From a virus, in IMG/VR virus record IMGVR_UViG_3300019752_000005, positions 12,626 through 76,625 of that record: 64,000 nucleotides of DNA; one strand, written 5' to 3'. Shown here in pieces: positions 1 to 64,000 of this stretch. How positions within the stretch are numbered: position 1 is the stretch's first letter; every line of letters starts with the position of its first letter. A model generated the notes under the pieces. The model was not told the DNA's origin. It worked only from the letters and a program-made list of their open reading frames with translations, and did not search any database. The translations under genes were made by a program, and so were the position numbers.

Positions 1-1011
1 GTGAATTTTGTTTTAGATGAATTAAAGCTTAACACAAAAAAGGTTTTATTCGCCACATACACTGGTAAAGCTGCCAAAGTGCTAATGAATAAATCAGGTA
101 GACATGTGAATACAATACACAGATTGATTTATAAGTTACAAGAAACAGAAGATGATGGTATAAGTGATGATCCGTGTTTTACGTTAAACGCTAAATCTAG
201 CTTGGTCGATGCCTCACTATTAATTCTTGATGAGGTAAGTATGGTTGATAAAGAAATGATGCGTGATATTTTATCCTTCAACACACCTGTCTTGGTTTCA
301 GGTGACCCCATGCAGATACCTCCAGTAAATGGAGATGCTTATTTTGAAGATAAAGAACCAGATTTCTTTCTTGATGAAATTCATAGACAGGCTTTAGACT
401 CTCCAATTATTTACATCTCCATGTTGGTACGTGAGAAGGGTTTTTTACCCATGGGTAAATGGGGTGATGTGGTGGCAAAGATTCCTAAAAACAAGATTAA
501 ACGTGATACATGGTTGTCTGCTGATCAGGTTTTATGTGGAAAAAATAACACTAAACGAGATACGAATAGATGGTTTCGTAATGAATACGGCTTGGAGTCA
601 ATGTTTCCTGTGAGTGGGGAAAAGATTATTTGCTTAAGAAATAATTGGAATTATAATATCGTTAATGGTACAATTGCTCATATGAGAGGTGGCGTTACAA
701 ATATGCAAGAGTGGCTATTTAGAGCTACACTTGTTGATGAAGACTCCAATTTTGTTTATGAAAATGTTGAGTTAGCAGCAACCCCGAATTACAAACCAAT
801 GAGAGAGGGTGCGCGTGCTCCTAGGGGGTTGTATAAAACAACCATTAATACTGATTTTGGGTACGCTATCACATGCCATAAATCACAAGGTAGTCAATGG
901 GATAAAGTGTTGATTATTGATGAAGGTTTTGGTGATAGAGATATGTATGGCAGGTGGCTTTACACAGCAGTCACCCGCGCTTCTGAGAAGTTGATTATTG
1001 CTGGTGTTTAA
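1..1011 (+). CDS. RecD/Dda-like SF1B DNA helicase (5'-truncated by the window edge)
   Basis: Motif Ia ATYTGKAA, TIHRLIY, Walker B LILDEVSMV, GDPMQIPPV, EIHRQ, and YAITCHKSQGSQW...WLYTAVTRA. Walker A is absent, so the gene likely starts upstream. Confidence 0.9.
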   Translation: MNFVLDELKLNTKKVLFATYTGKAAKVLMNKSGRHVNTIHRLIYKLQETEDDGISDDPCFTLNAKSSLVDASLLILDEVSMVDKEMMRDILSFNTPVLVSGDPMQIPPVNGDAYFEDKEPDFFLDEIHRQALDSPIIYISMLVREKGFLPMGKWGDVVAKIPKNKIKRDTWLSADQVLCGKNNTKRDTNRWFRNEYGLESMFPVSGEKIICLRNNWNYNIVNGTIAHMRGGVTNMQEWLFRATLVDEDSNFVYENVELAATPNYKPMREGARAPRGLYKTTINTDFGYAITCHKSQGSQWDKVLIIDEGFGDRDMYGRWLYTAVTRASEKLIIAGV

Positions 1012-1022
1012 TTTAAATTAGG

Positions 1023-1298
1023 ATGTATATGGAATATATTAGAAATATTGTTACAAACAAGGGTAACCTTGAAATTACTAAAAGTTTATCACTTGGATTG
1101 ATGATAGCATCTGGTATTGTAGGTTTAGCTTTTATTTTTAAGTTAAAGGTTATGGTATTTGCAGTATGCTTTATTGTGTCTTATGCGTCTTACCATGTTT
1201 ATGGTTTAGCAAGTAAATTATTATCACTAGATGATAGTGATAGAATGAAGTTGGTTTATGAGAGCCTAGCTAAGTTTAATTTATTAAAAGGAAAGTAA
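1023..1298 (+). CDS. small membrane protein (2 TM)
   Basis: Two hydrophobic stretches; follows the helicase closely. Confidence 0.6.
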   Translation: MYMEYIRNIVTNKGNLEITKSLSLGLMIASGIVGLAFIFKLKVMVFAVCFIVSYASYHVYGLASKLLSLDDSDRMKLVYESLAKFNLLKGK

Positions 1299-1302
1299 AA
1301 GT

Positions 1303-1599
1303 ATGATCGAATATTCTATTCGTGATGGTAGTAACATCTATAACAATAATAAAAGTGAATATATTGTTGATGTTAAGCTTATTGATGGGAAATTACCCAC
1401 AGAGGAGCAGATGGATGAGGTGGCAAAGGAGGTTAAATCTAAAGATAAAAACAAGCTTGTTTTCATCCTATTCTATTTACCAGACATGATTGAATCTAAT
1501 GGCGCGTTTGCTACCGCAAATTATCTACCAGAATACGAAGGGGTGGATATTAAATGGGCTGCTATTTATTGTAGTAAGTATAGTCACTTTGTTGAGTAA
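1303..1599 (+). CDS. hypothetical protein
   Basis: ORF in operon context, followed by a terminator. Confidence 0.65.
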   Translation: MIEYSIRDGSNIYNNNKSEYIVDVKLIDGKLPTEEQMDEVAKEVKSKDKNKLVFILFYLPDMIESNGAFATANYLPEYEGVDIKWAAIYCSKYSHFVE

Positions 1600-1609
1600 T
1601 TAGTTTAAT

Positions 1610-1634
1610 AGCCATCGGTAACGGTGGCTTTTTT
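1610..1634 (+). terminator. Rho-independent terminator
   Basis: AGCCATC-ggtaac-GGTGGCT stem followed by a T run. Confidence 0.75.
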
Positions 1635-2316
1635 ATTGATAGGAATCCTAAAATTGTACAGTAATTTATCAAAGTGTTTAGGTAAAGAGATTCTCTCTTT
1701 AGTTGAAGAAGAGTTTTTAGAGTTCAAAGGTGATATTGTATTTAGTATTGATGTTGAACATGAAACTGTGGAGGATAGAGATTTTCTTGATATTAAAGTA
1801 ATTTGTGATTTGAGTTATGATGATGATAGCTTTATATATTTAAGCTACAACACTGATGGAAAAGATAAAATTAGTGGTGAATGGAATGGTTTGGTTGATG
1901 ATTATCTTGGTGGTAATTTAAGTGTATGTGATGATGAGGGTATGTATGTAGATCAGAGATTCAATACTCCATTATCAGAAACACCAAAGTTGTGGTATAA
2001 GGGTTCGCGCGATCGAATTATTAAGATGCTTGCTTACCGTAATGTTTATAACTTTATTCAAAAGTATAATGAACAAGATATTAATATATCATTTTATTAT
2101 GGTAAACGAGATAAAGTAAAAGATATTAAGCTAGAAATAGAGTACAACGATGTAAAACTGAAAGTTAACTGGAATGACGCTGTCGAATGTTACACTGATA
2201 TCAATGTCATTAGTGAGGCAAACATCGAGATAAATGGGGTTCAGTCATGGTTGTGTGATAACAAAACAACTCTTATTGGTGCTTGGCAAAAGTTTAACGA
2301 GTTAATTGGTGGTTAG
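1624..2316 (+). CDS. acidic hypothetical protein (true start probably further downstream)
   Basis: Long ORF; the called start lies inside the terminator. Confidence 0.55.
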   Translation: MAFLLIGILKLYSNLSKCLGKEILSLVEEEFLEFKGDIVFSIDVEHETVEDRDFLDIKVICDLSYDDDSFIYLSYNTDGKDKISGEWNGLVDDYLGGNLSVCDDEGMYVDQRFNTPLSETPKLWYKGSRDRIIKMLAYRNVYNFIQKYNEQDINISFYYGKRDKVKDIKLEIEYNDVKLKVNWNDAVECYTDINVISEANIEINGVQSWLCDNKTTLIGAWQKFNELIGG

Positions 2317-2381
2317 TACCGCTTTAATATAATGTTCTTATGTGTTATGAGTATCATAAATACAACTAAACAGGAATAACA

Positions 2382-3485
2382 ATGAAAGAAATAAAGATTT
2401 ACGCTGAAGTTTTGGAAAAAAGCGCATTAGAACAGTTTGAATCTGCTATGCAGCAACCCGATGTAGTTAAAGGTGCGCTAATGCCAGATTCCCATACAGG
2501 TTACTCACTACCTATTGGTGCTGTTGTGGCAACAAATAATACTATATACCCCGCATGGGTTGGTTACGATATTGGTTGTGGTATGTGTGCTTTGAAGCTT
2601 GACGGTATAGATGTAACTGCTGTAAAAAATAACGCAAAGGATATTTTTGATGTAATTTATCGTGATATCCCTGTAGGGTTTAAAATTAATACCACTGACA
2701 CAATGTACTCACTTGATGGGTTAACCAGTAAAGGTGTTGAGATAGCGGAGAGTAAGAACTACAAAAAAGCGTTGGGTAGTTTAGGTGGTGGTAATCATTT
2801 TATAGAAATCGGATATGATGAACAAGATAATGTATGGGTTGTAATTCATTCTGGTAGTCGCGGTGTGGGGCATGGTATTGCTACTCATTATATGAAATTA
2901 TTTCACCCAGAGGGTAAAGCTAAAGATGGTCATCATGGTAAACATGTTGTATCACAAGATGGTAAAGATTATATTCAGGATATGAGTTGGTGTTTGGATT
3001 ATGCTCTTGCTAATCGTCAAGAAATGATGTTTCGTGTTGTGAACGCGATTACAGAAAGCCTTGATATGTCTTGTTATGAAATTGACTTTAGTGAAATTAT
3101 TAATAGAAATCATAATCATGCTGTACTGCAAGATGATTTATGGGTTCACCGTAAGGGTGCTACCCATGCTGAGGACGGTATGATGGGTGTTATACCGGGG
3201 AATATGCGTGACGGTTCTTTTATTGTGCGCGGTAAAGGTAACCTAAATTCCCTAAAATCATCATCTCATGGCGCAGGTCGTGTATTAGGGCGTAAAGCGG
3301 CGCGTCGTGAACTTAGTGTTGATAAGTTTATGGAGCAAATGAATGGTGTGCAGGCACTAGTGAGTGATAAAACTCTTGATGAGTCACCTGATGCATATAA
3401 AAATATTTTTGATGTGATGGCTGCCCAATCTGAGTTGGTTGATATTGTGGCTCATATTAAACCACTGATTAATATTAAAGGTTAG
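2382..3485 (+). CDS. rtcB: RtcB-family RNA ligase
   Basis: MPDSHTG, DIGCG, GGGNHF, HSGSRG, NHNH, HRKGAT, SSSHGAGR and DESPDAYK motifs; AGGA RBS. Confidence 0.95.
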   Translation: MKEIKIYAEVLEKSALEQFESAMQQPDVVKGALMPDSHTGYSLPIGAVVATNNTIYPAWVGYDIGCGMCALKLDGIDVTAVKNNAKDIFDVIYRDIPVGFKINTTDTMYSLDGLTSKGVEIAESKNYKKALGSLGGGNHFIEIGYDEQDNVWVVIHSGSRGVGHGIATHYMKLFHPEGKAKDGHHGKHVVSQDGKDYIQDMSWCLDYALANRQEMMFRVVNAITESLDMSCYEIDFSEIINRNHNHAVLQDDLWVHRKGATHAEDGMMGVIPGNMRDGSFIVRGKGNLNSLKSSSHGAGRVLGRKAARRELSVDKFMEQMNGVQALVSDKTLDESPDAYKNIFDVMAAQSELVDIVAHIKPLINIKG

Positions 3486-3488
3486 ATA

Positions 3489-3983
3489 ATGACTGGTGGG
3501 GTAGTGCCCACCATCTTGATTTTAACAAGGAATACTTTTATGTTTTTATCGTTGTGGAGAGTTGCATTTAGTTGCTCAAATTGTGGGAAACAGTTGCCAG
3601 AAAAAAATAAAATAATGCTTGCTAGATGTGACGAGCAATTTAAAGCCACTTGTGTTCTTGATTGTGGGGGTTGTGATTTTAATGATTGGGTTGTGGTTGA
3701 TGGCAAACCAATTAAAGATAATAATATACAAGTCTACAAGGTTAGCCGAAATAGCTTAAGCGTTAAAATAATTGGTGATAGTAAGATAAATCTTGATCAC
3801 CTAAGATCGATCTTAAAATCTATTAGTGATGATGGTGGTTACAGTATAATTTATGTGAATATGTCTAGCCTAAATACATGTCATTTTATCCAGATGTGCA
3901 AAGAAACACGCGTCACACAAGATGTTTATATTTCTAATGGGTGTGGCGGTTATGAGCTTATTCCTTATTATTACTTAGGGTGA
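3489..3983 (+). CDS. Zn-ribbon-containing hypothetical protein
   Basis: CSNC...CGGC pairs; the start is probably at ~3540. Confidence 0.55.
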   Translation: MTGGVVPTILILTRNTFMFLSLWRVAFSCSNCGKQLPEKNKIMLARCDEQFKATCVLDCGGCDFNDWVVVDGKPIKDNNIQVYKVSRNSLSVKIIGDSKINLDHLRSILKSISDDGGYSIIYVNMSSLNTCHFIQMCKETRVTQDVYISNGCGGYELIPYYYLG

Positions 3984-4663
3984 ATATAATGCAACTTAAA
4001 AGAAATATACTACGAACAATTGGAGAAAGGTTTTACGCATGTGGGAGACATAAGTGTTATAGATTTAAAAATGTAGAAATGAGAGATGTGATTATTAATG
4101 ATGATTGTATAGAAATTAATATTTACCTTCTTGATAAGCGCGGGGAAACATGTTTAAGCGTAGTTGCTTACACATTCTTAGGTAATGAGTTAACACTTAT
4201 ACGCAGTGAAAATAGTTTATCTCCACAATGTAAGATAGATAAAATGTATTTTTATGGTTTACATGGGGTTAACACTTTATTTGATGGTGCTGAAACATTG
4301 TTTGACGCAATTGAGATTGTATGGAGTAAATGCAATCACGTATCTTCACTAGAACCAATGTTTCTGTCAGATTACAGTAAGAATTCAATTAAGAATAGAA
4401 TAAATTACCTCCTTGAGAAAGATTTTAGCGGTAAAGGTTTATCGTGGAGATTCGGTGGTGATTATGGGCGTGATTTAATATTAACATATAATAATGATGA
4501 GAGTGTATTATGGCTAGATTTTAATAGGTTGGCAGATAGTTGTTTCACTCTAAAACAGCTTGTGTGCGAACATGGAATTTATGGTGATGGTATGAATGAA
4601 GATAATGTGTATGACACGATCGTATGGTTGCTTGGGGATAATAAACTTATCGAGGTTTATTGA
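3980..4663 (+). CDS. hypothetical protein
   Basis: GTGA overlap with the upstream stop. Confidence 0.6.
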   Translation: MNIMQLKRNILRTIGERFYACGRHKCYRFKNVEMRDVIINDDCIEINIYLLDKRGETCLSVVAYTFLGNELTLIRSENSLSPQCKIDKMYFYGLHGVNTLFDGAETLFDAIEIVWSKCNHVSSLEPMFLSDYSKNSIKNRINYLLEKDFSGKGLSWRFGGDYGRDLILTYNNDESVLWLDFNRLADSCFTLKQLVCEHGIYGDGMNEDNVYDTIVWLLGDNKLIEVY

Positions 4664-4694
4664 AATGGTAAGTAGGTATGGGAGTGATAATTAA

Positions 4695-5045
4695 ATGAAG
4701 TGGTCAAGAAGTAGAAGTGATGCATTAACAGCCGATCTTAACAGTATAAGTTTATCTGAAATTAAATTCCATGTTAATGTTTTTATAGGTCGCAAAAAAC
4801 AGGAAATAAGTGTTCATTTTATGGATAACGATGGGTACGGTATAAAGGGATTATATTATTTGGTTTTTTATACAAAAAAATCTGATTTATCATGTATCGG
4901 TAATATAAAAGGTTATTACATGATTGGCGGTAAAAAAATAAAAGTTTATTTATTGTCATTAATAATAAGTAAGTTGTCGCCGTATATTAAAAGCGGATCT
5001 GAGGATATGCGGAAACTGACTTCAGCAGGAAACAGCGATAAATGA
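4695..5045 (+). CDS. hypothetical protein
   Basis: ORF with upstream GGAG. Confidence 0.5.
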   Translation: MKWSRSRSDALTADLNSISLSEIKFHVNVFIGRKKQEISVHFMDNDGYGIKGLYYLVFYTKKSDLSCIGNIKGYYMIGGKKIKVYLLSLIISKLSPYIKSGSEDMRKLTSAGNSDK

Positions 5046-5230
5046 TTATCAAAAAAAGAGATTCTTTGAATGATGTATCAATATCTATTATTTTACTGAT
5101 TGGTGGAATAAATTATTCATATCAAAGTTATTTAGTGTTAGATAATACAGTTTTACTTGAGTCATCAGAGAATTAAAAAAGTAATAGTGTATAATTATAT
5201 TGTAAGTTTTATTCTTTTAGGGGTCTTATT

Positions 5231-5421
5231 ATGAAATCTAATGAAAATACAGTTGTTAATTCAATATTTATAGGGGCGGCACTATTAGTTGTTGGTTGGG
5301 TTATGAATATTGTTGCTATTTTTAATAGCCCAGCATTAGGGGAGTGGGGGGGGGGATGGAAATAGCAAGGGTGATAGGAGTATTTATTGCTCCAATTGGT
5401 GGGATACTAGGTTTCTTTTAG
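5231..5421 (+). pseudogene. small 2-TM phage membrane protein frameshifted at a G10 tract (phase-variable or sequencing error)
   Basis: MKSNENTVVNSIFIGAALLVVGWVMNIVAIFNSPALGEW-[G10 at 5346-5355]-MEIARVIGVFIAPIGGILGFF*. The halves join in frame with G8 or G11. Confidence 0.7.
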
Positions 5422-5433
5422 TAATTAACTGAT

Positions 5434-5461
5434 AAGACGATTATTTGATCGTCTTTTTTTT
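5434..5461 (+). terminator. Rho-independent terminator
   Basis: AAGACGAT...ATCGTCTT followed by a T run. Confidence 0.7.
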
Positions 5462-5473
5462 ACAGGTAAAACA

Positions 5474-5944
5474 ATGAAAAAACTAATACCATCTCTATTT
5501 ATCATAAGCACTGTTGGCGTTATCGTCGCATCACTAGCGGTTAGTAATAACCATGTCGAATTCGTAGTAACAATCGCCACTGTATTTACCATTGCTGCCA
5601 CAACAATATCTGAGTTACCGAAATATGAACAGGTTAAAGAGGTTATCCATTACACTAAAACAGAAGATGGTGTGGGAGAAAGAATAATCCAACTACCCAA
5701 CGATCATATCCTCTATGATACGAGTGTGGATGAAAAAATGTTAGTTAACAACAAAGATGGAACTCTTTTAATATTATTTAAACGCATAGATAATGGTTGG
5801 CAGGCTTGGCTTTACAATAGAGAAGTTATACCAGATTGCGTTTTAAGTATAGATGACGTTAAGCGTATTTCAAGAGATGTTGCCGTACATGAACTACGTT
5901 TCAAGAGATACATTGGTATACTCTATTATCCAAAGCAGACATAA
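5474..5944 (+). CDS. membrane protein (2 N-terminal TM)
   Basis: Hydrophobic N-terminus, AGGT RBS. Confidence 0.65.
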   Translation: MKKLIPSLFIISTVGVIVASLAVSNNHVEFVVTIATVFTIAATTISELPKYEQVKEVIHYTKTEDGVGERIIQLPNDHILYDTSVDEKMLVNNKDGTLLILFKRIDNGWQAWLYNREVIPDCVLSIDDVKRISRDVAVHELRFKRYIGILYYPKQT

Positions 5945-6102
5945 GGGAAAGGTCTTACCTATTAAGCATGAGCACACGATTTAGTAAAGGATTCTTATGG
6001 AGGGAATATACTGGTATTATGGGAATTATTAAGCTTAAGTTAATATCAATGTTATATCCACATTAGGAATTAAAATGAACGCGAGAATTAGATAGGAGAT
6101 TC

Positions 6103-6468
6103 ATGATCATGAGTACTAATGTAGAAGCATGGGTAGGATATGGATTTAATATTAATGAGACTGACTCTAAAAAAATAGTGAAATGGATTCGATCCAAAGT
6201 TGATACGGAAGAAGAATCTGATAATGAAATTATCGACTATTATTTGCATCAAGCTCTAAATAATAGTCGATATGGTAAGATTGCACGTGTAATGAGTGAG
6301 GGTGAGTATGATTTCTATATTCTTATAAACCCTATTCTTACTGAAGACGCTACATCGATAGATACAGATTGGATACTGTCAGATAATTTAGGTTTAGCAA
6401 TTTCTTTAAGGGATGAGCTTGGGATTAAGTCTAAAGTTGAGCTGAAACTAGGTTTAATGCGGTATTAA
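6103..6468 (+). CDS. hypothetical protein
   Basis: AGGAGA RBS; followed by a terminator. Confidence 0.7.
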   Translation: MIMSTNVEAWVGYGFNINETDSKKIVKWIRSKVDTEEESDNEIIDYYLHQALNNSRYGKIARVMSEGEYDFYILINPILTEDATSIDTDWILSDNLGLAISLRDELGIKSKVELKLGLMRY

Positions 6469-6510
6469 GATTTATGAGAGGTCGTTTGATTATTAATATT
6501 TGATTTACAT

Positions 6511-6537
6511 GCCAGCTTATTACAAGCTGGCTTTTTT
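6511..6537 (+). terminator. Rho-independent terminator
   Basis: GCCAGCTT-attac-AAGCTGGC followed by a T run. Confidence 0.8.
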
Positions 6538-6592
6538 ATCGGAATAAAAAGTTAGTATAACAGTACGTATCATTAGTAATTAAATTCATTCA

Positions 6593-6859
6593 ATGGGGAA
6601 TAAAATAATGGATATTGAGAAAATTAAAAAAGAGAAAAGCGGGTTGGAATTATCTGTGTTGGGGGCATCAATTATCCTCCCCACATCAGCTTGCTTTTGC
6701 ATACACCACCTTATCACGGGGTCGCCTTGGTTTGCTAGCTTACTAGGGTTCACAGCGTTCATGGCACTTGGCTGGATAAATTTGTCAACTGAGAAATTAG
6801 ATGTTGTAAAAGGTGTTTTAGCTGAAACTGAAAGCAGTAAAAAAACACCGTTAGCTTAA
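6593..6859 (+). CDS. small membrane protein
   Basis: Two hydrophobic segments. Confidence 0.55.
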   Translation: MGNKIMDIEKIKKEKSGLELSVLGASIILPTSACFCIHHLITGSPWFASLLGFTAFMALGWINLSTEKLDVVKGVLAETESSKKTPLA

Positions 6860-6869
6860 GAGGTATATA

Positions 6870-7172
6870 ATGTTAGGATTTAAAGATACAGACAAGTATA
6901 ATGCACACATGAATCGTGCAAATACAGCAGCATCTCATTTGGAAGAGGTTTTTAGCAAGGTGAAGGTTGATTATAGTAATGGAGGATTATCTAGTGAATT
7001 GGTTTCTGTTGCTCATGATGATGGTAATCTAGTTATGGAACTAAATAAATCACAACAGCCTGAACTTGCTGCTCACCTACTTAGTAAGAAGTTAATGAGT
7101 GAGTTTGGTTATCAATGCTACTGGGAAACAGATACAAGTGGAAAAGTAACAGGTTTTCTGATTAGGCATTGA
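6870..7172 (+). CDS. hypothetical protein
   Basis: GAGG RBS, operon context. Confidence 0.6.
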   Translation: MLGFKDTDKYNAHMNRANTAASHLEEVFSKVKVDYSNGGLSSELVSVAHDDGNLVMELNKSQQPELAAHLLSKKLMSEFGYQCYWETDTSGKVTGFLIRH

Positions 7173-7552
7173 TAATGGAGGAGCTTTATAAAAAGGTATC
7201 CAACTACTTACTACGAATACGTAATAAGGGTTTGGGTTTGGAGTTATGTCAGGTAAGCTTAATTAAAAACAAGATATATATAACCCATCCCGAACAAATG
7301 GTTTATTGTTGCCTTGATTTTAGAACGAACAGTAGTGATTATCAAGTGGTTGTAAACTGTAGTTTTGAAGGTCAGCACCTATATAGAAAAGTTATTGGTT
7401 TTAATTTAAATGAAATTGATAGATTACTTAATGATATTGATCTGTCTATATGTGGTTTTTTTGTGAAGATAGATATGTATAGGGGGCTAGATGGTGCTAA
7501 ATTCCAATGGGTAGGTGGTGCTAAGTTTAAAATGAATGGCTTCACCTATTAA
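7169..7552 (+). CDS. hypothetical protein
   Basis: Overlaps the upstream stop. Confidence 0.55.
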   Translation: MIMEELYKKVSNYLLRIRNKGLGLELCQVSLIKNKIYITHPEQMVYCCLDFRTNSSDYQVVVNCSFEGQHLYRKVIGFNLNEIDRLLNDIDLSICGFFVKIDMYRGLDGAKFQWVGGAKFKMNGFTY

Positions 7553-7553
7553 T

Positions 7554-7682
7554 TGACACGTAGCAGAGGCATTAAACGCTGTGTCACACCGCCTGCAAAG
7601 GTTAGTCCATGGCTTGGTAACGGTGATCTGTCCTACTTTACAGTAGCTGAGACCTCACACGTGATGCGGGGTCGTTTTTTTT
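7554..7682 (+). ncRNA. putative structured non-coding RNA ending in an intrinsic terminator
   Basis: GC-rich intergenic island. Stems: TGACAC/GTGTCA; CACCG/CGGTG enclosing CCT-GCAA-AGG (GNRA loop) and TTA..CCA/TGG.TAA; CTACT-ttac-AGTAG; GACCTC/GGGGTC followed by T8. Confidence 0.55.
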
Positions 7683-7702
7683 AATTTAAAGGGTGTTTAT
7701 GT

Positions 7703-7945
7703 ATGTTAACGAAAGAAGAGATAAAAATAGTTAAAGAGCTGCGCTTAACAGCAAAAGTAGTTGGTTCTTTATTAATGTTATTTGGTTATGGTGTTATAGT
7801 ATTTCTTGTTGAAGGTGATCCTGTGGTTTATATTGCAATTATATTATTGCATTTTGTCATAGAAGGTGGGAGTAACTTATTTGATAAGGGAATGGAGAGT
7901 GATAGAGAAATTATTGATAGCTGGTATAAGGTGAAAAATAAATAG
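7703..7945 (+). CDS. small 2-TM membrane protein
   Basis: Two hydrophobic helices. Confidence 0.6.
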   Translation: MLTKEEIKIVKELRLTAKVVGSLLMLFGYGVIVFLVEGDPVVYIAIILLHFVIEGGSNLFDKGMESDREIIDSWYKVKNK

Positions 7946-7973
7946 GGGAATCACACCCCTATCTTCAATATCT

Positions 7974-8483
7974 TTAGATATTTATTTTCTTAACTTCCAC
8001 GCTAAGAGCTAAATCAAATAGAAAGTCTAGTAGTAAATCAATATTTTGGTAACCATCACACATATCTACCACTTGTTCTGTGGTTAGGTGCTTCTGCACA
8101 CCTCTCATAACCGCACCTAAACTATCGTGTGACTCAACGATAGATACATCATGACTAAGTGTTTCTTTATCAAAAACTGAAACCGCGTATTTGTTTTCTT
8201 TTGGTCGTTTATCCACCAGCATTCCTAACCCATCTTCTTTTGATTGACGTTTCTGGAATGCTGTTTGTTGGTGTTCGATAACTCCAATAGCGCAGTCTCC
8301 AATATAGGCAGTACTTTTTATTTTATCAATATTATTAGCATCCATAAACCAACTACCAGCACCCTCGATTTCTGACAAACCTTTCTTCAAAGCATCCAGA
8401 TCGCTTACAGCACTTACAACAACCTGTTGAATATTTTCTTCTGGATAATTGCACAAAGCCACCGTATAGGTTTTAAGATCCAT
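7974..8483 (-). CDS. hypothetical protein with an internally duplicated ~75-aa domain (paralog of 8808-9254)
   Basis: Two copies of Y[TA]V...V.[AS].[SD]..A...G...NID... Confidence 0.7.
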   Translation of the reverse strand: MDLKTYTVALCNYPEENIQQVVVSAVSDLDALKKGLSEIEGAGSWFMDANNIDKIKSTAYIGDCAIGVIEHQQTAFQKRQSKEDGLGMLVDKRPKENKYAVSVFDKETLSHDVSIVESHDSLGAVMRGVQKHLTTEQVVDMCDGYQNIDLLLDFLFDLALSVEVKKINI

Positions 8484-8794
8484 TATTCACCACCATTAAT
8501 ATTAGTGTGAACAACATACTTCTTGATTAATGAAAATTTATATTCATTATTTACAAGAGTTTGTTGAAGTTCTGCATCTGTAGCTAAAAAATAAGCTATT
8601 TTTGATAAGCATATAAACCCAAAAATCAGTGCTGAAAACACCATAATTAGGCTATTCATAAATCCGTTTACAGAGAAAAATCCAGCTATAGCGGATACAG
8701 TCATTACGAGAAATAAATACCCTAACCATTTCTGTGCAATACGACTTTGTTTTAATGTTAGTTTTCTTTTTCCACTCATTGTTTGCTTTCCCAA
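8483..8794 (-). CDS. membrane protein (2 TM)
   Basis: Basic N-terminus followed by two TM helices. Confidence 0.6.
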   Translation of the reverse strand: MGKQTMSGKRKLTLKQSRIAQKWLGYLFLVMTVSAIAGFFSVNGFMNSLIMVFSALIFGFICLSKIAYFLATDAELQQTLVNNEYKFSLIKKYVVHTNINGGE

Positions 8795-8807
8795 TTGGTT
8801 AAAAAAA

Positions 8808-9254
8808 TTATTCTGATATACATCTTATCTCCATATGACCATCATAAAGAACCTCTGCGATTTCATCAATACATTTACAGTCTTTTATTTCATCGTAACT
8901 ATAATGCTTGGATGCCATCATAATAAAAGCATCAAACTCACTCTCAGCCATAACAATTTCAATTGAAGAGTCTTTAACTTGGAAGTCAGCGAAAGACATG
9001 GTATATTTGTTAAGTGGTTTAACTTGATTTTCAAGAACACCAATAACCATGTTAGCATCAAAAGCCAACCGTTTCATTTCATCTAGTGAGTTGCATTCCT
9101 CAAACCCAGTTAAACCATCAGGTGCTGGTGCTAACATCTTGCGGATACCAGCCATTAACGCTTCACATTCTGATGCCGCTTTAACCTGCGTCATAAGCAT
9201 ATTGTTTGTGAATGAATCTGTGTAAGATACTGTATAATTTTTCATGAAAAACAC
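8808..9254 (-). CDS. hypothetical protein with duplicated domain (paralog of 7974-8483)
   Basis: YTVSYTD...VKAASECEAL and YTMSFAD...VMAESEFDAF; IGVLEN versus IGVIEH. Confidence 0.7.
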   Translation of the reverse strand: MFFMKNYTVSYTDSFTNNMLMTQVKAASECEALMAGIRKMLAPAPDGLTGFEECNSLDEMKRLAFDANMVIGVLENQVKPLNKYTMSFADFQVKDSSIEIVMAESEFDAFIMMASKHYSYDEIKDCKCIDEIAEVLYDGHMEIRCISE

Positions 9255-9278
9255 CTGTTTTTATTGTATGTGGTTATA

Positions 9279-9307
9279 ATATTAGATTGTTTGGTGCCTT
9301 ATGTCAA
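9279..9307 (-). promoter_or_regulatory. sigma70-type promoter
   Basis: TTGACA-17-TAATAT on the minus strand. Confidence 0.7.
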
Positions 9308-9351
9308 GTTTTAATCAAAAAAAAAGAGGGTTACCCCTCTTCTTTTATTCT

Positions 9352-9879
9352 CTAATTATCTTCTACCTTATCAACTTTATTTTTGCTCTCAATCTTTGGT
9401 TTCAAACAATAATACTTAAAAAACACCCCATCCCCCACAAGAGGATGGTAAAATAAAGATACTTTAGGATTAAAGATATCGCGCAATAAACCAATACCAT
9501 ATTGCTTAGGTAATTTAAAGCCAAATGTTTCCGCATAAAACCTGATAGTATCCCATGCTAGAAACTTAAATGTTTTATCTGGGTAATCATATTTAATATC
9601 AACCACTAACACACCACGTTTAACCTTATTTGTGTATAAGGTAATAGTGCTACCCTTGGGTAGTCTTGCACCGTTTTTAGGATCGGTATAATAACTCTCC
9701 ACGCTTGTTTTTAAGGCTTGAGGAAACTCACCATCAGAAAAGTCTTTACCATTATATGATAGTTTACCACTATCACCGTTAAGTGATTCTGTAGCTACAA
9801 AAATTCTATCACTGTTCAATTGACCGCTTGTTAGTGTTGCTGTTAACTTGTGTATAGTTCTATATCTATAGTCGCTCAT
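9352..9879 (-). CDS. hypothetical protein preceded by the CTATATTTTA motif
   Basis: AGGA RBS; CTATATTTTA (reverse complement) at 9921-9930; terminator-like hairpin at ~9317-9346. Confidence 0.65.
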   Translation of the reverse strand: MSDYRYRTIHKLTATLTSGQLNSDRIFVATESLNGDSGKLSYNGKDFSDGEFPQALKTSVESYYTDPKNGARLPKGSTITLYTNKVKRGVLVVDIKYDYPDKTFKFLAWDTIRFYAETFGFKLPKQYGIGLLRDIFNPKVSLFYHPLVGDGVFFKYYCLKPKIESKNKVDKVEDN

Positions 9880-9941
9880 AAGTATTCCTTTTGTTTAAGG
9901 ATGCACATCTATGCATCCTTTAAAATATAGGTTAGATTAGC

Positions 9942-11966
9942 CTAACGTATTGGACATACACCAGTTTTACACTCGTCATCATCGAGAATATCACCACCGT
10001 AGTTATCAATATCAAAAGGCTTAAGCTTTGCCTTATATGATTCGTAACGCTCTTTGGTCACCACCTCTTGTGGTAAGTAGCTATAACCTAGGTCACGGGC
10101 TGTCTTTGTTGGATCATTTCGGAAAATAAAGCTAACACCAATATAGAAATCCCAATTATCTATAAACCAATCTACAATATCCTGCACCTCACTAGCATCA
10201 TAGGAAACAGTAACAGATACATTTTGCTGACACCAATACCGCATGTATTTCTTGTATCGTTCCAATTGAGTGATAGCACTTTCAATATTTATTTCCATTC
10301 CATCAACGTTGGTAAAGTTGATATTATCATATTCAATTGGTACAGCTACAATCACAGATTCAGGCTCATTTGGTAGAGAGCTAACCTCATAACCGCTTTC
10401 TTTCAACGCTACCAACATTTCATCATGAATACTGTATTTGATATTATTGATAATATAGCGTCCAAGTGGTAAATGAACCCCTTCTGTTGTGTCCATACAC
10501 TTAGCCTGCGTCCCCGACGGCTTAACCGTAGTAACGTTTTTAGGGTACGGTGTTCCTAGTTCATCAGCCATTTTATACGCATGGTATGTGGCATGGCGTT
10601 GCAGTGATTCCAATTCGTAACATGATAAGTCATCACGCATTGCAATTCCAGTTAATCCAACGCCACACAACCGTAAATGGTCATTATTTAAATTCCAAGC
10701 TTCCTGTAGGATTCCATCATCTAAATTAACACATGTTTGTCGGTAATTCGCGCGTGACATTATCTCAATTGCTCGTTTCAGCCCAGCAGAATCACCAATA
10801 AATCGACTTACATTAACATCAACTAAGTTACAGAAGCCTTTATTGGGAAGAATAACTTCACCGCATGGATTAAAGCCAGCAGCCCACTCAGCACGTTCTC
10901 TAGCATGTTTAGCATTTAAGAATGCAGGTTCAGAACCACCACTTCGAACCATTAGATTGAAAATATCTTCTAATGTATCGCGCGTCGGTTTATCATGAAA
11001 TAATAAAGAGTTATTACTCTGCTCTCGATGTGAATTACCTTTTTCATACATACCTTCCTTAGCTGTTGCAAAAGAATACCATTCCTCGTCACCAAAATCC
11101 ATGATGGAAATTTCAGCACTACGTCGTGATGATAATGTTGTACCAAGCCAATTACATATATCTAAAATATCAATTTTTTTAAGCAATTCACCTGATCGCT
11201 TATTTAGAATTTGAGCAATATGTTCAAATGCTTTGGCAATTGATACATCACCACTACAAATCCAGCCATACCCTTTCAAACGTTCACCAGCAGGTCTGAC
11301 TTCTGAAAAATCTAACACCAGTTTTTTAGCTGGGTATCTATGCACTAATAATTTACCAATAGACTTAGCCCATGCTTTAGCAGAGTCACCTACTTTAATA
11401 GTCCAAACACCTGTTTTCTTATTAAATGTTTCTACGTTATCTTCATAACCTTTATCCTTGCGCGTACTTCTAACCACTTCAATTTCATTAATATGGCGTT
11501 TGAATCCTGTGAGTGTTCCAACTTCAGGTTTAAACCCTACACCACATCCTTGTAGTAATAACCAGAATAGATCAACGGCATCATAAACAGTGTTAAGTTG
11601 GGTGAAGGCGCAATTGAATTGCGTTGCTTCAATCAACTTACTTAAATCAGTACCACCCAGCCAAAGCGTTCTACCACTAACACCAGCTTTACCTTCCATG
11701 ATTAACTTGCCCATCTCAACAAGTTCTATGATTTGCGAGTTATTCAACTCCTTACCTAATGCGCGTTCCCAAAGCCACTTTTGATGCCGCAGTACTCTTA
11801 AAACCACATCTTTCTTTTTCTCAAAATCATTGAGATATGGGCGACAATAAGAACGCTTAAAAACAAGCTGAGCGCGGAATGATGGTTTGTATTCTGGTGT
11901 GTAATTTAGAATGTCTTCTAATGCAGCTTTTACAGTGGTTGGTTTCAAATTTAATTCCTTTTTCAT
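9942..11966 (-). CDS. nrdJ: class II (adenosylcobalamin-dependent, monomeric RTPR-type) ribonucleotide reductase
   Basis: SGRTLW, FNCAF, GCGVGF, RRSAEI, NPCGE, CNL, TTVKPSGT, and C-terminal CxxGxCPIR redox pair. Confidence 0.92.
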   Translation of the reverse strand: MKKELNLKPTTVKAALEDILNYTPEYKPSFRAQLVFKRSYCRPYLNDFEKKKDVVLRVLRHQKWLWERALGKELNNSQIIELVEMGKLIMEGKAGVSGRTLWLGGTDLSKLIEATQFNCAFTQLNTVYDAVDLFWLLLQGCGVGFKPEVGTLTGFKRHINEIEVVRSTRKDKGYEDNVETFNKKTGVWTIKVGDSAKAWAKSIGKLLVHRYPAKKLVLDFSEVRPAGERLKGYGWICSGDVSIAKAFEHIAQILNKRSGELLKKIDILDICNWLGTTLSSRRSAEISIMDFGDEEWYSFATAKEGMYEKGNSHREQSNNSLLFHDKPTRDTLEDIFNLMVRSGGSEPAFLNAKHARERAEWAAGFNPCGEVILPNKGFCNLVDVNVSRFIGDSAGLKRAIEIMSRANYRQTCVNLDDGILQEAWNLNNDHLRLCGVGLTGIAMRDDLSCYELESLQRHATYHAYKMADELGTPYPKNVTTVKPSGTQAKCMDTTEGVHLPLGRYIINNIKYSIHDEMLVALKESGYEVSSLPNEPESVIVAVPIEYDNINFTNVDGMEINIESAITQLERYKKYMRYWCQQNVSVTVSYDASEVQDIVDWFIDNWDFYIGVSFIFRNDPTKTARDLGYSYLPQEVVTKERYESYKAKLKPFDIDNYGGDILDDDECKTGVCPIR

Positions 11967-12135
11967 TTATAATAAGTCCGCAATAAGCTTTTGGTTATTG
12001 TTTTTCAAAACAACCTTCACATCTTCAAGCGTCTTGCTACCCTTAGTTAACGATAACAGTTCTTGTAGTTCGATATCTAGTGCGGGAAAAATTGTTTGCG
12101 CTTGAATAAGAGCGGTATATAATATTCTTTTTAAA

Positions 12136-12849
12136 CTATCCTGCTGCATAATCTCTCAACTTGCTGGCTAATTTTATGAACTTTTCAGGTGTAAAGTGTG
12201 AGTTAGTTAACTCATTGTAATCACCTTTATCAATAGATAAATTCCATTCGTAACCTGAACTTATAATATCACTGAGCTTGAGGTTTGGATTCCATTTACT
12301 CTTAACGTTATCTTCTTTAGGTGTAACTGATACATGGAACTTAATACCATAATCATTATGGTAGCACTTAGCTTTTAACACCCCATCAGTAAATTCCAAC
12401 GGTAAAGGTATATTCTTGGAATTCTTTTTTGCATACTTAGTTAAAATATCAGTTAGATCATTATAGGCGTTAGATGTAATAACACTTAATTCATCGCGAC
12501 CCATGTTAAATCTAATTGTAATGCCAATATTGAAATCATGAACCTCATTAAAACTAACTAGGTCAATGTATTCCCATTTATCACCAGTACTATTAACGCC
12601 TTTAACATGATTAACATCTTTCACTACACAGCCGATAAGGTTACTCTTATCCCCATAAATTCTCTCAATAAATCCACCTTCATTGTTTTGCTGTTTGTAG
12701 TTTGATTTTATCTTGCAATAGTAATTATCTTTGCAATAAACAACAATTCCATGATTCCCCTCAAGAATATCAATAGAGGTGATTACTTTACCTTTAATCT
12801 CATTCAACAATCTTTTGTCTCCATCCCTTACCAACAGGTTCATCTGCAT
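12136..12849 (-). CDS. hypothetical protein; N-terminus is a degenerate homolog of the C-terminal domain of 60962-61789
   Basis: GKVITSIDIL...IERIYGDKSNLIG..W versus GKKLIKIEGL...LVDFEGDAELFVG..W. Confidence 0.55.
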   Translation of the reverse strand: MQMNLLVRDGDKRLLNEIKGKVITSIDILEGNHGIVVYCKDNYYCKIKSNYKQQNNEGGFIERIYGDKSNLIGCVVKDVNHVKGVNSTGDKWEYIDLVSFNEVHDFNIGITIRFNMGRDELSVITSNAYNDLTDILTKYAKKNSKNIPLPLEFTDGVLKAKCYHNDYGIKFHVSVTPKEDNVKSKWNPNLKLSDIISSGYEWNLSIDKGDYNELTNSHFTPEKFIKLASKLRDYAAG

Positions 12850-13006
12850 TTATTAATACATTAATCGCAGCATCAATCTCATTATCCCCATAACTGATAC
12901 ACCCGTTAAACTCAGCCTTCCACTGCTCACTGACTCTCGTTATATGGATCGTAATTTGTTTTTTCTTAGGTTTTGTTTTTGTGTGGTTCATATTCTCTTC
13001 TTGCAT
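12800..13006 (-). CDS. HicB-like (RNase H-like fold) small protein
   Basis: ITIHI...WKAEFNGCISYGDNEIDAAINV resembles the HicB N-domain pattern. Confidence 0.45.
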   Translation of the reverse strand: MQEENMNHTKTKPKKKQITIHITRVSEQWKAEFNGCISYGDNEIDAAINVLINADEPVGKGWRQKIVE

Positions 13007-13122
13007 TAAAAAGGTAACACCTATTTTATTTATCGGTAAGCTAATTAAATGTAGTGCTTATAATAAATAAATTTATTACAAACATCAATCAATTATTATA
13101 CACGAAACACTTGAATGTTCAA

Positions 13123-14253
13123 CTAAATCTGAATAGGCATAATGATGTGCTTCACGGATTTGTTAGTGTAACCGTGCACTGATACAAATGTTTTAGGGGA
13201 ATCACAGTTCATTACAATTTCATCATCATCTATTGCTAACAAAGCTTGCTTTAAATACTTAAAGTTAAAACCAATAGTCATTGAGCTAATACCATCACTA
13301 ATAAACTCAACACCAATATTATCATTAGCTTTTTCATTGCTTGAATTAGCCATACTGATATCAAACTCATCTAACCTCATGTTGATTACCAATCTCTGAG
13401 AACGTTGGTCTTTATCTCCAAGTGCAACAATACTCACCTTATTAATGGCTTGTAATAATAAAGCTCTCTTGCACTTATAAATACTATTAAATTGTTTATT
13501 TATAAAAAGCTCAATATCAGCAAACTTTTCATTTATCATTCTAGTTATTATTTTTGTGTTAGGTGTGCTAAAACTAGCATTGTTTTCACTTAACCTCATA
13601 TCAACATCACCATCGCAAGATGATAGCATTTTACTTAATTCACCTACAGAATCGTAAGGTATTAAGCATTCAATGTTATCATTAGAATCACCTGTAGCCA
13701 AGTTAAAACCAGTGACAGATAATCTATGACCATCGGTTGCAGAGCATCTAACTGAATTATCTTTTGCATTTAACATAACACAAGAGTAAAAGTTTTTTTC
13801 TCCATTCTTCATTATAATAAAGGATACATTACTTATCATCTTTAAAAGGAGATCACTATTAATTGATATTGTATTGGAGTCAACATCATCACGAAGCTCT
13901 GGGAAATCTGAGAAAGGTAACGTTTCCAAAGAGAAGGTAGAGCTATCTGAATTTACGATTACTCTGCCATTATCATCATGTAATTCCATAAATTCACTAA
14001 CATTACTTTGTGCAATCTTATGTAATTTATCTGCATTAACAGTTTTATCTATCCATTTCCCACCATTATTGATAATACCTACATCCACTGAAACTTGCAT
14101 TATGTTATTCAAGGCAAGCAGGGTAAGCTTGTTAGATCTTACAACTAATGCAACATTAGCACTAATACCTTCACCGCCAGTGACACCCACACACTTTTTT
14201 AATGCGGTACTAAGTTCTTTCCCACTAACTTTAAAATTTAACTTTTCTTCCAT
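13123..14253 (-). CDS. dnaN: DNA polymerase III beta sliding clamp
   Basis: 376 aa; DFP, ATDGHRL, IGFNFKYL, and C-terminal IIMPIQI clamp motifs. Confidence 0.92.
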   Translation of the reverse strand: MEEKLNFKVSGKELSTALKKCVGVTGGEGISANVALVVRSNKLTLLALNNIMQVSVDVGIINNGGKWIDKTVNADKLHKIAQSNVSEFMELHDDNGRVIVNSDSSTFSLETLPFSDFPELRDDVDSNTISINSDLLLKMISNVSFIIMKNGEKNFYSCVMLNAKDNSVRCSATDGHRLSVTGFNLATGDSNDNIECLIPYDSVGELSKMLSSCDGDVDMRLSENNASFSTPNTKIITRMINEKFADIELFINKQFNSIYKCKRALLLQAINKVSIVALGDKDQRSQRLVINMRLDEFDISMANSSNEKANDNIGVEFISDGISSMTIGFNFKYLKQALLAIDDDEIVMNCDSPKTFVSVHGYTNKSVKHIIMPIQI

Positions 14254-14319
14254 AATAAAAACCTATTTACCTTTAAAAAATAAAAAAGGGTTAAACTAAA
14301 TATTTAACCCTGTGGAAAC

Positions 14320-15795
14320 CTAACCAATAATATTTTGTTCTTGCATTAATTTGATACGTCTACCCACTGTTTGGGGTGATGCTCCAATTTCTTCTGCAAT
14401 TTGTTTATTATTTAAACCCATTTGTTTAAGTTCTAATATCCGTTCATTAGAGTATTTACCTCTACCACGCTCAATACGTACAGCAGGAGTTTGATCAATA
14501 TTCGCCATAAAACCAATACCACGGCTTGGCTCAGGCGAAGGTTTATTAGAGATTCTTTCTATATTACCACAAAATTGTGCTTTTGCAGGTGCGTTAGATT
14601 TCCCATGTTGAGCTACAACTGTTTTACCTGATAATGTTTTCGTGTTTCGTGTCCTTGAAAACCATGATCTAACTTTACTTACTGTATCGTCCAGCACAGT
14701 ATTTTCATTAATTTTCTTTTTCCGACTAGTATCAGCTTTGCTCAATTGAAGTACCATATTTCCACCCATAGAATGAATAACGATAAATAGCACAGAAACA
14801 AATACAAGCAAAGCTTGCGATGTTCTTAACTCATTGATATGTATACCTACCATACCAGTGAATATATTAATGAAGTCATTAAATACTTCATATTTTGTTT
14901 TATTGTTATTATTGCTTTCACCATAACCCACAGATTCGCCACTAACAACAGCATTTTTTTGCGCCTTATTCACCTCTTTTTTCAATTCTTGGTGTTTAGT
15001 ATTTAACGTTAATAAATACGATTTACTCGAAATATCCTTGTTAATAGATATAACATCAGGGTTTTTTGAGTTAACTGGGTTTAGGGATTCCATTTCAGAC
15101 CAAGCTTGTTGTAGTTCAGCCTGATACCTTTTAGCAACACCACGAAAATCTTTATTTATTATTGAAGACCCATCCTTAGATAATATTTCCGAAACCAGTT
15201 TACTGGAAAACTCGCCAGCACTATTATTGGCTTTTTTATTTAAAATAGAATTATACACAATAATAGCCTCCTGATGTTTTTTTGTTTGCTCACTTAATAA
15301 TGACTTTCTTTTCAACTCAAGTTCTGATATTGATTGACTAGCTTGAGCAATATCTATTAATTTCGATTTATTTAAAGTTTCAAAATCCTTTAAGTCACTC
15401 CTAGCCTGTTCTAAATCTATTCTAGCCAGCTTAGCTTCTACCGAGTTGGCTGCCGCTTCTTTATTTGATGTATGGTAAACATCTCCAAAATAAATAAACA
15501 TACCCATAACTGATAAAGCAAAGAAGGAAAAGTAGATAAATTTATATATACTAGCAAAAAAGTATTCACCATCTTCATCAGCCTTAAATGCAGCTTCAAA
15601 TAGGTACGGTCTATAAACCACCATATATAAAGCCATACCAATAAAAATTGCCTGAGCGGCAAATTCATTTGATGATAGTTTAGACCAAGCTTGTATTTCA
15701 ATCCACCCTAAACCAAGACCTAATATAAAGTTACCTATGCTAACTTTATTTAATTTTTTATCCTTTTTTCTTTCTTTTAAAGACTTCTTTCTCAC
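14320..15795 (-). CDS. multi-TM, coiled-coil protein with C-terminal HTH
   Basis: 3 N-terminal TMs, coiled coil, a further TM, then ILELKQMGLNNKQIAEEIGASPQTVGRRI. Confidence 0.7.
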   Translation of the reverse strand: MRKKSLKERKKDKKLNKVSIGNFILGLGLGWIEIQAWSKLSSNEFAAQAIFIGMALYMVVYRPYLFEAAFKADEDGEYFFASIYKFIYFSFFALSVMGMFIYFGDVYHTSNKEAAANSVEAKLARIDLEQARSDLKDFETLNKSKLIDIAQASQSISELELKRKSLLSEQTKKHQEAIIVYNSILNKKANNSAGEFSSKLVSEILSKDGSSIINKDFRGVAKRYQAELQQAWSEMESLNPVNSKNPDVISINKDISSKSYLLTLNTKHQELKKEVNKAQKNAVVSGESVGYGESNNNNKTKYEVFNDFINIFTGMVGIHINELRTSQALLVFVSVLFIVIHSMGGNMVLQLSKADTSRKKKINENTVLDDTVSKVRSWFSRTRNTKTLSGKTVVAQHGKSNAPAKAQFCGNIERISNKPSPEPSRGIGFMANIDQTPAVRIERGRGKYSNERILELKQMGLNNKQIAEEIGASPQTVGRRIKLMQEQNIIG

Positions 15796-15806
15796 TACAT
15801 AATCCC

Positions 15807-17075
15807 CTAATAATTAATTGTTGATTCTAACTTAAGCCACTCGTCGGCTATACTATCATTATAAAATTGAACATGAATATGCCCACCTGTTGCCTTACTA
15901 CTTGGGAACCTGTATTCATCCAACACAGTAACACATTTACCCTTACGCTTTGTTTCACAGAAACCTTTAAAATAATTCTTTATCATATCCGTAACCTCTT
16001 TGCTTTTATGTTTGTTAGTGATAATAAGATCAATAGCTAATCCTTTACGATGCTTGCTATTATTATTGTATTTCCAATGGTGACCGTCATTAAACGCACT
16101 AAACCATTTCAACTTATCACCTAAATCCTTTTGTATTTTGTGAGCTAAATGAGTGATAGCTAGATGATGTTTCCCACCTTCGTATGCTTCAGGACTATTA
16201 ATTTTTAATCCTTTTAATGTTTTATTGAAGTTATGGTTTAACCAGTTGTTAGTAATAGTTTTAACATAATTAATTGTTTCAGGGTATTTTGTTAGTGCCC
16301 CTCTTTTCACACCTTGTAATCCTGCATTATACGAACCTAACGCATGTCTAACCGCTTTAACGTGATCCGATGGAAACTCTTTATCCCAAATAACCAATAA
16401 GTGCTTGAATATAGTTGCTCCACAAGTCAAGCTGGTATCAACATCAAATAGCTTATTGGCATCATCAATACCACAACCACCATTAGCTACTGAGTCTTTA
16501 GCTGTAGATGGTAGTACCTGAGTTAACCCTCTTGCACCAGCTTTACTAATAGCTCTTGGGGAAAAGATACTTTCTTTATGGATTAGGTAATGAAACAATA
16601 TTGGGTCAATACCATACTGTCTAGCCACTAACTCAGCTTTTAATTTATTCTTCTTTAGATTTAATTCAAAATATTCTGGTAAACCAGCATAATTATAGAT
16701 TGCATTGTTTAACGCTCTCCCCTTTTGATCACCTTGATATAATCTACCTTTTGCTGAATCCTTTACAACCAAGGCAGCATCAATCACATCTGGTGTTAAG
16801 TGTGGGTGCTCGTTCTTAATCTTATTCATTTTATCCTCAATTAAAGCAATCTGTTTTTTTAAATTGGATAAATCGCTATCAATCACTTTAACTTTCCATT
16901 CTTTATTCTCAACCTTTATCTTATGTGGTATATCTTCACCCGCAAGATATACAGCTAAAACTAGGATGCATGGCATCCCAACACTAAATATTCCACCATA
17001 AATACTTTTTGATTTCAGAAATGTATAGGATGCCCATGCTACAAACAAAATCCCTAATACAATTTTTAACCACAT
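15807..17075 (-). CDS. membrane-anchored lysin: SLT lytic transglycosylase plus M15-like Zn peptidase
   Basis: N-terminal TMs. SLT motifs IHKES, GARGLTQV, ALGSYNAG, PETINYV. C-terminal SKHRKGLAID...GHIHV. Confidence 0.8.
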   Translation of the reverse strand: MWLKIVLGILFVAWASYTFLKSKSIYGGIFSVGMPCILVLAVYLAGEDIPHKIKVENKEWKVKVIDSDLSNLKKQIALIEDKMNKIKNEHPHLTPDVIDAALVVKDSAKGRLYQGDQKGRALNNAIYNYAGLPEYFELNLKKNKLKAELVARQYGIDPILFHYLIHKESIFSPRAISKAGARGLTQVLPSTAKDSVANGGCGIDDANKLFDVDTSLTCGATIFKHLLVIWDKEFPSDHVKAVRHALGSYNAGLQGVKRGALTKYPETINYVKTITNNWLNHNFNKTLKGLKINSPEAYEGGKHHLAITHLAHKIQKDLGDKLKWFSAFNDGHHWKYNNNSKHRKGLAIDLIITNKHKSKEVTDMIKNYFKGFCETKRKGKCVTVLDEYRFPSSKATGGHIHVQFYNDSIADEWLKLESTINY

Positions 17076-17458
17076 TTCACAGCCTTTATTTGTTCTGATA
17101 GTTTATTTAAGTACTTTACTGTAGCCCTCTCATCATTAGCACCTAAATCATTCTCCTTAACTCTATTAATATTATCTTCAACACCCATATATAAACCAGT
17201 GAGAAATTCAGAAAAAAGAGTTTTAAAGTTTTTATTTCCACTTAAGGAACTATGATAACCAGCTAGCCCTTTTACATATTTTATTGGGTTACCATCATCA
17301 CTATATCCGCTTTGTGTTATAGCACTTCTCCGTACATCAAAAGCTACAATAGAACCCCTTAGCATTGCTCCAATTTCATCATAACAATCGACATTATTAT
17401 CAGCAGATAAATTTAATGGAGCTAAAAGTACCACCACAAATAAAACCATCTTATTCAC
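17066..17458 (-). CDS. secreted/periplasmic protein
   Basis: Signal peptide MNKMVLFVVVLLAPLNLSA. Confidence 0.6.
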   Translation of the reverse strand: MNKMVLFVVVLLAPLNLSADNNVDCYDEIGAMLRGSIVAFDVRRSAITQSGYSDDGNPIKYVKGLAGYHSSLSGNKNFKTLFSEFLTGLYMGVEDNINRVKENDLGANDERATVKYLNKLSEQIKAVKCG

Positions 17459-17784
17459 ATTATCATCCTTCTAACTAATTCCAAAATTCCAATATTTTCA
17501 CCAGCAATTAACATCATAACTACCATCTTTAATATATCAGCCACAGTTGTCACGATTAGCATCAGTAGTATAACATTTAGCCAATGTAGTACCACATCAA
17601 CTATGGAAAGGAATTTTCCATATCTTGTGGAATTATTAAACCCGCTTTTAGCTTTGTTGGAATAATTCCTTATATCATTTATAAATATTTTGGAATCACG
17701 TTTCCATCTATCATAAAACAACCTAAACCATGATCTATCTTTAACTGGTACCTGCTGGTTCTTATTTGTCTTTTTCTTTGACAT
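17455..17784 (-). CDS. membrane protein (holin-like candidate)
   Basis: Basic N-terminus, long C-terminal hydrophobic segment; first gene of the lysin operon. Confidence 0.45.
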   Translation of the reverse strand: MSKKKTNKNQQVPVKDRSWFRLFYDRWKRDSKIFINDIRNYSNKAKSGFNNSTRYGKFLSIVDVVLHWLNVILLMLIVTTVADILKMVVMMLIAGENIGILELVRRMIM

Positions 17785-18438
17785 TAAATAAACCTAAATG
17801 TTATATTGGAAGCAACCAACACTTGAAAGTTGATTCCAATATTGTTAACAGATCATTGCATGGAATTATACCAACTTTTCAATTCCAAAGTCAATATTTT
17901 TATGGAATTAAATTCCATAACTTTTACTTATGGTTTTGTAGCGGAATCGTTATACATGGAATCGCTTATATAACAATGAGTTGTATTATAGAATTCCATT
18001 TAATATGGAATATTCCACTATATTTTATATTTTAGAAGGAATTCCATAATGCCGATTCCATTGGAAGTATTCAATAATGCGCGTGATATAGTGCATGAAC
18101 AGTTTAGTAACTTTGATCATAGTTGCGTTTTAAAATTCCATCAAGATAGCACATTTAATATCGAAACAGGAAAGGAGGAAGCGATAGGTGTGCAGTCTTA
18201 TGAATTTAAAGCTAAGAGGTTTAACTACACCAAGAAGGAGATGAATGACTTTAATTTTTCTGTATCAGATTTTAAGTTAAATGTTAATTTTGATTCCATT
18301 CCACTGGAACTACAGAACGTAATCAAAGATAAGAATGATTCCAACAAAATAATCCAGGTTGGAACTGTGGTTGTTGATGATGATTTGGTTATGCAGGTTG
18401 AAGATATAGTTGTGTTACCAAAATACATAAACATGGAA
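17479..18438. repeat. dense field of TGGAA/TTCCA pentamers (~28 copies, both orientations)
   Basis: Manual count. Includes palindromes TGGAATATTCCA (18006-18017), TATGGAAT-taa-ATTCCATA (17901-17919) and TTCCATTGGAA (18056-18066). Confidence 0.8.
18018..18027 (+). promoter_or_regulatory. putative late-promoter motif CTATATTTTA
   Basis: Identical 10-mer upstream of the head-closure-like gene, TerS and portal. Confidence 0.55.
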
Positions 18439-18459
18439 ATATTTCTTAGGCAGCAATAA
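18049..18459 (+). CDS. putative head-closure/head-tail connector protein
   Basis: 136 aa, beta-rich; TFNIETG...NYTKKE...SDFK pattern and C-terminal EIFLRQ typical of siphovirus stopper proteins. Confidence 0.5.
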   Translation: MPIPLEVFNNARDIVHEQFSNFDHSCVLKFHQDSTFNIETGKEEAIGVQSYEFKAKRFNYTKKEMNDFNFSVSDFKLNVNFDSIPLELQNVIKDKNDSNKIIQVGTVVVDDDLVMQVEDIVVLPKYINMEIFLRQQ

Positions 18460-18470
18460 ATTTTAGGTAT

Positions 18471-18498
18471 AAAAAAACCTCAATTAAGAGGTTTTTTT
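18471..18498. terminator. bidirectional intrinsic terminator
   Basis: A7-CCTC-aattaa-GAGG-T7 between convergent genes. Confidence 0.85.
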
Positions 18499-18519
18499 GC
18501 AGTCTAACTAATTAAGCTT

Positions 18520-18840
18520 TTAATAAATCCAGCCATCATCAGTTGGTTGATAATGACCGCGCATTTTGTAGATGTCAATAAATTCATCTACCAAACAAAC
18601 CAACTCAGGATCACAATCATGCATTATTTTAACTTCTGGTAAAGGCATGTATTCCACATCAAGCTTGCTTAACTTAACATCACAATCAAGTAAATCAACT
18701 TGCTTTTTACCATCCAAAATATCATAAGGATTAATGTCACCGCTAATATGCTTTAAACTTAAACCACTAAAGTCTGGTTTGTAATTCCAATCAGTTTTGC
18801 GTTGTTCTGCTAATACTTCGTTTGTTGCAAATGTTGGCAT
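18520..18840 (-). CDS. hypothetical protein
   Basis: AAGGA RBS; upstream CTATATTAA variant. Confidence 0.6.
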   Translation of the reverse strand: MPTFATNEVLAEQRKTDWNYKPDFSGLSLKHISGDINPYDILDGKKQVDLLDCDVKLSKLDVEYMPLPEVKIMHDCDPELVCLVDEFIDIYKMRGHYQPTDDGWIY

Positions 18841-18867
18841 GGTATATTCCTTAATATAGGTTTAGGG

Positions 18868-19851
18868 TTATTTCATGATTTGTTTTTTGTAAGATTCAAA
18901 GTCAACGTCTTTGTATCCAACTCTGAAATATCGAGGGTAGTTTTCACTTTCAATAGCACTTTGTAATTTTTTACGTGTGTGATGCGTGTCATCTTTTGAT
19001 GCAGCGTCGCTTAATGTTTTAAAAACTCCGTTAGGTGTTACAAGCAAATAACTGATATCAGGGATAGGTTGATACTTATCTGGGTTAACAATAAAATCTT
19101 GTAATAAATACTTGTCAAGCAGTTTACGATAACCTTTCTGTTTTCCATTAACACTATACCATTTAGACCATAATGATGAAGTGACATTCTTTTCTAAATA
19201 ATCACTTGAAATATCAACACCAACTTTCTTTGGTTGATCTGTTGATGTAAAAATACCATGTGGTGTGACGTACAAGATATCATCTTTAGTGTAGATACCG
19301 CAAAGCTCAAAACTTAAGCGATCAATATCACTAACAATGCTTAGACTGGAAACCATTTCCTTAACTTTTGCTTGATGAAGGTCTTCAATCGTTTTGAATT
19401 TGTTGCCTTTATCATCTAAAACATAGGTCTGATTAGTTTGTTTATTAGATAGCTTTGAGCGTGTTAGTGTGATTGGAAGACTGATAGTGTAACTTTCGTT
19501 ATCACTTTTCTGGCTTGCTAGGTAATCATTAATTAATTCTAACACTTTCTTAGGGATTGTTGTTAATTCTTTCTTGCATTGATTCTTGAGTGATATGTAA
19601 GATTTTAACATCTCCTTATCTGTGATAACTAATTGAACCGATGTAGCTTTAGATGTTTTTTTGTATGATGGATTTAAAGGTAGTTTTTTAACTGAATTTA
19701 AATCAGGTTTCCTGTTTTTCACCTGTGATGATAAAATCAATTCCATTACACCTTTACCAAATGATATGTTTTCTTCAGCACATAAATCAGCAAATAATTT
19801 AGTTGAGTTTGATTTAGTATCGAATGCTATGTTTGTTTTAACTGGTTTCAT
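18868..19851 (-). CDS. putative DNA-binding protein with RHH-like N-terminus and repeated NUMOD1-like modules
   Basis: YVTPHGIFTS, LVTPNGVFKTLSDAA and DDKGNKFKTIED repeats; no nuclease motif seen. Confidence 0.5.
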   Translation of the reverse strand: MKPVKTNIAFDTKSNSTKLFADLCAEENISFGKGVMELILSSQVKNRKPDLNSVKKLPLNPSYKKTSKATSVQLVITDKEMLKSYISLKNQCKKELTTIPKKVLELINDYLASQKSDNESYTISLPITLTRSKLSNKQTNQTYVLDDKGNKFKTIEDLHQAKVKEMVSSLSIVSDIDRLSFELCGIYTKDDILYVTPHGIFTSTDQPKKVGVDISSDYLEKNVTSSLWSKWYSVNGKQKGYRKLLDKYLLQDFIVNPDKYQPIPDISYLLVTPNGVFKTLSDAASKDDTHHTRKKLQSAIESENYPRYFRVGYKDVDFESYKKQIMK

Positions 19852-19919
19852 ATTTAAATCCTAATATATTGTGTTGTTTGTTATGTGTTAAGTATGTTAT
19901 CAAACAGTGTTGTAAGTTG

Positions 19920-20318
19920 TCAATCACTTTTTTGATATTTTTTTGCTAAAATAAATTTAGCCTTTTCAATTTCCCTCTCCACCACTGGCTCACAGATAGA
20001 TAAATCTAGGTTATACTTATTTTTTATATATAGTATAGATGTTAAGTACTCCTTTCTTAGTTTCCAACCAACGATGGCTGCACGTACTGTGTTCAAGTTA
20101 ATTTCACTCAAGTTTGCTTTAAAATAAGCTACAACCTGACTACCAATATTATCTGATAATGGCATATTACGTCTAAACACCGTAAATTCCTTTTTTAAGT
20201 GGTTTATTAACTTGCGCCTAGCTTCTTTTTTCTTTCGTTGATTGTAGGTTTTCTTATTTGGGTTTGTAACCCTAATACTATTAAATGTTTTAGTTTTCTT
20301 TTTCTTGTATTTAGTCAT
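19920..20318 (-). CDS. ProQ/FinO-family RNA chaperone
   Basis: LKKEFTVF...PLSDNIG...VRAAI..W...EYL...KYNLD....V...E.EKA matches the FinO/ProQ domain pattern. Confidence 0.65.
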   Translation of the reverse strand: MTKYKKKKTKTFNSIRVTNPNKKTYNQRKKKEARRKLINHLKKEFTVFRRNMPLSDNIGSQVVAYFKANLSEINLNTVRAAIVGWKLRKEYLTSILYIKNKYNLDLSICEPVVEREIEKAKFILAKKYQKSD

Positions 20319-20333
20319 TTTAGTGTTGCTTCC

Positions 20334-21293
20334 TTAGTTTGGGCAATAGGACACTATTCCACTTGGAATGTGTTTAATATTTACAGCGATATCATTGCAG
20401 TAACGTTTATTGTTCGTGTAGTCAATTAATATGTCATTTTTTATCCTGTGTTGCGTATAACTTATCATTTCAGGTAAGTCTTTTTCATCTTGTAGGATAT
20501 CAGATAAATGCTCTGGGTATAATAAAACAAGCTGGTGTTCACATAGAATATAAATATGCCTCAACAATTCTTTGTCAGTGACCTGCATTAATTCATCCTT
20601 GGTTAACCAAATCTCGTTTTCATGCAGCACCCCTAAAACCTCTTTTACACGTTGGCTAGGTTTTTTACTTCCTAATACATCACGTTTAAATTCATCTTTA
20701 TCAACAATGAAGTCACGCATCAAGCATTGCTCATAGAGTCTATTTATCTTTTCCTTTTTATTAATATTGCCTTTTTTGTAGTAGTGGCATTTTTTCCACT
20801 CCCTATCCTGCTGTTGATATTCGTCACAACCATAATTAACACATGTAACACATTGAACGTTACCCATTTGATCTGATGTTAATGTGAATATGTCGATATT
20901 ATCAGGTGTGGGTATTCTCTCCTTAACCACATTATCAGAAACTGGTTTAAAGCCTATATTCATTTTTTCAATAAAAATACTAAGCTCCTGCCATCTTCTA
21001 ATAAGATTAACATCAGAACCTAATGAAGAATATCCGCTTTTATTCCTGTATATTGCTACATATTGCTGTAAAAATTGTTTGTTATTTGTGTGGAAAGTAA
21101 CATCTCCTAAATCACCACCATCAACAAGCTGTTCCAGTATCCCTATAACTATTCTAATCACATGTGGTGGGCTTTTTTCTACAGTGTATTTTTTAATATC
21201 ACCCCCATCTAACGAGCTGTAACCTATGTTATCATCAATCTTGATGTAAAAGTTTTTCATTTTAACCTGCGCCTTTATTAAGATCTTCTTCAC
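20334..21293 (-). CDS. protein with degenerate RNase HI-like N-terminal domain
   Basis: VTFHTNNKQF...NLIRRWQEL...IGFKPV parallels the RNase HI V...TDSQY...N..LW..L...WV segment; catalytic Asp not seen. Confidence 0.4.
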   Translation of the reverse strand: MKKILIKAQVKMKNFYIKIDDNIGYSSLDGGDIKKYTVEKSPPHVIRIVIGILEQLVDGGDLGDVTFHTNNKQFLQQYVAIYRNKSGYSSLGSDVNLIRRWQELSIFIEKMNIGFKPVSDNVVKERIPTPDNIDIFTLTSDQMGNVQCVTCVNYGCDEYQQQDREWKKCHYYKKGNINKKEKINRLYEQCLMRDFIVDKDEFKRDVLGSKKPSQRVKEVLGVLHENEIWLTKDELMQVTDKELLRHIYILCEHQLVLLYPEHLSDILQDEKDLPEMISYTQHRIKNDILIDYTNNKRYCNDIAVNIKHIPSGIVSYCPN

Positions 21294-23133
21294 TAATAAA
21301 CCTAACTAGCTTAGCGTATTGCATCTTACCGCCTTTCTTTTTTCCCGCTAATGTTTCATCAACAATAATATATTCTGGCATATTGATTTTACCAACATTA
21401 TTTACTATAGCTTCATGAACCAAGGAATCATTTGCGAAATTATTGGAATACTGAGCTACAGCAATAAAATCTGATTCTGACATTTTACCTTTGAGTTCTT
21501 TAATATTCTTATCTCTGCTCCAAGGTCTTTTCTCATTATAGGAGAAATCAAGGAACATTCTTATGTGTTGCCCCTTACCCGTGCCAAATATATAATCCAT
21601 AACTAAATGGTACTCGCCCCCCCACTTAACCATTCTAGTGTCTATTCGCAACATTTTATATGTATTGATAATAGGCTCTTCCTCAAAAGATAACAAGCTT
21701 GCTTTAGAAGCAACCACCCCATTTTTAGGTTTTTCTTCTATTAATAGCATATGGCAATCTGGACAATAAACTGTTTGAATCTTTAGTGGTTTTTCTCTAT
21801 GCTCGTCGCACCCCTTGATAAACTTGCCTTTTTCATCAGTTTTTCTGCAATACTTAACAGGTTGTTCACCACCACCTACACCAGCTTTAGATGTCGGCAG
21901 ATTAGGATCATCAAAGTAACCATGTGTTTCAATGTTTTTTGCAAAATCCAATACCAAACAATTCAGCTTACCTTCACAGGTTCTAGTGCCTCTACCTAAG
22001 ATTTGAATATACAAGCTCAGACTAGCTGTAGGGCGGAGTAAAATAATAGCGTCAATTTCATTAACATTGAACCCAGTTGTGAGCATATCCATGTTAACAA
22101 TAAATCGTGCATCGCCATACTTGAAATTACCAATGTTTCTTGCGTTAACTTTGTCAGTGTTTAGTTCCAGCGTACTACTTACGTCATAACCTTTATCATC
22201 TAACTTTTCAAAAGCCTTTTTTGCACTCGAAGGTGATAACGCGCACCCACCAGAGAATCCTTTATCATTTAAATACTTTGTTGCTAAAATAGCACTCTCT
22301 GATGATGGGCAAAATATCATCCATTTTTTTCTATCCCCCAAATGCTCAACAGCCTCATCAAGAGCTTTATATAAATAATCTTCGACATGATTATCAGCAA
22401 GTGTTGCTAATGATTTGGCTTGAAAATCGTTATCTTTATTTAATTTTAAGCCAGATGTATCTAGGCTCATTGATGTATCAAGTTGTGATGGTGTTATAAG
22501 TGGGGACAAGAAACCTTGTTCCAGTAGAAGCTTAACAGGAATATCAAATAATTGATCGGTGAATAATCTATTATCACCTTCTATCAATAATCCACCATCT
22601 AATCTATATGGTGTTGCGGTGAAGCCAGTTACCGACATTTTAGGGTTTTTTTTCAAAAGAAAGTCGATATATTCCCTGTAGATAGCCGTATCCTTAAACG
22701 GGATCATGTGAGCTTCATCAACCAACACAATATCAACTCTACCAATATCACGAAACGTCTTGTGATTTGGGTGAAGTGACTGAATCATTGCAAATGTGAC
22801 TTGATGGTGCCTATCTTTTCTTTTTAGTTTTGCTGCATAAACTCCACATGGAAAACCTAAATGTGTTTCAGCTTCTTCATGATTCTGTTCAACTAGTGTT
22901 TGATTATGAGTTAGGATTAATATTTTTGTTTGTGTACCATCACTTGTTCTAGGGAATCTCCTAATTATCTCGTCAGCAAGATCAGCAATCATTAAAGATT
23001 TACCGCTACCTGTGGGGGATACGATTATGCCGTGTCTATTATATAATTCTTCTTTATGTCGATTAAGTATGAATTTAATAGCAGCATATACAGCCTTTTT
23101 TTGGAATTCGTAAGGTGTTTTTCTCGTTGACAT
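21262..23133 (-). CDS. SF2 DEAH helicase (RadD/YejH-like)
   Basis: SPTGSGKS, DEAH, TATPYR, LTTGFN, QILGRGTR, C-terminal Zn finger CPDC. Confidence 0.92.
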   Translation of the reverse strand: MSTRKTPYEFQKKAVYAAIKFILNRHKEELYNRHGIIVSPTGSGKSLMIADLADEIIRRFPRTSDGTQTKILILTHNQTLVEQNHEEAETHLGFPCGVYAAKLKRKDRHHQVTFAMIQSLHPNHKTFRDIGRVDIVLVDEAHMIPFKDTAIYREYIDFLLKKNPKMSVTGFTATPYRLDGGLLIEGDNRLFTDQLFDIPVKLLLEQGFLSPLITPSQLDTSMSLDTSGLKLNKDNDFQAKSLATLADNHVEDYLYKALDEAVEHLGDRKKWMIFCPSSESAILATKYLNDKGFSGGCALSPSSAKKAFEKLDDKGYDVSSTLELNTDKVNARNIGNFKYGDARFIVNMDMLTTGFNVNEIDAIILLRPTASLSLYIQILGRGTRTCEGKLNCLVLDFAKNIETHGYFDDPNLPTSKAGVGGGEQPVKYCRKTDEKGKFIKGCDEHREKPLKIQTVYCPDCHMLLIEEKPKNGVVASKASLLSFEEEPIINTYKMLRIDTRMVKWGGEYHLVMDYIFGTGKGQHIRMFLDFSYNEKRPWSRDKNIKELKGKMSESDFIAVAQYSNNFANDSLVHEAIVNNVGKINMPEYIIVDETLAGKKKGGKMQYAKLVRFISEEDLNKGAG

Positions 23134-23357
23134 TACCTTTCTCTGTTTTATGGTGGACTAGGATATAACCCACCTATAATAAATCAATTTATTGTGATTT
23201 AATACCAGCTAATACAGCACCAGCAAAAGTTACAGTTAACGCTACAAAATAAGAAACCACCGCACTACTAGCCATGATTCCATCGCCGATAAAAATACCT
23301 ATTGTTAAAAACAAGCTGGATATTAATAGTAGGAATAAACCAGATAACATAAACATA

Positions 23358-23807
23358 TCACTGCACCCCTGTAGAACCAAAGCCATTATCACCGCGCGAT
23401 GTTTTAGCTTTAAACTCACTTACTTCAATCATTTTAACATTAACCACTGGAACAAACACCATTTGACATATACGTTGCCCAACGTCCACTGCATAATCTT
23501 TATTACTACGATTCCATAATGCAACCTTCACCTCACCCTGATAATCAGAATCAATTAACCCAACTAAGTTACCTAAAACAATTCCGTCATTAACACCTAA
23601 GCCAGAACGTGGAATCAATACTGCTGCAATTTGATTGTTATCAATATTGATAGCTAATCCACTACCAATTAACACTGTTTCACCAGCTTTGATAACCACT
23701 GGTTGATCAATATTTGCTCTAATATCCAACCCAGCACTACCTATGGTAGCCTGTTCTGGTAATTCATTTTCATTTCCGTTTAATCGTTTAACTTCAATTA
23801 AATTCAT
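23358..23807 (-). CDS. dut: trimeric dUTPase
   Basis: AGLDI, PRSG, GLIDSDYQGE, RICQ, RGDNGFGSTG. Confidence 0.96.
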   Translation of the reverse strand: MNLIEVKRLNGNENELPEQATIGSAGLDIRANIDQPVVIKAGETVLIGSGLAINIDNNQIAAVLIPRSGLGVNDGIVLGNLVGLIDSDYQGEVKVALWNRSNKDYAVDVGQRICQMVFVPVVNVKMIEVSEFKAKTSRGDNGFGSTGVQ

Positions 23808-23833
23808 ATTTTATTTCCTTCTAAATAACCAAT

Positions 23834-23857
23834 AAAAAGCCGCCACAATGGACGGCT
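23834..23857 (-). terminator. Rho-independent terminator
   Basis: AGCCG..CGGCT stem with an A run on the + strand. Confidence 0.65.
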
Positions 23858-23885
23858 ATAAAACATCAATATAGACTAACTAAAC

Positions 23886-24656
23886 CTAAAATGGAATATC
23901 CGCATCAAAGTCTTCACCACTATTTGCTGGTGTAGCATTCTGTTGAGGTGCGGCATTAGATGTTGCAATGGGTGCTGTGGTTGGTGCGGGTGCATTACTT
24001 GTTGATGTTAAGAAGCTTGGATTAAATCCTTCCAAGTAATAAAACTTATTATCATCTTTCGACTGAAATACTGCACGGTGTGGCTGTTTCGCAAACCCAC
24101 CCTTCGCGTACTTAGCTTGATAGTTCTCGTTAGGGTAAATGGACTTTAGATCAATGTTAGGGTAAACATTCTTCTTGCCTTTTGATGCGCCATAGTATAG
24201 ACACGCAATTATTTTTAACCCATTAAAAACTTTTAAGCTGGTGAATTGTTTGATGTTGTTTGCCACTAAAATTTCATTCATGAAGTTACGTGTTCGCTCA
24301 CACGCATCACGCTCCTTACCTTCTGGCATATTCTCAATAGGCATTGATGGTAAGTTAAGAAAAACCTCAATCTTATTACCCTTAACACCCTCAAGCCAAG
24401 GCTTGTTTTCTGGAATACCGATAACCTCAAATACTAATACAGCCCATTTTTTCCCACTGTTTTTACCAATACCACCTTTAAAACCAACCTCCCATTGGTA
24501 AAGATCAGGGTCTGGTTTACGCCATCCTAACTCGCGAGGAATAAGGCTTTCTTTATATTCTAAAGCTGGTTTTGGTTCGTCACTAACTTTTGTTTGCTCA
24601 CCAAATACATTGCCTAAATCAAAATCAAATTCTTGTTCGTTTTCCACTAAAGCCAT
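23886..24656 (-). CDS. single-stranded DNA-binding protein (DUF669-like)
   Basis: Adjacent to the Sak4-like ATPase; Pro/Ala linker and acidic tail ending DFDADIPF. Confidence 0.7.
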   Translation of the reverse strand: MALVENEQEFDFDLGNVFGEQTKVSDEPKPALEYKESLIPRELGWRKPDPDLYQWEVGFKGGIGKNSGKKWAVLVFEVIGIPENKPWLEGVKGNKIEVFLNLPSMPIENMPEGKERDACERTRNFMNEILVANNIKQFTSLKVFNGLKIIACLYYGASKGKKNVYPNIDLKSIYPNENYQAKYAKGGFAKQPHRAVFQSKDDNKFYYLEGFNPSFLTSTSNAPAPTTAPIATSNAAPQQNATPANSGEDFDADIPF

Positions 24657-24659
24657 TTC

Positions 24660-25604
24660 TTAGTTTCCTTCTGTGTTTTTTGGTTGTGTTTGTTGGTTGT
24701 AACCCATTAATTGAGACATTAACATTTTGTTTTCATTCCTTACTTTTTTGATGTATTCATTAAGATCGTCACCTTCATGGAATTGATGGTGCTCAAATAG
24801 AATCTTACTAGGCAATACGCGTGGTTTGCGATGTTTTGCTGGGATATGGCTACCAGACGTTCCATCTGTAAAGATAATAGACACAACATCTTCAATTTTG
24901 TTTTTCTTACCAAGGATTTCCTTATTATTGTTGTCTCTATGAACATGAATCTGAGGATCTTTAGTGATAAAGAAGTTATGATCCGTTAGTTCTGTTAATG
25001 CATTCCAGCATTTAATATTAGGCACTGGTGGTAAATAACCATCAAAGGGTTCTTTGTTTGGTAAACTAATCTTTCTGAATTCTGTTTTACATATAAGAAT
25101 CAGATCAATACCACAAACCTCACAAACACCTATCTTCATTCGTGTTAAGAAGTCTCTCATTTTAGATTTGAACATCTCTGTTGGCTTACCAAAATCATCA
25201 CCAATAGCGTTTACAGTGTTACCACCTAAAGTAGTGTACTCATTAAGCACTTCATTCTCTATCTCAAGAAGGATAACATCGAAACTGTCAATGATAATTG
25301 TGGATATATCCACACCTTCATCACTAATAACTCCATCTTTATCAGTTCCATCATCAATCGCTTTATTCTTAACCTTGGCTAACTCACGAATAAAGTCAAG
25401 GATATCATAACGATTTTTAATCACATTATCAAAATCATTACTATCAAGTGTTTCTGGGTAGAGTCTTGATTTCTCCAAGTTAAAACATAAAGGGTTTCTA
25501 GCAGCCTGAGTCAACTCGGTTTTACCAGAACCACTACCACCGAAAACAAGTGTTAAAGACGGGGTTGAATCCGACTTGATTTTTCTTTTAATACCTAAAC
25601 CCAC
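24660..25604 (-). CDS. Sak4/AAA_24-like ssDNA-annealing ATPase
   Basis: Walker A GGSGSGKT, LE, TIIIDS, AKHR. Confidence 0.75.
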   Translation of the reverse strand: MGLGIKRKIKSDSTPSLTLVFGGSGSGKTELTQAARNPLCFNLEKSRLYPETLDSNDFDNVIKNRYDILDFIRELAKVKNKAIDDGTDKDGVISDEGVDISTIIIDSFDVILLEIENEVLNEYTTLGGNTVNAIGDDFGKPTEMFKSKMRDFLTRMKIGVCEVCGIDLILICKTEFRKISLPNKEPFDGYLPPVPNIKCWNALTELTDHNFFITKDPQIHVHRDNNNKEILGKKNKIEDVVSIIFTDGTSGSHIPAKHRKPRVLPSKILFEHHQFHEGDDLNEYIKKVRNENKMLMSQLMGYNQQTQPKNTEGN

Positions 25605-26248
25605 TGTTCATCTCCTATTTGCAAATCACTACCAAAGTGATAATGCGTGTAACGTTTGTAACTTCCATTAGCGTCTTTAATTGATTCACTAATAATTTGA
25701 GGTTGATGTCTTTTGTTGAAATCCTCATTTGCGGAACAAATTTTATCAAACTCTGACTCACTTGTAAAGCTATTTTCAGGTAAATTTCTAAAAACTTGCT
25801 CTTCATTTTTCTTTATTTTTTCATAATCAACAATGGCGCAAAACTTCATGCCAATATAGTCTAATGCACTCTTGGGTAAAGCCCCTTGAACACCATTTGC
25901 TAGCGCAATACCGCCAATACGTTTCATATCTTTGTCCATGCGAGCCGCCAGATATTTTTCCGATCTATCATCATCAATAACCAGCTTGCTTTTTGGATGT
26001 ATTACCTGCCTACCCCACAGCTCTAAACGCAAGCTGGTGTGTTTAAAGATAAACTTCTTATTATCGTGCTGCTGATTCAAAACCTTCAGCGTCAAATTTA
26101 GCGACGGTCTAAGTTTGGAATCATCCTCCATATTGTTAATTTTAGCGTCAACTATTTCAAACAGGTAAACCCCCTTGGATAGCAACACCTTGGTAAATGT
26201 AGCGTGATTATAATAAGATATGTTTTCCATTAATCTACAACCCCCCAA
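25595..26248 (-). CDS. second DUF669/SSB-like OB-fold protein
   Basis: LLSKGVYLFEIVDAKI...LNLTLKV...IALANG...YIGMKF.A.V. Confidence 0.5.
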   Translation of the reverse strand: MGGCRLMENISYYNHATFTKVLLSKGVYLFEIVDAKINNMEDDSKLRPSLNLTLKVLNQQHDNKKFIFKHTSLRLELWGRQVIHPKSKLVIDDDRSEKYLAARMDKDMKRIGGIALANGVQGALPKSALDYIGMKFCAIVDYEKIKKNEEQVFRNLPENSFTSESEFDKICSANEDFNKRHQPQIISESIKDANGSYKRYTHYHFGSDLQIGDEQWV

Positions 26249-28851
26249 TACAATCTTAATTTAGGACGACCCGCCTTACTGGTGCCATCTTCGTTCTTAT
26301 TTACCACATTCTTTAATGTGATAACGTGATTTTCTATTAAGTCAGCAATAATTCCATCCCTAACAACCTGATTAATATGCTTTGTCATTTCTCTCAAGTC
26401 GCGCTTCCACATGCTACCACGTTTCTTTATGATTAATTCTATTTCTTTAACATACCCTTCATGTTCATTCTTAACAATATTAGCATTAATAAAGTTAACC
26501 ATATTTTGTGTTAAAACCATTGATAAACCCATACCCCATTCTGCATCAGCTAGAGATATTGATGGTGATACTGGATTCTTTAATGTTGCAGATATCATTG
26601 CTAATTTAACACCAGAAGCATAACATCTTGAGAAACATATGTTAGATACAGCGCAAGATTCTCCCACAACCCGTTCCTCATGAAGATACGTTTCCATTTT
26701 TTGAAGATACTGATCAGCGTTTGTTTCAACACCTTCACTATCTTTTTCCATAATTAAAGATGGCACTATCTCGAAAGAATTAAAAACCTCATTTGCTTCA
26801 CCGTCGGCACCAACTGATATATCAGGCATGTCTCCAGATGATCCTGCGTCATTAGCTCTATTGAAAATAGCCTTTAATTTATTAGATATTTTATCTGGAA
26901 CATTGGATGCACTGAACTTTACTTTATCATAATATGATCTAACTGATTTTTTAGCACTTTCATCCCCACCCACTAGAAATATCCTTGCTGCAAAACCATT
27001 TAATGTATCCTCTTTGTTTAACATTCCTCCCAGTGGTTCTGGTGCTGAAACAGCGTATATATTAAATTGCGGTTTCACCACTGTTTTAATATCAGGTCTG
27101 GACATGGCAACATCAGGAGCAAGGTCATAGCTACTTGCTGAATAAAGCTCAGTGCAGAGACCCTTTACATCAGATATCATTGGATCTTTACCACCCCATT
27201 TCACACCAATTTCATCTGTAATTGATATGCATACAGGCTGCTTTTCAGTTAAATAATTCCTTAAAACTGCTGTTGACTTAAATTGACTTGGTGCTATGAG
27301 GTGCTCACTACCATTACATGCTGTGGTGACCATGCTTTTAACACATCTTAAGCTGGCATCCTTTCCCATGCCCGGCCCTAATACACTTATTGTGTAAATA
27401 TTTGGGTAAAGCTCGTCATGACTATAACCCCTGCCCATTAAAACTGCTGTTGCTGATATAGCTGAAAACATTGCTAACGCAGGCTGTTTTACGCGGGAAC
27501 CCCCCATCCACTCAATAACATCTTTAATTGTTTCTGGTGCAGTATCAATAAATTTTCTTGGTATCGTAAGATCAACATCGTTATTTCGCCTACCAACCCC
27601 TTTATTCTTTTTTGTTGCTGCTTTTTCTTTTTTTGGTGCAACCTTCTTCGCTTCATTATCTTTTTTATCTTGTTCCTCCAGTTCCTTTTCGATAACTGAA
27701 AAATCCACAATAGTTGAATGTGGCTTCCTTTTTTGTCCTTTCTGTATTCCACATAACGCAGCAGCACCATTAACAGCTTGAACCCAAGACTCCTTCCCCA
27801 CACCAAAAGCAAGTATTCTATATACATCGAAAGCGTCATGTGTGTTTTTACCATTTGCTGATAAAACATCGGAGCCATGATGTGAAAAAACAGTGTTGGT
27901 TTTTCTGAATATTTTTACACCAGCCAAACCTGTAGTTGATGCAGGGCACTTGTAACGCTTACCATGCTTTGTGTAACCATATTGAAGTAATAACTCTTCA
28001 AGTTGAAACTGGTTATTAAAAGCATCCATAACTAATGACATATAGTCATCATTAGAATTATTGTTGATAGGGCGGGGTGCTAACTTCACATCTTCATATT
28101 CTTCATCTTCTTCATTAGCTTCTGCTAGAGATAGCAACTCATTTAAGCTTGATGTTGTGTGAATCTCGCCAGTATAGGGATAAAACGTACACATTGAAGC
28201 CTCTGATTTTTCGGTCGCGTGTTTCCAAAATCCAGCTAAAGCCATAATTCTAGCTAAATTATGAATCTTTTTATCAGAACCAAAAATACTGATAAGGTCT
28301 TTCTGTGAACGGGTAAACATATCCACAGGAAAATCTTTTACTATCCAATAGAAATGCGCTTTACCTTTGCTGCTTTCAATATAAAATGAAGGTTTAATAT
28401 TGTATGCGTTAACTTTTGCTAAATGGGTTTCTAAGCTATCAGCTTTTTCATCACAATCAATATATAATGATGTGATACTTGTGATGTCTTTATTTGCACA
28501 CATTAACGGATATTCATCACACTTATCATCTATTTCATCATCACTTAACCGCTCAGAAACAGGTTTACAGGCGTTATCCATTTTTATTTGCTGTCTAATC
28601 CTTAGATTTTCTTTATATCGAATACCTAATTCTTCACCATTGCAGCCATTAACAACAAAATAAATATTGTAACCCTGTCTATTTAACTCTAATAGTTCAT
28701 CACCACACTCATATATTGTCCCGTACAACGCTTTTGATGTGTGATTTTTTTTATTAATATACCTAAACTCTATTTTAGAGTTATCTAAACCAAGCGCAGC
28801 TAAGTGACTAATAGCTTGCTTTATATCCTGCCTCTTGTGCGGCTCACGCAT
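26230..28851 (-). CDS. RepB-type (AEP) primase fused to DUF3987-like helicase
   Basis: YFVVN, YIDCD, ESSKGKAHFYW, RIMALAGF; DAFD domain; GPGMGKD (Walker A-like), TDEIG, GFAARI. Confidence 0.8.
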   Translation of the reverse strand: MREPHKRQDIKQAISHLAALGLDNSKIEFRYINKKNHTSKALYGTIYECGDELLELNRQGYNIYFVVNGCNGEELGIRYKENLRIRQQIKMDNACKPVSERLSDDEIDDKCDEYPLMCANKDITSITSLYIDCDEKADSLETHLAKVNAYNIKPSFYIESSKGKAHFYWIVKDFPVDMFTRSQKDLISIFGSDKKIHNLARIMALAGFWKHATEKSEASMCTFYPYTGEIHTTSSLNELLSLAEANEEDEEYEDVKLAPRPINNNSNDDYMSLVMDAFNNQFQLEELLLQYGYTKHGKRYKCPASTTGLAGVKIFRKTNTVFSHHGSDVLSANGKNTHDAFDVYRILAFGVGKESWVQAVNGAAALCGIQKGQKRKPHSTIVDFSVIEKELEEQDKKDNEAKKVAPKKEKAATKKNKGVGRRNNDVDLTIPRKFIDTAPETIKDVIEWMGGSRVKQPALAMFSAISATAVLMGRGYSHDELYPNIYTISVLGPGMGKDASLRCVKSMVTTACNGSEHLIAPSQFKSTAVLRNYLTEKQPVCISITDEIGVKWGGKDPMISDVKGLCTELYSASSYDLAPDVAMSRPDIKTVVKPQFNIYAVSAPEPLGGMLNKEDTLNGFAARIFLVGGDESAKKSVRSYYDKVKFSASNVPDKISNKLKAIFNRANDAGSSGDMPDISVGADGEANEVFNSFEIVPSLIMEKDSEGVETNADQYLQKMETYLHEERVVGESCAVSNICFSRCYASGVKLAMISATLKNPVSPSISLADAEWGMGLSMVLTQNMVNFINANIVKNEHEGYVKEIELIIKKRGSMWKRDLREMTKHINQVVRDGIIADLIENHVITLKNVVNKNEDGTSKAGRPKLRLYWGVVD

Positions 28852-28890
28852 TTTTATATTCCTTCTTCTTGTTGCTACGAGACGTTGAGG

Positions 28891-28920
28891 ATTCTATGTT
28901 ATTTGCTTTATAATTGTCAA
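28891..28920 (-). promoter_or_regulatory. sigma70-type promoter of the replication operon
   Basis: TTGACA-18-TAGAAT. Confidence 0.65.
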
Positions 28921-28934
28921 GCTTAAAACAAATT

Positions 28935-29441
28935 TTATTTATTCTCGTTAATTCTTTTCTTTGTTTTTATCACAAATTCATCAACAATTTCCGCACCCTT
29001 TGACGTTCTATATTCCCTTACATCGTTATCAATGCAAGATAAAAATATAACCATTGCTGTGATAGTAATGGAAAAATCTTTGAACATATTAGGGACACCT
29101 GAATGTGAGCAATATAATGTTCTCCTTTGATCGTTATTTTCATATGTGTTTAATGGTATTTCACTACAATCAATGATACCAATAATAATACTTCTCCTGC
29201 TCACATCAATTGTAACGCATATTTGATAGCGTTTAACCACCAAGTAATCAGTTGTAAATTGTATTGTGTGATTATTAGCGTAATCCACTCTCAATGCACC
29301 AAATATATTTTGACAACATATGTAAAAATGATTGGGACTTGTTATTTTAGTGTTACTTTCATCTTTAATAAATTGTTCTAGCTTTTCTGTTAGATATTTA
29401 ATATTGATTGATTCTTGTGTTGACATGTTATTTTTACTCAT
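28935..29441 (-). CDS. hypothetical protein
   Basis: ORF at the strand-switch point. Confidence 0.55.
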   Translation of the reverse strand: MSKNNMSTQESINIKYLTEKLEQFIKDESNTKITSPNHFYICCQNIFGALRVDYANNHTIQFTTDYLVVKRYQICVTIDVSRRSIIIGIIDCSEIPLNTYENNDQRRTLYCSHSGVPNMFKDFSITITAMVIFLSCIDNDVREYRTSKGAEIVDEFVIKTKKRINENK

Positions 29442-29488
29442 GTTAGTATTTAAAACTCAAATCTAATTACATACACAAGGAGTTTAGC

Positions 29489-29953
29489 ATGTCTAAAGAA
29501 AAGATGGAAACAGTGTTGAGAGATAAGAAAAGATTAATACCTGTTGATTCTCCATTATTTACTCAATTAACTGGGCTAACTAGCTGTTTTAATGACCCTA
29601 TAAATGAGTTTATCTTTTATTACGGTATTCAAGAATGTGTGATAGGTGAAATGGATGCCACTATGTTACCGCAAGATGATGGTGAAATTATTGGTCACTA
29701 CACTGTTGAGCAGATTGCAAACTTTTGTGAAGCAGTGTTAGTGGGGCGTGACCACTCTGATAAGTTGCGTGATGATGTTGACTACACTCTTTATGCTGAC
29801 ACCTGTTTATCAACGATCAGAAATCTAGCTAAAATCGGTATTTTAGCCTTGGTTGATGAAGCTACAAATTACCAATCAATTCGAAATAAGCAAGAACTAC
29901 AGAATAAATTCGGTAAATTCTCTAAATACAGAAGACGAACCACAAAAGGTTAA
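29489..29953 (+). CDS. hypothetical protein
   Basis: AAGGAG RBS. Confidence 0.65.
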   Translation: MSKEKMETVLRDKKRLIPVDSPLFTQLTGLTSCFNDPINEFIFYYGIQECVIGEMDATMLPQDDGEIIGHYTVEQIANFCEAVLVGRDHSDKLRDDVDYTLYADTCLSTIRNLAKIGILALVDEATNYQSIRNKQELQNKFGKFSKYRRRTTKG

Positions 29954-29997
29954 TTAGGTGTTGCGGTATCTTATGTGGTGCCGCATCATAATCAAAT

Positions 29998-30552
29998 ATG
30001 AATAGCAAAAATTTAGATAAGAACATGGTATTTCTAGCCAAGAAGCATTTATATCTGGCAAAGCAAGCTAATTATTCAATACCAATTTACGATAACGCAG
30101 GTGTTATATGTGGTATTCAGGAAGTTCAAGAGGATCGGAATAAAAAAGTTTATGGGACATTAAAAGGTGGTTTTCATATATTATACGGTAGCGATGAAGC
30201 ACTATTAGTGTGTGAAGGTTTTTCCACTGGAGTAGCATTAAATAGCGTATTAGGAATTAGAACACTAGTCACATTTAGTGATGGTAATATGCTGCCAGCA
30301 GTGAAAAGTTATTTATTAAATCATAAGGTGGTTAACTTAATATTTTGTGCTGATAATGATAAATGGAAGCCGTGGGCTGGCAACACTGGTGTTAAGGCGG
30401 CTAATAAGTGTGTAAAAGAATTTGGTGGTAAAGTAGTTGCTCCTGAGTTCCCTAGTTTTTTAAATTTATTACGTCCAACAGATTTTGATGACTTGAAAAA
30501 ATATTGCGGCGATGAGGTTTTGAAAAATTACTTTAAGGATATTTTAAAGTGA
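29998..30552 (+). CDS. stand-alone TOPRIM primase-like protein
   Basis: VCEGFSTG, CADND, NTG..AA, PTDFDDL. Confidence 0.8.
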   Translation: MNSKNLDKNMVFLAKKHLYLAKQANYSIPIYDNAGVICGIQEVQEDRNKKVYGTLKGGFHILYGSDEALLVCEGFSTGVALNSVLGIRTLVTFSDGNMLPAVKSYLLNHKVVNLIFCADNDKWKPWAGNTGVKAANKCVKEFGGKVVAPEFPSFLNLLRPTDFDDLKKYCGDEVLKNYFKDILK

Positions 30553-30803
30553 GTATTAAAAACAATACAGAAGAAAAATGCAATTGTGATTTCTGCGTAG
30601 AGGGTATGCCAGAACATTGTAACGAGCAGGTTGATTATACATACATTGTTTGCCCTTACTGCGGACACGAGCATGATGATGCTCTTGAGATATGCTCACC
30701 TGATGATTATGATGGGGTGACTTTTCAGTGTAGTGATTGCGAGAAAGATATTAAGGTGTTTTGTGAGGTTACTCTTGAATGGACGGCAAGAAAGGTTAAG
30801 TGA
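30549..30803 (+). CDS. Zn-ribbon protein
   Basis: CNCDFC, CPYCG, CSDC. Confidence 0.65.
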   Translation: MSIKNNTEEKCNCDFCVEGMPEHCNEQVDYTYIVCPYCGHEHDDALEICSPDDYDGVTFQCSDCEKDIKVFCEVTLEWTARKVK

Positions 30804-31628
30804 ATGTTCCTAAAACACAAAACAACACGACGTTATAAAAACGGATATAGCGTTGTGATCGTAAAAAGCCGTAAACTATCCCAGATTGCTTTTTATAATG
30901 AGCATGGCGATTGTATAAACGCATTCTATTGTGCTAATAGCAGGGTTAATGAAGAGATTGGGAATTGGGCTGATTTTAATGGGTTGGTGTTGGTTGAGAG
31001 TGAGGAGGAGGTTGTTTGATGGGTGGGATTAGTGTTTTATTAACATCAAGTGTAGACATAGAGCTTAATAATGTTATTGACTACATTGATAAATGGAATG
31101 ATAACTGGTCTTTTCATATTAAAACGAAAAAGAATATTCCATCACTATCACACTTAAAGCGTGGAGAATGGTATGTACTTAGTGGTAGTGAATGCGGTAA
31201 TGTTCGTGAAATTAGGAGTGCAATTATTGAGTATTTCAATTGGCATAATGGAGATTTGCAATGAAAGTTTACACGGTTAAGGTTAAATATAGAAATGGAT
31301 TTACAGAGTGCATTTCGTTAAATATAATTAGTAAGGAGAGGGTGTGATGCCTGATATAAGTTTTTACACGGTCAAGATTACCACAGCTAATGGAGTAACC
31401 ACCAAAGTTCCATTTCATTTTATGGAAAGTCATCACACAGATGATAGCGGGTTATCAATAAGAATGATTATGGGATATTATGATCACACCGTGGATGATG
31501 GCGTATTTAAGACGTATGATAATTGCGGCTACTACACATTAACCCCTGATAACTGTATAAATTACGAAGAGGTGAGAAACATTATTAGTAACTTTTTCAA
31601 TCTAGCTTGGGTATGCGTAAATGAGTAG
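30804..31628 (+). other. three small hypothetical CDSs (30804-31019, 31016-31264, 31344-31628)
   Basis: Closely spaced short ORFs with RBSs; the first two overlap. Confidence 0.55.
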
Positions 31629-31857
31629 AGACATTGAGTTTCAGCGTAGTGAGTTGTTATTTAATCTCACTGAAGATATTCTTGTTCATATGGAGGATAA
31701 TAATATCACTAAACTTGATTTAACCAGAAAAATCAATAAATCTGGACTATGGGTTACTAGGTTTTTTAATGGGGATATAGATATTACTATCTCCCAATTA
31801 AATGAAATTTGTTTTGCGTTGGGTGTGAAGCCTATTTTTGAGATTAAGGAGAAGTGA
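31621..31857 (+). CDS. XRE-family HTH protein
   Basis: ITKLDLTRKINKSGLWVTRFFNG..DITISQL.EI..ALG. Confidence 0.75.
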   Translation: MSRDIEFQRSELLFNLTEDILVHMEDNNITKLDLTRKINKSGLWVTRFFNGDIDITISQLNEICFALGVKPIFEIKEK

Positions 31858-32045
31858 TTGTGTTTTTTAAAGACTTAGATGGTGCTGATTTTATAGTTAA
31901 CCCAAGTGCTATAACACTTATAACTGATATAAGAGAAAAAAGCTATCTTGTTCATGTTGGTGAGCGCAAGATATACGCGGTATTCAAGAGTGAGCGAAAG
32001 AGAGATGATTCTTTACACAGTATCAATGAGTTTTGGAATAAATAA

Positions 32046-32837
32046 ATGAAACAATACCACGACCTATTACACCACATCCTACAAAACGGTATAGACAAAC
32101 AAGACCGTACAAAAACTGGTACACGCTCAGTATTTGGCTACCAGTACCGTCACGATTTACAAGAAGGATTCCCGCTTTTAACAACTAAGCGCGTGCATTT
32201 TAAATCAATCTGCTATGAACTCCTATGGTTTTTACGGGGCGACACTAATATTAAGTATTTGCACGATAATGGTGTAACAATTTGGGATGAATGGGCTGAT
32301 GAAGATGGTGATTTAGGTTCGGTTTATGGGAAACAATGGCGATCATGGCAGTGTAAAGATGGTAGCACTATTGATCAAATACAAAATGTGATCGATGAAA
32401 TACAAGTGAATCCTGATTCACGACGTTTAATTGTGAACGCTTGGAATGTTGGGGAACTTGATGAAATGGCATTACCTCCCTGTCACTTGCTTTTTCAGTT
32501 TTATGTGGTGAATGGCAAGTTGTCGTGTCAACTGTATCAACGCTCAGGTGACGCTTTCTTGGGAATTCCTTATAATTTAGCATGTTATTCTCTCCTAACC
32601 CACATGATCGCGCAACAATGCAATTTACAGGTAGGCGAATTCATCCACACAATAGGTGATGCCCATATTTATTTTAATCATTTTAAGCAGGTAGAGTTGC
32701 AATTATCACGCGAACCTTTTAAACTACCTGCACTGATTTTGGAAAAAGCAGAAAACATAAATTCATACACGTACAAACACATTAATTTAGAAGGATATAG
32801 ACCACATGGTAAGATTAAAGCACCTGTTGCTATTTAG
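32046..32837 (+). CDS. thyA: thymidylate synthase
   Basis: DRTKTGT, ELLWFL, IWDEW, YGKQWR, SRR, LPPCH, YQRSGD, DAHIY. Confidence 0.97.
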
Positions 32838-33066
32838 TGTTTTATTAAGCGGTAATGTTGCAGCAGATTCATACACTGTACACGGCACCACTAAACAAAC
32901 CCATCATGAGAAACCATTACCTATCGCTTATACATTTGAATCAAGAGATGCTGCGTTAACCCGTTATCATGTATTAAAAAACAAATCATGGATGGGTTAT
33001 GTGTGCATTCATAATGATAAAACCCCAAACGATGAAACCTGTTCACACGCCAAGAAACCCCAATAA
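32806..33066 (+). CDS. small secreted protein
   Basis: Signal peptide ending VAA-D. Confidence 0.5.
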
Positions 33067-33108
33067 TACCTAGTTAAGGATACCCGTGTAATAGCGGGTA
33101 TAATAAGT

Positions 33109-33807
33109 ATGACAACCAAACAAAAAATAGTAACTTACACATCTCTATGTGGTAATAAATATTTCGCTAGGCAGAATAATGATCGCACTTGGAATATTTA
33201 TGAAGAAGCTACCCCCAGCTTGCTTTTATTATGCAAGAATATCACATCTCCCATCATGAATAATGATATATTGCGTTTTGCGATCACTTCATACCAGAAT
33301 AGCTGGTTGAATAAAGGTATGAAGGTGAATATTATTGCCGCATTAGATAATGATGGTGGTATAGGGAAAAATGATGGTATTCCTTGGAAAGCTAAAGGAG
33401 AATTAGCTCATTTTAAGAAACTAACTAAGGGTCATATTGTTGTAATGGGTCGTGCAACATACGAATCCCTCGATGGTGGAGCGTTAAAAGATCGCATTAA
33501 CATTGTTTTATCCAAAACACTAAAGGATGTTAAAGATGATGTTATTCTATGCCAAGATTTTAACGCGCTTCAATCTACCTTAAACTATTTATCAAAGTTT
33601 TACCAAGAAAAAACAGCTTGGATTATAGGCGGCAACAGTGTTTACAAGCATTTCTTGAATAAGGCAAACGAACTTCACCTGTCATTAATTAATTCCAAAA
33701 ATAATAATTGTGATACTTTTTTCCCAAATTGGGAACAAAAGGGTTTTCAATTGGAAAGTGTCGATAATTCATATAATGGATGGGAGTATCAAAAATGGGT
33801 CAAATAG
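33109..33807 (+). CDS. folA: dihydrofolate reductase with ~70-aa N-terminal extension (alternative start 33319)
   Basis: IIAA....IG...IPW, FKKLT, VMGRATYES, RINIVLS, IIGG, DTFFP. Confidence 0.92.
   Translation: MTTKQKIVTYTSLCGNKYFARQNNDRTWNIYEEATPSLLLLCKNITSPIMNNDILRFAITSYQNSWLNKGMKVNIIAALDNDGGIGKNDGIPWKAKGELAHFKKLTKGHIVVMGRATYESLDGGALKDRINIVLSKTLKDVKDDVILCQDFNALQSTLNYLSKFYQEKTAWIIGGNSVYKHFLNKANELHLSLINSKNNNCDTFFPNWEQKGFQLESVDNSYNGWEYQKWVK
33210..33223 (-). repeat. 14-bp motif GCAAGCTGGGGGTA, copy 1 of 3
   Basis: Exact copies at 49870-49883 and 63507-63520. Confidence 0.8.
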
Positions 33808-34302
33808 TGTTTTGTAGTGGTGAGAAATTTAATATTCATCTTGGTTATGATTCCAGTGGAAAGTATCATCAGTTATCCGTACCAACTGAGGTTGGGTTTA
33901 TGTGTGGTTGTGGTTTCACAACAAGTGTAAATATGATGCATGAGCATAGTTTTTTTGTTTGCGGTAATTGTGGTTTTGCTAATCAAATTGATTTAAGGAG
34001 AGAGTTTTCAGTTGTTGAGAGAGATTAGAAAAAGAGCGGTATCTATAATTGATCGAGGTGAATTTACAGAAGTTAGTTTACCATATAGGTATAGATATTT
34101 ATCTACTGCTATTAACAATGTTAAGTTAAGAAAACCAATTAAGTTTGTGTTTGTTGGTGGTGAAAACAGGCTGGATTTTGAAGTAAACGAGATAAATAAA
34201 AAAATGAATAAAATAATTAATGAAGATGCATTTCTTCAAGAATTAATTGATAGATGTGATGCTAGTGTTTTAACGATAGAGGTTCTTAATGACAGTAAAT
34301 AG
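33780..34302 (+). other. two small hypothetical CDSs (33780-34028 Cys-rich; 34012-34302)
   Basis: Overlapping ORFs in operon. Confidence 0.5.
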
Positions 34303-34876
34303 TGAAGATAGACGATGTGGATTATATGATCATATTTTCCACTTGGATGATGATGGAAATGTTATAGGTGAAGATAGTATGATGATACATATACCATACA
34401 ATGCTCAATCATCGAAGAACGCACAAATGATTGTGTATCGTGGAGGTCTTAAGATGGGTACAACCATCACATCACAAAGGCAGGCTGCTGGATTAGCAAG
34501 GTGTTATGGTATTAAGCAGAATAAAAAGTGTGATGAATATGAGCGCAACACTAAATCTTTTTTTCTGGAAAATAAAGAAAAATTCCAAAGTTTAGTGGAA
34601 AATTTACCAAAACCACTAATCATTGGTGTTTATTACATGCGTAAGACGATGCATGAATTTGATTATCATAATGTCGTGCAACACTTAGCGGATTTAATCT
34701 CAGAGCCTAGTGGAGCTAAAAAGAAAGGCTATGGGTGGGTAAAGGATGATAATATGAAGGAAACCATCTATCTACCGCTGGGATACTGTGTAACTAAATA
34801 TAATGGAATGCCAAAAGAAGGTGTTATCATCAAAATCTTAAGTTTAGAGAAATACATGGAGTTTATTAGATCATGA
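34289..34876 (+). CDS. RusA-like Holliday junction resolvase
   Basis: SSKN, R.T...FDYHN...DL...WVKDDN acidic residues. Confidence 0.6.
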   Translation: MTVNSEDRRCGLYDHIFHLDDDGNVIGEDSMMIHIPYNAQSSKNAQMIVYRGGLKMGTTITSQRQAAGLARCYGIKQNKKCDEYERNTKSFFLENKEKFQSLVENLPKPLIIGVYYMRKTMHEFDYHNVVQHLADLISEPSGAKKKGYGWVKDDNMKETIYLPLGYCVTKYNGMPKEGVIIKILSLEKYMEFIRS

Positions 34877-35370
34877 GTAGATGTGATTGGTGGGATGTGC
34901 CAACAAATAATCCAGAATCTTTACATAAAAAGTTATCGGCATTAGAGGTTTATGATTCTGGCGTGCCTGCTGAACGCACAGCAAGGTGTAATGATGTCGA
35001 GTGTTTTAGTTACCAGAACTTCACTGAATTTTTATTAAATATGCGTGAAAAGCATAGCGGTAGCACTGAGTTTGGAAAAATCAGAAATCAACGCGTATTG
35101 CGTAGCATATTCACTAAATCAGAGCAGGATGTATTCGGTAAAAAACTATATCCCACAACAGAATCACGCGTGGTGTTTATTTTTTATGAGCTTATAAAGC
35201 AGCACCCTTTTGTAGATGGGAATAAACGCATTGCTGCAACATTTTTATATGCAACACGCGCTCATATGGGTGTTACGTTAAATCGGGCTATGTGTGCAGC
35301 ATTATTTGTTGCAGGTAGCGTGGGTGAGGATCGGGATAGTGTTATTGGTTTTATTGAGGGAGTTATTTAA
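34873..35370 (+). CDS. Fic/Doc-family protein (Doc-type motif)
   Basis: HPFVDGNKRIA; upstream Q..FG..LYPT. Confidence 0.85.
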   Translation: MSRCDWWDVPTNNPESLHKKLSALEVYDSGVPAERTARCNDVECFSYQNFTEFLLNMREKHSGSTEFGKIRNQRVLRSIFTKSEQDVFGKKLYPTTESRVVFIFYELIKQHPFVDGNKRIAATFLYATRAHMGVTLNRAMCAALFVAGSVGEDRDSVIGFIEGVI

Positions 35371-35374
35371 TATC

Positions 35375-35403
35375 TTGACATTAAAATAAACCTCATCTAC
35401 AAT
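35375..35403 (+). promoter_or_regulatory. sigma70-type promoter
   Basis: TTGACA-17-TACAAT. Confidence 0.8.
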
Positions 35404-35437
35404 GCGTCACACAAATCAACAAACAGAGTGAAATAAA

Positions 35438-35899
35438 ATGCAACGAGATATTGATATTTTAAATAAAATTATCACAGAAGAAAAAACTGCTGCAAAAAAC
35501 CTAGTTATTAGTGCTGGTGCAGAACCAATCTACCAACAAGGTTACATTAACGCATTTCATCTCCTAGGTGTTTTGAATCGCCTATGCAAAGCTAGGGGTG
35601 ATATCCCAGAATTCCAGATGTCACGCGGGGTGGCTTATTTTGTTGATGATGATAGTATGATTCGTCACATTACATTTAAAAATAAGCATACAGATATATT
35701 TGTAAGCGGCACCACTAATGTTATAAACTATAATGGTAATTCAACTGAGAAAGCGTTTAATGTAACGTTAGACTTTAATCAATACGATGACCTAGAATGG
35801 CATTCGTTTATGTTTCGCTTTTCAGTGAAGATTTTGGACGCTCTTGACATTAACAAAACTAATTTAATTAAAGTGATAGATAGGAGAGAAGACACCTAA
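35438..35899 (+). CDS. hypothetical protein
   Basis: ORF downstream of a strong promoter. Confidence 0.65.
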   Translation: MQRDIDILNKIITEEKTAAKNLVISAGAEPIYQQGYINAFHLLGVLNRLCKARGDIPEFQMSRGVAYFVDDDSMIRHITFKNKHTDIFVSGTTNVINYNGNSTEKAFNVTLDFNQYDDLEWHSFMFRFSVKILDALDINKTNLIKVIDRREDT

Positions 35900-35983
35900 T
35901 TAATGTGAATGGCAGTATGTTCCAAAATGGAACGTACTTGATTCATCAATAAAAACAGCTTAAGTACACACAAGGAATAAATA

Positions 35984-36205
35984 ATGGATAATTCAAATAT
36001 TGGTCGTGAAGTAATAATTATTCAGCACCGATGGATGGGGCAGATAACAAAGGAGATTGGCGAGCCGAAAACAGATATTATCACCAAGGAAACAAAAACA
36101 ATGGTTACCACAGCGAATAATGGTCGTTTTATGAAGTCAACAGAACTAAAGCGCGGAGATTCCATGAGTAACCCAATATTTACAACTATAAGGTTTACTA
36201 CATAA
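35984..36205 (+). CDS. small beta-barrel (TKT...RF.K family) protein
   Basis: KETKTM...GRFMKS shared with 49275-49820 and 62043-63047. Confidence 0.55.
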   Translation: MDNSNIGREVIIIQHRWMGQITKEIGEPKTDIITKETKTMVTTANNGRFMKSTELKRGDSMSNPIFTTIRFTT

Positions 36206-36237
36206 GTAGTTAAGCTAATTTAATCACCATCACCCGC

Positions 36238-36264
36238 CAAAGCATCTTAACTGATGCTTTTTTT
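36238..36264 (+). terminator. Rho-independent terminator
   Basis: AAAGCATC-ttaact-GATGCTTT followed by a T run. Confidence 0.8.
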
Positions 36265-36282
36265 ATGTCTGCAATAATCAAA

Positions 36283-36292
36283 CTATATTTTA
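36283..36292 (+). promoter_or_regulatory. putative late-promoter motif CTATATTTTA
   Basis: 45 bp upstream of TerS, just after a terminator. Confidence 0.55.
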
Positions 36293-36337
36293 TTAAATGG
36301 AAGTTAAGCGTGACAATAATAAAATAAAGGTTTATTT

Positions 36338-37081
36338 ATGATTTTAAGCAGAACACTAAAAATGCAGCCATGGGAACACGGTTTCATTGAAGGGGAAACA
36401 GAAAAAGAATATAGGGACTTACTAACTTATATAGAAATGGGTGTAAAGCGTTCTTTACGTAAGCTATGGACTGCGAATCATGCTAAGGACGAGAAGAATA
36501 AAGGTACATACCCATCATGGTGGGGTAATAGAGCAAAGGAGTTGAAGTGGGAGCGTAGGGCTATTGCTAACGATATACATAAAACTCAACAGGCTATGAT
36601 AAACGCTCAGAAAGAAGCTAAAAAAACAAATGAAGAAATGATTTATAGGGAAAAACAATGGCTTAGGGTTGTTAGTAAGAAATTAAAACGATATGAAGAT
36701 ATGGCTGATAATAACCAAGATGACCAAATATCACCTACTGATATGAAAGATTTAGGGTTGGCAATGAAAACTGTTCATTCTGAGTTGGAACGCCACCAAG
36801 GATTGGGTCAGTACGATCTAAATGATGTTAATAAGGTAGTGGAATTATCTATGTTAGAACCAGATTGGGTTTCAGATAGTATTGATCCAGAAAAGAAAGC
36901 TGTTAATCTTACTTGGCAGATGTCATCAATAAATCAATTTGGAATGCTTACCAACAATACTAAGCTTGCATTAGGCACAAATGTGTATATGCAGAAGATG
37001 TTAGAAGTTGATGGTGATGAATATATTCAGTCTATAACTACACCAAAGCCGACAGCAACAGTAAGTAGGAAAGATGATTAG
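36338..37081 (+). CDS. terminase small subunit (putative)
   Basis: Directly upstream of TerL; ET..EY.....Y..MG..RSL...W......W..RA...D pattern. Confidence 0.65.
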   Translation: MILSRTLKMQPWEHGFIEGETEKEYRDLLTYIEMGVKRSLRKLWTANHAKDEKNKGTYPSWWGNRAKELKWERRAIANDIHKTQQAMINAQKEAKKTNEEMIYREKQWLRVVSKKLKRYEDMADNNQDDQISPTDMKDLGLAMKTVHSELERHQGLGQYDLNDVNKVVELSMLEPDWVSDSIDPEKKAVNLTWQMSSINQFGMLTNNTKLALGTNVYMQKMLEVDGDEYIQSITTPKPTATVSRKDD

Positions 37082-37086
37082 TTAGT

Positions 37087-38673
37087 ATGGGGTACTTTAA
37101 AAAAAAGAGAAAGAAGGTAGATATTGATCTATCCCAATCTAACATAGATCTACCCATGCACGATAAGCAGATTATTGCATTTAATACTTTTGCAAACGAA
37201 ATATTATATGGTGGTGCGCGTGGTGGTGGAAAATCTCTTTTATTAAGGTATGCTGCAATAAAGTGGTGTTTAGATGTTGATGGTATTGAGATTTATATAT
37301 TTCGTAAAACTTATGGTAATGTTATCAGAAACCATGTGTATGGTTCATTAGGTTTTAGTGCAATACTCGAACCATTAAAAGCTTTTGGTGTTAGAATAAT
37401 AACAAGCCAATCACCTATGGTTATATTCCCTAATGGAAGTAAAATAATCCTAAGTTACCTTAGAAATATGGCTGATTATGATAATTATCACGGGATCGAA
37501 ATGCCTGTTGTCATGTTTGACGAGCTAACGCAATTTCCGCAAGAGCTTTACTCTTTAATTAAAGGTAATCTGCGTATGACAAATATAGAAATACCAGAAA
37601 AATATAGTTCTCAGGTTCTTATTAAGCAAGCTGCTGAGCAAGGGGTTGAATTACCAGATACATATAGTTTTTTTCCTAGAATAATATCAAGTTCAAATCC
37701 AACAGGAATCGGTCACAACTGGGTGAAATCAAACTTTGTTGATAGGTGCGGTAACGACATGGAGTTAAATATCATACCTAAAGATGAAGGTGGCATGGTG
37801 CGTCAATATGTTCCTGCAACAGTGTATGACAACCCCCAATTAATGAAGGACAGCCCAAACTACATCCACAATCTAAAATCTCTACCACCAGATAAGAGAA
37901 GGGCGTACTTAGAAGGTGACTGGGATGTTACATCAGGTGGTGCGGTAGATGATGTTTGGGATAGGAATATTCATATTGTTAAAGCGTTTGATATACCACC
38001 AACTTGGGTGGTTTTTAGATCTCTTGATTGGGGTGAAGCACACCCTTACTCAGTGGGCTGGTGGGCACGTTCAAACGGCGAAAGTGTTAAGTTAAAGAAT
38101 GGCTTAACTGTAACCTATCCAGCAGGTACAGTATTTCGTATATATGAGGACTATGGGTGCGCAAATCCAGATAGAGAGCCTGATAAAGGAGTTAGGTTAA
38201 CAACAACACAAGTTGCTAGACGTGTGTTAACTATAGAAGAAAATCTTGGTATAAGAAGCGCATTTGGTATTGCTGATGGGCAAATATTTAGCCCAAATAA
38301 CGGTAGTTCTTTATATGAAGGTTTTGAGAAAAATGAAGTGTATTGGGTTGCAGCAGATAAGTCACCAGGTTCACGTAAAATAGGATTATCTCTATTAAAG
38401 GCTATGATGAAATCATCTGTAGATAGAGATGATTATATAGTTAGAATGCAACAAGGCGATCATGTTCACCCGCCAGAATCAACTCATGAAGAGTCTTGTT
38501 TCTACGTATTTGATAGATGTAAGCAGTGGATAAGGACAGTGCCAAGCCTACCATTAAGTAAGCTTGACCCTGATGATGTTAATACAGATGCTGAGGATCA
38601 TATTTATGATGAAACTCGCTATGCGCTAATGCATAAACCATCACACGCTTCTATATTAAGTATGGATTATTAA
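37087..38673 (+). CDS. terL: terminase large subunit
   Basis: Walker A GGARGGGKS, Walker B MFDELTQF, SSNPTG, nuclease LDWG and DHIYDETRY. Confidence 0.93.
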   Translation: MGYFKKKRKKVDIDLSQSNIDLPMHDKQIIAFNTFANEILYGGARGGGKSLLLRYAAIKWCLDVDGIEIYIFRKTYGNVIRNHVYGSLGFSAILEPLKAFGVRIITSQSPMVIFPNGSKIILSYLRNMADYDNYHGIEMPVVMFDELTQFPQELYSLIKGNLRMTNIEIPEKYSSQVLIKQAAEQGVELPDTYSFFPRIISSSNPTGIGHNWVKSNFVDRCGNDMELNIIPKDEGGMVRQYVPATVYDNPQLMKDSPNYIHNLKSLPPDKRRAYLEGDWDVTSGGAVDDVWDRNIHIVKAFDIPPTWVVFRSLDWGEAHPYSVGWWARSNGESVKLKNGLTVTYPAGTVFRIYEDYGCANPDREPDKGVRLTTTQVARRVLTIEENLGIRSAFGIADGQIFSPNNGSSLYEGFEKNEVYWVAADKSPGSRKIGLSLLKAMMKSSVDRDDYIVRMQQGDHVHPPESTHEESCFYVFDRCKQWIRTVPSLPLSKLDPDDVNTDAEDHIYDETRYALMHKPSHASILSMDY

Positions 38674-38970
38674 GGATGCCTTATCCAAACACCCCTTACA
38701 AATAGATTTACCAGAAAATATTGAAATCAGTTTATCATCTTCTGCACCACATAAACTGCAACCCCATTTCGGTAGGTAACCTTCAAACAATACCCTTAAT
38801 TCATTATCACTAAGGGTGTGTAAACTTTCACCTAACCCATCAACAGAATTTAAAATCCTATTAATACTTTCAAGGGTGTATGGTTGGTAGAATGGGGATG
38901 ACTCAATAACACACTCTCTTAGATATTTTATTGTGCCATCAATAGACTCTTTTCTTGTGTGCAGGTGCAT
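38656..38970 (-). CDS. hypothetical protein with C-terminal CxxC...CxxC
   Basis: CSLCG...ICKGC. Confidence 0.55.
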   Translation of the reverse strand: MHLHTRKESIDGTIKYLRECVIESSPFYQPYTLESINRILNSVDGLGESLHTLSDNELRVLFEGYLPKWGCSLCGAEDDKLISIFSGKSICKGCLDKASLIIHT

Positions 38971-39717
38971 CTAATTTTTCAACCACTCAGTGCCACTTAT
39001 TTTATATTTTAAGTTAAAGTGCTCAATATCATCTTTAATTTCTATTGCAAAGCAATACTTGGGGTGCGATTCATCAAGCATCTCTTCAAAAATTTCTGCA
39101 ACATGAAGCTCCCCACCACATAACCAAGGCTCCTTCAGCATGTTTTCCATTGTACCAACAATACCGAAAGACCTTGTAACCACATTGCTTGGTTTAGAAA
39201 TATGCTTATCTTCCATATCACTGGATATCTGGTATTTTATTTTGTAAACACCAATCTTACGAATAATAGCCTGCACTAACTTAGGTAACCCACATTTAAT
39301 ATATTGCTGGTAATCAGCACCCAAATCGTCCTTCATTTTTTCCTTAGCCACTTCATCCCAGTTTGATGGGCATGTGATATAGATAGTGTATGGCATACGT
39401 GGTGTTAAACCGTTATGTTTCATAGATGATAAGTGGGATAGACAACAAAAATCATCTATTGCACATATTATTTCATAAGGGTTATGCTGATACTTTCCTA
39501 AGACATGATATGTATCATAATCAAATTCACTTCTATTTAACACACCAGATTCCAGTGCGCTATTTAAGTGGTTGTAGAAGATATCACTACTTGGTGTTTC
39601 TGTGTGAACTTCCTTATAAAAATTAAAGATAATCAAACCAAGATCATATAATCTTAAAACTGGTTTTTTTTGTTTACCTATTAATAAGTTAATCTCTCTT
39701 TGGTATTTCGACATCAT
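38971..39717 (-). CDS. AbiEi-like (type IV TA) antitoxin homolog, orphan
   Basis: LSHLSSM..NGLTPRMPYTIYIT...MLKEPWLCGG..HV matches the AbiEi-family pattern; no AbiEii neighbour. Confidence 0.6.
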   Translation of the reverse strand: MMSKYQREINLLIGKQKKPVLRLYDLGLIIFNFYKEVHTETPSSDIFYNHLNSALESGVLNRSEFDYDTYHVLGKYQHNPYEIICAIDDFCCLSHLSSMKHNGLTPRMPYTIYITCPSNWDEVAKEKMKDDLGADYQQYIKCGLPKLVQAIIRKIGVYKIKYQISSDMEDKHISKPSNVVTRSFGIVGTMENMLKEPWLCGGELHVAEIFEEMLDESHPKYCFAIEIKDDIEHFNLKYKISGTEWLKN

Positions 39718-39720
39718 AAT

Positions 39721-40322
39721 TTAAAAACCTTTAAAGCTGGAAACCAACTCACTATAAATTACCACGCCAAAGAAGTTTTCCAATCTTGCGCGTTCACCTT
39801 CTGTTTTTGGGTTTGCCATCTTTACAAATAGCTCTCCATCAGAACAAGGTATGGTGGTATTTTTTTGAAGCTTACTATCACCTACAGCAATAATATGTGC
39901 GGTGTAATGATGATTACCGTCACTTGACGGGTGTTTTTCATACCTAACACCATGTTTGTTCATGAAATTAAATAATCTTTTACCTAAAACTTGTTGTTGC
40001 ATACTAACTACTCCTTAATCTTACTCATGTAATTTACAGTATCAGGCATGTTATAAAACTGTTCTAGCAACTTTTCAACGTCACTCTCTTTAGTATAGTA
40101 TGAAGCGCGGAAACGATGCAAGTTTTCACCGTCTTTTTTACCCACAGCGACTAGGTCGCGGGAATCTTGTTGGTAGAATAGGGTGAATATGCCATTGTAT
40201 TCTAGTGTTTTGTAGGGTTTACTATCACAACAGATTGCTTTAATCAGGCAGTTGGGGGCTGTGGATGGGGTGAAGTTGGTTAGGTTTGGTATTAGATTTT
40301 CCTTTACCTTATGTTTTAACAT
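39721..40322 (-). other. two small hypothetical CDSs (39721-40002, 40008-40322)
   Basis: Coupled ORFs. Confidence 0.55.
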
Positions 40323-43300
40323 AAAAACTTCCTTAATTGTTTTTCAAGTTGAGCCATTCCACCGAATCTATTGTGTTGAAACATAAAACTACCTCTATCA
40401 AAGTTAGATTCTTTTATTTTAATTTTCTTATCACCTACCATGAAATATCTTACAAGAAAAGCATGTTGGGACAATGGATCGGCTTTTGCCTTTATCCCAC
40501 CAAAAACCACATCCTCACTTGTCATTGACTCCATTCTGTGAATCAGGGTCGCTGTAGTATTTTCTATATCACTTGTTATTTCAAAGCTCCTTGACGAATG
40601 CTGTAGAATTACTTTAGCAGCGTTTTGCACGCTCAACTCACTGCTAATAACGTGTATTTCATTTTCACAGCCATCTATTAAGTCTGTTTTAGTTACCCCT
40701 CCCACAAACCTAGCTCGACCATCTTTTATATAAAGTTGTACGTGCTTAATCCATTTGCTTTTGATATCTATCAATAGACCACCGTTGTTGCTAGTGCTAT
40801 TGATAATAAATCTATCTTGCACCCTACCTTTATTTAAGTGGTGTAATAGTTCGGCTTCTATTGAATTGAAAACCATAACTTCTTTTTTAAAAAACCCAAA
40901 CATAATATTTTCCTTTAAGTTAAAGCCGCCTGAGCGGCTGCTGATAGCTATTAGTTTAGCATATCCTTAATATCAGTAATTAAACCTTGCAGATCAAAAT
41001 GACCACCTAATATATTATTAGAAAGGCTTCTTTCGGTTGGTTTGATTATATCACCATCAGAGTTTAAATCATGTATACTATATTGCTCCCGCATACCTGA
41101 CACATGATATTTTGAGATGTGACGAATAACAAAAGACAAGTCATCGCTCATGAAATAGTAATAACGAGCATCATCATGTTCTCCACCGAATCTAATATCA
41201 ACCAGAATAAAATAACACCCGCCAGAAACCTCGTTTATCTTAGTGGTTAAAACACCCCCTATAGCCTTCGCCTCATCAATGACATCAACAGATTGCCGAG
41301 AACACCGCACCAATTCATCAATAATCACTTCTATATCAACAAGGCTGTTCTTTTTCACCTCAGCCCGATTAATTAGATCAATCTTACCTACGTCACTAAC
41401 AAACATACCTTTGTTATTTTCATCAACCCACACCTCCACGCCACTAATCCACTTATTTTGCAACGTGTAAAGCGCACCGTTTTCATCTTTCTGTTCCTTT
41501 TTTACGGTGAATTGGTGTGGGGATTTTTGGTTTAGGGTGGTTAGGAAGTCTTGATTTTTAATATATCTATCCTTAATCAAGGATGACGCTTCTTTAATAT
41601 AACCCTCCAAATCATTGCCGCTAAAACTAATTTCCCTGTACTTCCCATTTAAATCATAGAGGCAAATATCCACCATATCCAAACCCTTATCACCATGTAG
41701 AACAAAATCTGATGTTTGATATTCTGCAAACCACCCACTACCAACACTTAAACAGCTTTTTATATCACTAGGATTGATACTAGGAAGGCTTTTAGTTAAA
41801 AGGTGAATAAAATCACCTACCTTCAACTCTAGTGATTTATTATTCTTCTGCTTAACACTAATAATGTGAGATTTAATATCTGTAGCTATACCATTGATTC
41901 CAGTTGATGATGGTATGTTATTTAACCTCTCATTATTAATATGTAACCCCAAAATAAGATAATAATCATTAGTAGTGACACTGCCTAGTAATTTTATCGT
42001 TACATGTTTACCAAGCAGCATTCCATCAACTAAGTAATAGCTGCTTGATGAATTATGACCTATATGGTGTGAGTCAAGGAATGTAATGTTGTTTTCAATT
42101 TCTCTAATCTTTACATTATCAAAACCATTACCCTCAAAAGCATCACGAATACCGCGTAACACCTCATCTTCAAAAGCACTCCTAACACACTTAGCCAAAC
42201 ATTTAAACATAATTAAATTCTCCTGATAAAACATCATTCACTTTATTTTTTAATTCACCAATCAAAACATCCTCCTTCAATCCCACTTTTTGTCTATTCA
42301 CATATAAACTACATGTGGTTAAATCATCGTTATTTTTAATACAAGGGAATAGTCTAATCTTGTCACTAGTTTTAAGGAATGTAACTGGCATAGTACCGTC
42401 TAGTAGTGCGGATACAGTGTAGCCATAGTTCCATATTATCACTAAATCCCTTTCTTCTCTTTCTACTTTAATATTGGTGAAGCCTTGCTCTAATAGAGAT
42501 TCTTTAATTTGTAAAGAAACTTTATCTGCTAAAGTGCATTCAACCCATTTTTTTAAGTGTTTAATCATGCTCGCTCCTTTTTTAATTAAATAACACTAAA
42601 ATTATAACACAAATAACCAATTACGTAGCCAATTAGAGCTAATAAAGACCGTGAATAGCTAAGAATAATGATTAATACGTCCATTTAGTTTTAACTTTAC
42701 AAAAATCGAGCATCATTTTTTCCAATACATTTACAATATCTTCATTAAAAACAGGAAACTGTGTTGTACGTTCTGGCTTGTGTGTATCGATAAGATAGCA
42801 GTCAATCCAATTCCCGTATGAATAATTGAATACAACATAAAATCTCATACCATTATATCTAACTAAAAATTGATTACGCCTAAACCACTCGTCATATTCT
42901 ACAACCACAAATTCAGTATTTTTTATATGTGCAGTCTTAAAATTTAAGTTGTCTATGATTTTACCAAAAACACTGTAAGGCATTGGTGGTGGATAATTTA
43001 CATGATATGGTGTATGGTTGCGTTTAAAATACATCCTGATTTTACTGAGTAATGTCATTTAATACTCCCAACTAGTATAAATTTTATGACATTCTAAAAT
43101 CTTTTTTGGCAGCATATTAGTTAATTGTGAGCGTATAAACTTTACTTCACTACCCCACCCACCATTTATATCCATAACAAAACAAGATAACCCATTGTGA
43201 GTGGAGTGATCATAACTCATAAGTAAAACTGTGAGCGTTTCACCTGACTCAACTACTATATCATTACTGTGATGATCTAAATTGATTTTAATTATAGAAA

Positions 43301-43834
43301 ACCTACGATGTTGTTGTGTGGATAATAATCTTGAATTCAAGTTATCGATTAGATTGTAGATTTCAATTATCGATAACAATGGAGGTTTGATTGGGTTTTT
43401 ATCGCATTCTGTTTTCTTGTTAAACATAAGAATGTTTTTAATCCAACTCATGTTATTCTCCTTATACCATGATCAGCTCTTATAGAGATAAGATGTTTAA
43501 CCAATGAACTCATGTAATGTGGACACAGCGGTCTTTTCATAGAATCATAAAAACCTAAGTGTTTAAAGTTGTTTTTTACTGTCACCTTAAACTCCCATAG
43601 ATAATACCTATAACTATATAAATCTGTGACAGTTAGATTGATAAAAGTTTGACCTCTATCTGATACTTTAGCTATAATTTCATCAGGTGAATTAGTTAGA
43701 TCACCTTCTATAACAATAAATTCATCGTGACTGAACATCTTATCATTAAGTAATTTTATAGTATGATTAATGCAATTTATTTTTATTTGCTCGTCATTTG
43801 GTTTGGTATCTTTTTTCTTAAAAAAATTAAGCAT
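40316..43834 (-). other. array of paralogous accessory CDSs (40316-40903, 40951-42237, 42203-42568, 42672-43058, 43059-43451, 43448-43834)
   Basis: Shared segments: KWI..V....D...FV..V.K.DLI; GF.N[VI]K[IV]; IDNLN; amphipathic N-termini. Confidence 0.65.
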
Positions 43835-44114
43835 TGAAATGAAACCTCTCTAAATAAAATTTCCCATACTGGTTAATTATGGGTGTAAGGTAAGCTGTGT
43901 AATATAACAAGTAAACATACCAGCTTGCCTTCCTACTCATCATCTCAACTGGATCTTTATAGCTATAATGGATCTCATGCCTGTAAAACTCAATCTGTTC
44001 TTTTATTTTAACGTCGCATTCATAGAGAGAATGCGACTGACAAGCCAAACCATATTCTAGTGTTTGGGCTATATAGAGGTTGTTATGTTTGTGGATGATG
44101 TATCTGACTTTCAT
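43827..44114 (-). CDS. HicB-like protein
   Basis: YIAQTLEYGLACQSHSLYEC..KIKEQIEFY resembles the HicB N-domain. Confidence 0.55.
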   Translation of the reverse strand: MKVRYIIHKHNNLYIAQTLEYGLACQSHSLYECDVKIKEQIEFYRHEIHYSYKDPVEMMSRKASWYVYLLYYTAYLTPIINQYGKFYLERFHFNA

Positions 44115-44361
44115 CTAGGACAATCCTTTTTAACGGTATTGGTTAGTGCTTCCAACCAACTCATTGACCATCCATAAAATATTTCATCAAGCATTTCATT
44201 AGATAGATCATAAATATTATCACCATAACCAGATATTATATCTAAATCTAGCTTAGCATCCACTACATCATGATGATTATAATCACATAAAAGTTCATAA
44301 GCGATTACCCTTAGATAATATATTTTATTGTTAATCAATAAAACCTTTAGTTGTTGTTCTG

Positions 44362-45132
44362 TCACTTATCAGACCTTATTATTAACACCTCTTTAGCGTC
44401 TTTCCTAGATGTTTTCTTGCACGCTATATTTCTCTTGACATCAAAAAAAACGAACTCAAAACCCTTGCCAGAATACAACTCTATTATATCTATATCAGCT
44501 TTATTGGATACAACAACATCTCCGTCTATTGAAGATGCGTATTTACATAATCTAACTTGATCACCCCATGAAAATCCCTTACCTGTATAGCCATTAAATG
44601 AATTATGGTATGGTGGATCAATATAAACAAAATCACCATCTCTTGGTTGAACATTACTAAAATCTGTGCAGGTGAATTTAAAACTACTAAACACATCTTT
44701 ATAGGCAAGAAAATCTTTTTTGTAATTTATATTGAAATAACTACCCATACCAACATTAAAGTCACCTCTCTTGTTGAATCTAACTAATCCATTAAAGCAG
44801 GTTCTATTTAAATAGTAGAATAGCTGCGCTGCATACGCAGTGTTTTGATTGTCAAGATCGTTAAATACATCACGATAATAATAATATAAATCTTTATCGT
44901 TCCTCATATCTATATCGCAAACCAATCCGTGCTGAATTTGTTTATAAAGGTTGATCACATGCGGGTTTAAATCATTCAGCACAGCATCATTAACACCTAA
45001 ACCTAACGCAACAGAAACACCTCCAGCAAAAGGCTCAATAAGCCTTTGTTCTTTTTTATAGTATTTTTTTAAGGTGGGTATAAGCCAACGTTTACCGCCA
45101 GCGTATTTCAACACAGGATTTAACAAGCTCAC
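44362..45132 (-). CDS. dam: DNA adenine methyltransferase (Dam/D12 class)
   Basis: LKYAGGK, EPFAGG, LNRTCFNGL.R.N..G.FN, DPPY. Confidence 0.93.
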   Translation of the reverse strand: MSLLNPVLKYAGGKRWLIPTLKKYYKKEQRLIEPFAGGVSVALGLGVNDAVLNDLNPHVINLYKQIQHGLVCDIDMRNDKDLYYYYRDVFNDLDNQNTAYAAQLFYYLNRTCFNGLVRFNKRGDFNVGMGSYFNINYKKDFLAYKDVFSSFKFTCTDFSNVQPRDGDFVYIDPPYHNSFNGYTGKGFSWGDQVRLCKYASSIDGDVVVSNKADIDIIELYSGKGFEFVFFDVKRNIACKKTSRKDAKEVLIIRSDK

Positions 45133-45983
45133 ACCTCAACCACATAATTAATGTATTTAATTTTGTGGTTTTGACCATATAAAGGAAATTTGCTGTCCCC
45201 CATAGGATGTCTTCTAAATGCCTCGTTAAAAACATTTACCATTTTACCATGCTGTTTCAATAGTTGGATTCTGGTTTGTGACAACTGTCTTAATCTGAGT
45301 AAAGCTTTATCTTTATTAACGAAGTCACCTAACACCCATAATACATTACCATGCTCATTAACTGCTATAACTTGATGTATTTTCATTATCTATCTCGCAC
45401 AAAAAAAGGATACCTTATCGCATCCTTTAATTATAGTGTAGATCTTACAAATTTCTTTACACAGACATAATCCAATCCATTAACTCTGTTGTTGGCTCAA
45501 GCACACATAGTTCTGAGTGATTAAATACAGCATTAATACATACATTTTCTTCATCAACTTTACACCCAAGATGTTCACCCATTTTATATGCATGAAAACC
45601 ATGATCAGAGTGATGTAAGCTTGCATCATCCATAAACTCAGCTATCAACTCTCTCATTTCGTTATCTGTGAGGTGTTGCATGGAAATAATTCCTGTAGTT
45701 TGTTTAACGTAGGTTCTATTAGCTGGATAACCTCTAAAGCCTTTAATTTAGCTTTATCTCTATCATCCTCGTTAACATAATAGATAAGCTCATTAAATAT
45801 GTCAAGGGTGTGCTTTGGTATTGATGTGCATCTGCTTGGAAATATTTCTATTTGCACAGAATTTAAACCGCATTTCTTATCTAAAGAATCTGAAGCTAAT
45901 ACGGTAGTAGATATTCTATAAATTCCCTTGTATTGTTCAAATTCATTTTCCGATACCAGCAGTCTCTTTATTATTTTCAACAA
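45129..45983 (-). other. three small hypothetical CDSs (45129-45386, 45457-45681, 45654-45983)
   Basis: Short ORFs in operon context. Confidence 0.55.
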
Positions 45984-46651
45984 TTTAAAACCTTTATTAG
46001 TTCGTTAGTTATAACCACATCTTGCTTACAATATTCATGCAGTAACTTGAATTCTTTTTCCTTGTACGCATCCCATACCAACGCACCACACATAGCTTGC
46101 TTTTTATAATTCAATGTTTTAGCACCATAACCAAGTAAAGATAAGGACGCGTTATCCATAGAAACACCTCTCTCGTCTGAAATCATTTTCATTACATCAA
46201 CACTACGTGACCAGTACCTTTTACTTTCATAAACTGGAAATAGTTCTGGTACTGGAATATTCATCTTAATAAAAGAATTTCTAAGTAAAAATAGATCATA
46301 ACTTGATGAATTATACCCATACCAGATTGTTTTCAAACACACGTTATCACCCACCCAACTATAAAGTTTCTCCATGATATTTTCTCCGTCGAAGCAATCT
46401 ATGGTGTGATGGGTGTTATCCACATAAACATGAATCAAAATTGGTTCTGCATACAACGGATTTAATGATGTTTTTCTAACTAAATCTTGGTATCTACCAT
46501 CTATAGCATCATCGGTATCCCACGATTCTTTTAAAGCTTTTCTCGTATTGTGCTTTGGCTTGGAATTAATAGATTCCTCTCTAAACTTTTCCAATAACAC
46601 AGGATTACTTGTTGGAATTGCTTCCACGTCAAACACTAATTTTCTAATCAT
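45977..46651 (-). CDS. DEDDy 3'-5' exonuclease (PolB-exo-like, stand-alone)
   Basis: ExoI FDVE, ExoII GYN...YD, ExoIII YCKQDV. Start reassigned to MIRKLV at 46651 (GGGAG RBS) to avoid overlapping the portal. Confidence 0.85.
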   Translation of the reverse strand: MIRKLVFDVEAIPTSNPVLLEKFREESINSKPKHNTRKALKESWDTDDAIDGRYQDLVRKTSLNPLYAEPILIHVYVDNTHHTIDCFDGENIMEKLYSWVGDNVCLKTIWYGYNSSSYDLFLLRNSFIKMNIPVPELFPVYESKRYWSRSVDVMKMISDERGVSMDNASLSLLGYGAKTLNYKKQAMCGALVWDAYKEKEFKLLHEYCKQDVVITNELIKVLNC

Positions 46652-46661
46652 AATACTCCCG

Positions 46662-46671
46662 CTATATTTTA
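46662..46671 (+). promoter_or_regulatory. putative late-promoter motif CTATATTTTA
   Basis: 31 bp upstream of the portal ATG. Confidence 0.55.
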
Positions 46672-46702
46672 ATATTAATAATAAAAATAGGTATTTTAAC
46701 AT

Positions 46703-48187
46703 ATGAGCATAGAATATGATATAGAAAGTCCTGAGTACGCAGCGCATAAGAAAAATTGGATTATAACCCAAGACTTAATGGGCGGTACTCCAGTTATGCG
46801 TGAAAAAGGAGAAGAATACCTATTTAAAAATGAAAAAGAAGGTGAAAAAAAATATAGACATAGATTAGAAAGTTCTACATTATACAATGCTTATCGCTCA
46901 ACATCAATTAGGCTTATTGGTCAAATACTGCATGATAGGATTATGATAGATGATAGCTCAACAAATGAATTCAAAGAGTGGATGAAGAACGTTGACAGGC
47001 AAGGTAATGATATTAACATGTTTGCCAAGCAAATCTGCTATGACGCTTATCATTTTGGTGTGGCTCATATATTCACAGAAATGCCTGATAAAAGTAAACT
47101 AGAAAAAGAGTATGATGATGCTGGTATTCCTTATACAATGCAAACCGATATTGAACATGGGATAAAGCCATATCTATGCAGGGTATCCCCCATGAATGTT
47201 TTAGCAATTAGATTTGATACTAAATTTGGCGTTAAGGAGCCTTACTATGTTAGAACAATAGAAAGAAATCAAATTGAAGATGAAGAAAACCCACTAGTAA
47301 CTATTGAACAAAAAGTAGTTAGAGAGTTTAGAAGAGGGGTATTGGTTACCCATACAAAAACAGGCGATGGGCAATGGGAATCTAAAACAAGGAATAATTA
47401 TAAGAAAAGAATACCGATTACCACGCTTTATTTTAGACAGGATGGGGATGGTTACGGAAGACCTGTAGCTGAGGATCAGGCTTATGATAACGTTAAGCAT
47501 TGGCAAATACAAAGTGACACTGAAAACTCCGCAAGATTTAGCAGGTTCCCTATGCTGTCAGTTATTGGTGTTGATAAGAGTGAAATAGATCAATTTAAGG
47601 TTATTAGTCCAGATAAGGTATATACAACTTCACAGAAGGATGCAAAAATTGGATATATTGAATCTAGGGGTGAAGCTATTAGTATTGGTGAAAAACAGTT
47701 AGAACGCCTTGAAAGACAAATGGACGCAATGGGTACACAATTACTCATGCCTACATCAGGTAAAATGACAGCTACAGAAGCCGCTATTAAGAACGCAGGT
47801 TCTCAAGCCACAATAAACTCCCTGATACTTGTTTTAGAGTCAGCATTAAATCACGCGCTAGGGCTTGCAGATACATGGTATACCACCACCATAAACACCT
47901 ATAAAGGTTCTATAACATTGTCATTAGACGCACAATTTGAAGAATCAAAACCAGATCCACAGCTATTATTAGCATTACATAAGCTTGCAGGGGAGTTAAG
48001 TATATTTAGTCCAGAAGCAGTGGCTGAAATAATTAAATCTTTATACGATTGGCTACCAGAACAAAGTGCAGAAGATATTGTTGCTGATGCAGAGGATACA
48101 TCCAATGATGTTGGAATGGAATCTTTACCAGAAGGCGAAGATTTAGATGAACTTATTGATGATGAGCTGGACGAGGAAGAAGATTAG
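46703..48187 (+). CDS. portal protein (DUF4055-type)
   Basis: 494 aa; GG...MR..GEEYL...Y.HRL....LYN, NVDRQGN, G.AHI, H.Q..SD, TATE, acidic tail. Confidence 0.85.
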   Translation: MSIEYDIESPEYAAHKKNWIITQDLMGGTPVMREKGEEYLFKNEKEGEKKYRHRLESSTLYNAYRSTSIRLIGQILHDRIMIDDSSTNEFKEWMKNVDRQGNDINMFAKQICYDAYHFGVAHIFTEMPDKSKLEKEYDDAGIPYTMQTDIEHGIKPYLCRVSPMNVLAIRFDTKFGVKEPYYVRTIERNQIEDEENPLVTIEQKVVREFRRGVLVTHTKTGDGQWESKTRNNYKKRIPITTLYFRQDGDGYGRPVAEDQAYDNVKHWQIQSDTENSARFSRFPMLSVIGVDKSEIDQFKVISPDKVYTTSQKDAKIGYIESRGEAISIGEKQLERLERQMDAMGTQLLMPTSGKMTATEAAIKNAGSQATINSLILVLESALNHALGLADTWYTTTINTYKGSITLSLDAQFEESKPDPQLLLALHKLAGELSIFSPEAVAEIIKSLYDWLPEQSAEDIVADAEDTSNDVGMESLPEGEDLDELIDDELDEEED

Positions 48188-48227
48188 ATAGTTATTAATG
48201 AGAGGGTTGCCAGCCCTCCATATTTAA

Positions 48228-48692
48228 TTAATCCCTGCACTGATAGTTTTTCATGTGATCTTCTTCACATAGTTGATGGTAGTTGTCATAGGTTTCATTA
48301 ATAATGCCATTCAACCCATAAAAATCAGATACATCCCCACAAATATCGTGGTAACTTTCCTCTATTTCATCAACATAAGCCTGTACTACTGAGCTAATTT
48401 TTGTTGCAGAAATTGTATCAAACATTATCGATACATTTGTATCATCATGGTATTTTTGTGTTGAAATTGCAAGTTTTTTTGCGATATCTTCAGGTGACTC
48501 GCATTTAGATCCAATAATGAAAATAGGGTCAAAACCACCCTTGCATAATTCACTTACCGCGTTATCAAAGTCAGATTCATCCCCTTCTGTATCACAGAAC
48601 AAACACTCCAAGTCCTCTAAACTATTAATACTAATGTTTTCATACTGAGATAAATCAACTTCTTTTGCTGTGTTGTATTCTAATCTGAGCAT
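48228..48692 (-). CDS. acidic hypothetical protein
   Basis: Asp/Glu-rich; own promoter TTGACT-18-TATAAT at 48730-48759. Confidence 0.65.
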   Translation of the reverse strand: MLRLEYNTAKEVDLSQYENISINSLEDLECLFCDTEGDESDFDNAVSELCKGGFDPIFIIGSKCESPEDIAKKLAISTQKYHDDTNVSIMFDTISATKISSVVQAYVDEIEESYHDICGDVSDFYGLNGIINETYDNYHQLCEEDHMKNYQCRD

Positions 48693-48759
48693 ATCTATTT
48701 ACCTATATGGTGTTGTTATGTATGTGATAATTATAAATGAACACAGCAAGTAAAGTCAA

Positions 48760-49263
48760 TTATTTATTTGGAATAAACACATACTCTTTTACTTCAAATA
48801 AACCATTATCATTCATATCCAGTACAACATCCTTAATAACCCCTTTTTCAAAATTAACCAATGGGATATAAAGCTTTTCTGAAGAAAAAACAGGTTTATA
48901 ATCACTAATTATTTCGAATTTAGAGTAGGTTTGATGTTTATATCCAAATGATGCTGGATTATACGTTCCTTCTCTTGTTGTTGGGTCAAATATAAAGTTA
49001 ACCCAGCACTTAGTTATATCTGTGTTGGCTGGACACCTCTGATTTAAAGCAAATATATTTAAATCACCATCATTATTAATTGTTCCCTCCCATACATAGT
49101 CTTCACTGTAAATTGTGTTACCAGAAGACTTTGTAAACTCTATCTCTTGAGTGCTGAATATATCGTACTCAATCTTTAACGTCGTATTTGCATAATCATT
49201 AATATCCGCTGCTGATAATGCTGTGGAAGTTAATAATAATCCTGTTGCTAATAATTTTTTCAT
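48760..49263 (-). CDS. secreted protein
   Basis: Signal peptide MKKLLATGLLLTSTALSA; C-terminal LYIPLV...V.L.....LFEV. Confidence 0.65.
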   Translation of the reverse strand: MKKLLATGLLLTSTALSAADINDYANTTLKIEYDIFSTQEIEFTKSSGNTIYSEDYVWEGTINNDGDLNIFALNQRCPANTDITKCWVNFIFDPTTREGTYNPASFGYKHQTYSKFEIISDYKPVFSSEKLYIPLVNFEKGVIKDVVLDMNDNGLFEVKEYVFIPNK

Positions 49264-49274
49264 ATTCGTATTCC

Positions 49275-49820
49275 TTAGTAGTTATGGTTTAAATTGTCAT
49301 TAATTAAAATATTTGGCGTTTTTTTATCACCAAAAGTTATTGCAGCTATATTATCGCTATTACTTAGCGCGTCACTCTTATATCCAACATAGAATCCGCG
49401 CCGAGAAAATCCAACAATAAAGCTATCTTTTTTATCCCCATCGAATAAAATTTCATATAAATCATATACTAAACTTACATCTATTTTATCTAATATGTTA
49501 TCAGTTTTAAATGTACAGCTATCAAGAACAAAAGATAACTTTCCATTCCTTTCAACTGCACACAAGATATCATCTCGATTAATGATCGTCTCAATATTTG
49601 ATGCAGGTATTTCATTTTTAACTGATAGTGTTATCTTGCATTTCAAACCAAGTTTAGTGCCGTATTCAATCAAGCTTGATTTCTTAAATCTAACCTCAAT
49701 ACCAAAGATTAAAACACAAAATAACGTTTTAGTTTCTCTATTTATTCTACCCACTGTTGAAATGTAAGGATTGGAAACCCTTACGTGTTGACCAACTTTA
49801 ATCATTACTTTACCACTCAT
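49275..49820 (-). CDS. accessory protein (TKT...RF.K beta-barrel plus IVGF...GF C-domain)
   Basis: Domains shared with 62043-63047 and 58805-60061. Confidence 0.6.
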   Translation of the reverse strand: MSGKVMIKVGQHVRVSNPYISTVGRINRETKTLFCVLIFGIEVRFKKSSLIEYGTKLGLKCKITLSVKNEIPASNIETIINRDDILCAVERNGKLSFVLDSCTFKTDNILDKIDVSLVYDLYEILFDGDKKDSFIVGFSRRGFYVGYKSDALSNSDNIAAITFGDKKTPNILINDNLNHNY

Positions 49821-49844
49821 GTTTTTTTATTGCTAATAATTAAC

Positions 49845-49883
49845 ATGATACATGTGTAGGGGGCTTAAAGCAAGCTGGGGGTA
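49845..49883 (-). promoter_or_regulatory. promoter TTGCTT-17-TATCAT overlapping 14-bp motif copy 2
   Basis: Spacing is exact; motif at 49870-49883. Confidence 0.5.
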
Positions 49884-50539
49884 CTTTCCTAAATATCAAT
49901 CTACTGTTATCTTTATCTGAACTCTTTAGTGTATTTATTTTATGCACGATCATACCCTCCACACTCTCATGCAAGAGAAATAAATTAACAAAAATAAATA
50001 TTATCAATAATAATCGCATTTACTAAAGCAGATTGTATTACCATCTAATACAGAAACATCATAGCCACCCAGAACACCTATGAACTTACAATCAACTAAT
50101 GTGTGATGGGCGGTTGTTATTTTTCTTGTGTACGGATAATTCCTGCAAAGATAGAAAAATAACTCCATTGTTAATTTTTTATATAAAACAAAAATATCTT
50201 CAGATATATCATTATTCAACCCTACTAACTCATGATAGGTTGATAATAATTTAGCGCAAACTTCCATTAATGTTTCTAAATAATCCATCTCATGCAGATT
50301 CATAATAACACAGCCTTTTAAAACGGCTTTCCTACACTTAATTTTGTATCCTGATGAAACTCGCATCTTATTCTTTCCACAGAAAAGAATTTATCATTTG
50401 ATTCAATGCATCGCCTAATTATTGAGCCACCCTGTGGAAAATCTGTGTTAGATATTAATAGTTTATCATTAACTTTAATCATTTTATCTCTTTTTAACTT
50501 GTGAAACGGCACTTAGTGTGTGCCGTTTTAGTTTTTTGA

Positions 50540-51904
50540 TTACACCCTAACTAAGAATAAAGTAGCGAATCCGCTACACTTAAAAACCCCAAATTCGCCA
50601 ATTTTACCAATATAATCACCTTGCACACCACCATAATTAAAAGTGATGGTGGTTACATCGCATTTATCCCCAATAACTATTTTATCTAAAGGAAACCATT
50701 TTAACATTTTACGATAAACGCTAAATACCATTGTGCGGTATTTCTTAAGTAATTCATCACGCTTAATGCGAACAGATAAGTGATAATCAATTTCCCAGTC
50801 ATATTCAAATTTAGGCGGGTTTTGCAATGATTTATTGGAATATTCCAACTCTTTATATAGCTTCTCACACCCTTTGATATCTTGCTGTAAATCTTGGATG
50901 GTATACTTAAGGTGATATTTATTGCTGTCCTTATTTAGTACATTAAGAACAGCGTTATCTATGCCCCCTTTGATATCTACATCCACACCCCATTTAGCAG
51001 CTTTTCTAGGAAAACTATGTGGTGCTAAATCATCTGTCTCAGGAACTTTTAACATCAGTTTTTCTTTGCGAGATTTAAAATAATCTATAATAGATTTAAT
51101 CTCTTTCAATAACCCTTCCATCTCACGCTGTCTAACAATATTGGTATCACATCGATCTTCAACAGATGTTTTTAACAAACTATCTCTCCAATCATCAGCC
51201 ATTTTAACCTCTAAACGAATACTTTTACCACTATTTAGCTCATGATTAACCCACTTCTTTCTATCCTCTTCCACATCCTTCATGGCTTGACGTGCAGCTT
51301 TTGAAACACCATTTTCTTTACCAGCTACAGGCACCTTAATACAACATTGATAGCACCAACTGTGCGGATTAGGAATCCACTTCGATCCCTTTAAATCATC
51401 AATAAATTCTTGACGTATTCGATTATTGCTCTTTTGGCAATTCACCAACTTTTCACGCAACGATTTAGCGTCACTTATTTGATTGTGAATACTCAAGAAT
51501 TTAGAACAACCAACTATACTATCACCTTTATAGTTGAGCGATGATAACTCCATGTATAACCGATTAATCTCGTGACCTATGCTCTTAATATCTTGCTCAT
51601 TAGCGGTAAGTTTGCGGTATTTTTTAGTGGAATTACCTTTTTTATATTTATCGATCATCTTGCGTTTTTTCTTTAATGCAACAATTTCACGCAGCACATT
51701 CTCTATACGTTCTTTCCAGCTATCAGGCACTTTATCAGGTGACCAAATACCAAAACGATTTTCCATAAACGTGATACTTCCCCAGTACCCGTTATATTGA
51801 AAAGAGCCACGGATTAATTTAATAAAACGTTCTTGGCAATCATTGATTCTTTTATCTAGGCGAGCTAGTTTTTCTTGTTTAGAATATTTGTGTTTTTTAG
51901 TCAT
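50540..51904 (-). CDS. basic coiled-coil hypothetical protein
   Basis: 454-aa Lys-rich ORF. Confidence 0.65.
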   Translation of the reverse strand: MTKKHKYSKQEKLARLDKRINDCQERFIKLIRGSFQYNGYWGSITFMENRFGIWSPDKVPDSWKERIENVLREIVALKKKRKMIDKYKKGNSTKKYRKLTANEQDIKSIGHEINRLYMELSSLNYKGDSIVGCSKFLSIHNQISDAKSLREKLVNCQKSNNRIRQEFIDDLKGSKWIPNPHSWCYQCCIKVPVAGKENGVSKAARQAMKDVEEDRKKWVNHELNSGKSIRLEVKMADDWRDSLLKTSVEDRCDTNIVRQREMEGLLKEIKSIIDYFKSRKEKLMLKVPETDDLAPHSFPRKAAKWGVDVDIKGGIDNAVLNVLNKDSNKYHLKYTIQDLQQDIKGCEKLYKELEYSNKSLQNPPKFEYDWEIDYHLSVRIKRDELLKKYRTMVFSVYRKMLKWFPLDKIVIGDKCDVTTITFNYGGVQGDYIGKIGEFGVFKCSGFATLFLVRV

Positions 51905-53968
51905 TTTGTTTTTCCTTGTTTATTTCCCAATTAATAACAACGTTCGCTTCTTTAAAATCACTGGCTGGTTTTAATTCATTCCCTAACCAACTACCTATTA
52001 TGTTAGGGTCTGTTGGTAAATACATATTTAACACGCCACCAACTCCAACACCGTGATTTTTAATGGTAGCTTCAACTTTACCCCTTGAACACACATCTAA
52101 CACATTTTCTAACGATACTGGATTATTAGAAAATAGGTTGAGAGGTAAATCCTGATTTTTGTATCTCAGAATATTACTAGTCACTCTTGTTTTTCTTCTT
52201 CTCTTTTAAATACTCAATTGCTGACATGATACCCTGTAAATCATGACCCATTAAAATATGAGAACCACCACACCAATCTTTATCTGTAATGGTTATTGCA
52301 ACCCTGTTATGTATTACAGCCCCGTAGGTATATCTAACGCCAACACCAGCTTTTTCACTAAGCTTGTTTAATTTACTCATAGCCTTTAAGTATGGGCATA
52401 ACAAGCAATCTAGATACTCATCACTCGCACATCTAATAATAAAACTACCGTAGTTCTCATCAGATATATCATCCGCCTGTAAATTTAAAATCATCTCATT
52501 ATCATTATAACCACCGAAACTGTACACTGCCTTTAAATCCAGCTCACCTAATAATTTTTCAACCTTCTCGCTAAATCTCATATTTTATATTCCAAAATTA
52601 AAAAAACGCAACACAAAATTATGTTACGCTTTAATTATAACATATATAAATTTATTCACATATTTCAGATTTTTTACAAAACCATATATACCTAATATTG
52701 ATTGTGTTTTTTAGCTCACCACTACCAATCATCGTCACCATCTAAATCCTTGAGTAAATCTGATATTGATTTATGGTCGCTAGTCCAGTGGCTTGTTTCC
52801 ACATCATCACCTACAGGCTTCTTATTAATAGTTTGTTCATTAATTGGTGTAGTATTATTGGGTGTACGCACACCATCCTTTAAGCTTACATTAAAGCCGT
52901 CGTTAATTAAATCACTAAGCATTAAGTTACCATCTATTGAATAATCAATATCAAACCAGTTTCCAGTACGCTCGACCTCCCTAGCTTTACGCATTAATAT
53001 AGGGATATCATCCTCAGCTATGCTATACACAATACCCATCGTGGCGTAATCGTAATAAGAAACCCCCTCAAGCAGTTGAATAACGCAACTTTTGCCTAGC
53101 ATACCCCTATTTAGTAATCTCTTTATTAGCTTAACGCCTTTCAAGGTTTGATTAAAAAGACGTGCAGCATGATAACCGTCACTATTATTTAACACTTCAT
53201 AAGGAATATCCTGAAAATCAAATCCATTATTCCAAGACAAAACAAGTTCCAGTAAATACAATATATCATGTTGCGGCGTTTTAGGCATGAAACTGTGTTG
53301 AAGCAAATATTGATACTTGGCTAGGCATTCAATTAGAATATCTTTAGCTTCCTCGTCATTTCTTTTATCACCCCAACCCGCTTTACTAATAATGTCTAAA
53401 ATTGATTTTTCTGTGTTACTGTTCACTATAATAAATCTCCAAATAAAAAAGCGCGTACAATACGCGCTTTGTGTTTAATTATAGCAGGGATTTGCTATAC
53501 AATTTTCATCTCCTCAATCAACCCACCTAACTCTTTACTACTAAAAAACACGCCTTCACCTAATATAGCGAACTGGTCACTACGTTCCTTAGCTTTGTCT
53601 AGGTTAGATGATAAATACTCAGCTAAAAAACCTTTCCATCTCACATCAGAATAATTAATCCATTCATTTTTACTATCATCATAATAGAACCAACCAATAA
53701 GCATATACACAAAGGTAATAGCACCATATTCATCATTAGCCAAGCTAATTAGATTTTCCAAATCATCTAGGTAATCCTTAACTTGCGATATAGCTTTATC
53801 AGGTTCGCTATAATCAATATCCACTGAGAAGGCTAACCAATCATGTGGTTTTGAAACTAAAGAAATTTGATGATCTACATCAGTGTATCTTTTAAACTCA
53901 ACACCATTAAACCCTAAATCTTCAGCTTGAAAATAAATTTCAGCAAAGTCTTTTAAGCCATACATCAC
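51897..53968 (-). other. accessory CDSs 51897-52184, 52177-52581, 52722-53426, 53495-53968
   Basis: ORFs with RBSs; 52177 and 53495 belong to the 55-56 kb paralog family. Confidence 0.6.
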
Positions 53969-54492
53969 TTATTATCCCCCAAATAATAACAAACACTACT
54001 ATCAATTATCTCGCAATCAGCAATATATCCATCTAACTTATCCCAATAAACACCATATTGATTAACCTTGCATTTTTCCACTAAGCCATCATGCAACTCA
54101 AACCCTCTGACTTTCCCACCTTTTATAGGTGTGCAGGATTTTAAATGAGGATGGTTTTCCAAGATTAAATTTTTATTCTCGAAATCTTTAGATAACATCA
54201 CACGTAAATTAATGTTATCTAACACATGACTACTATTTGTTAAAAGTATAACAATCTTACCCTCCTTAACTTGACGAGAAATAAGCTCGTTTGAAGAGCA
54301 ATGTCTTGATGGATGCTTGAACGCTTCAGGTGTATCAATTATCAACACATCTTCATTATCTGTACGAATCATTTCAACGTCTTCATAATTCTCATAGGAA
54401 AGTATGTAGAGATGACCGCGCTTTAGCTTTGTTATGTATTGTTTAATTGCCGATGTTTCTAATGATAAAATGTTGTTTTCAATTATTAGCAT
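53965..54492 (-). CDS. degenerate C-terminal half of an AAA_15/AAA_21-type ABC ATPase (copy 2)
   Basis: LIIDTPEAFKHP...VILLTNSSHVL.NINLRVML; no Walker A. Confidence 0.65.
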   Translation of the reverse strand: MLIIENNILSLETSAIKQYITKLKRGHLYILSYENYEDVEMIRTDNEDVLIIDTPEAFKHPSRHCSSNELISRQVKEGKIVILLTNSSHVLDNINLRVMLSKDFENKNLILENHPHLKSCTPIKGGKVRGFELHDGLVEKCKVNQYGVYWDKLDGYIADCEIIDSSVCYYLGDNK

Positions 54493-55021
54493 TTTTCTTC
54501 CATTTAACTGTTTCTCTTAGGGTATCATAAAGCTCATCACCGATACTATTGGTTGTAGCAATAAATTCATCAATAAACTTATTGTTACAACCGTACTTAT
54601 CAACCTTAATCTCTTCTATGTTATCACCAACAAGGTTAAACGCTCTCACTTTTTTGTGATTGATTCCAGTGTTTTGCTGATAATACTCTGCTGCTGGCGG
54701 TAGATCAATGCATGTTGGGTCTAAATTGTTAAGCATGATTCTGAAGTTAATATCCTGCAACACCCAATCACTCCCAGTTAGAAGCAGGATGGATTCACCT
54801 TTTTTTAATAATTTTGCGATGGATTCGTTTTTATCGCAATGATGCTGCGGGTTATTGTAGGTTTCTGGTGAATCAATTATAACTATGTGATCTTGAACAC
54901 GAATCCAATCATAATCTGCATCTTTACGAATATCATAAAAAACTATATAAAGAAAATATTTTTTAACCTTAAAAAGCTTCTTCTGATTAAAGTACATTGT
55001 TTTCTTGTTAATTGTTAGCAC
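54479..55021 (-). CDS. degenerate C-terminal half of an AAA_15/AAA_21-type ABC ATPase (copy 1)
   Basis: VIIDSPETYNNP...ILLLTGSDWVL.DINFRIML...VDKYG....ID; no Walker A. Confidence 0.65.
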   Translation of the reverse strand: MLTINKKTMYFNQKKLFKVKKYFLYIVFYDIRKDADYDWIRVQDHIVIIDSPETYNNPQHHCDKNESIAKLLKKGESILLLTGSDWVLQDINFRIMLNNLDPTCIDLPPAAEYYQQNTGINHKKVRAFNLVGDNIEEIKVDKYGCNNKFIDEFIATTNSIGDELYDTLRETVKWKKNANN

Positions 55022-56523
55022 ATTATTCTCCTATCTCGCTTGTTATCTAAAGCTTGCTTTACATGGTCATGTATTTCAGATTGATCTAGTTCTGGTTCAA
55101 GTAGAGTTGAGCCATCCTTATCAGTTATGATTGGGTATCCATATCTAAAAGTGAACCCTAAATCATGTCTTGCGCACTCACTATTGTATTTAATACATAA
55201 GTCAAGCCAATCACCAGCTAGTTCAATACAAGCTTGTGTATGTTTTTCATTAAAGACTACAAAGTAGTCTGATTCCCCGCTCTCATTTGATCCCAAACAA
55301 ATGCAAATGCTATCTTTGTGTAGGTTAAAGTCAACAATATTTATACCTATCAGTTGACCCTTGAATAATAATTGATCTAACTTATCCATTTAATACAACC
55401 TTTTAATATCCTTAATCCAACTAATAAAATCTTTTTCATATTCACCCAACATATCAGCCCCTTCATATTGAAAATCTCGATTATCAAAAGAATTGATCGC
55501 GCTAACTTGGATGTAAAAGCCACTATTGTAATGGAAGTGGATTTCAAAGCCTAACTCTTTTAATTTTTGCTCTAACAGCCAAACCTTATTACTCCATACC
55601 GTTACATTATTCCTAGCCCCCAATTCACTATAGCTCTCGAAACAATCTGGAGATAGTTGATGCACAGCCTCCCCATAACTACCATTACCTTCGATAATAG
55701 GGGTGATGATGTGTTTATTACCCTTAACTTGATAATAAACACCATCAAAACCTAGTTTATTTAAATACTCAATATTCATATCAATTACCTACCTCACTAT
55801 AAACCACATGCTCGCACGAATTCTCACTGCCAAACATAAAGTAAGAAACAAATCCAATCATGCTAATTATAGCAACTATTGAAAACAGCGTATTCTTATC
55901 CATTATATATTACTCAATATAAAACCCAGATTAAGTTATTTATGGTTACTTATTATAATCTTGAACTGAGATACCACTCTCAGCACGACTATCCCATAAG
56001 TTCAAGTGATCAGATAACTTTTCCTTCACGAAATCTAGCGTACCAGTAACTCTCATGCGCATATCTATTGTACCATCATCACATAGAAATAAAAGTGTTG
56101 CTTGTAAACTTACACCGTTGTCGTGGAAAGAAATATCTGCACCGTGTGTGCCTGTTCGTCTTATTAGGCTTTCCATGCACTAACCTCCTTAATAAACTTA
56201 CCCACCATAGCTTTTACCTCATCAAAATCCAAAGTTAAATCACGGATAATTAATTCTTTATCAGAATTTGAATCATAAATAAAAACACCATCATTATCAA
56301 TTGAAAATGAGATTAAATTTACATCACATGTGTTTTTTATCACCATCCATTTGTCAACCCATTCCTGTGTGTTTTTAACAACATCTTCATATTCACCATT
56401 GAATTGTATTACTGGAATCTTATCACTGTAAAATGTGTAGATATAAGCAATGAATTTTTGTTGATCAGGGTGAAATTGTGGGGTCAATTCAAGTTTTGCT
56501 AAATCTCTTAACAGTTGTTTCAT
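55015..56523 (-). other. paralogous ~120-aa accessory CDSs (55015-55389, 55390-55779, 55946-56176, 56164-56523) plus a 40-aa TM peptide at 55781-55903
   Basis: Shared helix-strand layout. Peptide MDKNTLFSIVAIISMIGFVSYFMFG... translated by hand. Confidence 0.55.
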
Positions 56524-56585
56524 CTTTTATTTTTCCTTTTAATTTTATTAAAATTGGAGGGTAATCCCTCCAATCACACTAATAC

Positions 56586-57713
56586 TTAAGTGTTAAAGCT
56601 ACCCGTAACAGAACCATTTACTGTCACCGCACCACCATTGCTATTAAGATGTTTAACATTCCCATTCACTGTGGTGCCACATCCTACAGCAGATAGTTTA
56701 TCTACCTTTGCGTGAATCTTAATATTCACTGTACCACCTTCATTAGAGATGGTGCCAATCTTAACACCGTTAACCATAAGATTACCTTCATCAAGGCTGA
56801 CCTGTAAATCCAGCTTTTTTTGTGTGGCAGCCTGATTAATCTTAACTTCAACTTCTTGGTTGTTCTGATTAAAAATTGAGGTACCACCTACATTAACTCG
56901 TGTGGTAACCTTTGGGTTTTCCTGACTGAAAATCATATTATTTTCCTTCTCTTGATTGTTGTTTGTGTTATTTACGTACTCAATAATTTTATCTGGATTA
57001 TCACTTACAATACGTAAAATCTTGATAGAGGAATTATAAATATCCTTATAGGTATCAATATCTACCGTATCGCAAACACCAAATAAAACTAGTAACATCT
57101 CTTGACTACGACTATCTATAAACTTATGGAAAGATTCTAGTAGTACGATACAGTGAGTTGTAGGTAATTTATCGTTAATCAGTTTGATCATCTCTTCATA
57201 CAGACTAGCTGCTTCCACCTGCTTTTCTTTACTCAGCTTCTCGTGGTTGGATACAAACATCTGCATAACAACACCAACAAGGCTAATTTTTCCTTGCTTT
57301 GTTAGTGGTGCTTGTTCCTTGTTGCAGGTGCTAGTGTGCTGAACGACATTAACAGTGCTTCCATTATGAACACTTACATTACCACTATTCATAGCAACAC
57401 TACTATCAACATCTACAGGCTGAACGCCTAGTTCACGTAATAATGACTTGGAAATTATTAGTGAATCAAAATCATCATCAATTGAAATCATTACCAATAA
57501 ATCAGACAGTTTAACAATGTTTTCAGCAGAAAGGTCTTTTTCAACAAGCTTAAAGCTTTTTTCTAGCAAGCTGTGTAATTCGTGTTTTGTTGCTGTAATA
57601 AAACAAGCTTGTTTTAAGCCCTTGTACTTGTTTACAGTTGATTCTGGTAAGTCTTGATTTTTCAATTTTGATAAATAAGCTACCACTGAATGTGCTACCC
57701 AACTATTTTTCAT
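56586..57713 (-). CDS. hypothetical protein with C-terminal V.G.V beta-repeat
   Basis: VNGNVKHL...GGAVTVNGSVTG. Confidence 0.6.
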   Translation of the reverse strand: MKNSWVAHSVVAYLSKLKNQDLPESTVNKYKGLKQACFITATKHELHSLLEKSFKLVEKDLSAENIVKLSDLLVMISIDDDFDSLIISKSLLRELGVQPVDVDSSVAMNSGNVSVHNGSTVNVVQHTSTCNKEQAPLTKQGKISLVGVVMQMFVSNHEKLSKEKQVEAASLYEEMIKLINDKLPTTHCIVLLESFHKFIDSRSQEMLLVLFGVCDTVDIDTYKDIYNSSIKILRIVSDNPDKIIEYVNNTNNNQEKENNMIFSQENPKVTTRVNVGGTSIFNQNNQEVEVKINQAATQKKLDLQVSLDEGNLMVNGVKIGTISNEGGTVNIKIHAKVDKLSAVGCGTTVNGNVKHLNSNGGAVTVNGSVTGSFNT

Positions 57714-57763
57714 GCTACTACCTTATATTAGTGTTTTACTGTTACATGTGAATTTATCAAATT

Positions 57764-58626
57764 CTAACTTTTTTCTTTATAAAAGTCTACAGCAGAATAA
57801 TTATCCCAAAATCGAGATGGAATAATATTTGATTTTTTCTTGAAATGATTTAATATCGCATCACTAAACTTATCTACAGCAACTCTAGTGATGTATAGAG
57901 ATTTAATGGTCATGGAGAAACCTAAGCTTTCCACATCACTATTTGTTTCAATATCAACAACCTTTATATTCATTTTTATCGAATGCGAAGTGCCAATAAT
58001 GGAAATAGTGTATTTTGTGAACTCATCACTTAAACTAGCCTTATAGTTAAAGCGATTATCAATTGAGAAATCAATGCAAGGTTCTTTTTTTAGCTCACGC
58101 CATCCTTTATTAAAGTAGTTTACTGCATATTCTAGTGAACCCATTAAAAGCTGTTTATCTTGTTCTGATAATTTACTCATTGTTCACCTCTAAAGATAGA
58201 CCCGTCCCAGTCGCTTAAAAAATCAATAAGCTCTTGTTCTGTGTCAATATCTTGAATATTAATTGCGTGCCATGCTGTTTTGAACTTCTCCTTAACCTTC
58301 TCGTTTAGCAGCTCATGCCAGCGAATTTCTTCAAAAATATTATAACCATACTTACATTTAAAAGAGATATGCTTAACAGGCTTAGCCTTACTCTCATTTG
58401 CATCCAATGCAAAATCTAAGTTAACAACATACATTCCTTGCGCCATGCTTACCGTTACGTCAGAAAACAATCTGCCATAATCGGCGTAAACTTTGTGTTT
58501 TGATTCGTCAATTTCATTAATGTCTAGTTGATGTGATTCTGGCTTAATGTGTTGGTATAGGCTTTGCACGCATTCACTTAGATTGCTTTGGATTAACTGT
58601 AGTTGCTGCTGTGTTGGTTTTTTCAT
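57764..58626 (-). other. tandem paralog pair (57764-58180, 58177-58626)
   Basis: MSKLSEQDKQLLMGSL..AV versus MKKPTQQQLQLIQSNL..CV. Confidence 0.6.
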
Positions 58627-58804
58627 TATAATACCCCTTTCCTTGCGTCCATCATAAGCGATTCGCCACTTACATAATAATATATTAAATTAACCAGATT
58701 ATTAAGCACTATAACCTTGGTATTACGTTGTGCGTTATGTAACTTCATTATCTCAGCGTGTAATTCTTGTAAGTTCAAAATTTGTTATCCCTTATGTTTG
58801 TTTT

Positions 58805-60061
58805 TTATCTTAGATTAATATATTGCTGCACATCTAATCGAGTGCAATACTCAAACCCTTTACCACCTATATTAAAGGTGCCTACAACTAAACACTTTTC
58901 TTCGTTAAACATGGATGTACTCTGGTACGTTCTAAAGCATTTATCAACCTTATCAAAACACAACCAACAACTATCCTCACCCACTAGACTCTCATTTAGA
59001 GAGATAGCGCACTCCATATTCTCGTCCGTTACACTATTAAGCTTAGCCAAAGTTTTGACGGCTGCCTCATATTCAGATTTAATACCATAATACTTATCTT
59101 TCATGGCGTTTTCCGCCATCTTCATCATATGAAGTTGTTTCTCAGGTGAGTGGGGTGTTTGATTATCAACAACTAAATGAACACGGTCACCACTATCTAA
59201 CCACTCTACAACCTGATTAAACTCACTGTCTGAATTTTTAGTTGCACTTGATAGTGTATAGATTTCACTACAAGTTACCTCGCTTACCTTAAAATCACCT
59301 ACACTTCCTTTATATAAGGCGAGCTGTTCCTTTGTTCTTAAGTTAGTGAACTTGTATGTTGCTCTATCACTTATTTTACCAATATCACCAAAATGCTCTT
59401 GTGCACGACTGGCTGAGCGTTTAAAGTTATGTTGCTCGAAATAGTGTTGTTGAACTAAGCCTGCAAAGATATAAGTTTTATCAACAACAGTAAAAATAAC
59501 ACCTAAATTCATTGCGGCGACTCTAGCTTTCTTGATTTTCTCTTGTTGACGCAATTTCCATTCATGCTCACGATTTAATTCTTCAATATAGGAATTACGA
59601 CGCTGCATTAAAATTTCATTAACCAGATCATCAAAGAAGTCGATATTATTTTCTGGGTCGCTTATCTGTTTTGTGCAATCATTAAATGCACCGTTAACAA
59701 CAAACATTTTAGAAAATGGAGCGTTAAATTCTGGCTTGTAATAAGCTGAAATGTCGTGAGATTTTATGTAGTTAATAACTACGTTTTTAAGAATACTACG
59801 CTCTTCTTCCTCATCAATAATGATACGTGCGTGATAAGAGTTATCATCATTCTTATCTTCAGCATAAACACCATGCTGCAAGCAAAATGACAACTCAACA
59901 ACAGAACCATCTTTCTCTAAACTCACTTTTACTGTTTCTTCATCCTGAGACAACACTGTACCAGTAAACCATGAACATTCATTATCACAAACATCAACTT
60001 GCTCGTTAATATTGAAGTGAGCGAAAGGTTTAAAGTTTTTGTAAAGTTTGCGTAAGCTCAT
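58805..60061 (-). CDS. early accessory protein with N-terminal SH3/Tudor-like barrel
   Basis: FNINEQVDV....WFTGTVL.....VKV; strong upstream promoter. Confidence 0.65.
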   Translation of the reverse strand: MSLRKLYKNFKPFAHFNINEQVDVCDNECSWFTGTVLSQDEETVKVSLEKDGSVVELSFCLQHGVYAEDKNDDNSYHARIIIDEEEERSILKNVVINYIKSHDISAYYKPEFNAPFSKMFVVNGAFNDCTKQISDPENNIDFFDDLVNEILMQRRNSYIEELNREHEWKLRQQEKIKKARVAAMNLGVIFTVVDKTYIFAGLVQQHYFEQHNFKRSASRAQEHFGDIGKISDRATYKFTNLRTKEQLALYKGSVGDFKVSEVTCSEIYTLSSATKNSDSEFNQVVEWLDSGDRVHLVVDNQTPHSPEKQLHMMKMAENAMKDKYYGIKSEYEAAVKTLAKLNSVTDENMECAISLNESLVGEDSCWLCFDKVDKCFRTYQSTSMFNEEKCLVVGTFNIGGKGFEYCTRLDVQQYINLR

Positions 60062-60100
60062 GACTATTAATTCCTGTGTTGTTTTGCTATGTTGGATAGA

Positions 60101-60129
60101 ATTATATGGTAGTGTGAGGTAGATGTCAA
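60101..60129 (-). promoter_or_regulatory. consensus sigma70 promoter
   Basis: TTGACA-17-TATAAT. Confidence 0.9.
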
Positions 60130-60160
60130 TAGTTATTTTAAACTTTTTTTCAAAATAAAT

Positions 60161-60185
60161 AAAAAAGCCGCTGGTTAGGCGGCTT
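60161..60185 (-). terminator. Rho-independent terminator
   Basis: AAGCCGC..GCGGCTT stem with an A run on the + strand. Confidence 0.8.
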
Positions 60186-60199
60186 GATTTTAGGTTTAA

Positions 60200-60886
60200 C
60201 TATCTCTTTTTAGAAAAATAATTAATATCATCATTAATGTTATTAATCTCCTTTTTAGCTTCGAGTTTAGCTAAATCTAGCACTGCATGACAAACCCCCT
60301 CACTACAGCTACCAACATTTAAATCACTATCACCTACATGAATAGTTATGGAGCTAACACCAAAATCATAGGAACGGATAATATTAGCAAGATTCTCTCT
60401 CGCGTCAAATAATTTAGTCTTTAAAGCAACCAATTGTTCCTTGTATGACTTTGGTATACGGTAATCTAGGCGATCGGATAATTCGCAGTAAACAAGCTTA
60501 TTGTCAATCTTAATCATTTTATCTATATCCCACATAAATTTGTGTGGGTGGTTATTTTCAAAAATAAGATTATCGACAACCAGCATTGGTTCGTTAAATC
60601 CATATAGGTGGCTGGTATCAACGTTAAACTTAATAAAGTCGCGTAAATCTTCGTAGCAAGTGTGAATAACTTGCTTTTCACCATTATCAAGAGTAAAAAA
60701 CTCATATTTTGGTAACTCAATTTCACCGTACCAACCATCATTTAAACTTAGCAGCTCTAATACATCACTAGTGTATAAGAACGGCTTGCCGTTTAAATAA
60801 AAATATTCACTATCATCTTCCTGCTGAAAATAAACCAGTGCTTTTGCAGATAGTCGTAGTAATTCTTGCTTTTTTTCGTAATTCAT
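60200..60886 (-). CDS. hypothetical protein
   Basis: AGGA RBS. Confidence 0.6.
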   Translation of the reverse strand: MNYEKKQELLRLSAKALVYFQQEDDSEYFYLNGKPFLYTSDVLELLSLNDGWYGEIELPKYEFFTLDNGEKQVIHTCYEDLRDFIKFNVDTSHLYGFNEPMLVVDNLIFENNHPHKFMWDIDKMIKIDNKLVYCELSDRLDYRIPKSYKEQLVALKTKLFDARENLANIIRSYDFGVSSITIHVGDSDLNVGSCSEGVCHAVLDLAKLEAKKEINNINDDINYFSKKR

Positions 60887-60961
60887 ATTTATTCCTATCT
60901 GGCAGAATACAACTTATATCCTACCATATCTAATTAATATTTAGCTTGTTTCGATTAACAT

Positions 60962-61789
60962 TTATTCACCTTCATCAACGTGACGACCAATCAGAATATT
61001 AACTTCTTCACTATAGTAGCCGTTAGACTCTCCAAGCCAACGCATCCATAGTTCGCCACGGTTAGTTTGGATTTTATAAAAAGTCCACGTTTGACTTTCG
61101 CACTTATCATCATCGCTCTTATGGTTGCTGGAGACTAACTCAGCACTAAGCACTTCAGCACCTACAAATAATTCTGCGTCACCCTCAAAGTCAACAAGAT
61201 TTACATCTTCACAACAATCTTGCTCATGATAAACTTTTACGGCAAACCCATCATCTGTGTGAAAAATAACCTCTTCACTATATTTCTCCAGCCCTTCAAT
61301 CTTAATCAGCTTTTTACCGTTAAGGAATGTTATATCATTAACTGGATATTTACTGTTAAAGTAGGTATCGAAACTGGCGACTAACACTTTGTTATCACAG
61401 GATGCTGAATTATTAAGTGCATCAAGTCTTAATAAAACATCTTTCGTGGTGTGCTCGTCAAATGGAATCTGTGCTTTATCAAAGCTTGGTATATTAAATA
61501 AGTCCCAGTGTTTGATTTCATAATGATTGGAGATTTGACCTGTAGGTAATTCAGCTACCACAATAAACCAGCCGCCACCGAAACATTCCTCACCATCGTA
61601 ATGGCAGGTTGACTTATGCACGTTGTGCTTACCACCTTCAGCCCACTCATTAAATAAGGCTGCGTTATATTGCATTCTCATATCGTAAAGCTCGTCGAAT
61701 GTATGGTATCCATCAGAGATACCACCAGTATTTAAGCCTTTATCGTTGAACTGGGATATTATTTTGTTTGTTTTATCTATTAAACTCAT
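60962..61789 (-). CDS. fusion of two conserved phage domains (SDGYHTFxELY domain plus HxQDCCE...SNGYYS domain)
   Basis: ISDGYHTFDELY...LPTGQISNHY...WDLF; HEQDCCE...WTFY...WLGESNGYYSE. Confidence 0.75.
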   Translation of the reverse strand: MSLIDKTNKIISQFNDKGLNTGGISDGYHTFDELYDMRMQYNAALFNEWAEGGKHNVHKSTCHYDGEECFGGGWFIVVAELPTGQISNHYEIKHWDLFNIPSFDKAQIPFDEHTTKDVLLRLDALNNSASCDNKVLVASFDTYFNSKYPVNDITFLNGKKLIKIEGLEKYSEEVIFHTDDGFAVKVYHEQDCCEDVNLVDFEGDAELFVGAEVLSAELVSSNHKSDDDKCESQTWTFYKIQTNRGELWMRWLGESNGYYSEEVNILIGRHVDEGE

Positions 61790-61809
61790 ATTGTTATTCC
61801 TTCTGATTA

Positions 61810-61970
61810 ACTAAAATATTAATGAGGTGCTCAGGATACGTCACACAGGTGTATCTAGTTCTATAATATATCTAAGTCTACGTATAACTCCTTACAACAC
61901 CAGTATTACCCTTAAATGTTGATACGCGTGTATTGTTAGGTGTTAATTATCTTGTTGATTTTAAACTCAT
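61810..61970 (-). pseudogene. decayed paralog of 63132-63350
   Basis: Fragments NTRVSTFKGNTGVVRSY, YIIELDTP and YTCVTYPEHLI, separated by stops and frameshifts. Confidence 0.4.
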
Positions 61971-62042
61971 TAACATCTTACACTCTTTAATGTTAAAAAA
62001 ATACCCCAATATACGGTTTATTGAGGTATATAGGTTCACTAA

Positions 62043-63047
62043 CTAATCACGAACCCACTTTAGATTAAACATCTCCTTAAATTTAAACAACTTGAAGTGA
62101 TGGTAATACGAAAACCCTTTGCTATGTATAAAACCTATAATTAATTCATCACCGTTAAGATTAGACTTATTAACAGTGTTAATTTTACCATCTTTAGCAA
62201 ATAAAACAATATTATCCTTATCAAAGCTTTCCTTGTTGAAAATAATATTTGATATCTCAAGCGTTGAATCTATGGCTTTATCAAGCTCTTCACAATCTTG
62301 ATTATAGAGGCAATCGTATGTTAGGCATAAGCTATCTAATTTATAATCAGTATCTCTTGAACTCTGATATTCCTGTAGAGCGAGTTCTGCAATTTCATCT
62401 AAACGTGATTGTTTGTTTCCACTGTGTTTACATTGAGTTGATAATACCATAGTTACAAGTTTACCATTTTTGATTAAATCCTTTACACGATATAATTCAC
62501 GTGGTGAATCATATTTAATATAGATATCAGCGATAGTGTATACACCGTTTAAGCAGTTGGCAGCCCTAATCGTCATGTAAAGAGGTTTATCAATATTAAT
62601 CACCTCACCTTCACAATAAAAGGTGTATTTTGGTTTGTAATTCCCGCCAATGCCTTGTAAGTTATCTATTTGATGAACTATTTTACGAGCACTATCAACA
62701 GTTTGGTTTTTTGGTATTTTAATTCCAGCGACCTTATTCAAGGTGTTGGTTTGAGAGTGGGATAGATTGTAGTACAGTGCTTCACATCCTAATACTGAAA
62801 TTGGATTAGTATCCTCTTTATGTTGGATTGTGTGATTTGGTTCAATATACTCAGTTAAGCGTAATGCATCGGGATTCTTGGAATGACCAAACTGTATTAG
62901 TGTTTTCTTGGAGAAACGTAAAGTGGTACCATTATTATTCACAATCCATAATGTTTTAGTGTCGTCGATAATGCGAGCTTTTGTTTGCTCTCCATCAGAG
63001 TTCACTATTGTTGCGTAGTTGCTAACTTCTATTTCTTGTGATTCCAT
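62043..63047 (-). CDS. early accessory protein (TKT...RF.K barrel plus IIGF...GF C-domain)
   Basis: Domain sharing with 49275-49820; GGAG RBS. Confidence 0.65.
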   Translation of the reverse strand: MESQEIEVSNYATIVNSDGEQTKARIIDDTKTLWIVNNNGTTLRFSKKTLIQFGHSKNPDALRLTEYIEPNHTIQHKEDTNPISVLGCEALYYNLSHSQTNTLNKVAGIKIPKNQTVDSARKIVHQIDNLQGIGGNYKPKYTFYCEGEVINIDKPLYMTIRAANCLNGVYTIADIYIKYDSPRELYRVKDLIKNGKLVTMVLSTQCKHSGNKQSRLDEIAELALQEYQSSRDTDYKLDSLCLTYDCLYNQDCEELDKAIDSTLEISNIIFNKESFDKDNIVLFAKDGKINTVNKSNLNGDELIIGFIHSKGFSYYHHFKLFKFKEMFNLKWVRD

Positions 63048-63082
63048 CTCTATTTTCTCCAGTTATTTGTTAATGTGCGTAC

Positions 63083-63111
63083 ATTATAAATAAGTGTGTA
63101 TGTGGTGTCAA
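63083..63111 (-). promoter_or_regulatory. consensus sigma70 promoter
   Basis: TTGACA-17-TATAAT. Confidence 0.9.
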
Positions 63112-63131
63112 GTCTTTTTCTTTCAGTATAT

Positions 63132-63350
63132 TTAAACCACCTCCACTTGTCGCTCATCAAAGCAAGCTGAAGAATAGCCATTTATAGGTTGTTCCATCTC
63201 CACTATATATTTACACACGACACTCATTCCAACACCTTCTAAATAAGGCGTGTGCACCATCTCAACACCTTTAACCACTCCATTAATAGAAAAACCACCG
63301 ATTAAATTAACCTTTACTGGTGTGTTTTGCTTTAATTTATCGTCGCTCAT
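63132..63350 (-). CDS. small SH3-like hypothetical protein
   Basis: Start reassigned to MSDDKLK (AAGG RBS). Confidence 0.55.
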   Translation of the reverse strand: MSDDKLKQNTPVKVNLIGGFSINGVVKGVEMVHTPYLEGVGMSVVCKYIVEMEQPINGYSSACFDERQVEVV

Positions 63351-63707
63351 TATTAGAAACCTTGTGTATATTCGTTTTGAAAGTGGATATTTAATCAAAG
63401 AATCACAGAATATACAAGTAATTTTTTATATCATTTTTGGTGTTTGGCTTATTAATTATTATTAATTAAGTTTAGATTGTAGCGTGGTTGTGGGTTTATA
63501 TGTAAGGCAAGCTGGGGGTATATTAAGGGTGTTAGGTGCCAGAAAACACACTTACAAAACATCAAATAAATCCATCTCACACTCAAAAAAGCAGCGCATA
63601 AAAATCAATTATCACTGTATTAGTCTTTAAAGCAGCTTCCATCACATTCCAACTCAAAAGTTTACCGCTTAACACTAGTACAATTATATATTGAATGGTT
63701 AATATGT

Positions 63708-63726
63708 GATAATGATAACTATTATC
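63708..63726. promoter_or_regulatory. Fur box
   Basis: GATAATGATAACTATTATC matches 17/19 of the consensus GATAATGATAATCATTATC; second weaker box (14/19) at 63752-63770. Confidence 0.65.
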
Positions 63727-63733
63727 ATTTAAT

Positions 63734-63846
63734 TTGTGGTAAAAATACAACACTTTTGATAATCATTATACCACACAGTTAACAGTGGTATTATTGCTTG
63801 TGGTAAAAATACAACACTTTTTAATCATCAATGCAACCACAGTTAA
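63734..63846 (+). repeat. two-unit direct repeat, 64-bp period
   Basis: TTGTGGTAAAAATACAACACTTTT at 63734-63757 and 63798-63821, each followed by TAATCAT and CACAGTTAA. Confidence 0.85.
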
Positions 63847-64000
63847 TACTTTTGAAGCGCAAAACAAGTCAAAAATAGGGATTAAATAAATTAAAAAACC
63901 CCTGTTCCTATATTAAGTTTCAATAAAAAACCAAATAAAACCAATTACATACATAATAAAATAATTAAATAATTAATTTTAGCCCCCTCCTTGAGTTTGC

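Follow-up and report, generated by a model that had tools for sequence, protein, structure and literature searches.

A strand-symmetric TGGAA/TTCCA array over promoter-like elements in an uncultured phage genome

A 960-bp field (17479 to 18438) in an uncultured phage genome of 76,625 bp is crowded with the pentamer TGGAA and its reverse complement TTCCA, which raises the question of whether coding or composition put the word there or whether it is read from the DNA, and by what. The window analyzed here is the whole stretch of 64,000 nucleotides (positions 12,626 to 76,625 of the viral record), and positions count from its first letter. The original prediction, made from the letters alone, placed about 28 copies in about 960 bp; we counted exactly 28 (13 on the plus strand and 15 on the minus strand), or 32 when variants with only GGAAT are included. 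The density outside the field (3.0/kb) leads to an expectation of ∼2.9 copies over this length (Poisson P = 1.3e-18), base composition to one of 2.1/kb, and the next-richest 1-kb window in the whole 76,625-bp genome holds 9 copies. In the genome-wide enrichment scan by which the prediction could be checked, run without bias over all strand-symmetric 5- and 6-mers, the TGGAA cluster was the strongest by far (P of ∼4e-18), with ATTCCA counted 20 times versus 1.2 expected; the best unrelated k-mer reached a P of ∼3e-6.

Within the field, the site logo reads W-TGGAA-T-(T/C). Spacers between copies range from 1 to 69, an N5 spacer was absent from all of the close pairs listed, and 19 of the 27 steps from one copy to the next change orientation (P of ∼0.04); a mostly alternating order had been claimed for the core. 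No larger repeat unit was found in the field, flank conservation beyond TGGAA(T)(Y) was absent within ±40 nt, and a test for helical phasing or periodicity of the copies detected none. Literature searches with the word returned no match.

Such a cluster could be a product of chance, a compositional by-product of coding, a decayed simple repeat, or an assembly artifact. TGGAAT is indeed moderately overrepresented genome-wide through codon usage (97 occurrences versus 54 in shuffles), runs of TGGAAT encode Trp-Asn in the tape-measure genes of other phages, and the pattern matches found in IMG/VR were mostly chance or Trp-Asn repeats in tape-measure genes. However, the probability of the observed density is ∼1e-18, the copies occur in both orientations and are not spaced at multiples of 5, the core of the field is noncoding, and two independent sequencing runs contain the whole stretch. 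Codon-aware nulls also failed to explain the excess, which survives in both flanking genes. The 109-aa gene carries 8 copies versus 1.7 under synonymous resampling (P < 0.0002) and 4.0 under within-gene synonymous permutation (P = 0.0006); the 136-aa gene carries 9 versus 2.25 and 3.5, respectively, with P values of the same order. Among genic copies outside the field, 70% are sense (142 versus 61), a bias indicating that codons drive the background; within the two flanking genes, 8 copies are sense and 9 antisense, and for the hexamer 1 is sense and 8 are antisense. The density statistics, the codon-aware nulls, and the sense/antisense counts effectively refute this explanation, to which we assign almost no probability.

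Because the motif overrides codon choice in both flanking genes, these data support the claim that it is a signal at the DNA level. The codon override and the strand-symmetric word likewise favor the array for a DNA-binding protein that had been proposed. We infer from the sequence that a protein binds here, and the field is almost certainly a docking array for one such protein.

The core of the field lies between the two flanking genes (Table 1). The count of 13 copies given for 17807 to 18066 was reproduced, with copies reaching the initial codons of the 136-aa gene, and the core contains five successive convergent TGGAA...TTCCA pairs. It falls at the 99.6th to 99.8th percentile of instability (the least stable 0.2 to 0.4% of windows), and the genome has less stable places. 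An 89-codon open reading frame (ORF) across the core (17766 to 18035, plus strand) was considered and rejected: it scores −0.055, as spurious ORFs do, versus 0.19 to 0.5 for the neighboring genes, and no called protein corresponds to it in a collection of 15 billion proteins.

TABLE 1 Features in and around the TGGAA/TTCCA field
Feature	Position	Strand	Remarks
109-aa gene	17455..17784	−	8 copies, four via Ser-TCC codons
Putative rightward sigma-70-type promoter	17778..17807	+	TTGACA-18-TATATT with TG; 11/12 consensus match
Core	17785..18048 (264 bp)		Noncoding; 26.5% GC; 11 copies wholly inside
Dyad 1	17803..17842		ATATTGGAAGCAAC-N12-GTTGATTCCAATAT; 13/14 complementary; spans −10 to ∼+28 of rightward promoter
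Dyad 2	17861..17887		TGGAATT-N13-AATTCCA; over −10/−35 spacer of leftward promoter
Putative leftward sigma-70-type promoter	17865..17894	−	TTGACT-18-TATAAT with TG; 11/12 consensus match
Dyad 3	17900..17920		TTATGGAATT-A-AATTCCATAA; perfect 21-bp palindrome, 6 bp upstream of leftward −35
Palindrome plus CTATATTTTA	18006..18027	+	TGGAATATTCCA at 18006-18017; CTATATTTTA from 18018
136-aa gene	18049..18459	+	9 copies; all five TGGAAT hexamers antisense to gene
Terminator-like hairpin	18471..18498		A7-CCTC-AATTAA-GAGG-T7; between convergent 136-aa and 106-aa genes
327-aa protein, a lead for the binder	18868..19851	−	Gene 430 bp from field
Second tight cluster, only other in genome	46561..46626		4 copies in 62 bp

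Two sigma-70-type promoters are predicted in the core by consensus matching. The whole genome has 11 sites that fit the consensus at 11 or more of its 12 positions; the two in the core alone carry the extended −10 TG, and 6 of the remaining 9 fall in listed intergenic gaps. The putative core promoters stand face to face, with predicted starts ∼45 bp apart. On the rightward promoter, the −35 shares bases with the start codon of the 109-aa gene, and the final base of the −10 falls within the TGGAA at 17807; on the leftward promoter, the TGGAAT at 17861 overlaps the −10, and the TTCCA at 17883 lies within the spacer. All of the inverted pairs quoted in the original prediction are present in the DNA; the field includes ATGGAAA-GGAAT-TTTCCAT from 17603 and TTCCATTGGAA from 18056. 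The palindrome said to abut a further motif does so: TGGAATATTCCA directly precedes CTATATTTTA. The CTATATTTTA at 18018 is a candidate late-type promoter element that lacks a −35, and GGAATTCCA lies 11 bp after this 10-mer. The binding-site word overlaps the core promoter elements at the sequence level, as it would in a multi-operator region.

The dyads could instead matter as structure in a single strand, with consecutive hairpins forming in RNA or single-stranded DNA and serving as a leader, as overlapping antisense RNAs, or in hairpin priming. The core is self-complementary beyond shuffles (z of −4.6 as single-stranded DNA; z of −5.1 as RNA for the overlapping segment 17810 to 18060), dyads 1 and 3 pair past the pentamer, and the two promoters predict an antisense overlap of ∼45 nt. 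Inverted copies of one word give self-complementarity automatically, however, and every stem has the same word, which argues that sequence rather than pairing has been kept. Several dyads have spacers of 0 to 3 nt and are unable to loop, many copies are single, copies extend far into coding DNA, and no Rfam family was matched. We regard structure of this kind as very improbable. A sponge for a CsrA/RsmA-type RNA-binding protein had already been judged less likely, a judgment borne out by the strand symmetry of the motif and its absence from other leaders. The word also lies mostly in predicted stems rather than loops, its counts on the two strands are nearly equal, and no Rfam family was matched, all of which disfavor a sponge.

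The genome contains one other tight cluster, defined as at least four copies in 100 bp. It lies 36 to 101 bp upstream of the exact CTATATTTTA of the portal gene (46662). Three other exact CTATATTTTA sites occur in the genome, and the probability that a cluster would by chance lie no more than 150 bp upstream of such a site is ∼0.6%. The CTATATTTTA site of TerS and the site at 9930 have none or one TGGAA/TTCCA copy; the lack of the motif at two of the exact CTATATTTTA sites and at the other near-consensus sigma-70-type promoters counts against an operator array. Among the functions first proposed, promoter control gains support from the dyads on promoter elements and from the portal cluster.

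To the left of the field, the leftward unit opens with genes for a membrane, a secreted, and an SLT-domain protein (the last with an M15-like C-terminal motif recognized by eye); the 109-aa product is described as a membrane protein and has a hydrophobic C-terminal stretch, again by eye. The unit continues with genes for a membrane helix-turn-helix (HTH) protein, the sliding clamp, and RNR, which a clean late lysis cassette would not include. The labels originally given to the flanking genes thus find partial support; the 136-aa product resembles small virion-type proteins solely by language-model and predicted-structure look-alikes. To the right of the field lie an SF2 helicase, Sak4, and a primase, the helicase ending 2.8 kb and the primase lying 7.8 kb away. 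The hairpin beyond the 136-aa gene has weak terminator-like matches in Rfam and is absent from the list of the hairpin/promoter scan; from its sequence it looks like a two-way terminator closing the replication-gene operon on the right.

Two candidates stand out for the protein that would bind the field: the 327-aa protein encoded next to it and the HTH tail of the membrane-anchored protein at 14320 to 15795. The N terminus of the former is modeled, at low confidence, as two beta-alpha-alpha units like a tandem ribbon-helix-helix, and its C-terminal half resembles I-TevI-type DNA-binding modules among low-confidence look-alikes. Its predicted secondary structure and its look-alikes suggest that the protein carries DNA-binding modules. 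The AlphaFold pLDDT is 35 for the whole chain and 42 for residues 1 to 125. Searches of Pfam, PHROG, NCBIfam, and PDB sequences returned no match, and Foldseek against the PDB returned nothing at an E value of ≤0.001, the top nonsignificant rows being F-plasmid relaxosome chains. A 78-aa Cro/C1-type protein at 31621 to 31857 is a further candidate regulator.

We tentatively favor the hypothesis that the field is an operator array for a phage regulator that forms a large repressing or switching complex, as in the switch region of coliphage 186. One sequence-specific protein would read a single 6- to 7-bp W-TGGAAT site in either orientation and at variable spacing; a site of monomer size fits the lack of conserved flanks and of phasing. 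Bound copies would cover both sigma-70-type promoters and the late-type CTATATTTTA promoter in the core, and weaker sites up to ∼400 bp into the flanking genes would provide cooperative, looped, or wrapped contacts. One complex could then silence transcription in both directions, of the envelope/replication unit to the left and the 136-aa gene to the right, or toggle between the two, and the sites at the portal promoter would tie the portal gene to the same regulator. The 28 to 32 sites over 1 kb exceed most operator regions by far, which counts against an operator array.

It is also conceivable, though unlikely, that the field and the 327-aa protein form an undescribed pair, in which a single-chain, multimodule reader (a tandem ribbon-helix-helix plus an I-TevI-like part, as modeled) would recognize one heptad in any orientation and coat ∼30 sites per genome. 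The array could then act as a titration timer or as the origin in a lineage that lacks a recognizable initiator. A timer coupled to replication is possible because each new genome copy adds ∼30 sites; the strong envelope/lysis promoter would be released only after genome amplification.

The position of the field within a replication super-module, just past the terminator-like hairpin at the close of the helicase operon, raises the competing possibility of an iteron-type origin, with TGGAA(T) iterons bound by a phage initiator and the AT-rich core melted with help from the two strong promoters. Very short iterons, from penta- to octanucleotides, read by the C-terminal domain of a primase-helicase are a feature of SaPI and P4-type origins. 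The field is the genome's only iteron-like cluster, a unique short word that is clustered; its core combines low GC content with the instability described above; and SaPI origins have a like design of short opposed iterons around an AT-rich center (PMC9371898). Two unrelated phages show a similar arrangement beside helicase-primase genes: L001 has 17 copies of GGCCAC(A) in ∼330 bp directly after a Prim-Pol/AAA_25 gene, and L086 has ∼14 copies of TGGAATAA/TTATTCCA around an (AT)n tract, directly 3′ of an ORF that appears by eye to be RepA-like with a terminal HTH. The L086 iterons share the TGGAAT core with the field; a comparison of the HTH tail of L086 with the HTH protein of this phage revealed no similarity. 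In contrast, no recognizable initiator or primase gene adjoins the field, the primase being ∼8 kb away and without a Walker A motif. The copies have neither phasing nor a left/right split in orientation around the AT-rich center, and the field is longer and richer in sites than known phage origins. There is no DnaA-box cluster: 48 TTATCCACA-like boxes with at most one mismatch are scattered over the window, none in the field and the nearest at 17066 and 17451, and a GTGGAA reading fits 3 of the 28 field sites. A per-gene GC3/AT3 skew model had no significant replication term anywhere in the genome and so does not discriminate. An origin leaves the cluster at the portal promoter unexplained. 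On balance, we consider an origin somewhat unlikely, although it is the leading alternative.

A third class of function, a pac recognition region or a centromere-like site, would have TerS or a partition adaptor coat the array of short sites, much as omega and ParG use heptad arrays. Clustered hexamers characterize the pac site of phage P1. The contig pair of 76,625 and 76,661 bp may reflect a circular or permuted assembly compatible with headful packaging, and arrays of short repeats that double as promoter operators exist for omega of pSM19035 (PMC2441792). TerS (36338 to 37081) lies 18 kb from the field and TerL 18 to 19 kb, however, and a motif scan of all ORFs of ≥50 aa found neither the deviant Walker A of ParA nor a tubulin signature. 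The spacing is irregular, unlike the contiguous omega heptads, and a scan of most ORFs of at least 90 aa revealed no CI-like gene, lysogeny module, integrase, plasmid-maintenance gene, or member of the ParA, ParM, or TubZ partition families. Since neither GATC nor GANTC is enriched, P1-style methylation control is not indicated; the methyltransferase of the phage is Dam class. The pac or partition site of the original prediction is thus weakly disfavored by the distance of TerS and the lack of a ParA-type Walker A, and we hold it to be improbable.

No DNA match was found among INPHARED phages or PLSDB plasmids, IMG/VR contained no protein relatives of the endolysin or of the 136-aa protein, and two metagenome scans returned no relatives. 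A helicase search had L001 as its sole match, at 28% identity and with nothing else in common with this phage. Searches of 5.8 billion and 1.84 billion proteins returned near-identical strains and fragments only; two ENA contigs, of 1,544 and 8,731 bp, are predicted to carry a variant of the field, whole or in part. A TGGAAT triple pattern gave no result in four bacterial genomes with the closest Cas7d relatives. None of the listed sequencing runs with the stretch is an RNA run. In another strain, with a 136-aa protein 90% identical, 2 of the 9 in-gene copies are lost through amino acid changes, which is the unconstrained rate. Contigs from X5, among four runs, are fragments ∼94 to 98% identical that leave the core uncovered; of the 22 differences listed, 1 falls in a pentamer versus 2.7 expected, too few to test constraint. 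From these rates of loss and difference, which have low power, single peripheral sites appear not to be individually constrained, a further point against an operator array.

Annotation of phages from metagenomes is based almost entirely on proteins, and control DNA is overlooked. The statistics mark the field unambiguously as a control element of a 76.6-kb phage without close relatives in the collections searched. It would mark the key decision of the phage, either the switching on of envelope-breaking and virion genes or the start of replication, and W-TGGAAT provides a concrete bait sequence for finding the cognate protein. A copy-number-sensing sink or a new type of origin, if the array turns out to be either, would be an additional mechanism in the timing of phage development; even as an ordinary multi-operator region, the array is unusually large and overrides codon choice in two genes.

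Three known systems bear comparison with the field. SaPI origins have 6 to 12 penta- or hexanucleotide iterons in opposite directions with an AT-rich center, read by the winged-helix domain of Rep (PMC9371898). SaPI origins and the field have in common short iterons in both orientations, irregular spacing, AT-rich DNA, and surrounding replication genes (PMC9371898). P4 origins share these features. Both types of origin differ in that their opposed iterons lie immediately downstream of rep, with 6 to 12 in 100 to 300 bp, whereas the field has 28 over 960 bp and is partly coding. Omega of pSM19035 binds 7 to 10 WATCACW heptads, in either orientation, at three promoters (PMC2441792). As in the field, a 7-bp site in either orientation lies on promoters, where omega is both a repressor and an assembly platform (PMC2441792). 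Its heptads are contiguous, with 7 to 10 per site, and it works with a ParA ATPase that is absent from this phage by motif scan. Omega is a ribbon-helix-helix protein; the 327-aa protein, a low-confidence lead, would match it if it proves to be a single-chain tandem reader of that fold. The switch of coliphage 186, with which our favored operator hypothesis is compared, has convergent promoters and distal operators FL and FR ∼300 bp to each side, 678 bp apart (PMC3675496). It works through face-to-face pR/pL, a CI 14-mer wheel, FL, and FR. The field differs in having far more sites (28 to 32) and an unrelated half-site word; no CI-like gene, lysogeny module, or integrase is among the ORFs scanned, and its binding and wrapping are putative. 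In both, face-to-face promoters stand tens of base pairs apart with repressor sites, putative in the field, on them (PMC3675496), and extra sites lie ∼300 bp away inside neighboring genes, over a span of ∼700 to 1,000 bp and with flexible half-site spacing.

Exactly 28 copies of the pentamer TGGAA or its complement TTCCA lie within 17479-18438 (the field), 13 on the plus strand and 15 on the minus strand, and 13 of the 28 fall within 17807-18066. These counts agree with the original prediction, as does its background of about 2 per kb, base composition giving 2.1 per kb. Across the genome, a single 76,625-bp contig of 34.2% GC, the actual density outside the field was 3.0 per kb, or ~2.9 copies expected per 960 bp (Poisson P = 1.3e-18). 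The predicted enrichment also held in a genome-wide sliding-window scan: the maximum in any other 1-kb window was 9 pentamers, and no cluster came close to the field when every strand-symmetric 5- and 6-mer was scanned without bias. A site logo from the 28 oriented, aligned copies reads W-TGGAA-T-(T/C), with no further information in the flanks over ±40 nt. No larger repeat unit was found in the field, and helical periodicity of its copies was not significant. As predicted, orientation mostly alternates, switching in 19 of 27 steps (above chance, P ~0.04), and in the non-coding core (17785-18048) five convergent pairs follow one another, their spacers ranging from 2 to 32 nt. Self-complementarity of the field, the sole point in favor of a strand-level structure (RNA or single-stranded DNA hairpins), arises automatically from inverted copies of one word, and we regard such a structure as very improbable.

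The motif runs through coding sequence on both sides of the core, which had been read as a DNA-level signal, and this reading survived codon-aware nulls. When protein sequence was held and synonymous codons were resampled by genome usage, 8 observed copies stood against 1.7 in the 109-aa gene and 9 against 2.25 in the 136-aa gene (P < 0.0002 for each). Within-gene synonymous permutation and codon-order shuffling both fell short of the observed counts in each gene. Genic copies outside the field are 70% sense, as expected of codon-driven background; inside the two flanking genes, both orientations are equally frequent, and the hexamer occurs once in sense versus 8 times in antisense. The core is non-coding, because an 89-codon ORF across it has a codon score like that of spurious ORFs and is unreported by any gene caller in the protein collection. 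The field is not a by-product of coding. The array is real and, from its sequence, is very probably a DNA-level protein-docking field, in keeping with the predicted array for a DNA-binding protein, and the chance that it is an artefact is negligible.

The whole genome has 11 sigma-70-type sites that match the consensus at 11 or more of its 12 positions. Two of these lie in the core, facing each other with inferred starts ~45 bp apart, and only these two have an extended -10 TG. The class looks real, since six of the other nine fall in intergenic gaps (window 28920, 31300, 35375, 48759, 60129, and 63111; 11-12/12 matches), and this intergenic set looks like the phage's host-polymerase promoters. 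The motif is at background density in other intergenic regions and is no general promoter feature. Within the core, the palindrome first noted as abutting a sequence motif does directly adjoin the 10-mer CTATATTTTA, a candidate late-type promoter element. Just one other cluster in the genome reaches 4 copies per 100 bp; it is located 36-101 bp upstream of an exact CTATATTTTA before the portal gene, a placement expected by chance at ~0.6% given three other exact CTATATTTTA copies, in a test picked post hoc. A promoter-control complex, to which we give somewhat less than an even chance, is favored by three points: each promoter-like element in the core carries sites, a second cluster lies at another CTATATTTTA promoter, and the scale is like that of the 186 switch, in which convergent promoters are joined by distal operators ~300 bp off on each side (PMC3675496). 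Elsewhere, the palindrome ATTCCA-CT-TGGAAT (window 20356-20369) lies in the 3'-terminal part of the 319-aa gene, 38 bp upstream of the ProQ/FinO-like gene start, and a second exact TGGAATATTCCA lies at window 50836-50847 within a 454-aa ORF.

Features in and around the TGGAA/TTCCA field (window positions)
Feature	Position	Strand	Remark
491-aa membrane/coiled-coil protein with terminal HTH, then sliding clamp, ribonucleotide reductase	further left	-	
422-aa SLT transglycosylase	left of field	-	C-terminal M15-like motif (by-eye reading)
130-aa protein	left of field	-	signal-peptide-like N-terminus
109-aa protein	left of field, 17455-17784	-	hydrophobic C-terminal stretch
Rightward predicted promoter	17778-17807	+	TTGACA-18-TATATT
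TGGAAT dyad	17803-17842		spans -10 to ~+28 of rightward promoter
Dyad TGGAATT-N13-AATTCCA	17861-17887		occupies -10 and spacer of leftward promoter
Leftward predicted promoter	17894-17865	-	TTGACT-18-TATAAT
Perfect 21-bp palindrome	17900-17920		6 bp upstream of leftward -35
TGGAATATTCCA			adjoins CTATATTTTA at 18018
GGAATTCCA			11 bp downstream of CTATATTTTA at 18018
136-aa gene	right of field, 18049-18459	+	lone plus-strand gene
Hairpin between A7 and T7	18471-18498		right of 136-aa gene
327-aa protein	18868-19851	-	encoded 430 bp from field
Long replication operon	further right	-	end faces field; primase, Sak4, dUTPase, SF2 helicase, 319-aa, ProQ/FinO-like, 327-aa, 106-aa proteins

On either side of the field is a minus-strand operon with many replication genes. 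The earlier label of lysis operon for the left unit fits its SLT transglycosylase but not the sliding clamp and ribonucleotide reductase also encoded there. Putative look-alikes of the 136-aa protein are small phage proteins, recognized only by language model and predicted structure. A replication origin would suit these surroundings: the core is AT-rich, the field is the sole iteron-like cluster in the genome, and SaPI origins are made of short iterons, penta- or hexanucleotides in opposed orientation with an AT-rich center between them (PMC9371898). However, the field has no adjacent initiator gene and no orientation split, and its length is unusual among phage origins; we consider an origin possible but doubtful. 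Tests of skew, periodicity, and DnaA boxes came out either negative or uninformative. Promoter control and an origin are not mutually exclusive. A pac site or centromere is quite unlikely, with no TerS nearby and no ParA recognized among the ORFs scanned. The probability left beyond these readings includes binding by a host protein.

The window contains 48 dispersed DnaA-box-like 9-mers (TTATCCACA, at most one mismatch), where shuffles give 26.6; two ATATCCACA boxes, inverted and overlapping each other, are found at 25299-25314, within the Sak4-like gene. Genes for a sliding clamp, three helicases, a Toprim protein, Sak4, and exonucleases are present in the phage genome, as is one for a primase-like 873-aa protein that lacks a Walker A motif, yet none for a DNA polymerase was recognized among the ORFs scanned. 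These ORFs also gave no recognizable integrase or ParA-type ATPase, and the window yielded no tRNA genes. A Cas7d/Csc2-like protein is encoded before the window (L002:9639-10622, genome coordinates); its closest genomic relatives, at 53-59% identity, are from Competibacteraceae, Thiorhodospira, Candidatus Parabeggiatoa, and Desulfobacteraceae. These relatives and the microbial-mat and marine runs holding the phage hint at a sulfur-mat gammaproteobacterium as host.

Comparison with relatives is a weak line of evidence here: searches of INPHARED, PLSDB, and IMG/VR brought up no usable relatives of the phage, nor did either JGI metagenome scan. Protein collections held only 90-96% identical strains plus fragments at 63-69% identity, and a marine run held fragments of a 94-98% identical strain, none spanning the core. 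One of the 22 listed differences in the marine-run fragments falls in a pentamer, versus 2.7 expected; in a 136-aa variant at 90% identity, amino-acid changes removed 2 of 9 copies, about the neutral expectation. At this low power, peripheral sites do not look individually constrained.

As a lead, the 327-aa protein is a candidate binder of the field. Both AlphaFold models, of low confidence (pLDDT 35 and 42), place two beta-alpha-alpha units at its N-terminus (E6-11 H15-26 H33-43 and E71-76 H79-94 H101-113). In the ESM Atlas, residues 1-120 neighbor CopG/Arc/NikA-type ribbon-helix-helix clusters, whose counterparts for the C-terminal half are clusters of I-TevI DNA-binding type; Foldseek gave no significant match, and no profile library matched. 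Its relatives among 1.84 billion representative proteins are fragments only. The C-terminal half also contains an internal duplication (LYVTPHGIFTS / LLVTPNGVFKT). A single-chain tandem ribbon-helix-helix protein would account for a monomer-size heptad in any orientation; omega of pSM19035 recognizes 7-bp heptads in either orientation (PMC2441792).

An IMG/VR pattern scan detected non-coding arrays of a TGGAAT-type word in two unrelated phages. On a 6.4-kb contig (L086:466-700), ~14 TGGAATAA/TTATTCCA copies surround an (AT)n tract directly 3' of an ORF whose by-eye reading suggests a RepA-like protein ending in an HTH; the core word is common to this array and the field, but the phage is unrelated. 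In the second (L109:10980-11272), the 18-bp palindrome TGGAATTAATTAATTCCA occurs three times upstream of a 290-aa gene at the contig end, every copy with GATACAA-N-GATGGAAT after it, and the three copies look like operators. A high-GC IMG/VR phage (L001), found via a 28% identical helicase that is the sole gene common to both phages, has 17 GGCCAC(A)/TGTGGCC copies in ~330 bp (13695-14015), in both orientations, beginning where a 706-aa Prim-Pol + AAA_25 gene ends, a textbook-looking iteron origin. Short-word arrays of both origin-like and operator-like form thus occur in phages, and these three are analogues of the field, not homologues. Short-site arrays at switches and origins are of a kind already known; what is unusual here is the phage lineage without described relatives, the number of sites, and their extension into two genes against codon preference.

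Follow-up and report, generated by a model that had tools for sequence, protein, structure and literature searches.

Within the 64,000-nucleotide window analyzed here, the whole stretch of DNA taken from a 76.6-kb virus record, four short units of one or two genes are each headed by an exact copy of the 10-mer CTATATTTTA. The genes behind the motif are terS-terL, the portal gene and two ORFans, 18049-18459 (hereafter 18049) and 9352-9879, and every unit is bounded by terminators or convergent genes. The copies lie at 9930-9921 on the - strand and at 18018, 36283 and 46662 on the + strand. They are the only four in the record, with no further copy in the remaining 12.6 kb of the genome outside the window. 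All four are intergenic and each points at the downstream start codon, at distances of 41, 21, 45 and 31 nt for copies 1 to 4, respectively. Our analysis thereby reproduces the co-oriented placement, 21-45 nt upstream of these genes, from which a preliminary description of this DNA had started.

Copy 3 (36283-36292, + strand) precedes terS (36338-37081, +), which is followed by terL (37087-38673, +). An intrinsic terminator with an 8-bp stem and a T7 run (36239-36260, +) lies 22 nt upstream of the motif, and terS is thus insulated from the + strand genes before it. We found no plausible -10 for terS other than motif copy 3, and 35438-35899 and 35984-36205, directly upstream of terS, have no family matches. 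Copy 4 (46662-46671, +) occupies a 51-nt divergent spacer between a PolB-exonuclease-like gene (45977-46651, - strand, ATG at 46651) and the portal gene (46703-48187, +), after which a hairpin is found at 48202-48218. The identities first assigned to TerS, TerL and portal are supported by PHROG matches (phrog_6299 at 1e-6, phrog_979 at 8e-40 and phrog_145 at 2e-74, respectively); the portal protein has one real homologue only, which is 31% identical. As described before, TerL and portal are 8.0 kb apart with - strand genes between them, and portal and 18049 each stand alone on the + strand, flanked by - strand blocks.

Copy 2 (18018-18027, +) is located in the densest part of a field of TGGAA/TTCCA pentamers, and a near-copy of the motif, TTATATTTTA, overlaps it at 18025-18034. 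It precedes the ORFan 18049 (18049-18459, +, 136 aa), which is separated from the convergent gene 18520-18840 by a bidirectional terminator hairpin, A7CCTC-N6-GAGGT7 (18471-18498). A sigma-70-like promoter, TTGACA-18-TATATT (17778-17807, +; 11/12, with TG), also points at 18049 from about 240 nt upstream. The suggestion that the product is head-closure-like could not be confirmed. Searches of PHROG, Pfam, PDB, the ESM Atlas and a word index, together with exhaustive HMMER, returned nothing usable, comparison with Ab18 Hc1 gave a BLASTP E value of 18, and PF19586 did not match. The only homologue, 93% identical, is encoded on a short contig. The AlphaFold2 single-sequence model was unusable (pLDDT 34), and the sole lead comes from embeddings, with a score of 0.95 to unnamed viral clusters.

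Copy 1 (9921-9930, -) lies 11 nt past the RNR stop codon and heads the monocistronic unit of ORFan 9352-9879 (-, 175 aa). Searches of PHROG, Pfam, PDB, the ESM Atlas and a word index gave nothing usable on the function of this product either, which the preliminary description had predicted to be a late or virion protein; its single homologue is 97% identical and is also found on a short contig. A hairpin plus T9 on the - strand (9324-9341) ends the unit, and beyond it comes a TTGACA-17 promoter for 8808-9245. Directly after copy 1 is a second hairpin, AAGGATGCA-N6-TGCATCCTT (9897-9920, -), which is stable (-14.8 kcal/mol, z -3.3). Its first bases, TAAAGGATGC, are common to a -10/hairpin cassette at 45435, and judging from this resemblance copy 1 may simply be a variant of that ordinary TATAATTAAA+hairpin cassette. 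Promoter/stem-loop (PeSL) cassettes are known from T4-type phages (PMC2839356, PMC4122927). The phage described here has cassettes of TGnTATAATTAAA, hairpin and T-run at 45435, 52639 and 53483 (- strand) that are similar, and copy 1 shares their layout. Unlike PeSL cassettes, the copy 1 hairpin has no T-run and copies 2-4 have no stem-loop.

The motif can be read as TATATT, a -10-like hexamer, flanked by an invariant C on its upstream side and by TTA on its downstream side. It is not palindromic and is two mismatches off CTATAATTAA, which forms the core of the -10 region common in this phage. In all four copies the hexamer matches TATAAT at 5/6 positions, yet a consensus scan detected no -35 near TTGACA at 16-18 nt before any of them; at 17-nt spacing the hexamers match TTGACA at about two of six positions at most. 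A TGn extended -10 is likewise absent, the preceding bases being ACC, CAC, AAC and CGC, and none of the copies scores as a sigma-70 promoter in the consensus scan. Promoters elsewhere in this phage carry a -35 or TGn, and many genes have clear sigma-70 promoters. This bears out the earlier contrast between motif copies with no clear TTGACA -35 and consensus TTGACA-N17/18-TATAAT promoters elsewhere. The hexamer itself is not enriched upstream of genes (10/164 copies, vs 21/124 for TATAAT). Identity among the four copies is 10/10 with sharp edges and no similarity between flanks. One-mismatch variants are nearly all intragenic, and thus there is no degenerate family. We rejected the reverse-complement reading, with TAAAAT as a -10 for leftward genes: it leaves a leader of about 7 nt in the portal spacer, and for 18018 the distance to the leftward gene is 234 nt.

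Four copies in the window compare with a computed expectation of 1.02, in agreement with the original estimate that an AT-rich 10-mer should occur about once by chance, and 3 of 100 shuffles reached four. When 54 oriented upstream regions were compared, CTATATTTTA was the sole 10-mer lacking an A5/T5 run to occur in at least four of them, and bona fide TATAAT-class words reached at most three. Among trials with randomized upstream regions, 4% (order 1) to 11.5% (order 3) produce a word of this kind, and a comparable word on either strand appears in 16-21% of intergenic randomizations. The look-elsewhere p value is 0.04-0.21 depending on the null (about 0.04-0.12 for the upstream-region null), and in 5.7% of upstream-region pairs at least one 10-mer is shared. 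With all 10-mers considered, the copy count by itself is not significant. The probability that terS and portal are both among four random regions is C(52,2)/C(54,4) = 0.004 by our own calculation. The motif statistics are only moderate, and they are helped by the copies at these two genes.

The four-pentamer TGGAA/TTCCA cluster reported before the portal gene exists (46561-46626, 36-101 nt upstream of copy 4) and contains GGAAT-N6-ATTCC and TGGAA-N4-TTCCA as inverted pairs; all of it falls within the divergent gene 45977-46651 (-), in coding sequence. This cluster and the 17.6-18.4 kb field around copy 2 are the only places in the genome with four pentamers within 66 nt. Inverted pairs of TGGAA/TTCCA number 15 against 1.5 expected and cluster at copies 2 and 4. 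There is no pentamer cluster beside copies 1 and 3, and the spacing from pentamers to 10-mer differs between copies 2 and 4.

We tentatively favor the view that CTATATTTTA constitutes the core of a separate, small promoter class, probably weak and factor-dependent; a phage promoter class at these sites is plausible but unproven. Because they have neither a -35 nor an extended -10, the motif promoters would on their own be weak for the holoenzyme with the host's primary sigma. Each would drive an insulated unit, namely terS-terL, portal, 18049 or 9352-9879. The most likely mechanism would be delayed expression dependent on an alteration of host RNA polymerase by the phage or on an activator, and at two of the four sites a factor binding the neighboring TGGAA/TTCCA inverted pairs may contribute. 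Promoter activity, factor dependence and late timing of the sites are our inference. Several observations count against a promoter class: the lack of degenerate copies is unusual for a promoter family, the copy count is not significant by itself, TATATT is not enriched upstream of genes, copy 1 resembles the ordinary cassette at 45435, the virion gene Neck1 has no copy, no sigma factor or activator was found, and 18049 has the additional, consensus-like sigma-70 promoter noted above.

Activator-dependent late promoters with a poor -35 are found with Mu C, P2 Ogr and phi29 p4, and activators of the RinA/ArpU type act upstream of terS. The arrangement described here resembles these systems in having what look like weak, -10-only promoters before terS or late operons, and the TGGAA/TTCCA pairs provide candidate upstream sites at two of the four copies. 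However, in those systems the conserved element is the upstream activator site and not the -10 region, and no activator homologue was found here, the two genes just before terS having no family matches.

The alternative that fares best, although we regard it as rather unlikely, is that the shared 10-mer is a coincidence in AT-rich spacers, each gene being served by an ordinary weak sigma-70 -10 of its own or reached by read-through, with no common regulation. The look-elsewhere values and the frequency of shared 10-mers among upstream pairs are compatible with this, as are the missing flank similarity and degenerate family, the lack of enrichment of TATATT upstream of genes, the small distance to CTATAATTAA and the second promoter of 18049. 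Chance does not readily account for the correct orientation of 4/4 copies at 21-45 nt from a start codon, or for copies at both terS and portal. In addition, terS needs a promoter after its terminator, and two copies adjoin the genome's only TGGAA/TTCCA clusters.

We consider it improbable that the 10-mer is an operator for a phage repressor or activator, not read by polymerase and perhaps acting together with the TGGAA/TTCCA inverted pairs. The sharp boundaries and invariance of the motif would suit such a site, as would the tenfold excess of inverted pairs and their clustering at copies 2 and 4, and the adjacent operon codes for a 491-aa protein (14320-15795) whose C terminus carries a winged HTH. 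But CTATATTTTA is not palindromic, the pentamers stand at different spacings at the two sites and are missing as a cluster at the other two, and no binding protein was identified. An equally improbable, more elaborate form of the promoter reading is that the packaging genes are single-gene islands, each expressed via a strictly conserved 10-bp, -35-less element. The reader of this element would be unrelated to sigma-70 or gp55 and be encoded among the ORFans, possibly the motif-driven ones, and the TGGAA/TTCCA arrays would supply replication-linked or enhancer-like input.

That the 10-mer acts in RNA, as a site of processing, a stability element or a translational operator within 5' leaders, is very unlikely. 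It would fit the presence of all four copies on the sense strand upstream of a start codon and the strong hairpin after copy 1. Against it, the spacing between motif and ATG is not constant (21-45 nt), and a shared 5'-leader fold was rejected since the four leaders have none in common. Moreover, two copies lie in divergent spacers, one of only 51 nt, where a promoter must sit, which would place the motif at or upstream of the transcript start.

The least likely explanation, barely worth entertaining, is a T4-type late system in which a gp55-like sigma reads a single -10-like element with help from the phage sliding clamp. T4 late promoters carry TATAAATA at -13 to -6, which gp55 reads together with gp33 and the gp45 clamp (PMC1524935). 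The likeness is a short, -35-less, AT-rich -10-like element before virion or packaging genes and the presence of a sliding-clamp gene (13123-14253, phrog_947). Unlike in T4, the element here has another sequence, only four copies and no degenerate family. The clamp is of the processivity-factor phrog_947 kind. TATAAATA is under-represented in the window (9 vs 14.6 expected) and absent before terS, portal and 18049. A phage sigma factor of the sort proposed earlier was not detected: PF04542 (sigma-70 region 2) had no match in six frames, and the best E value for a T4 gp55 homologue was 0.12 (phmmer --max and tblastn). Membership of the T4 family of late systems is therefore largely refuted by the lack of gp55 and of TATAAATA enrichment.

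Returning to the promoter class, the preliminary description had placed the packaging genes in a dispersed late regulon under a phage sigma factor or activator. The position and orientation of the motif, the absence of -35 and TGn, and the insulated units of one or two genes fit this proposal. The claim that these genes form one regulon is weakened by the failure to find a sigma factor or activator and by Neck1 (genome 2777-3247, +; phrog_169 at 6e-15), a lone + strand gene and the only other recognizable virion gene, upstream of which CTATATTTTA is absent. That the motif-headed genes are late is purely inferred. The dispersal itself is confirmed, with TerS-TerL, portal and Neck1 each standing apart. 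TerL, portal and Neck1 have their nearest annotated relatives in Abidjanvirus/YuA-like siphoviruses such as Pseudomonas phage Ab18, with identities of 32% (to Ab18 TerL), 31% and 25%, respectively. In Ab18, terS, terL, portal, head, neck and tail genes form a single co-linear + strand block, whereas here the recognizable morphogenesis genes are separated and no capsid or tail genes were detected.

Should the motif prove real, it would mark packaging and late transcription units in a phage lineage that has hardly any sequenced relatives. It would also single out the two ORFans as sharing regulation with terminase and portal, a starting point for annotating them, and add one more case of phage gene timing by -10-only promoters. 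As it stands, it is a putative promoter motif of the sort that phage genome papers routinely describe. Of greater practical consequence, a record labeled complete has no recognizable capsid, tail or DNA-polymerase genes. Considering this, the record, although it has inverted terminal repeats of 123 bp, may represent a fragment, and statements about genome architecture need caution.

No second contig with the same terminal repeat was present among viral and metagenome contigs, where the record itself was possibly masked. The phage collection had no megablast match to 36000-48500, and protein-seeded scans returned no relatives among viral contigs (portal, 18049 product and TerS) or metagenome contigs (TerL). 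Three mat DNA runs contain fragments identical to the record, and one marine DNA run contains a relative with roughly 92-98% identity over the pieces listed.

The 10-mer CTATATTTTA, put forward in the preliminary description as a late promoter, occurs four times in the window against 1.02 copies expected (3 of 100 shuffles reach four); the rest of the genome lacks it. Each copy lies between genes and is aimed at a start codon: copy 1 (9930-9921, - strand) lies 41 nt from the gene at 9352-9879, copy 2 (18018, +) 21 nt from the gene at 18049-18459, copy 3 (36283, +) 45 nt from terS at 36338, and copy 4 (46662, +) 31 nt from the portal gene at 46703. The four-copy observation is real and its positions are right, except for the head-closure label given to the 18049 product (see below). 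PHROGs profiles identified TerS (36338-37081), TerL (37087-38673) and portal (46703-48187), all on the + strand. The gene divergent from portal starts at 46651, not 46771, and the portal spacer is therefore only 51 nt long. A 70-aa TTG-start ORF without a ribosome-binding site (17823-18035, +) overlaps copy 2 and the field of TGGAA/TTCCA pentamers around it. We treated this ORF as spurious; if real, copy 2 would lie within coding sequence.

Each copy stands at the head of a short, bounded unit. The unit of copy 1 consists of 9352-9879 and is closed by a hairpin with a T9 tract (9341-9324), that of copy 2 consists of the 18049 gene and ends at a bidirectional terminator (18471-18498), and that of copy 4 consists of portal and ends at a hairpin (48202-48218). 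Copy 3 is preceded by an intrinsic terminator (36239-36260 plus T7) and followed by terS-terL. No RNA fold is common to the four leaders, and a strong hairpin follows copy 1 only. Another strong hairpin, resembling a terminator and trailed by a T-rich stretch (GGTGTTTTTT), was observed at 9428-9448 (-), inside 9352-9879 and ~430 nt from the ORF start; either the 3' part of this ORF or the way it is expressed may be less straightforward than in a simple gene.

The motif contains TATATT, a 5/6 match to the -10 consensus, and differs at two positions from CTATAATTAA, which forms the core of the -10 region common in this phage. Alignment of the flanks on the motif revealed nothing in common among the four copies; no -35 or TGn element is present at any of them, and a sigma-70 scan picks up none of the four. 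Elsewhere in the phage ordinary promoters are plentiful: TATAAT occurs 124 times in the genome, with 32 copies in the 8% that is intergenic. Several promoters have the form TTGACA-N17/18-TATAAT (for example before 8808, 26230, 35438, 48228, 58805, 62043 and the 17784 operon), and others are TGnTATAAT. The motif had been taken as the mark of a dispersed late regulon under a phage sigma factor or activator. This reading is weakened by a near-consensus sigma-70 promoter at 17778-17807, 240 nt upstream of 18049. It is weakened further by the close likeness of copy 1, CTATATTTTAAAGGATGC followed by a hairpin, to an ordinary cassette at 45435 made up of CTATAATTAAAGGATGC and a hairpin, and by the motif's nearness to the common -10 core. 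The ORFan status of two of the products, a Neck1 gene that lacks the motif and the failure to find an encoded sigma factor (all described below) also tell against it. Three cassettes of (TG)nTATAATTAAA, a GC-rich hairpin and a T-run, in which the -10 leads directly into a terminator-like stem-loop, lie on the - strand at 45405-45440, 52590-52645 and 53435-53490. They resemble the PeSL promoter/stem-loop cassettes of T4-type phages (PMC2839356, PMC4122927).

The significance of the motif depends on the null model chosen. With every 10-mer of the 6.1 kb of intergenic sequence counted on either strand, a comparable word with at least four copies arises in 16-21% of Markov randomisations. This favours chance or ordinary weak promoters, as do the absence of correctly placed one-mismatch copies and the lack of enrichment of TATATT itself upstream of genes. 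Among 54 oriented upstream regions (5.7 kb), the motif is the sole 10-mer free of A5/T5 runs to occur in at least four, a level that randomised sequences reach in between 4% of trials (order 1) and 11.5% (order 3). Some 10-mer is common to 5.7% of upstream-region pairs, and the terS-portal match alone is therefore weak. The occurrence of both terS and portal among the four regions adds weight to the motif (C(52,2)/C(54,4) = 0.004 when four of the 54 are drawn at random) and argues against chance, as does the position of copies 2 and 4, which adjoin the genome's only two sites where a 66-nt stretch contains four TGGAA/TTCCA pentamers. We consider chance or ordinary weak promoters a less likely, though plausible, account. 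The sequence evidence leans towards a functional motif, though the case is not strong. On the reading we prefer, tentatively, the four copies represent a small, factor-dependent promoter class lacking -35 and TGn elements that drives terS-terL, portal and two ORFans; late timing, a phage sigma factor and a virion nature of the ORFan products are inference only. Phage-specific promoter motifs are a well-known kind of feature; the present case is new and unproven.

A search for the proposed phage sigma factor found none: sigma-70 region 2 is not encoded in any frame, and no homologue of T4 gp55 was found. With gp55 missing and the T4 late element TATAAATA not enriched, membership of the T4 late system fails. 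The sole region-4-like HTH, below cut-off, is the C-terminus of a 491-aa protein encoded at 14320-15795 (-), which carries a winged HTH there (PF13412, 2.5e-5; weak Sigma70_r4_2). The operon encoding this protein starts at the TGGAA/TTCCA field, and we regard the protein as a candidate DNA-binding regulator. Inverted TGGAA-N0-8-TTCCA and TTCCA-N0-8-TGGAA pairs number 15 against 1.5 expected, at 17604-18360 (nine pairs in the 17.6-18.4 kb field) and at 20357, 33851, 34583, 35920, 46613 and 50836. The pair at 35920 (TTCCAAAATGGAA) lies in the spacer that precedes 35984-36205, the immediate upstream neighbour of terS.

The 18049 product had been labelled head-closure-like, which our searches do not bear out. 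It is an ORFan with no PHROG, Pfam or PDB match and no similarity to Hc1 of Pseudomonas phage Ab18, the nearest annotated relative of TerL, portal and Neck1. Among 1.8 billion representatives it has a single homologue, which is 93% identical, and the AF2 model of the product is unusable. An embedding score of 0.95 to unnamed viral clusters provides the sole hint, and the single Pfam family seen among those clusters has no match in the genome. The 9352-9879 product is likewise an ORFan.

Portal and 18049 are lone + strand genes within - strand blocks, and 8.0 kb of - strand genes separate TerL from portal in the ORF map. The fourth recognisable virion gene, Neck1/tail completion (genome 2777-3247, +; phrog_169 at 6e-15; 25% identical to Ab18 ORF59), is situated 9.4-9.8 kb ahead of the window. 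Like portal and 18049, it stands alone on the + strand among - strand genes, and this adds support for the scattering of morphogenesis genes. In Ab18, by contrast, terS, terL, portal, head, neck and tail genes form one co-linear block. No capsid or tail gene was recognised in the record, so scattering holds for the packaging and neck genes only. The motif precedes terS-terL and portal but not Neck1; TATAAT occurs 1 nt before the Neck1 ATG.

The record (76,625 bp, 34% GC, from microbial-mat metagenomes), of which the window spans bases 12626-76625, has an exact 123-bp inverted terminal repeat (genome 1-123 and 76503-76625; window 63878-64000); in IMG/VR/CheckV it counts as an ITR-bearing record that is 100% complete. 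All ORFs of at least 250 aa and most of at least 95 aa were scanned against PHROGs, many also against Pfam, and no capsid, scaffold, protease, tail tube, tape measure or baseplate gene was found among them; the longest unassigned ORF is at most 491 aa. HK97-type and lambda-E-type capsid models had no match in six frames. A clamp, primase, helicases and a PolB-exonuclease-like protein are encoded, and no catalytic domain of a family A, B or C DNA polymerase was found in the record. In the view we favour, the record may represent a single unique segment from a larger genome, with the break at the inverted repeat and the score of complete a result of that repeat. Searches of other contigs did not find the repeat, in collections where the record itself is possibly masked. 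Divergence of the virion genes beyond recognition would be an unlikely explanation, because portal, TerL and Neck1 are readily recognised.

No relatives were found in phage, viral-contig and metagenome collections; a marine metagenome contains a relative ~92-98% identical across the pieces listed. Within 31735-33068, sequence from a marine metagenome piles up to very high depth, with many variants, on the thymidylate synthase gene (32046-32837); these stem from other organisms' copies of a conserved gene and are not evidence on the phage. Other features include a ProQ/FinO domain at 19920-20318 (-) (PF04352, 7e-6, just under cut-off) and a Doc-like toxin domain at 34873-35370 (+) (phrog_577, 1e-9).

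Follow-up and report, generated by a model that had tools for sequence, protein, structure and literature searches.

Organization of the locus

The DNA analysed here is a window of 64,000 nt from record IMGVR_UViG_3300019752_000005, a phage genome of 76.6 kb from microbial mats, which is complete and has inverted terminal repeats. The phage is of the lytic type, has a genomic GC content of 34% and encodes terminase, portal, primase and RNR genes. Two tandem ORFs are found on the minus strand of the window, ORF B (54479..55021), a mini-ATPase of 180 aa that lacks a P-loop and begins with a GTG codon, and ORF A (53965..54492), a paralog of 175 aa with the same architecture and an ATG start, and the end of ORF B overlaps the start of ORF A by 14 nt. 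Both frames are intact and lie exactly where the initial annotation had placed them, and the paralogy and the overlap that it described were found as well, the two proteins being 35% identical over 139 residues (BLASTP, E 2e-22). An AGGAG ribosome-binding site can be read from the sequence upstream of ORF B (55028..55032, minus strand), with a spacer of 6 nt to the GTG codon, and this start is preferred, if unproven, over an alternative ATG at Met9.

The last gene of the unit is an ORF of 157 aa on the minus strand (53495..53968), which begins within the end of ORF A, with 4 nt in common. It has no match in Pfam or PHROG, and its sole PADLOC match, to REase_II, is not significant (E 0.007). 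The idea that it is a hidden PD-T4-4_B nuclease was rejected, as hhalign against the nuclease profile gave a probability of 0.9% and PADLOC lent no support. Directly 3' of this ORF, a terminator-like hairpin with a 10-bp stem (five G-C pairs) followed by a T-run was seen by consensus scan only (53448..53470, minus strand). The only source is likewise a consensus scan for a perfect sigma-70 site (TTGACA, 17-nt spacer, TATAAT; 60101..60129, minus strand) and for a second terminator-like hairpin just before it (60165-60185). The site could serve as early promoter for the unit whose last three genes are ORF B, ORF A and the 157-aa ORF, in a region where the total of promoter-like sites is not above chance. 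The neighbouring genes are all ORFans in Pfam and PHROG searches, so that the locus is not callable as an anti-defence island.

Homology to PD-T4-4_A-type ATPases

Both proteins open with a leader of ~40 residues that has no detectable sequence homology. After it, residues ~43-170 of ORF B correspond by homology to the last ~128 positions of ABC ATPases of the PD-T4-4_A type. The PADLOC profile of PD-T4-4_A (PDLC04032) is matched by ORF B with an E of 2.8e-16 (profile positions 346-471 of 474) and by ORF A with an E of 8.8e-16, the matches of both lying within positions 345-471 of 474, and the PDC-M47A and NsnB profiles are matched too. With a profile built from full-length relatives, E was 3.6e-24 for ORF B (positions 325-451 of 453) and 3.9e-17 for ORF A (positions 324-451 of 453). 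At the level of single sequences, ORF B is 33% identical to the end of the ATPase of the bacterial locus L005 (BLASTP, E 2e-20), in an alignment that reaches the last residue of the latter; the closest relatives are found in operons of the L005/L004 type. A phmmer search of 1.84 billion representatives returned 108 matches, most of them proteins of 410-510 aa with a Walker A motif near residue 26, and the relatives were always matched over their last ~125 aa. The full-length relatives are AAA_15 proteins of ~460 aa, and their Pfam scores exceed the cut-offs of both AAA_15 and AAA_21.

These searches bear out the origin in a defence-type AAA_15/AAA_21 ABC ATPase that had been proposed in the initial annotation, and refine it in two respects. 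The proteins had been described as C-terminal halves; their C-terminal origin stands, but the homologous part is only the last ~28% of the ATPase (positions 324/325-451 of 453). Such ATPases had been cited there as the sensors GajA, AriA and PtuA and those of OLD-type systems; here an OLD/ABC defence ATPase is indeed found, but its family is PD-T4-4_A / PDC-M47A (relatives of WonA), not GajA, AriA or PtuA. Membership of the PD-T4-4_A / PDC-M47A clade follows from significant homology, which also covers the C-terminal extension specific to this family. Dynamin_N, the sole Pfam match of the ORFs, was rejected as their family (E 0.012, below the cut-off); an NCBIfam search gave nothing meaningful, and a PDB sequence search gave no match.

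Lost and retained residues

When the two proteins are aligned with 62 full-length relatives, the core sequences quoted in the initial annotation are present and follow the order of ATPase motifs described there. The catalytic glutamate and the H-loop histidine, each conserved at 98% among these relatives, are replaced in both copies, as had been noticed from the sequence. ORF B has a degenerate Walker B motif, I-V-I-I-D-S-P-E (residues 46-53; 54863..54886, minus strand), in which the Walker B aspartate D50 is kept and the catalytic Glu has become Ser51, and a degenerate H-loop, T82-G83-S84-D85 (54767..54778, minus strand), with Gly in place of His. The corresponding elements of ORF A are a degenerate Walker B end, D53-T54-P55-E56 (54325..54336, minus strand), where D53 is the retained aspartate and Thr replaces the catalytic Glu, and the degenerate H-loop T85-N86-S87-S88 (54229..54240, minus strand), where His is changed to Asn. 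Both ORFs keep the P-E following Walker B and, in the H-loop strand, T-x-S; positions with an invariant Q, L or E in the relatives are substituted as well, and structural residues are retained.

The Walker A motif GxxxxGK[ST] is absent from both ORFs, and a full-length profile search found the N-terminal part of the ATPase (positions 1-323) nowhere in the complete phage genome, in agreement with the earlier statement that a Walker A half is lacking. As the P-loop is absent, ORF A and ORF B cannot bind ATP. Also missing are the Q-loop, the ABC signature motif and the insert (sensor) domains, that is, ~290 residues that separate the N-terminal strand from Walker B in the relatives. The C-terminal extension, by contrast with these lost parts, is retained: in ORF B the model and the alignment place it at residues ~100-180 (54482..54724, minus strand), where a helix is followed by a sheet of three strands and, at the terminus, by a long helix, and it preserves the family-conserved residues G144, D151 and I154. 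A homolog of the PD-T4-4_B nuclease is likewise absent from the complete phage genome (44-sequence nuclease profile, E <= 1).

Duplication and selection

In the tree, each of the two ORFs is the other's sister (SH-aLRT 99), and they have derived Q-to-H and A-to-N changes in common, from which it follows that inactivation is older than the duplication and that both copies were kept intact after it. In a ~92%-identical variant from a marine metagenome, the eight listed changes in ORF A are all synonymous (8 synonymous, 0 non-synonymous), a sign of purifying selection that comes from one 150-nt contig of low depth, and the synonymous to non-synonymous counts of the two flanking ORFs are 5:4 and 3:7. 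Together with the retained residues of the extension, these data agree with the earlier proposal of selection rather than decay. Sequencing runs X3-X5 contained only identical low-depth fragments, and no RNA data with the locus were listed among the runs. The pair also falls into one group with eight further short forms that are dead (SH-aLRT 83), a grouping that may reflect long-branch attraction and gives no basis for a single origin.

Predicted structure

The AF2 models have a pLDDT of 81 for ORF B and of 88.6 for ORF A (pTM 0.83), and a beta-strand of the leader is placed by AlphaFold in the core sheet, confidently in ORF A and with low confidence in ORF B. The ABC ATPase fold anticipated from the motifs was recovered by VIA-align, where the top 50 matches are all ABC-type ATPase heads (Rad50, Z 7.1; GajA, Z 6.0), and by a match to an AAA_15 cluster of the ESM Atlas (TM 0.74 by query); in Foldseek against the PDB neither model gave a significant match (best E 0.12 and 0.01), yet the top rows were still OLD/ABC ATPases. 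Small uncharacterised proteins (115-190 aa) of unrelated phages are predicted look-alikes. For the one of Bacillus phage AR9 (A0A172JI18), E was 3.4e-6 and the TM by target 0.75, and E was 5.4e-6 for an "AAA domain" protein from Siphoviridae; PspYZU05 and phiRSL1 have look-alikes too, and the accessions from BFVD and the ESM Atlas include A0A8S5NJK7. In the ESM Atlas, moreover, clusters of 50-85 members that consist of viral proteins only bear a resemblance to ORF B.

A complex of ORF B, ORF A and a nuclease was predicted by co-folding, with alignments built in this analysis and with the nuclease of L005, from an unrelated MAG, as a stand-in for the host partner. The ipSAE was 0.50 (0.53, 0.43, 0.50), with a best control of 0.01, which the tool rates as weak support; of 80 solved complexes, 58 attain the mark applied, as do 2 of 110 mismatched pairs, and at ipSAE values up to 0.60 it is met by just 7 of those 80 complexes and by both passing mismatches. 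The runs had at least 73% of contacts in common, and the pLDDT of the partner was at least 76.

Bacterial relatives and comparison with known systems

In about 65 of 80 genome loci, an ORF of 170-230 aa (~190 aa) lies directly 3' of the ATPase gene, and the six such ORFs tested are all PD-T4-4_B or PDC-M47B nucleases in PADLOC. Homologs of the pair are found in defence operons, as a link to immunity had led one to expect, and at least 406 genome loci were confirmed for systems of the PD-T4-4/PDC-M47/WonAB type. A complete PD-T4-4-type system, with an ATPase of 478 aa and a nuclease of 207 aa, is also found on a viral contig (L167). No match to the locus or to ORF B was found by blastn and tblastn in 50,697 phage records; an IMG/VR scan with the single protein gave none either, a word-indexed search of proteins of near and of longer length returned the query protein itself or nothing, and no close homolog by sequence was found in cultured phages.

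The best-matching known protein is PD-T4-4_A of E. coli ECOR58 (Vassallo et al. 2022, PMC9519451) together with PDC-M47A, to which the phage proteins are homologous over a stretch that opens with the Walker B strand, takes in the H-loop and runs to the C-terminal end, and with which they share the ABC-head fold. They differ in several respects: PD-T4-4_A / PDC-M47A have ~460 aa and the phage proteins 175-180 aa, with the catalytic Glu and the H-loop His replaced; the PD-T4-4 system has an adjacent PD-T4-4_B nuclease gene, whereas the phage pair has none; and, unlike PD-T4-4_A, the phage genes are two tandem copies in a lytic-type phage. A second point of reference is WonA of the WonAB system of Vibrio cholerae (PMC12137116), an OLD-ABC ATPase with a C-terminal extension that works with a small PD-(D/E)xK nuclease; here the likeness is one of system type, not of direct sequence comparison. 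The C-terminal extensions of WonA are predicted to dimerise and to form the docking surface of WonB (PMC12137116), and it is this part that the phage proteins retain. WonB needs active WonA, and residues K34, R182, E300 and H333 of WonA are required for defence, which E300A and H333A abolish (PMC12137116); the equivalents of all four are missing from the phage proteins. WonAB-like operons are reported for ~1% of bacterial genomes (PMC12137116). Overproduced WonB is toxic only where active WonA is present.

Inhibition of immunity by homologs of its own components has a precedent in viral Cas homologs, which join defective complexes and act as anti-CRISPRs (Katz et al., 10.1101/2023.06.24.545427). 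The strategy of these proteins is comparable to the one suggested for ORF A and ORF B, by analogy, in that a mobile element co-opts a component of a host immune complex and makes the complex defective or sequesters a partner; the immune system and the protein family are different, and the viral Cas proteins are experimentally verified, whereas the phage pair are candidate decoys. The literature searched contained no decoy of this kind directed at systems of an OLD-family ABC ATPase and a nuclease. Gad1, a phage inhibitor of Gabija that wraps the GajAB complex (PMC10781630), resembles the pair in that its target is a nuclease complex based on an OLD-family ABC ATPase, but by that account Gad1 has no sequence relationship with its target, while ORF A and ORF B are homologous to the ATPase of their proposed target.

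A possible mechanism and its alternatives

The interpretation that we favour, with a chance of being right that we would put at about even, is that ORF A and ORF B are anti-defence decoys derived from a captured piece of a defence ATPase. On this reading, both ORFs descend from one piece of a bacterial PD-T4-4_A / PDC-M47A-type OLD-family ABC ATPase that was captured by the phage. In bacteria, the source ATPase is the sensor and activator of an anti-phage system of two genes, in which a small PD-(D/E)xK nuclease acts as effector. The phage copy lost the P-loop, the Q-loop, the ABC signature, the sensor inserts, the catalytic Glu and the H-loop His, kept the core-sheet strands of Walker B and H-loop and the family-specific C-terminal extension, and was then duplicated in the phage, where both genes are probably expressed from a host-type early promoter. 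Two modes of action may be envisaged. A pseudo-dimer of A and B could dock and sequester the host nuclease through the C-terminal extension, on a scaffold that can neither bind nor hydrolyse ATP, so that the nuclease would not be activated; or ORF A and ORF B could pair with protomers of the host ATPase and give dead heterodimers. Both would disarm the defence system by binding to host components. The presence of two diverged copies could mean that each is one half of a pseudo-dimer, or that there is one for each of two host paralogs.

An alternative that we consider unlikely is that an ABC/SMC-head-like fold was exapted for a non-immune role in the phage, as a small DNA-binding adaptor or a replication or packaging factor. 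The similar fold predicted for small proteins of unrelated phages (AR9, Siphoviridae, PspYZU05, phiRSL1) speaks for such a role, as do the all-viral ESM Atlas clusters, whose breadth might reflect a housekeeping function. These look-alikes are, however, unaligned leads without known function; the homology of the pair is specific to the PD-T4-4_A/PDC-M47A defence clade and extends to the very C-terminus, including the family-specific extension, and the surroundings of the genes are an accessory block of ORFans and not a cluster for replication or morphogenesis.

Less probable again is a self-contained phage module in which the mini-ATPases are a non-catalytic scaffold and the coupled 157-aa ORF is the partner or effector, that is, a minimal exclusion, toxin-antitoxin-like or regulatory unit that arose from a system of the PD-T4-4 type by exchange of the effector. 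The overlapping stops and starts of the three ORFs, with a single terminator-like hairpin at the end, would fit this arrangement. A parallel is offered by L003, a mini-ATPase of 200 aa in a phage-like region, with Walker A intact and the motifs D-T-P-E and T-N-S-D, which is followed, with an overlap of 13 nt, by two paralogous uncharacterised ORFs of ~200 aa; this neighbourhood mirrors the ATPase-effector order and could mean that short dead relatives have a different, self-contained function. But neither the L003 partners nor the 157-aa ORF are similar to the PD-T4-4_B nuclease profile, and the faint REase_II match of the latter falls short of significance. Moreover, in the variant the 157-aa ORF is far less conserved (5 synonymous to 4 non-synonymous changes) than ORF A, and WonAB function needs ATPase activity, which proteins without a P-loop, unable to bind ATP, could not supply.

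That the genes are functionless, decaying remnants of a defence system once present in the phage or in an ancestor prophage is already disfavoured and very improbable, for although complete PD-T4-4-type systems do occur in phages and prophages (L167) and the catalytic motifs are degenerate, two frames of ~180 codons are intact in a genome of 34% GC, with an SD sequence and coupled starts, both copies were preserved after the duplication, as their common inactivating changes imply, the conserved residues of the extension are still present, ORF A has no non-synonymous change against eight synonymous ones in the variant strain, and the AlphaFold models are confident and compact.

Wider occurrence and implications

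Systems of the PD-T4-4, PDC-M47 and WonAB type are widespread, and no phage inhibitor of them was found in the literature searched. If ORF A and ORF B are such decoys, a natural dominant-negative fragment would mark the part of the ATPase needed for nuclease assembly, and would provide a ready tool together with a hypothesis, namely that the C-terminal extension is the docking platform. Confirmation would extend the evolution of inhibitors by co-option of an immune component from CRISPR-Cas to ABC-ATPase/nuclease abortive-infection systems, and would supply a simple search rule for new anti-defence genes, namely to screen viral genomes for truncated homologs of defence proteins that have lost catalysis.

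More tentatively, phages may repeatedly have cut nuclease-coupled OLD-family ABC ATPases down to P-loop-less, non-catalytic "mini-heads", made of the core strands and the effector-docking extension, which would amount to a widespread, unrecognised class of anti-defence decoys and to the first inhibitors of PD-T4-4/WonAB-type systems. This class would include the tandem pair and the dead short forms of 141-265 aa found in metagenomes, and small uncharacterised proteins from phages in culture, AR9 and phiRSL1 for example, may be members. The short dead homologs include P0005, P0010, P0015, P0033, P0048, P0049, P0062, P0115 and P0116; a word-indexed protein search with an alignment of short forms had added only two, and a metagenome scan with a second alignment recovered nearly exclusively full-length active ATPases, together with one short form, L086.

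Two Paralogous Genes Derived From a Defense ATPase

The window covers bases 12626–76625 of a 76,625-bp virus record that has inverted terminal repeats and is rated complete. The phage was found in microbial-mat metagenomes, encodes a ribonucleotide reductase, a primase, a helicase, a large terminase and a portal, and is novel, since its portal shares only ~30% identity with known phage portals. As the initial annotation had described, its minus strand carries two intact, overlapping genes, ORF B (54479..55021, 180 aa) and ORF A (53965..54492, 175 aa), which share 14 nt and are paralogs, with 35% identity over 139 residues (E 2e-22). ORF B starts with GTG, 6 nt downstream of AGGAG, and the ATG of ORF A sits within the 3′ end of ORF B.

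Pfam, NCBIfam and PDB sequence searches with the two proteins were silent. Both matched the PADLOC profile PD-T4-4_A (PDLC04032; E 8.8e-16 for ORF A and 2.8e-16 for ORF B), in each case only at positions 345–471 of 474; PDC-M47A and NsnB gave weaker PADLOC matches, and phrog_13167 of PHROG was also matched C-terminally. When 1.84 billion cluster representatives were searched exhaustively with phmmer, 108 relatives emerged; most are 410–510 aa long and carry Walker A around residue 26. The full-length ones align to ORF A and ORF B via their last ~125 residues only, and representative matches among them score above the Pfam gathering thresholds for AAA_15 and AAA_21, so that the proposed origin from a defense-type ABC ATPase is borne out. 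In the closest genome-encoded relative (locus L005, 33% identity) the alignment reaches the last residue. Across the entire phage genome, a profile built from 40 full-length relatives matched ORF B at positions 325–451 of 453 (E 3.6e-24), ORF A at positions 324–451 of 453 (E 3.9e-17) and nothing else, and positions 1–323 have no counterpart in that genome, in agreement with the absence of a Walker A half noted at the outset. Descent from a defense ATPase is well supported, as are truncation, inactivation, duplication and selection. With respect to PD-T4-4_A and PDC-M47A, the two proteins are evolutionary derivatives which on every functional count fall short of an ABC ATPase and thus are not members in a functional sense.

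Residues Lost and Kept, and Predicted Fold

Comparison with 62 full-length relatives bore out the replacement of the catalytic Glu (Ser in ORF B, Thr in ORF A) and of the H-loop His (Gly and Asn, respectively). In the same order, Asn and Lys stand in for an invariant Leu, Asp and Asn for an invariant Glu, and Phe and Leu for a conserved Asn; both proteins have His at an invariant Gln position. Both ORFs keep the Ile-Asp of Walker B, the invariant Pro-Glu, the Gly ahead of the H-loop strand, the Thr and Ser on either side of the H-loop and the Asn-x-x-Ile-Met-Leu helix. In the C-terminal extension, all three conserved residues (G144, D151 and I154 in ORF B numbering) are likewise present. In WonA, the OLD-ABC ATPase of Vibrio cholerae WonAB, defense is lost when the counterpart of the Walker A Lys, of the catalytic Glu or of the H-loop His is mutated (PMC12137116). 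ORF A and ORF B are therefore incapable of binding or hydrolyzing ATP in the manner of the family.

AlphaFold2, run on an 83-row alignment, gave a single compact domain for each ORF (ORF A, pLDDT 88.6 and pTM 0.83; ORF B, pLDDT 81 and pTM 0.72, with residues 1–40 weak). In ORF A, a strand at residues 28–33 is confidently set beside the Walker B and H-loop strands and aligns with the “LTIIxG” strand that precedes the P-loop in full-length and several short relatives. This placement and line-up, which come without a significant sequence match, make the two proteins resemble “mini-heads” with an internal deletion more than simple C-terminal fragments. Foldseek of both models against the PDB returned nothing significant. 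With VIA-align, all 50 top matches among 48,161 PDB representatives were ABC-type ATPase heads, a uniform list although its Z values are modest by the tool’s own caveat (Rad50, Z 7.1, rmsd 2.5, 88 aligned; GajA, Z 6.0; retron Eco8, Z 5.7; and ABC-transporter NBDs, SMC, UvrA and MutS). Comparison with a 437-aa AAA_15 cluster of the ESM Atlas gave a query-normalized TM of 0.74.

Bacterial Relatives and Their Operons

With one genome per GTDB species, at least 406 PD-T4-4_A-type loci were confirmed, and the context was read for the best 80. These span Gammaproteobacteria, including mat-forming Beggiatoaceae and Thiothrix, Cyanobacteria, Desulfobacteria, Chloroflexota, Poribacteria, Campylobacterota and Methanosarcinaceae, and in ~65 of them a ~460-aa ATPase is followed by an ORF of 170–230 aa, overlapping or within ~40 nt. 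All six downstream ORFs tested were PD-T4-4_B or PDC-M47B (E down to 1e-93), a pairing that places the homologs in defense operons, as had been anticipated. PD-T4-4, which is related to WonAB, has been validated experimentally as a system of two genes, one for an AAA_15 ATPase and one for a PD-(D/E)xK nuclease (PMC9519451; PMC10952713; 10.1101/2025.07.10.664194). The phage genome holds no nuclease homolog, and the coupled 157-aa ORF (53495..53968, minus strand) downstream of ORF A was ruled out as a PD-T4-4 nuclease, being unrelated to the nuclease profile. A complete PD-T4-4-type system on a viral contig (L167) indicates that phages have access to the source gene.

Selection Versus Decay

ORF A and ORF B are mutually closest in the tree (SH-aLRT 99), on long branches of 1.88 and 1.54, the median being 0.61. 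They have in common derived changes at positions otherwise invariant (Gln to His, Ala to Asn), as well as a small polar residue in place of the catalytic Glu; because these replacements are shared, inactivation most likely preceded duplication, both copies having stayed intact since. A ~92%-identical relative of the mat phage was present in a marine metagenome of 2021 (run X6), with coverage of 53943–54092 and 55206–55396. Over ORF A codons ~134–175, all eight listed differences are synonymous and third-position, in a single 150-nt contig of depth 2 with four more differences near its ends unlisted. The initial preference for selection over decay thus finds agreement in the intact copies, the shared derived changes and this 8:0 ratio. 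The sole ORF B change seen, Tyr22 to Gly, falls in the poorly modeled leader. Unlike ORF A, the two neighboring ORFans evolve fast in this relative, with synonymous to non-synonymous ratios of 5:4 (157-aa ORF) and 3:7 (a 124-aa ORFan) versus 8:0.

A Candidate Decoy of PD-T4-4-Type Defense

In the WonAB study, the nuclease WonB is toxic only alongside an active ATPase and is lost by ATPase-dead WonA variants (PMC12137116). On an inert core, ORF A and ORF B keep exactly the WonA-type C-terminal extension, which in WonA is predicted to dimerize and to dock WonB; a decoy is the most economical reading of this. Either a pseudo-dimer of the two could dock the nuclease on a scaffold unable to activate it, or the phage proteins could form heterodimers with host ATPase protomers. 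It is plausible, with the balance about even, that they act as anti-defense decoys. Co-folding of ORF B and ORF A with a stand-in, the PD-T4-4_B-type nuclease of L005, the closest genome locus, gave ipSAE values of 0.53, 0.43 and 0.50 (median 0.50) and controls of 0.01, 0.00 and 0.00, one with ORF B replaced, which counts as weak support by the tool’s own rating. Of 80 solved complexes, 58 attain the tool’s mark, as do 2 of 110 mismatched pairs; at 0.60 or below it is attained by only 7 of the 80 and by both passing mismatches. The runs had at least 73% of contacts in common, with partner pLDDT of at least 76. The co-fold makes the decoy reading slightly more likely and is no proof of it.

The closest concept is that of viral Cas homologs, anti-CRISPRs that form defective complexes (10.1101/2023.06.24.545427); a limited literature search found neither an inhibitor of PD-T4-4 or WonAB nor an ABC-ATPase-derived decoy. 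One Alteromonadaceae MAG carries two diverged PD-T4-4_A-type ATPase loci (L004 and L018). Paralogous systems can thus coexist in one host, which might explain why the phage has two candidate decoy paralogs.

Other Degenerate Short Forms

Among the 108 relatives, short ones of 141–265 aa, all from short metagenome contigs, are similarly degenerate (D-K-P-E with T-S-S-D, F-P-E with T-Y-S-D, C-P-E with T-N-S-D), and several keep the N-terminal strand without the P-loop. The tree places some of the dead forms with different full-length clades, an arrangement suggesting that they arose more than once. Another short form, L086, has no nuclease beside it; its neighbors are small ORFs on the same strand, an orphan methyltransferase and a sliding-clamp gene. 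On a 189-kb IMG/VR contig (L003, 7788–9699, plus strand), a 200-aa internally deleted AAA_15 ATPase retains Walker A but has D-T-P-E and T-N-S-D. Two ~205-aa ORFs, paralogous to each other and without a known family, follow it with a 13-nt overlap, next to head-tail adaptor and tail genes of a phage; the arrangement could be a mini-system of another kind, or else a decoy that has partners.

Foldseek of the ORF A model against BFVD gave uncharacterized mini-head look-alikes in cultured phages, namely in Bacillus phage AR9 (131 aa, E 3.4e-6), Pseudomonas phage PspYZU05 (115 aa) and Ralstonia phage phiRSL1 (117 aa), and the ESM Atlas held small all-viral look-alike clusters of 50–85 members, all being fold matches and unaligned leads. 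As the three phages are experimentally tractable, their proteins are usable leads.

Transcriptional Setting

Consensus scans for promoters and terminators found two perfect sigma-70 sites (TTGACA-17-TATAAT) on the minus strand, at 60101–60129 and 63083–63111, each heading a block of ORFan genes and likely to be an early promoter for host RNA polymerase. A terminator-like hairpin (60165–60185) lies directly before the former, and the next strong one on the minus strand (53448–53470) just after the 157-aa ORF. A putative early-type unit made up wholly of ORFans, read by host RNA polymerase from that promoter to this hairpin, would end with ORF B, ORF A and the 157-aa ORF. The candidate late-promoter 10-mer is not found upstream of this block. 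In the ORFan block upstream of ORF B, the only family-assigned gene (60962–61789, minus strand) encodes a WDGH (E 4e-34) and DUF7448 (E 5e-24) protein. Elsewhere on the minus strand, the ORF at 38971–39717 had no family at E ≤ 0.001 in the Pfam scan, and 44362–45132 encodes an orphan D12-class N6-adenine DNA methyltransferase (Pfam E 4.3e-39; no restriction partner noted), a typical phage anti-restriction gene.
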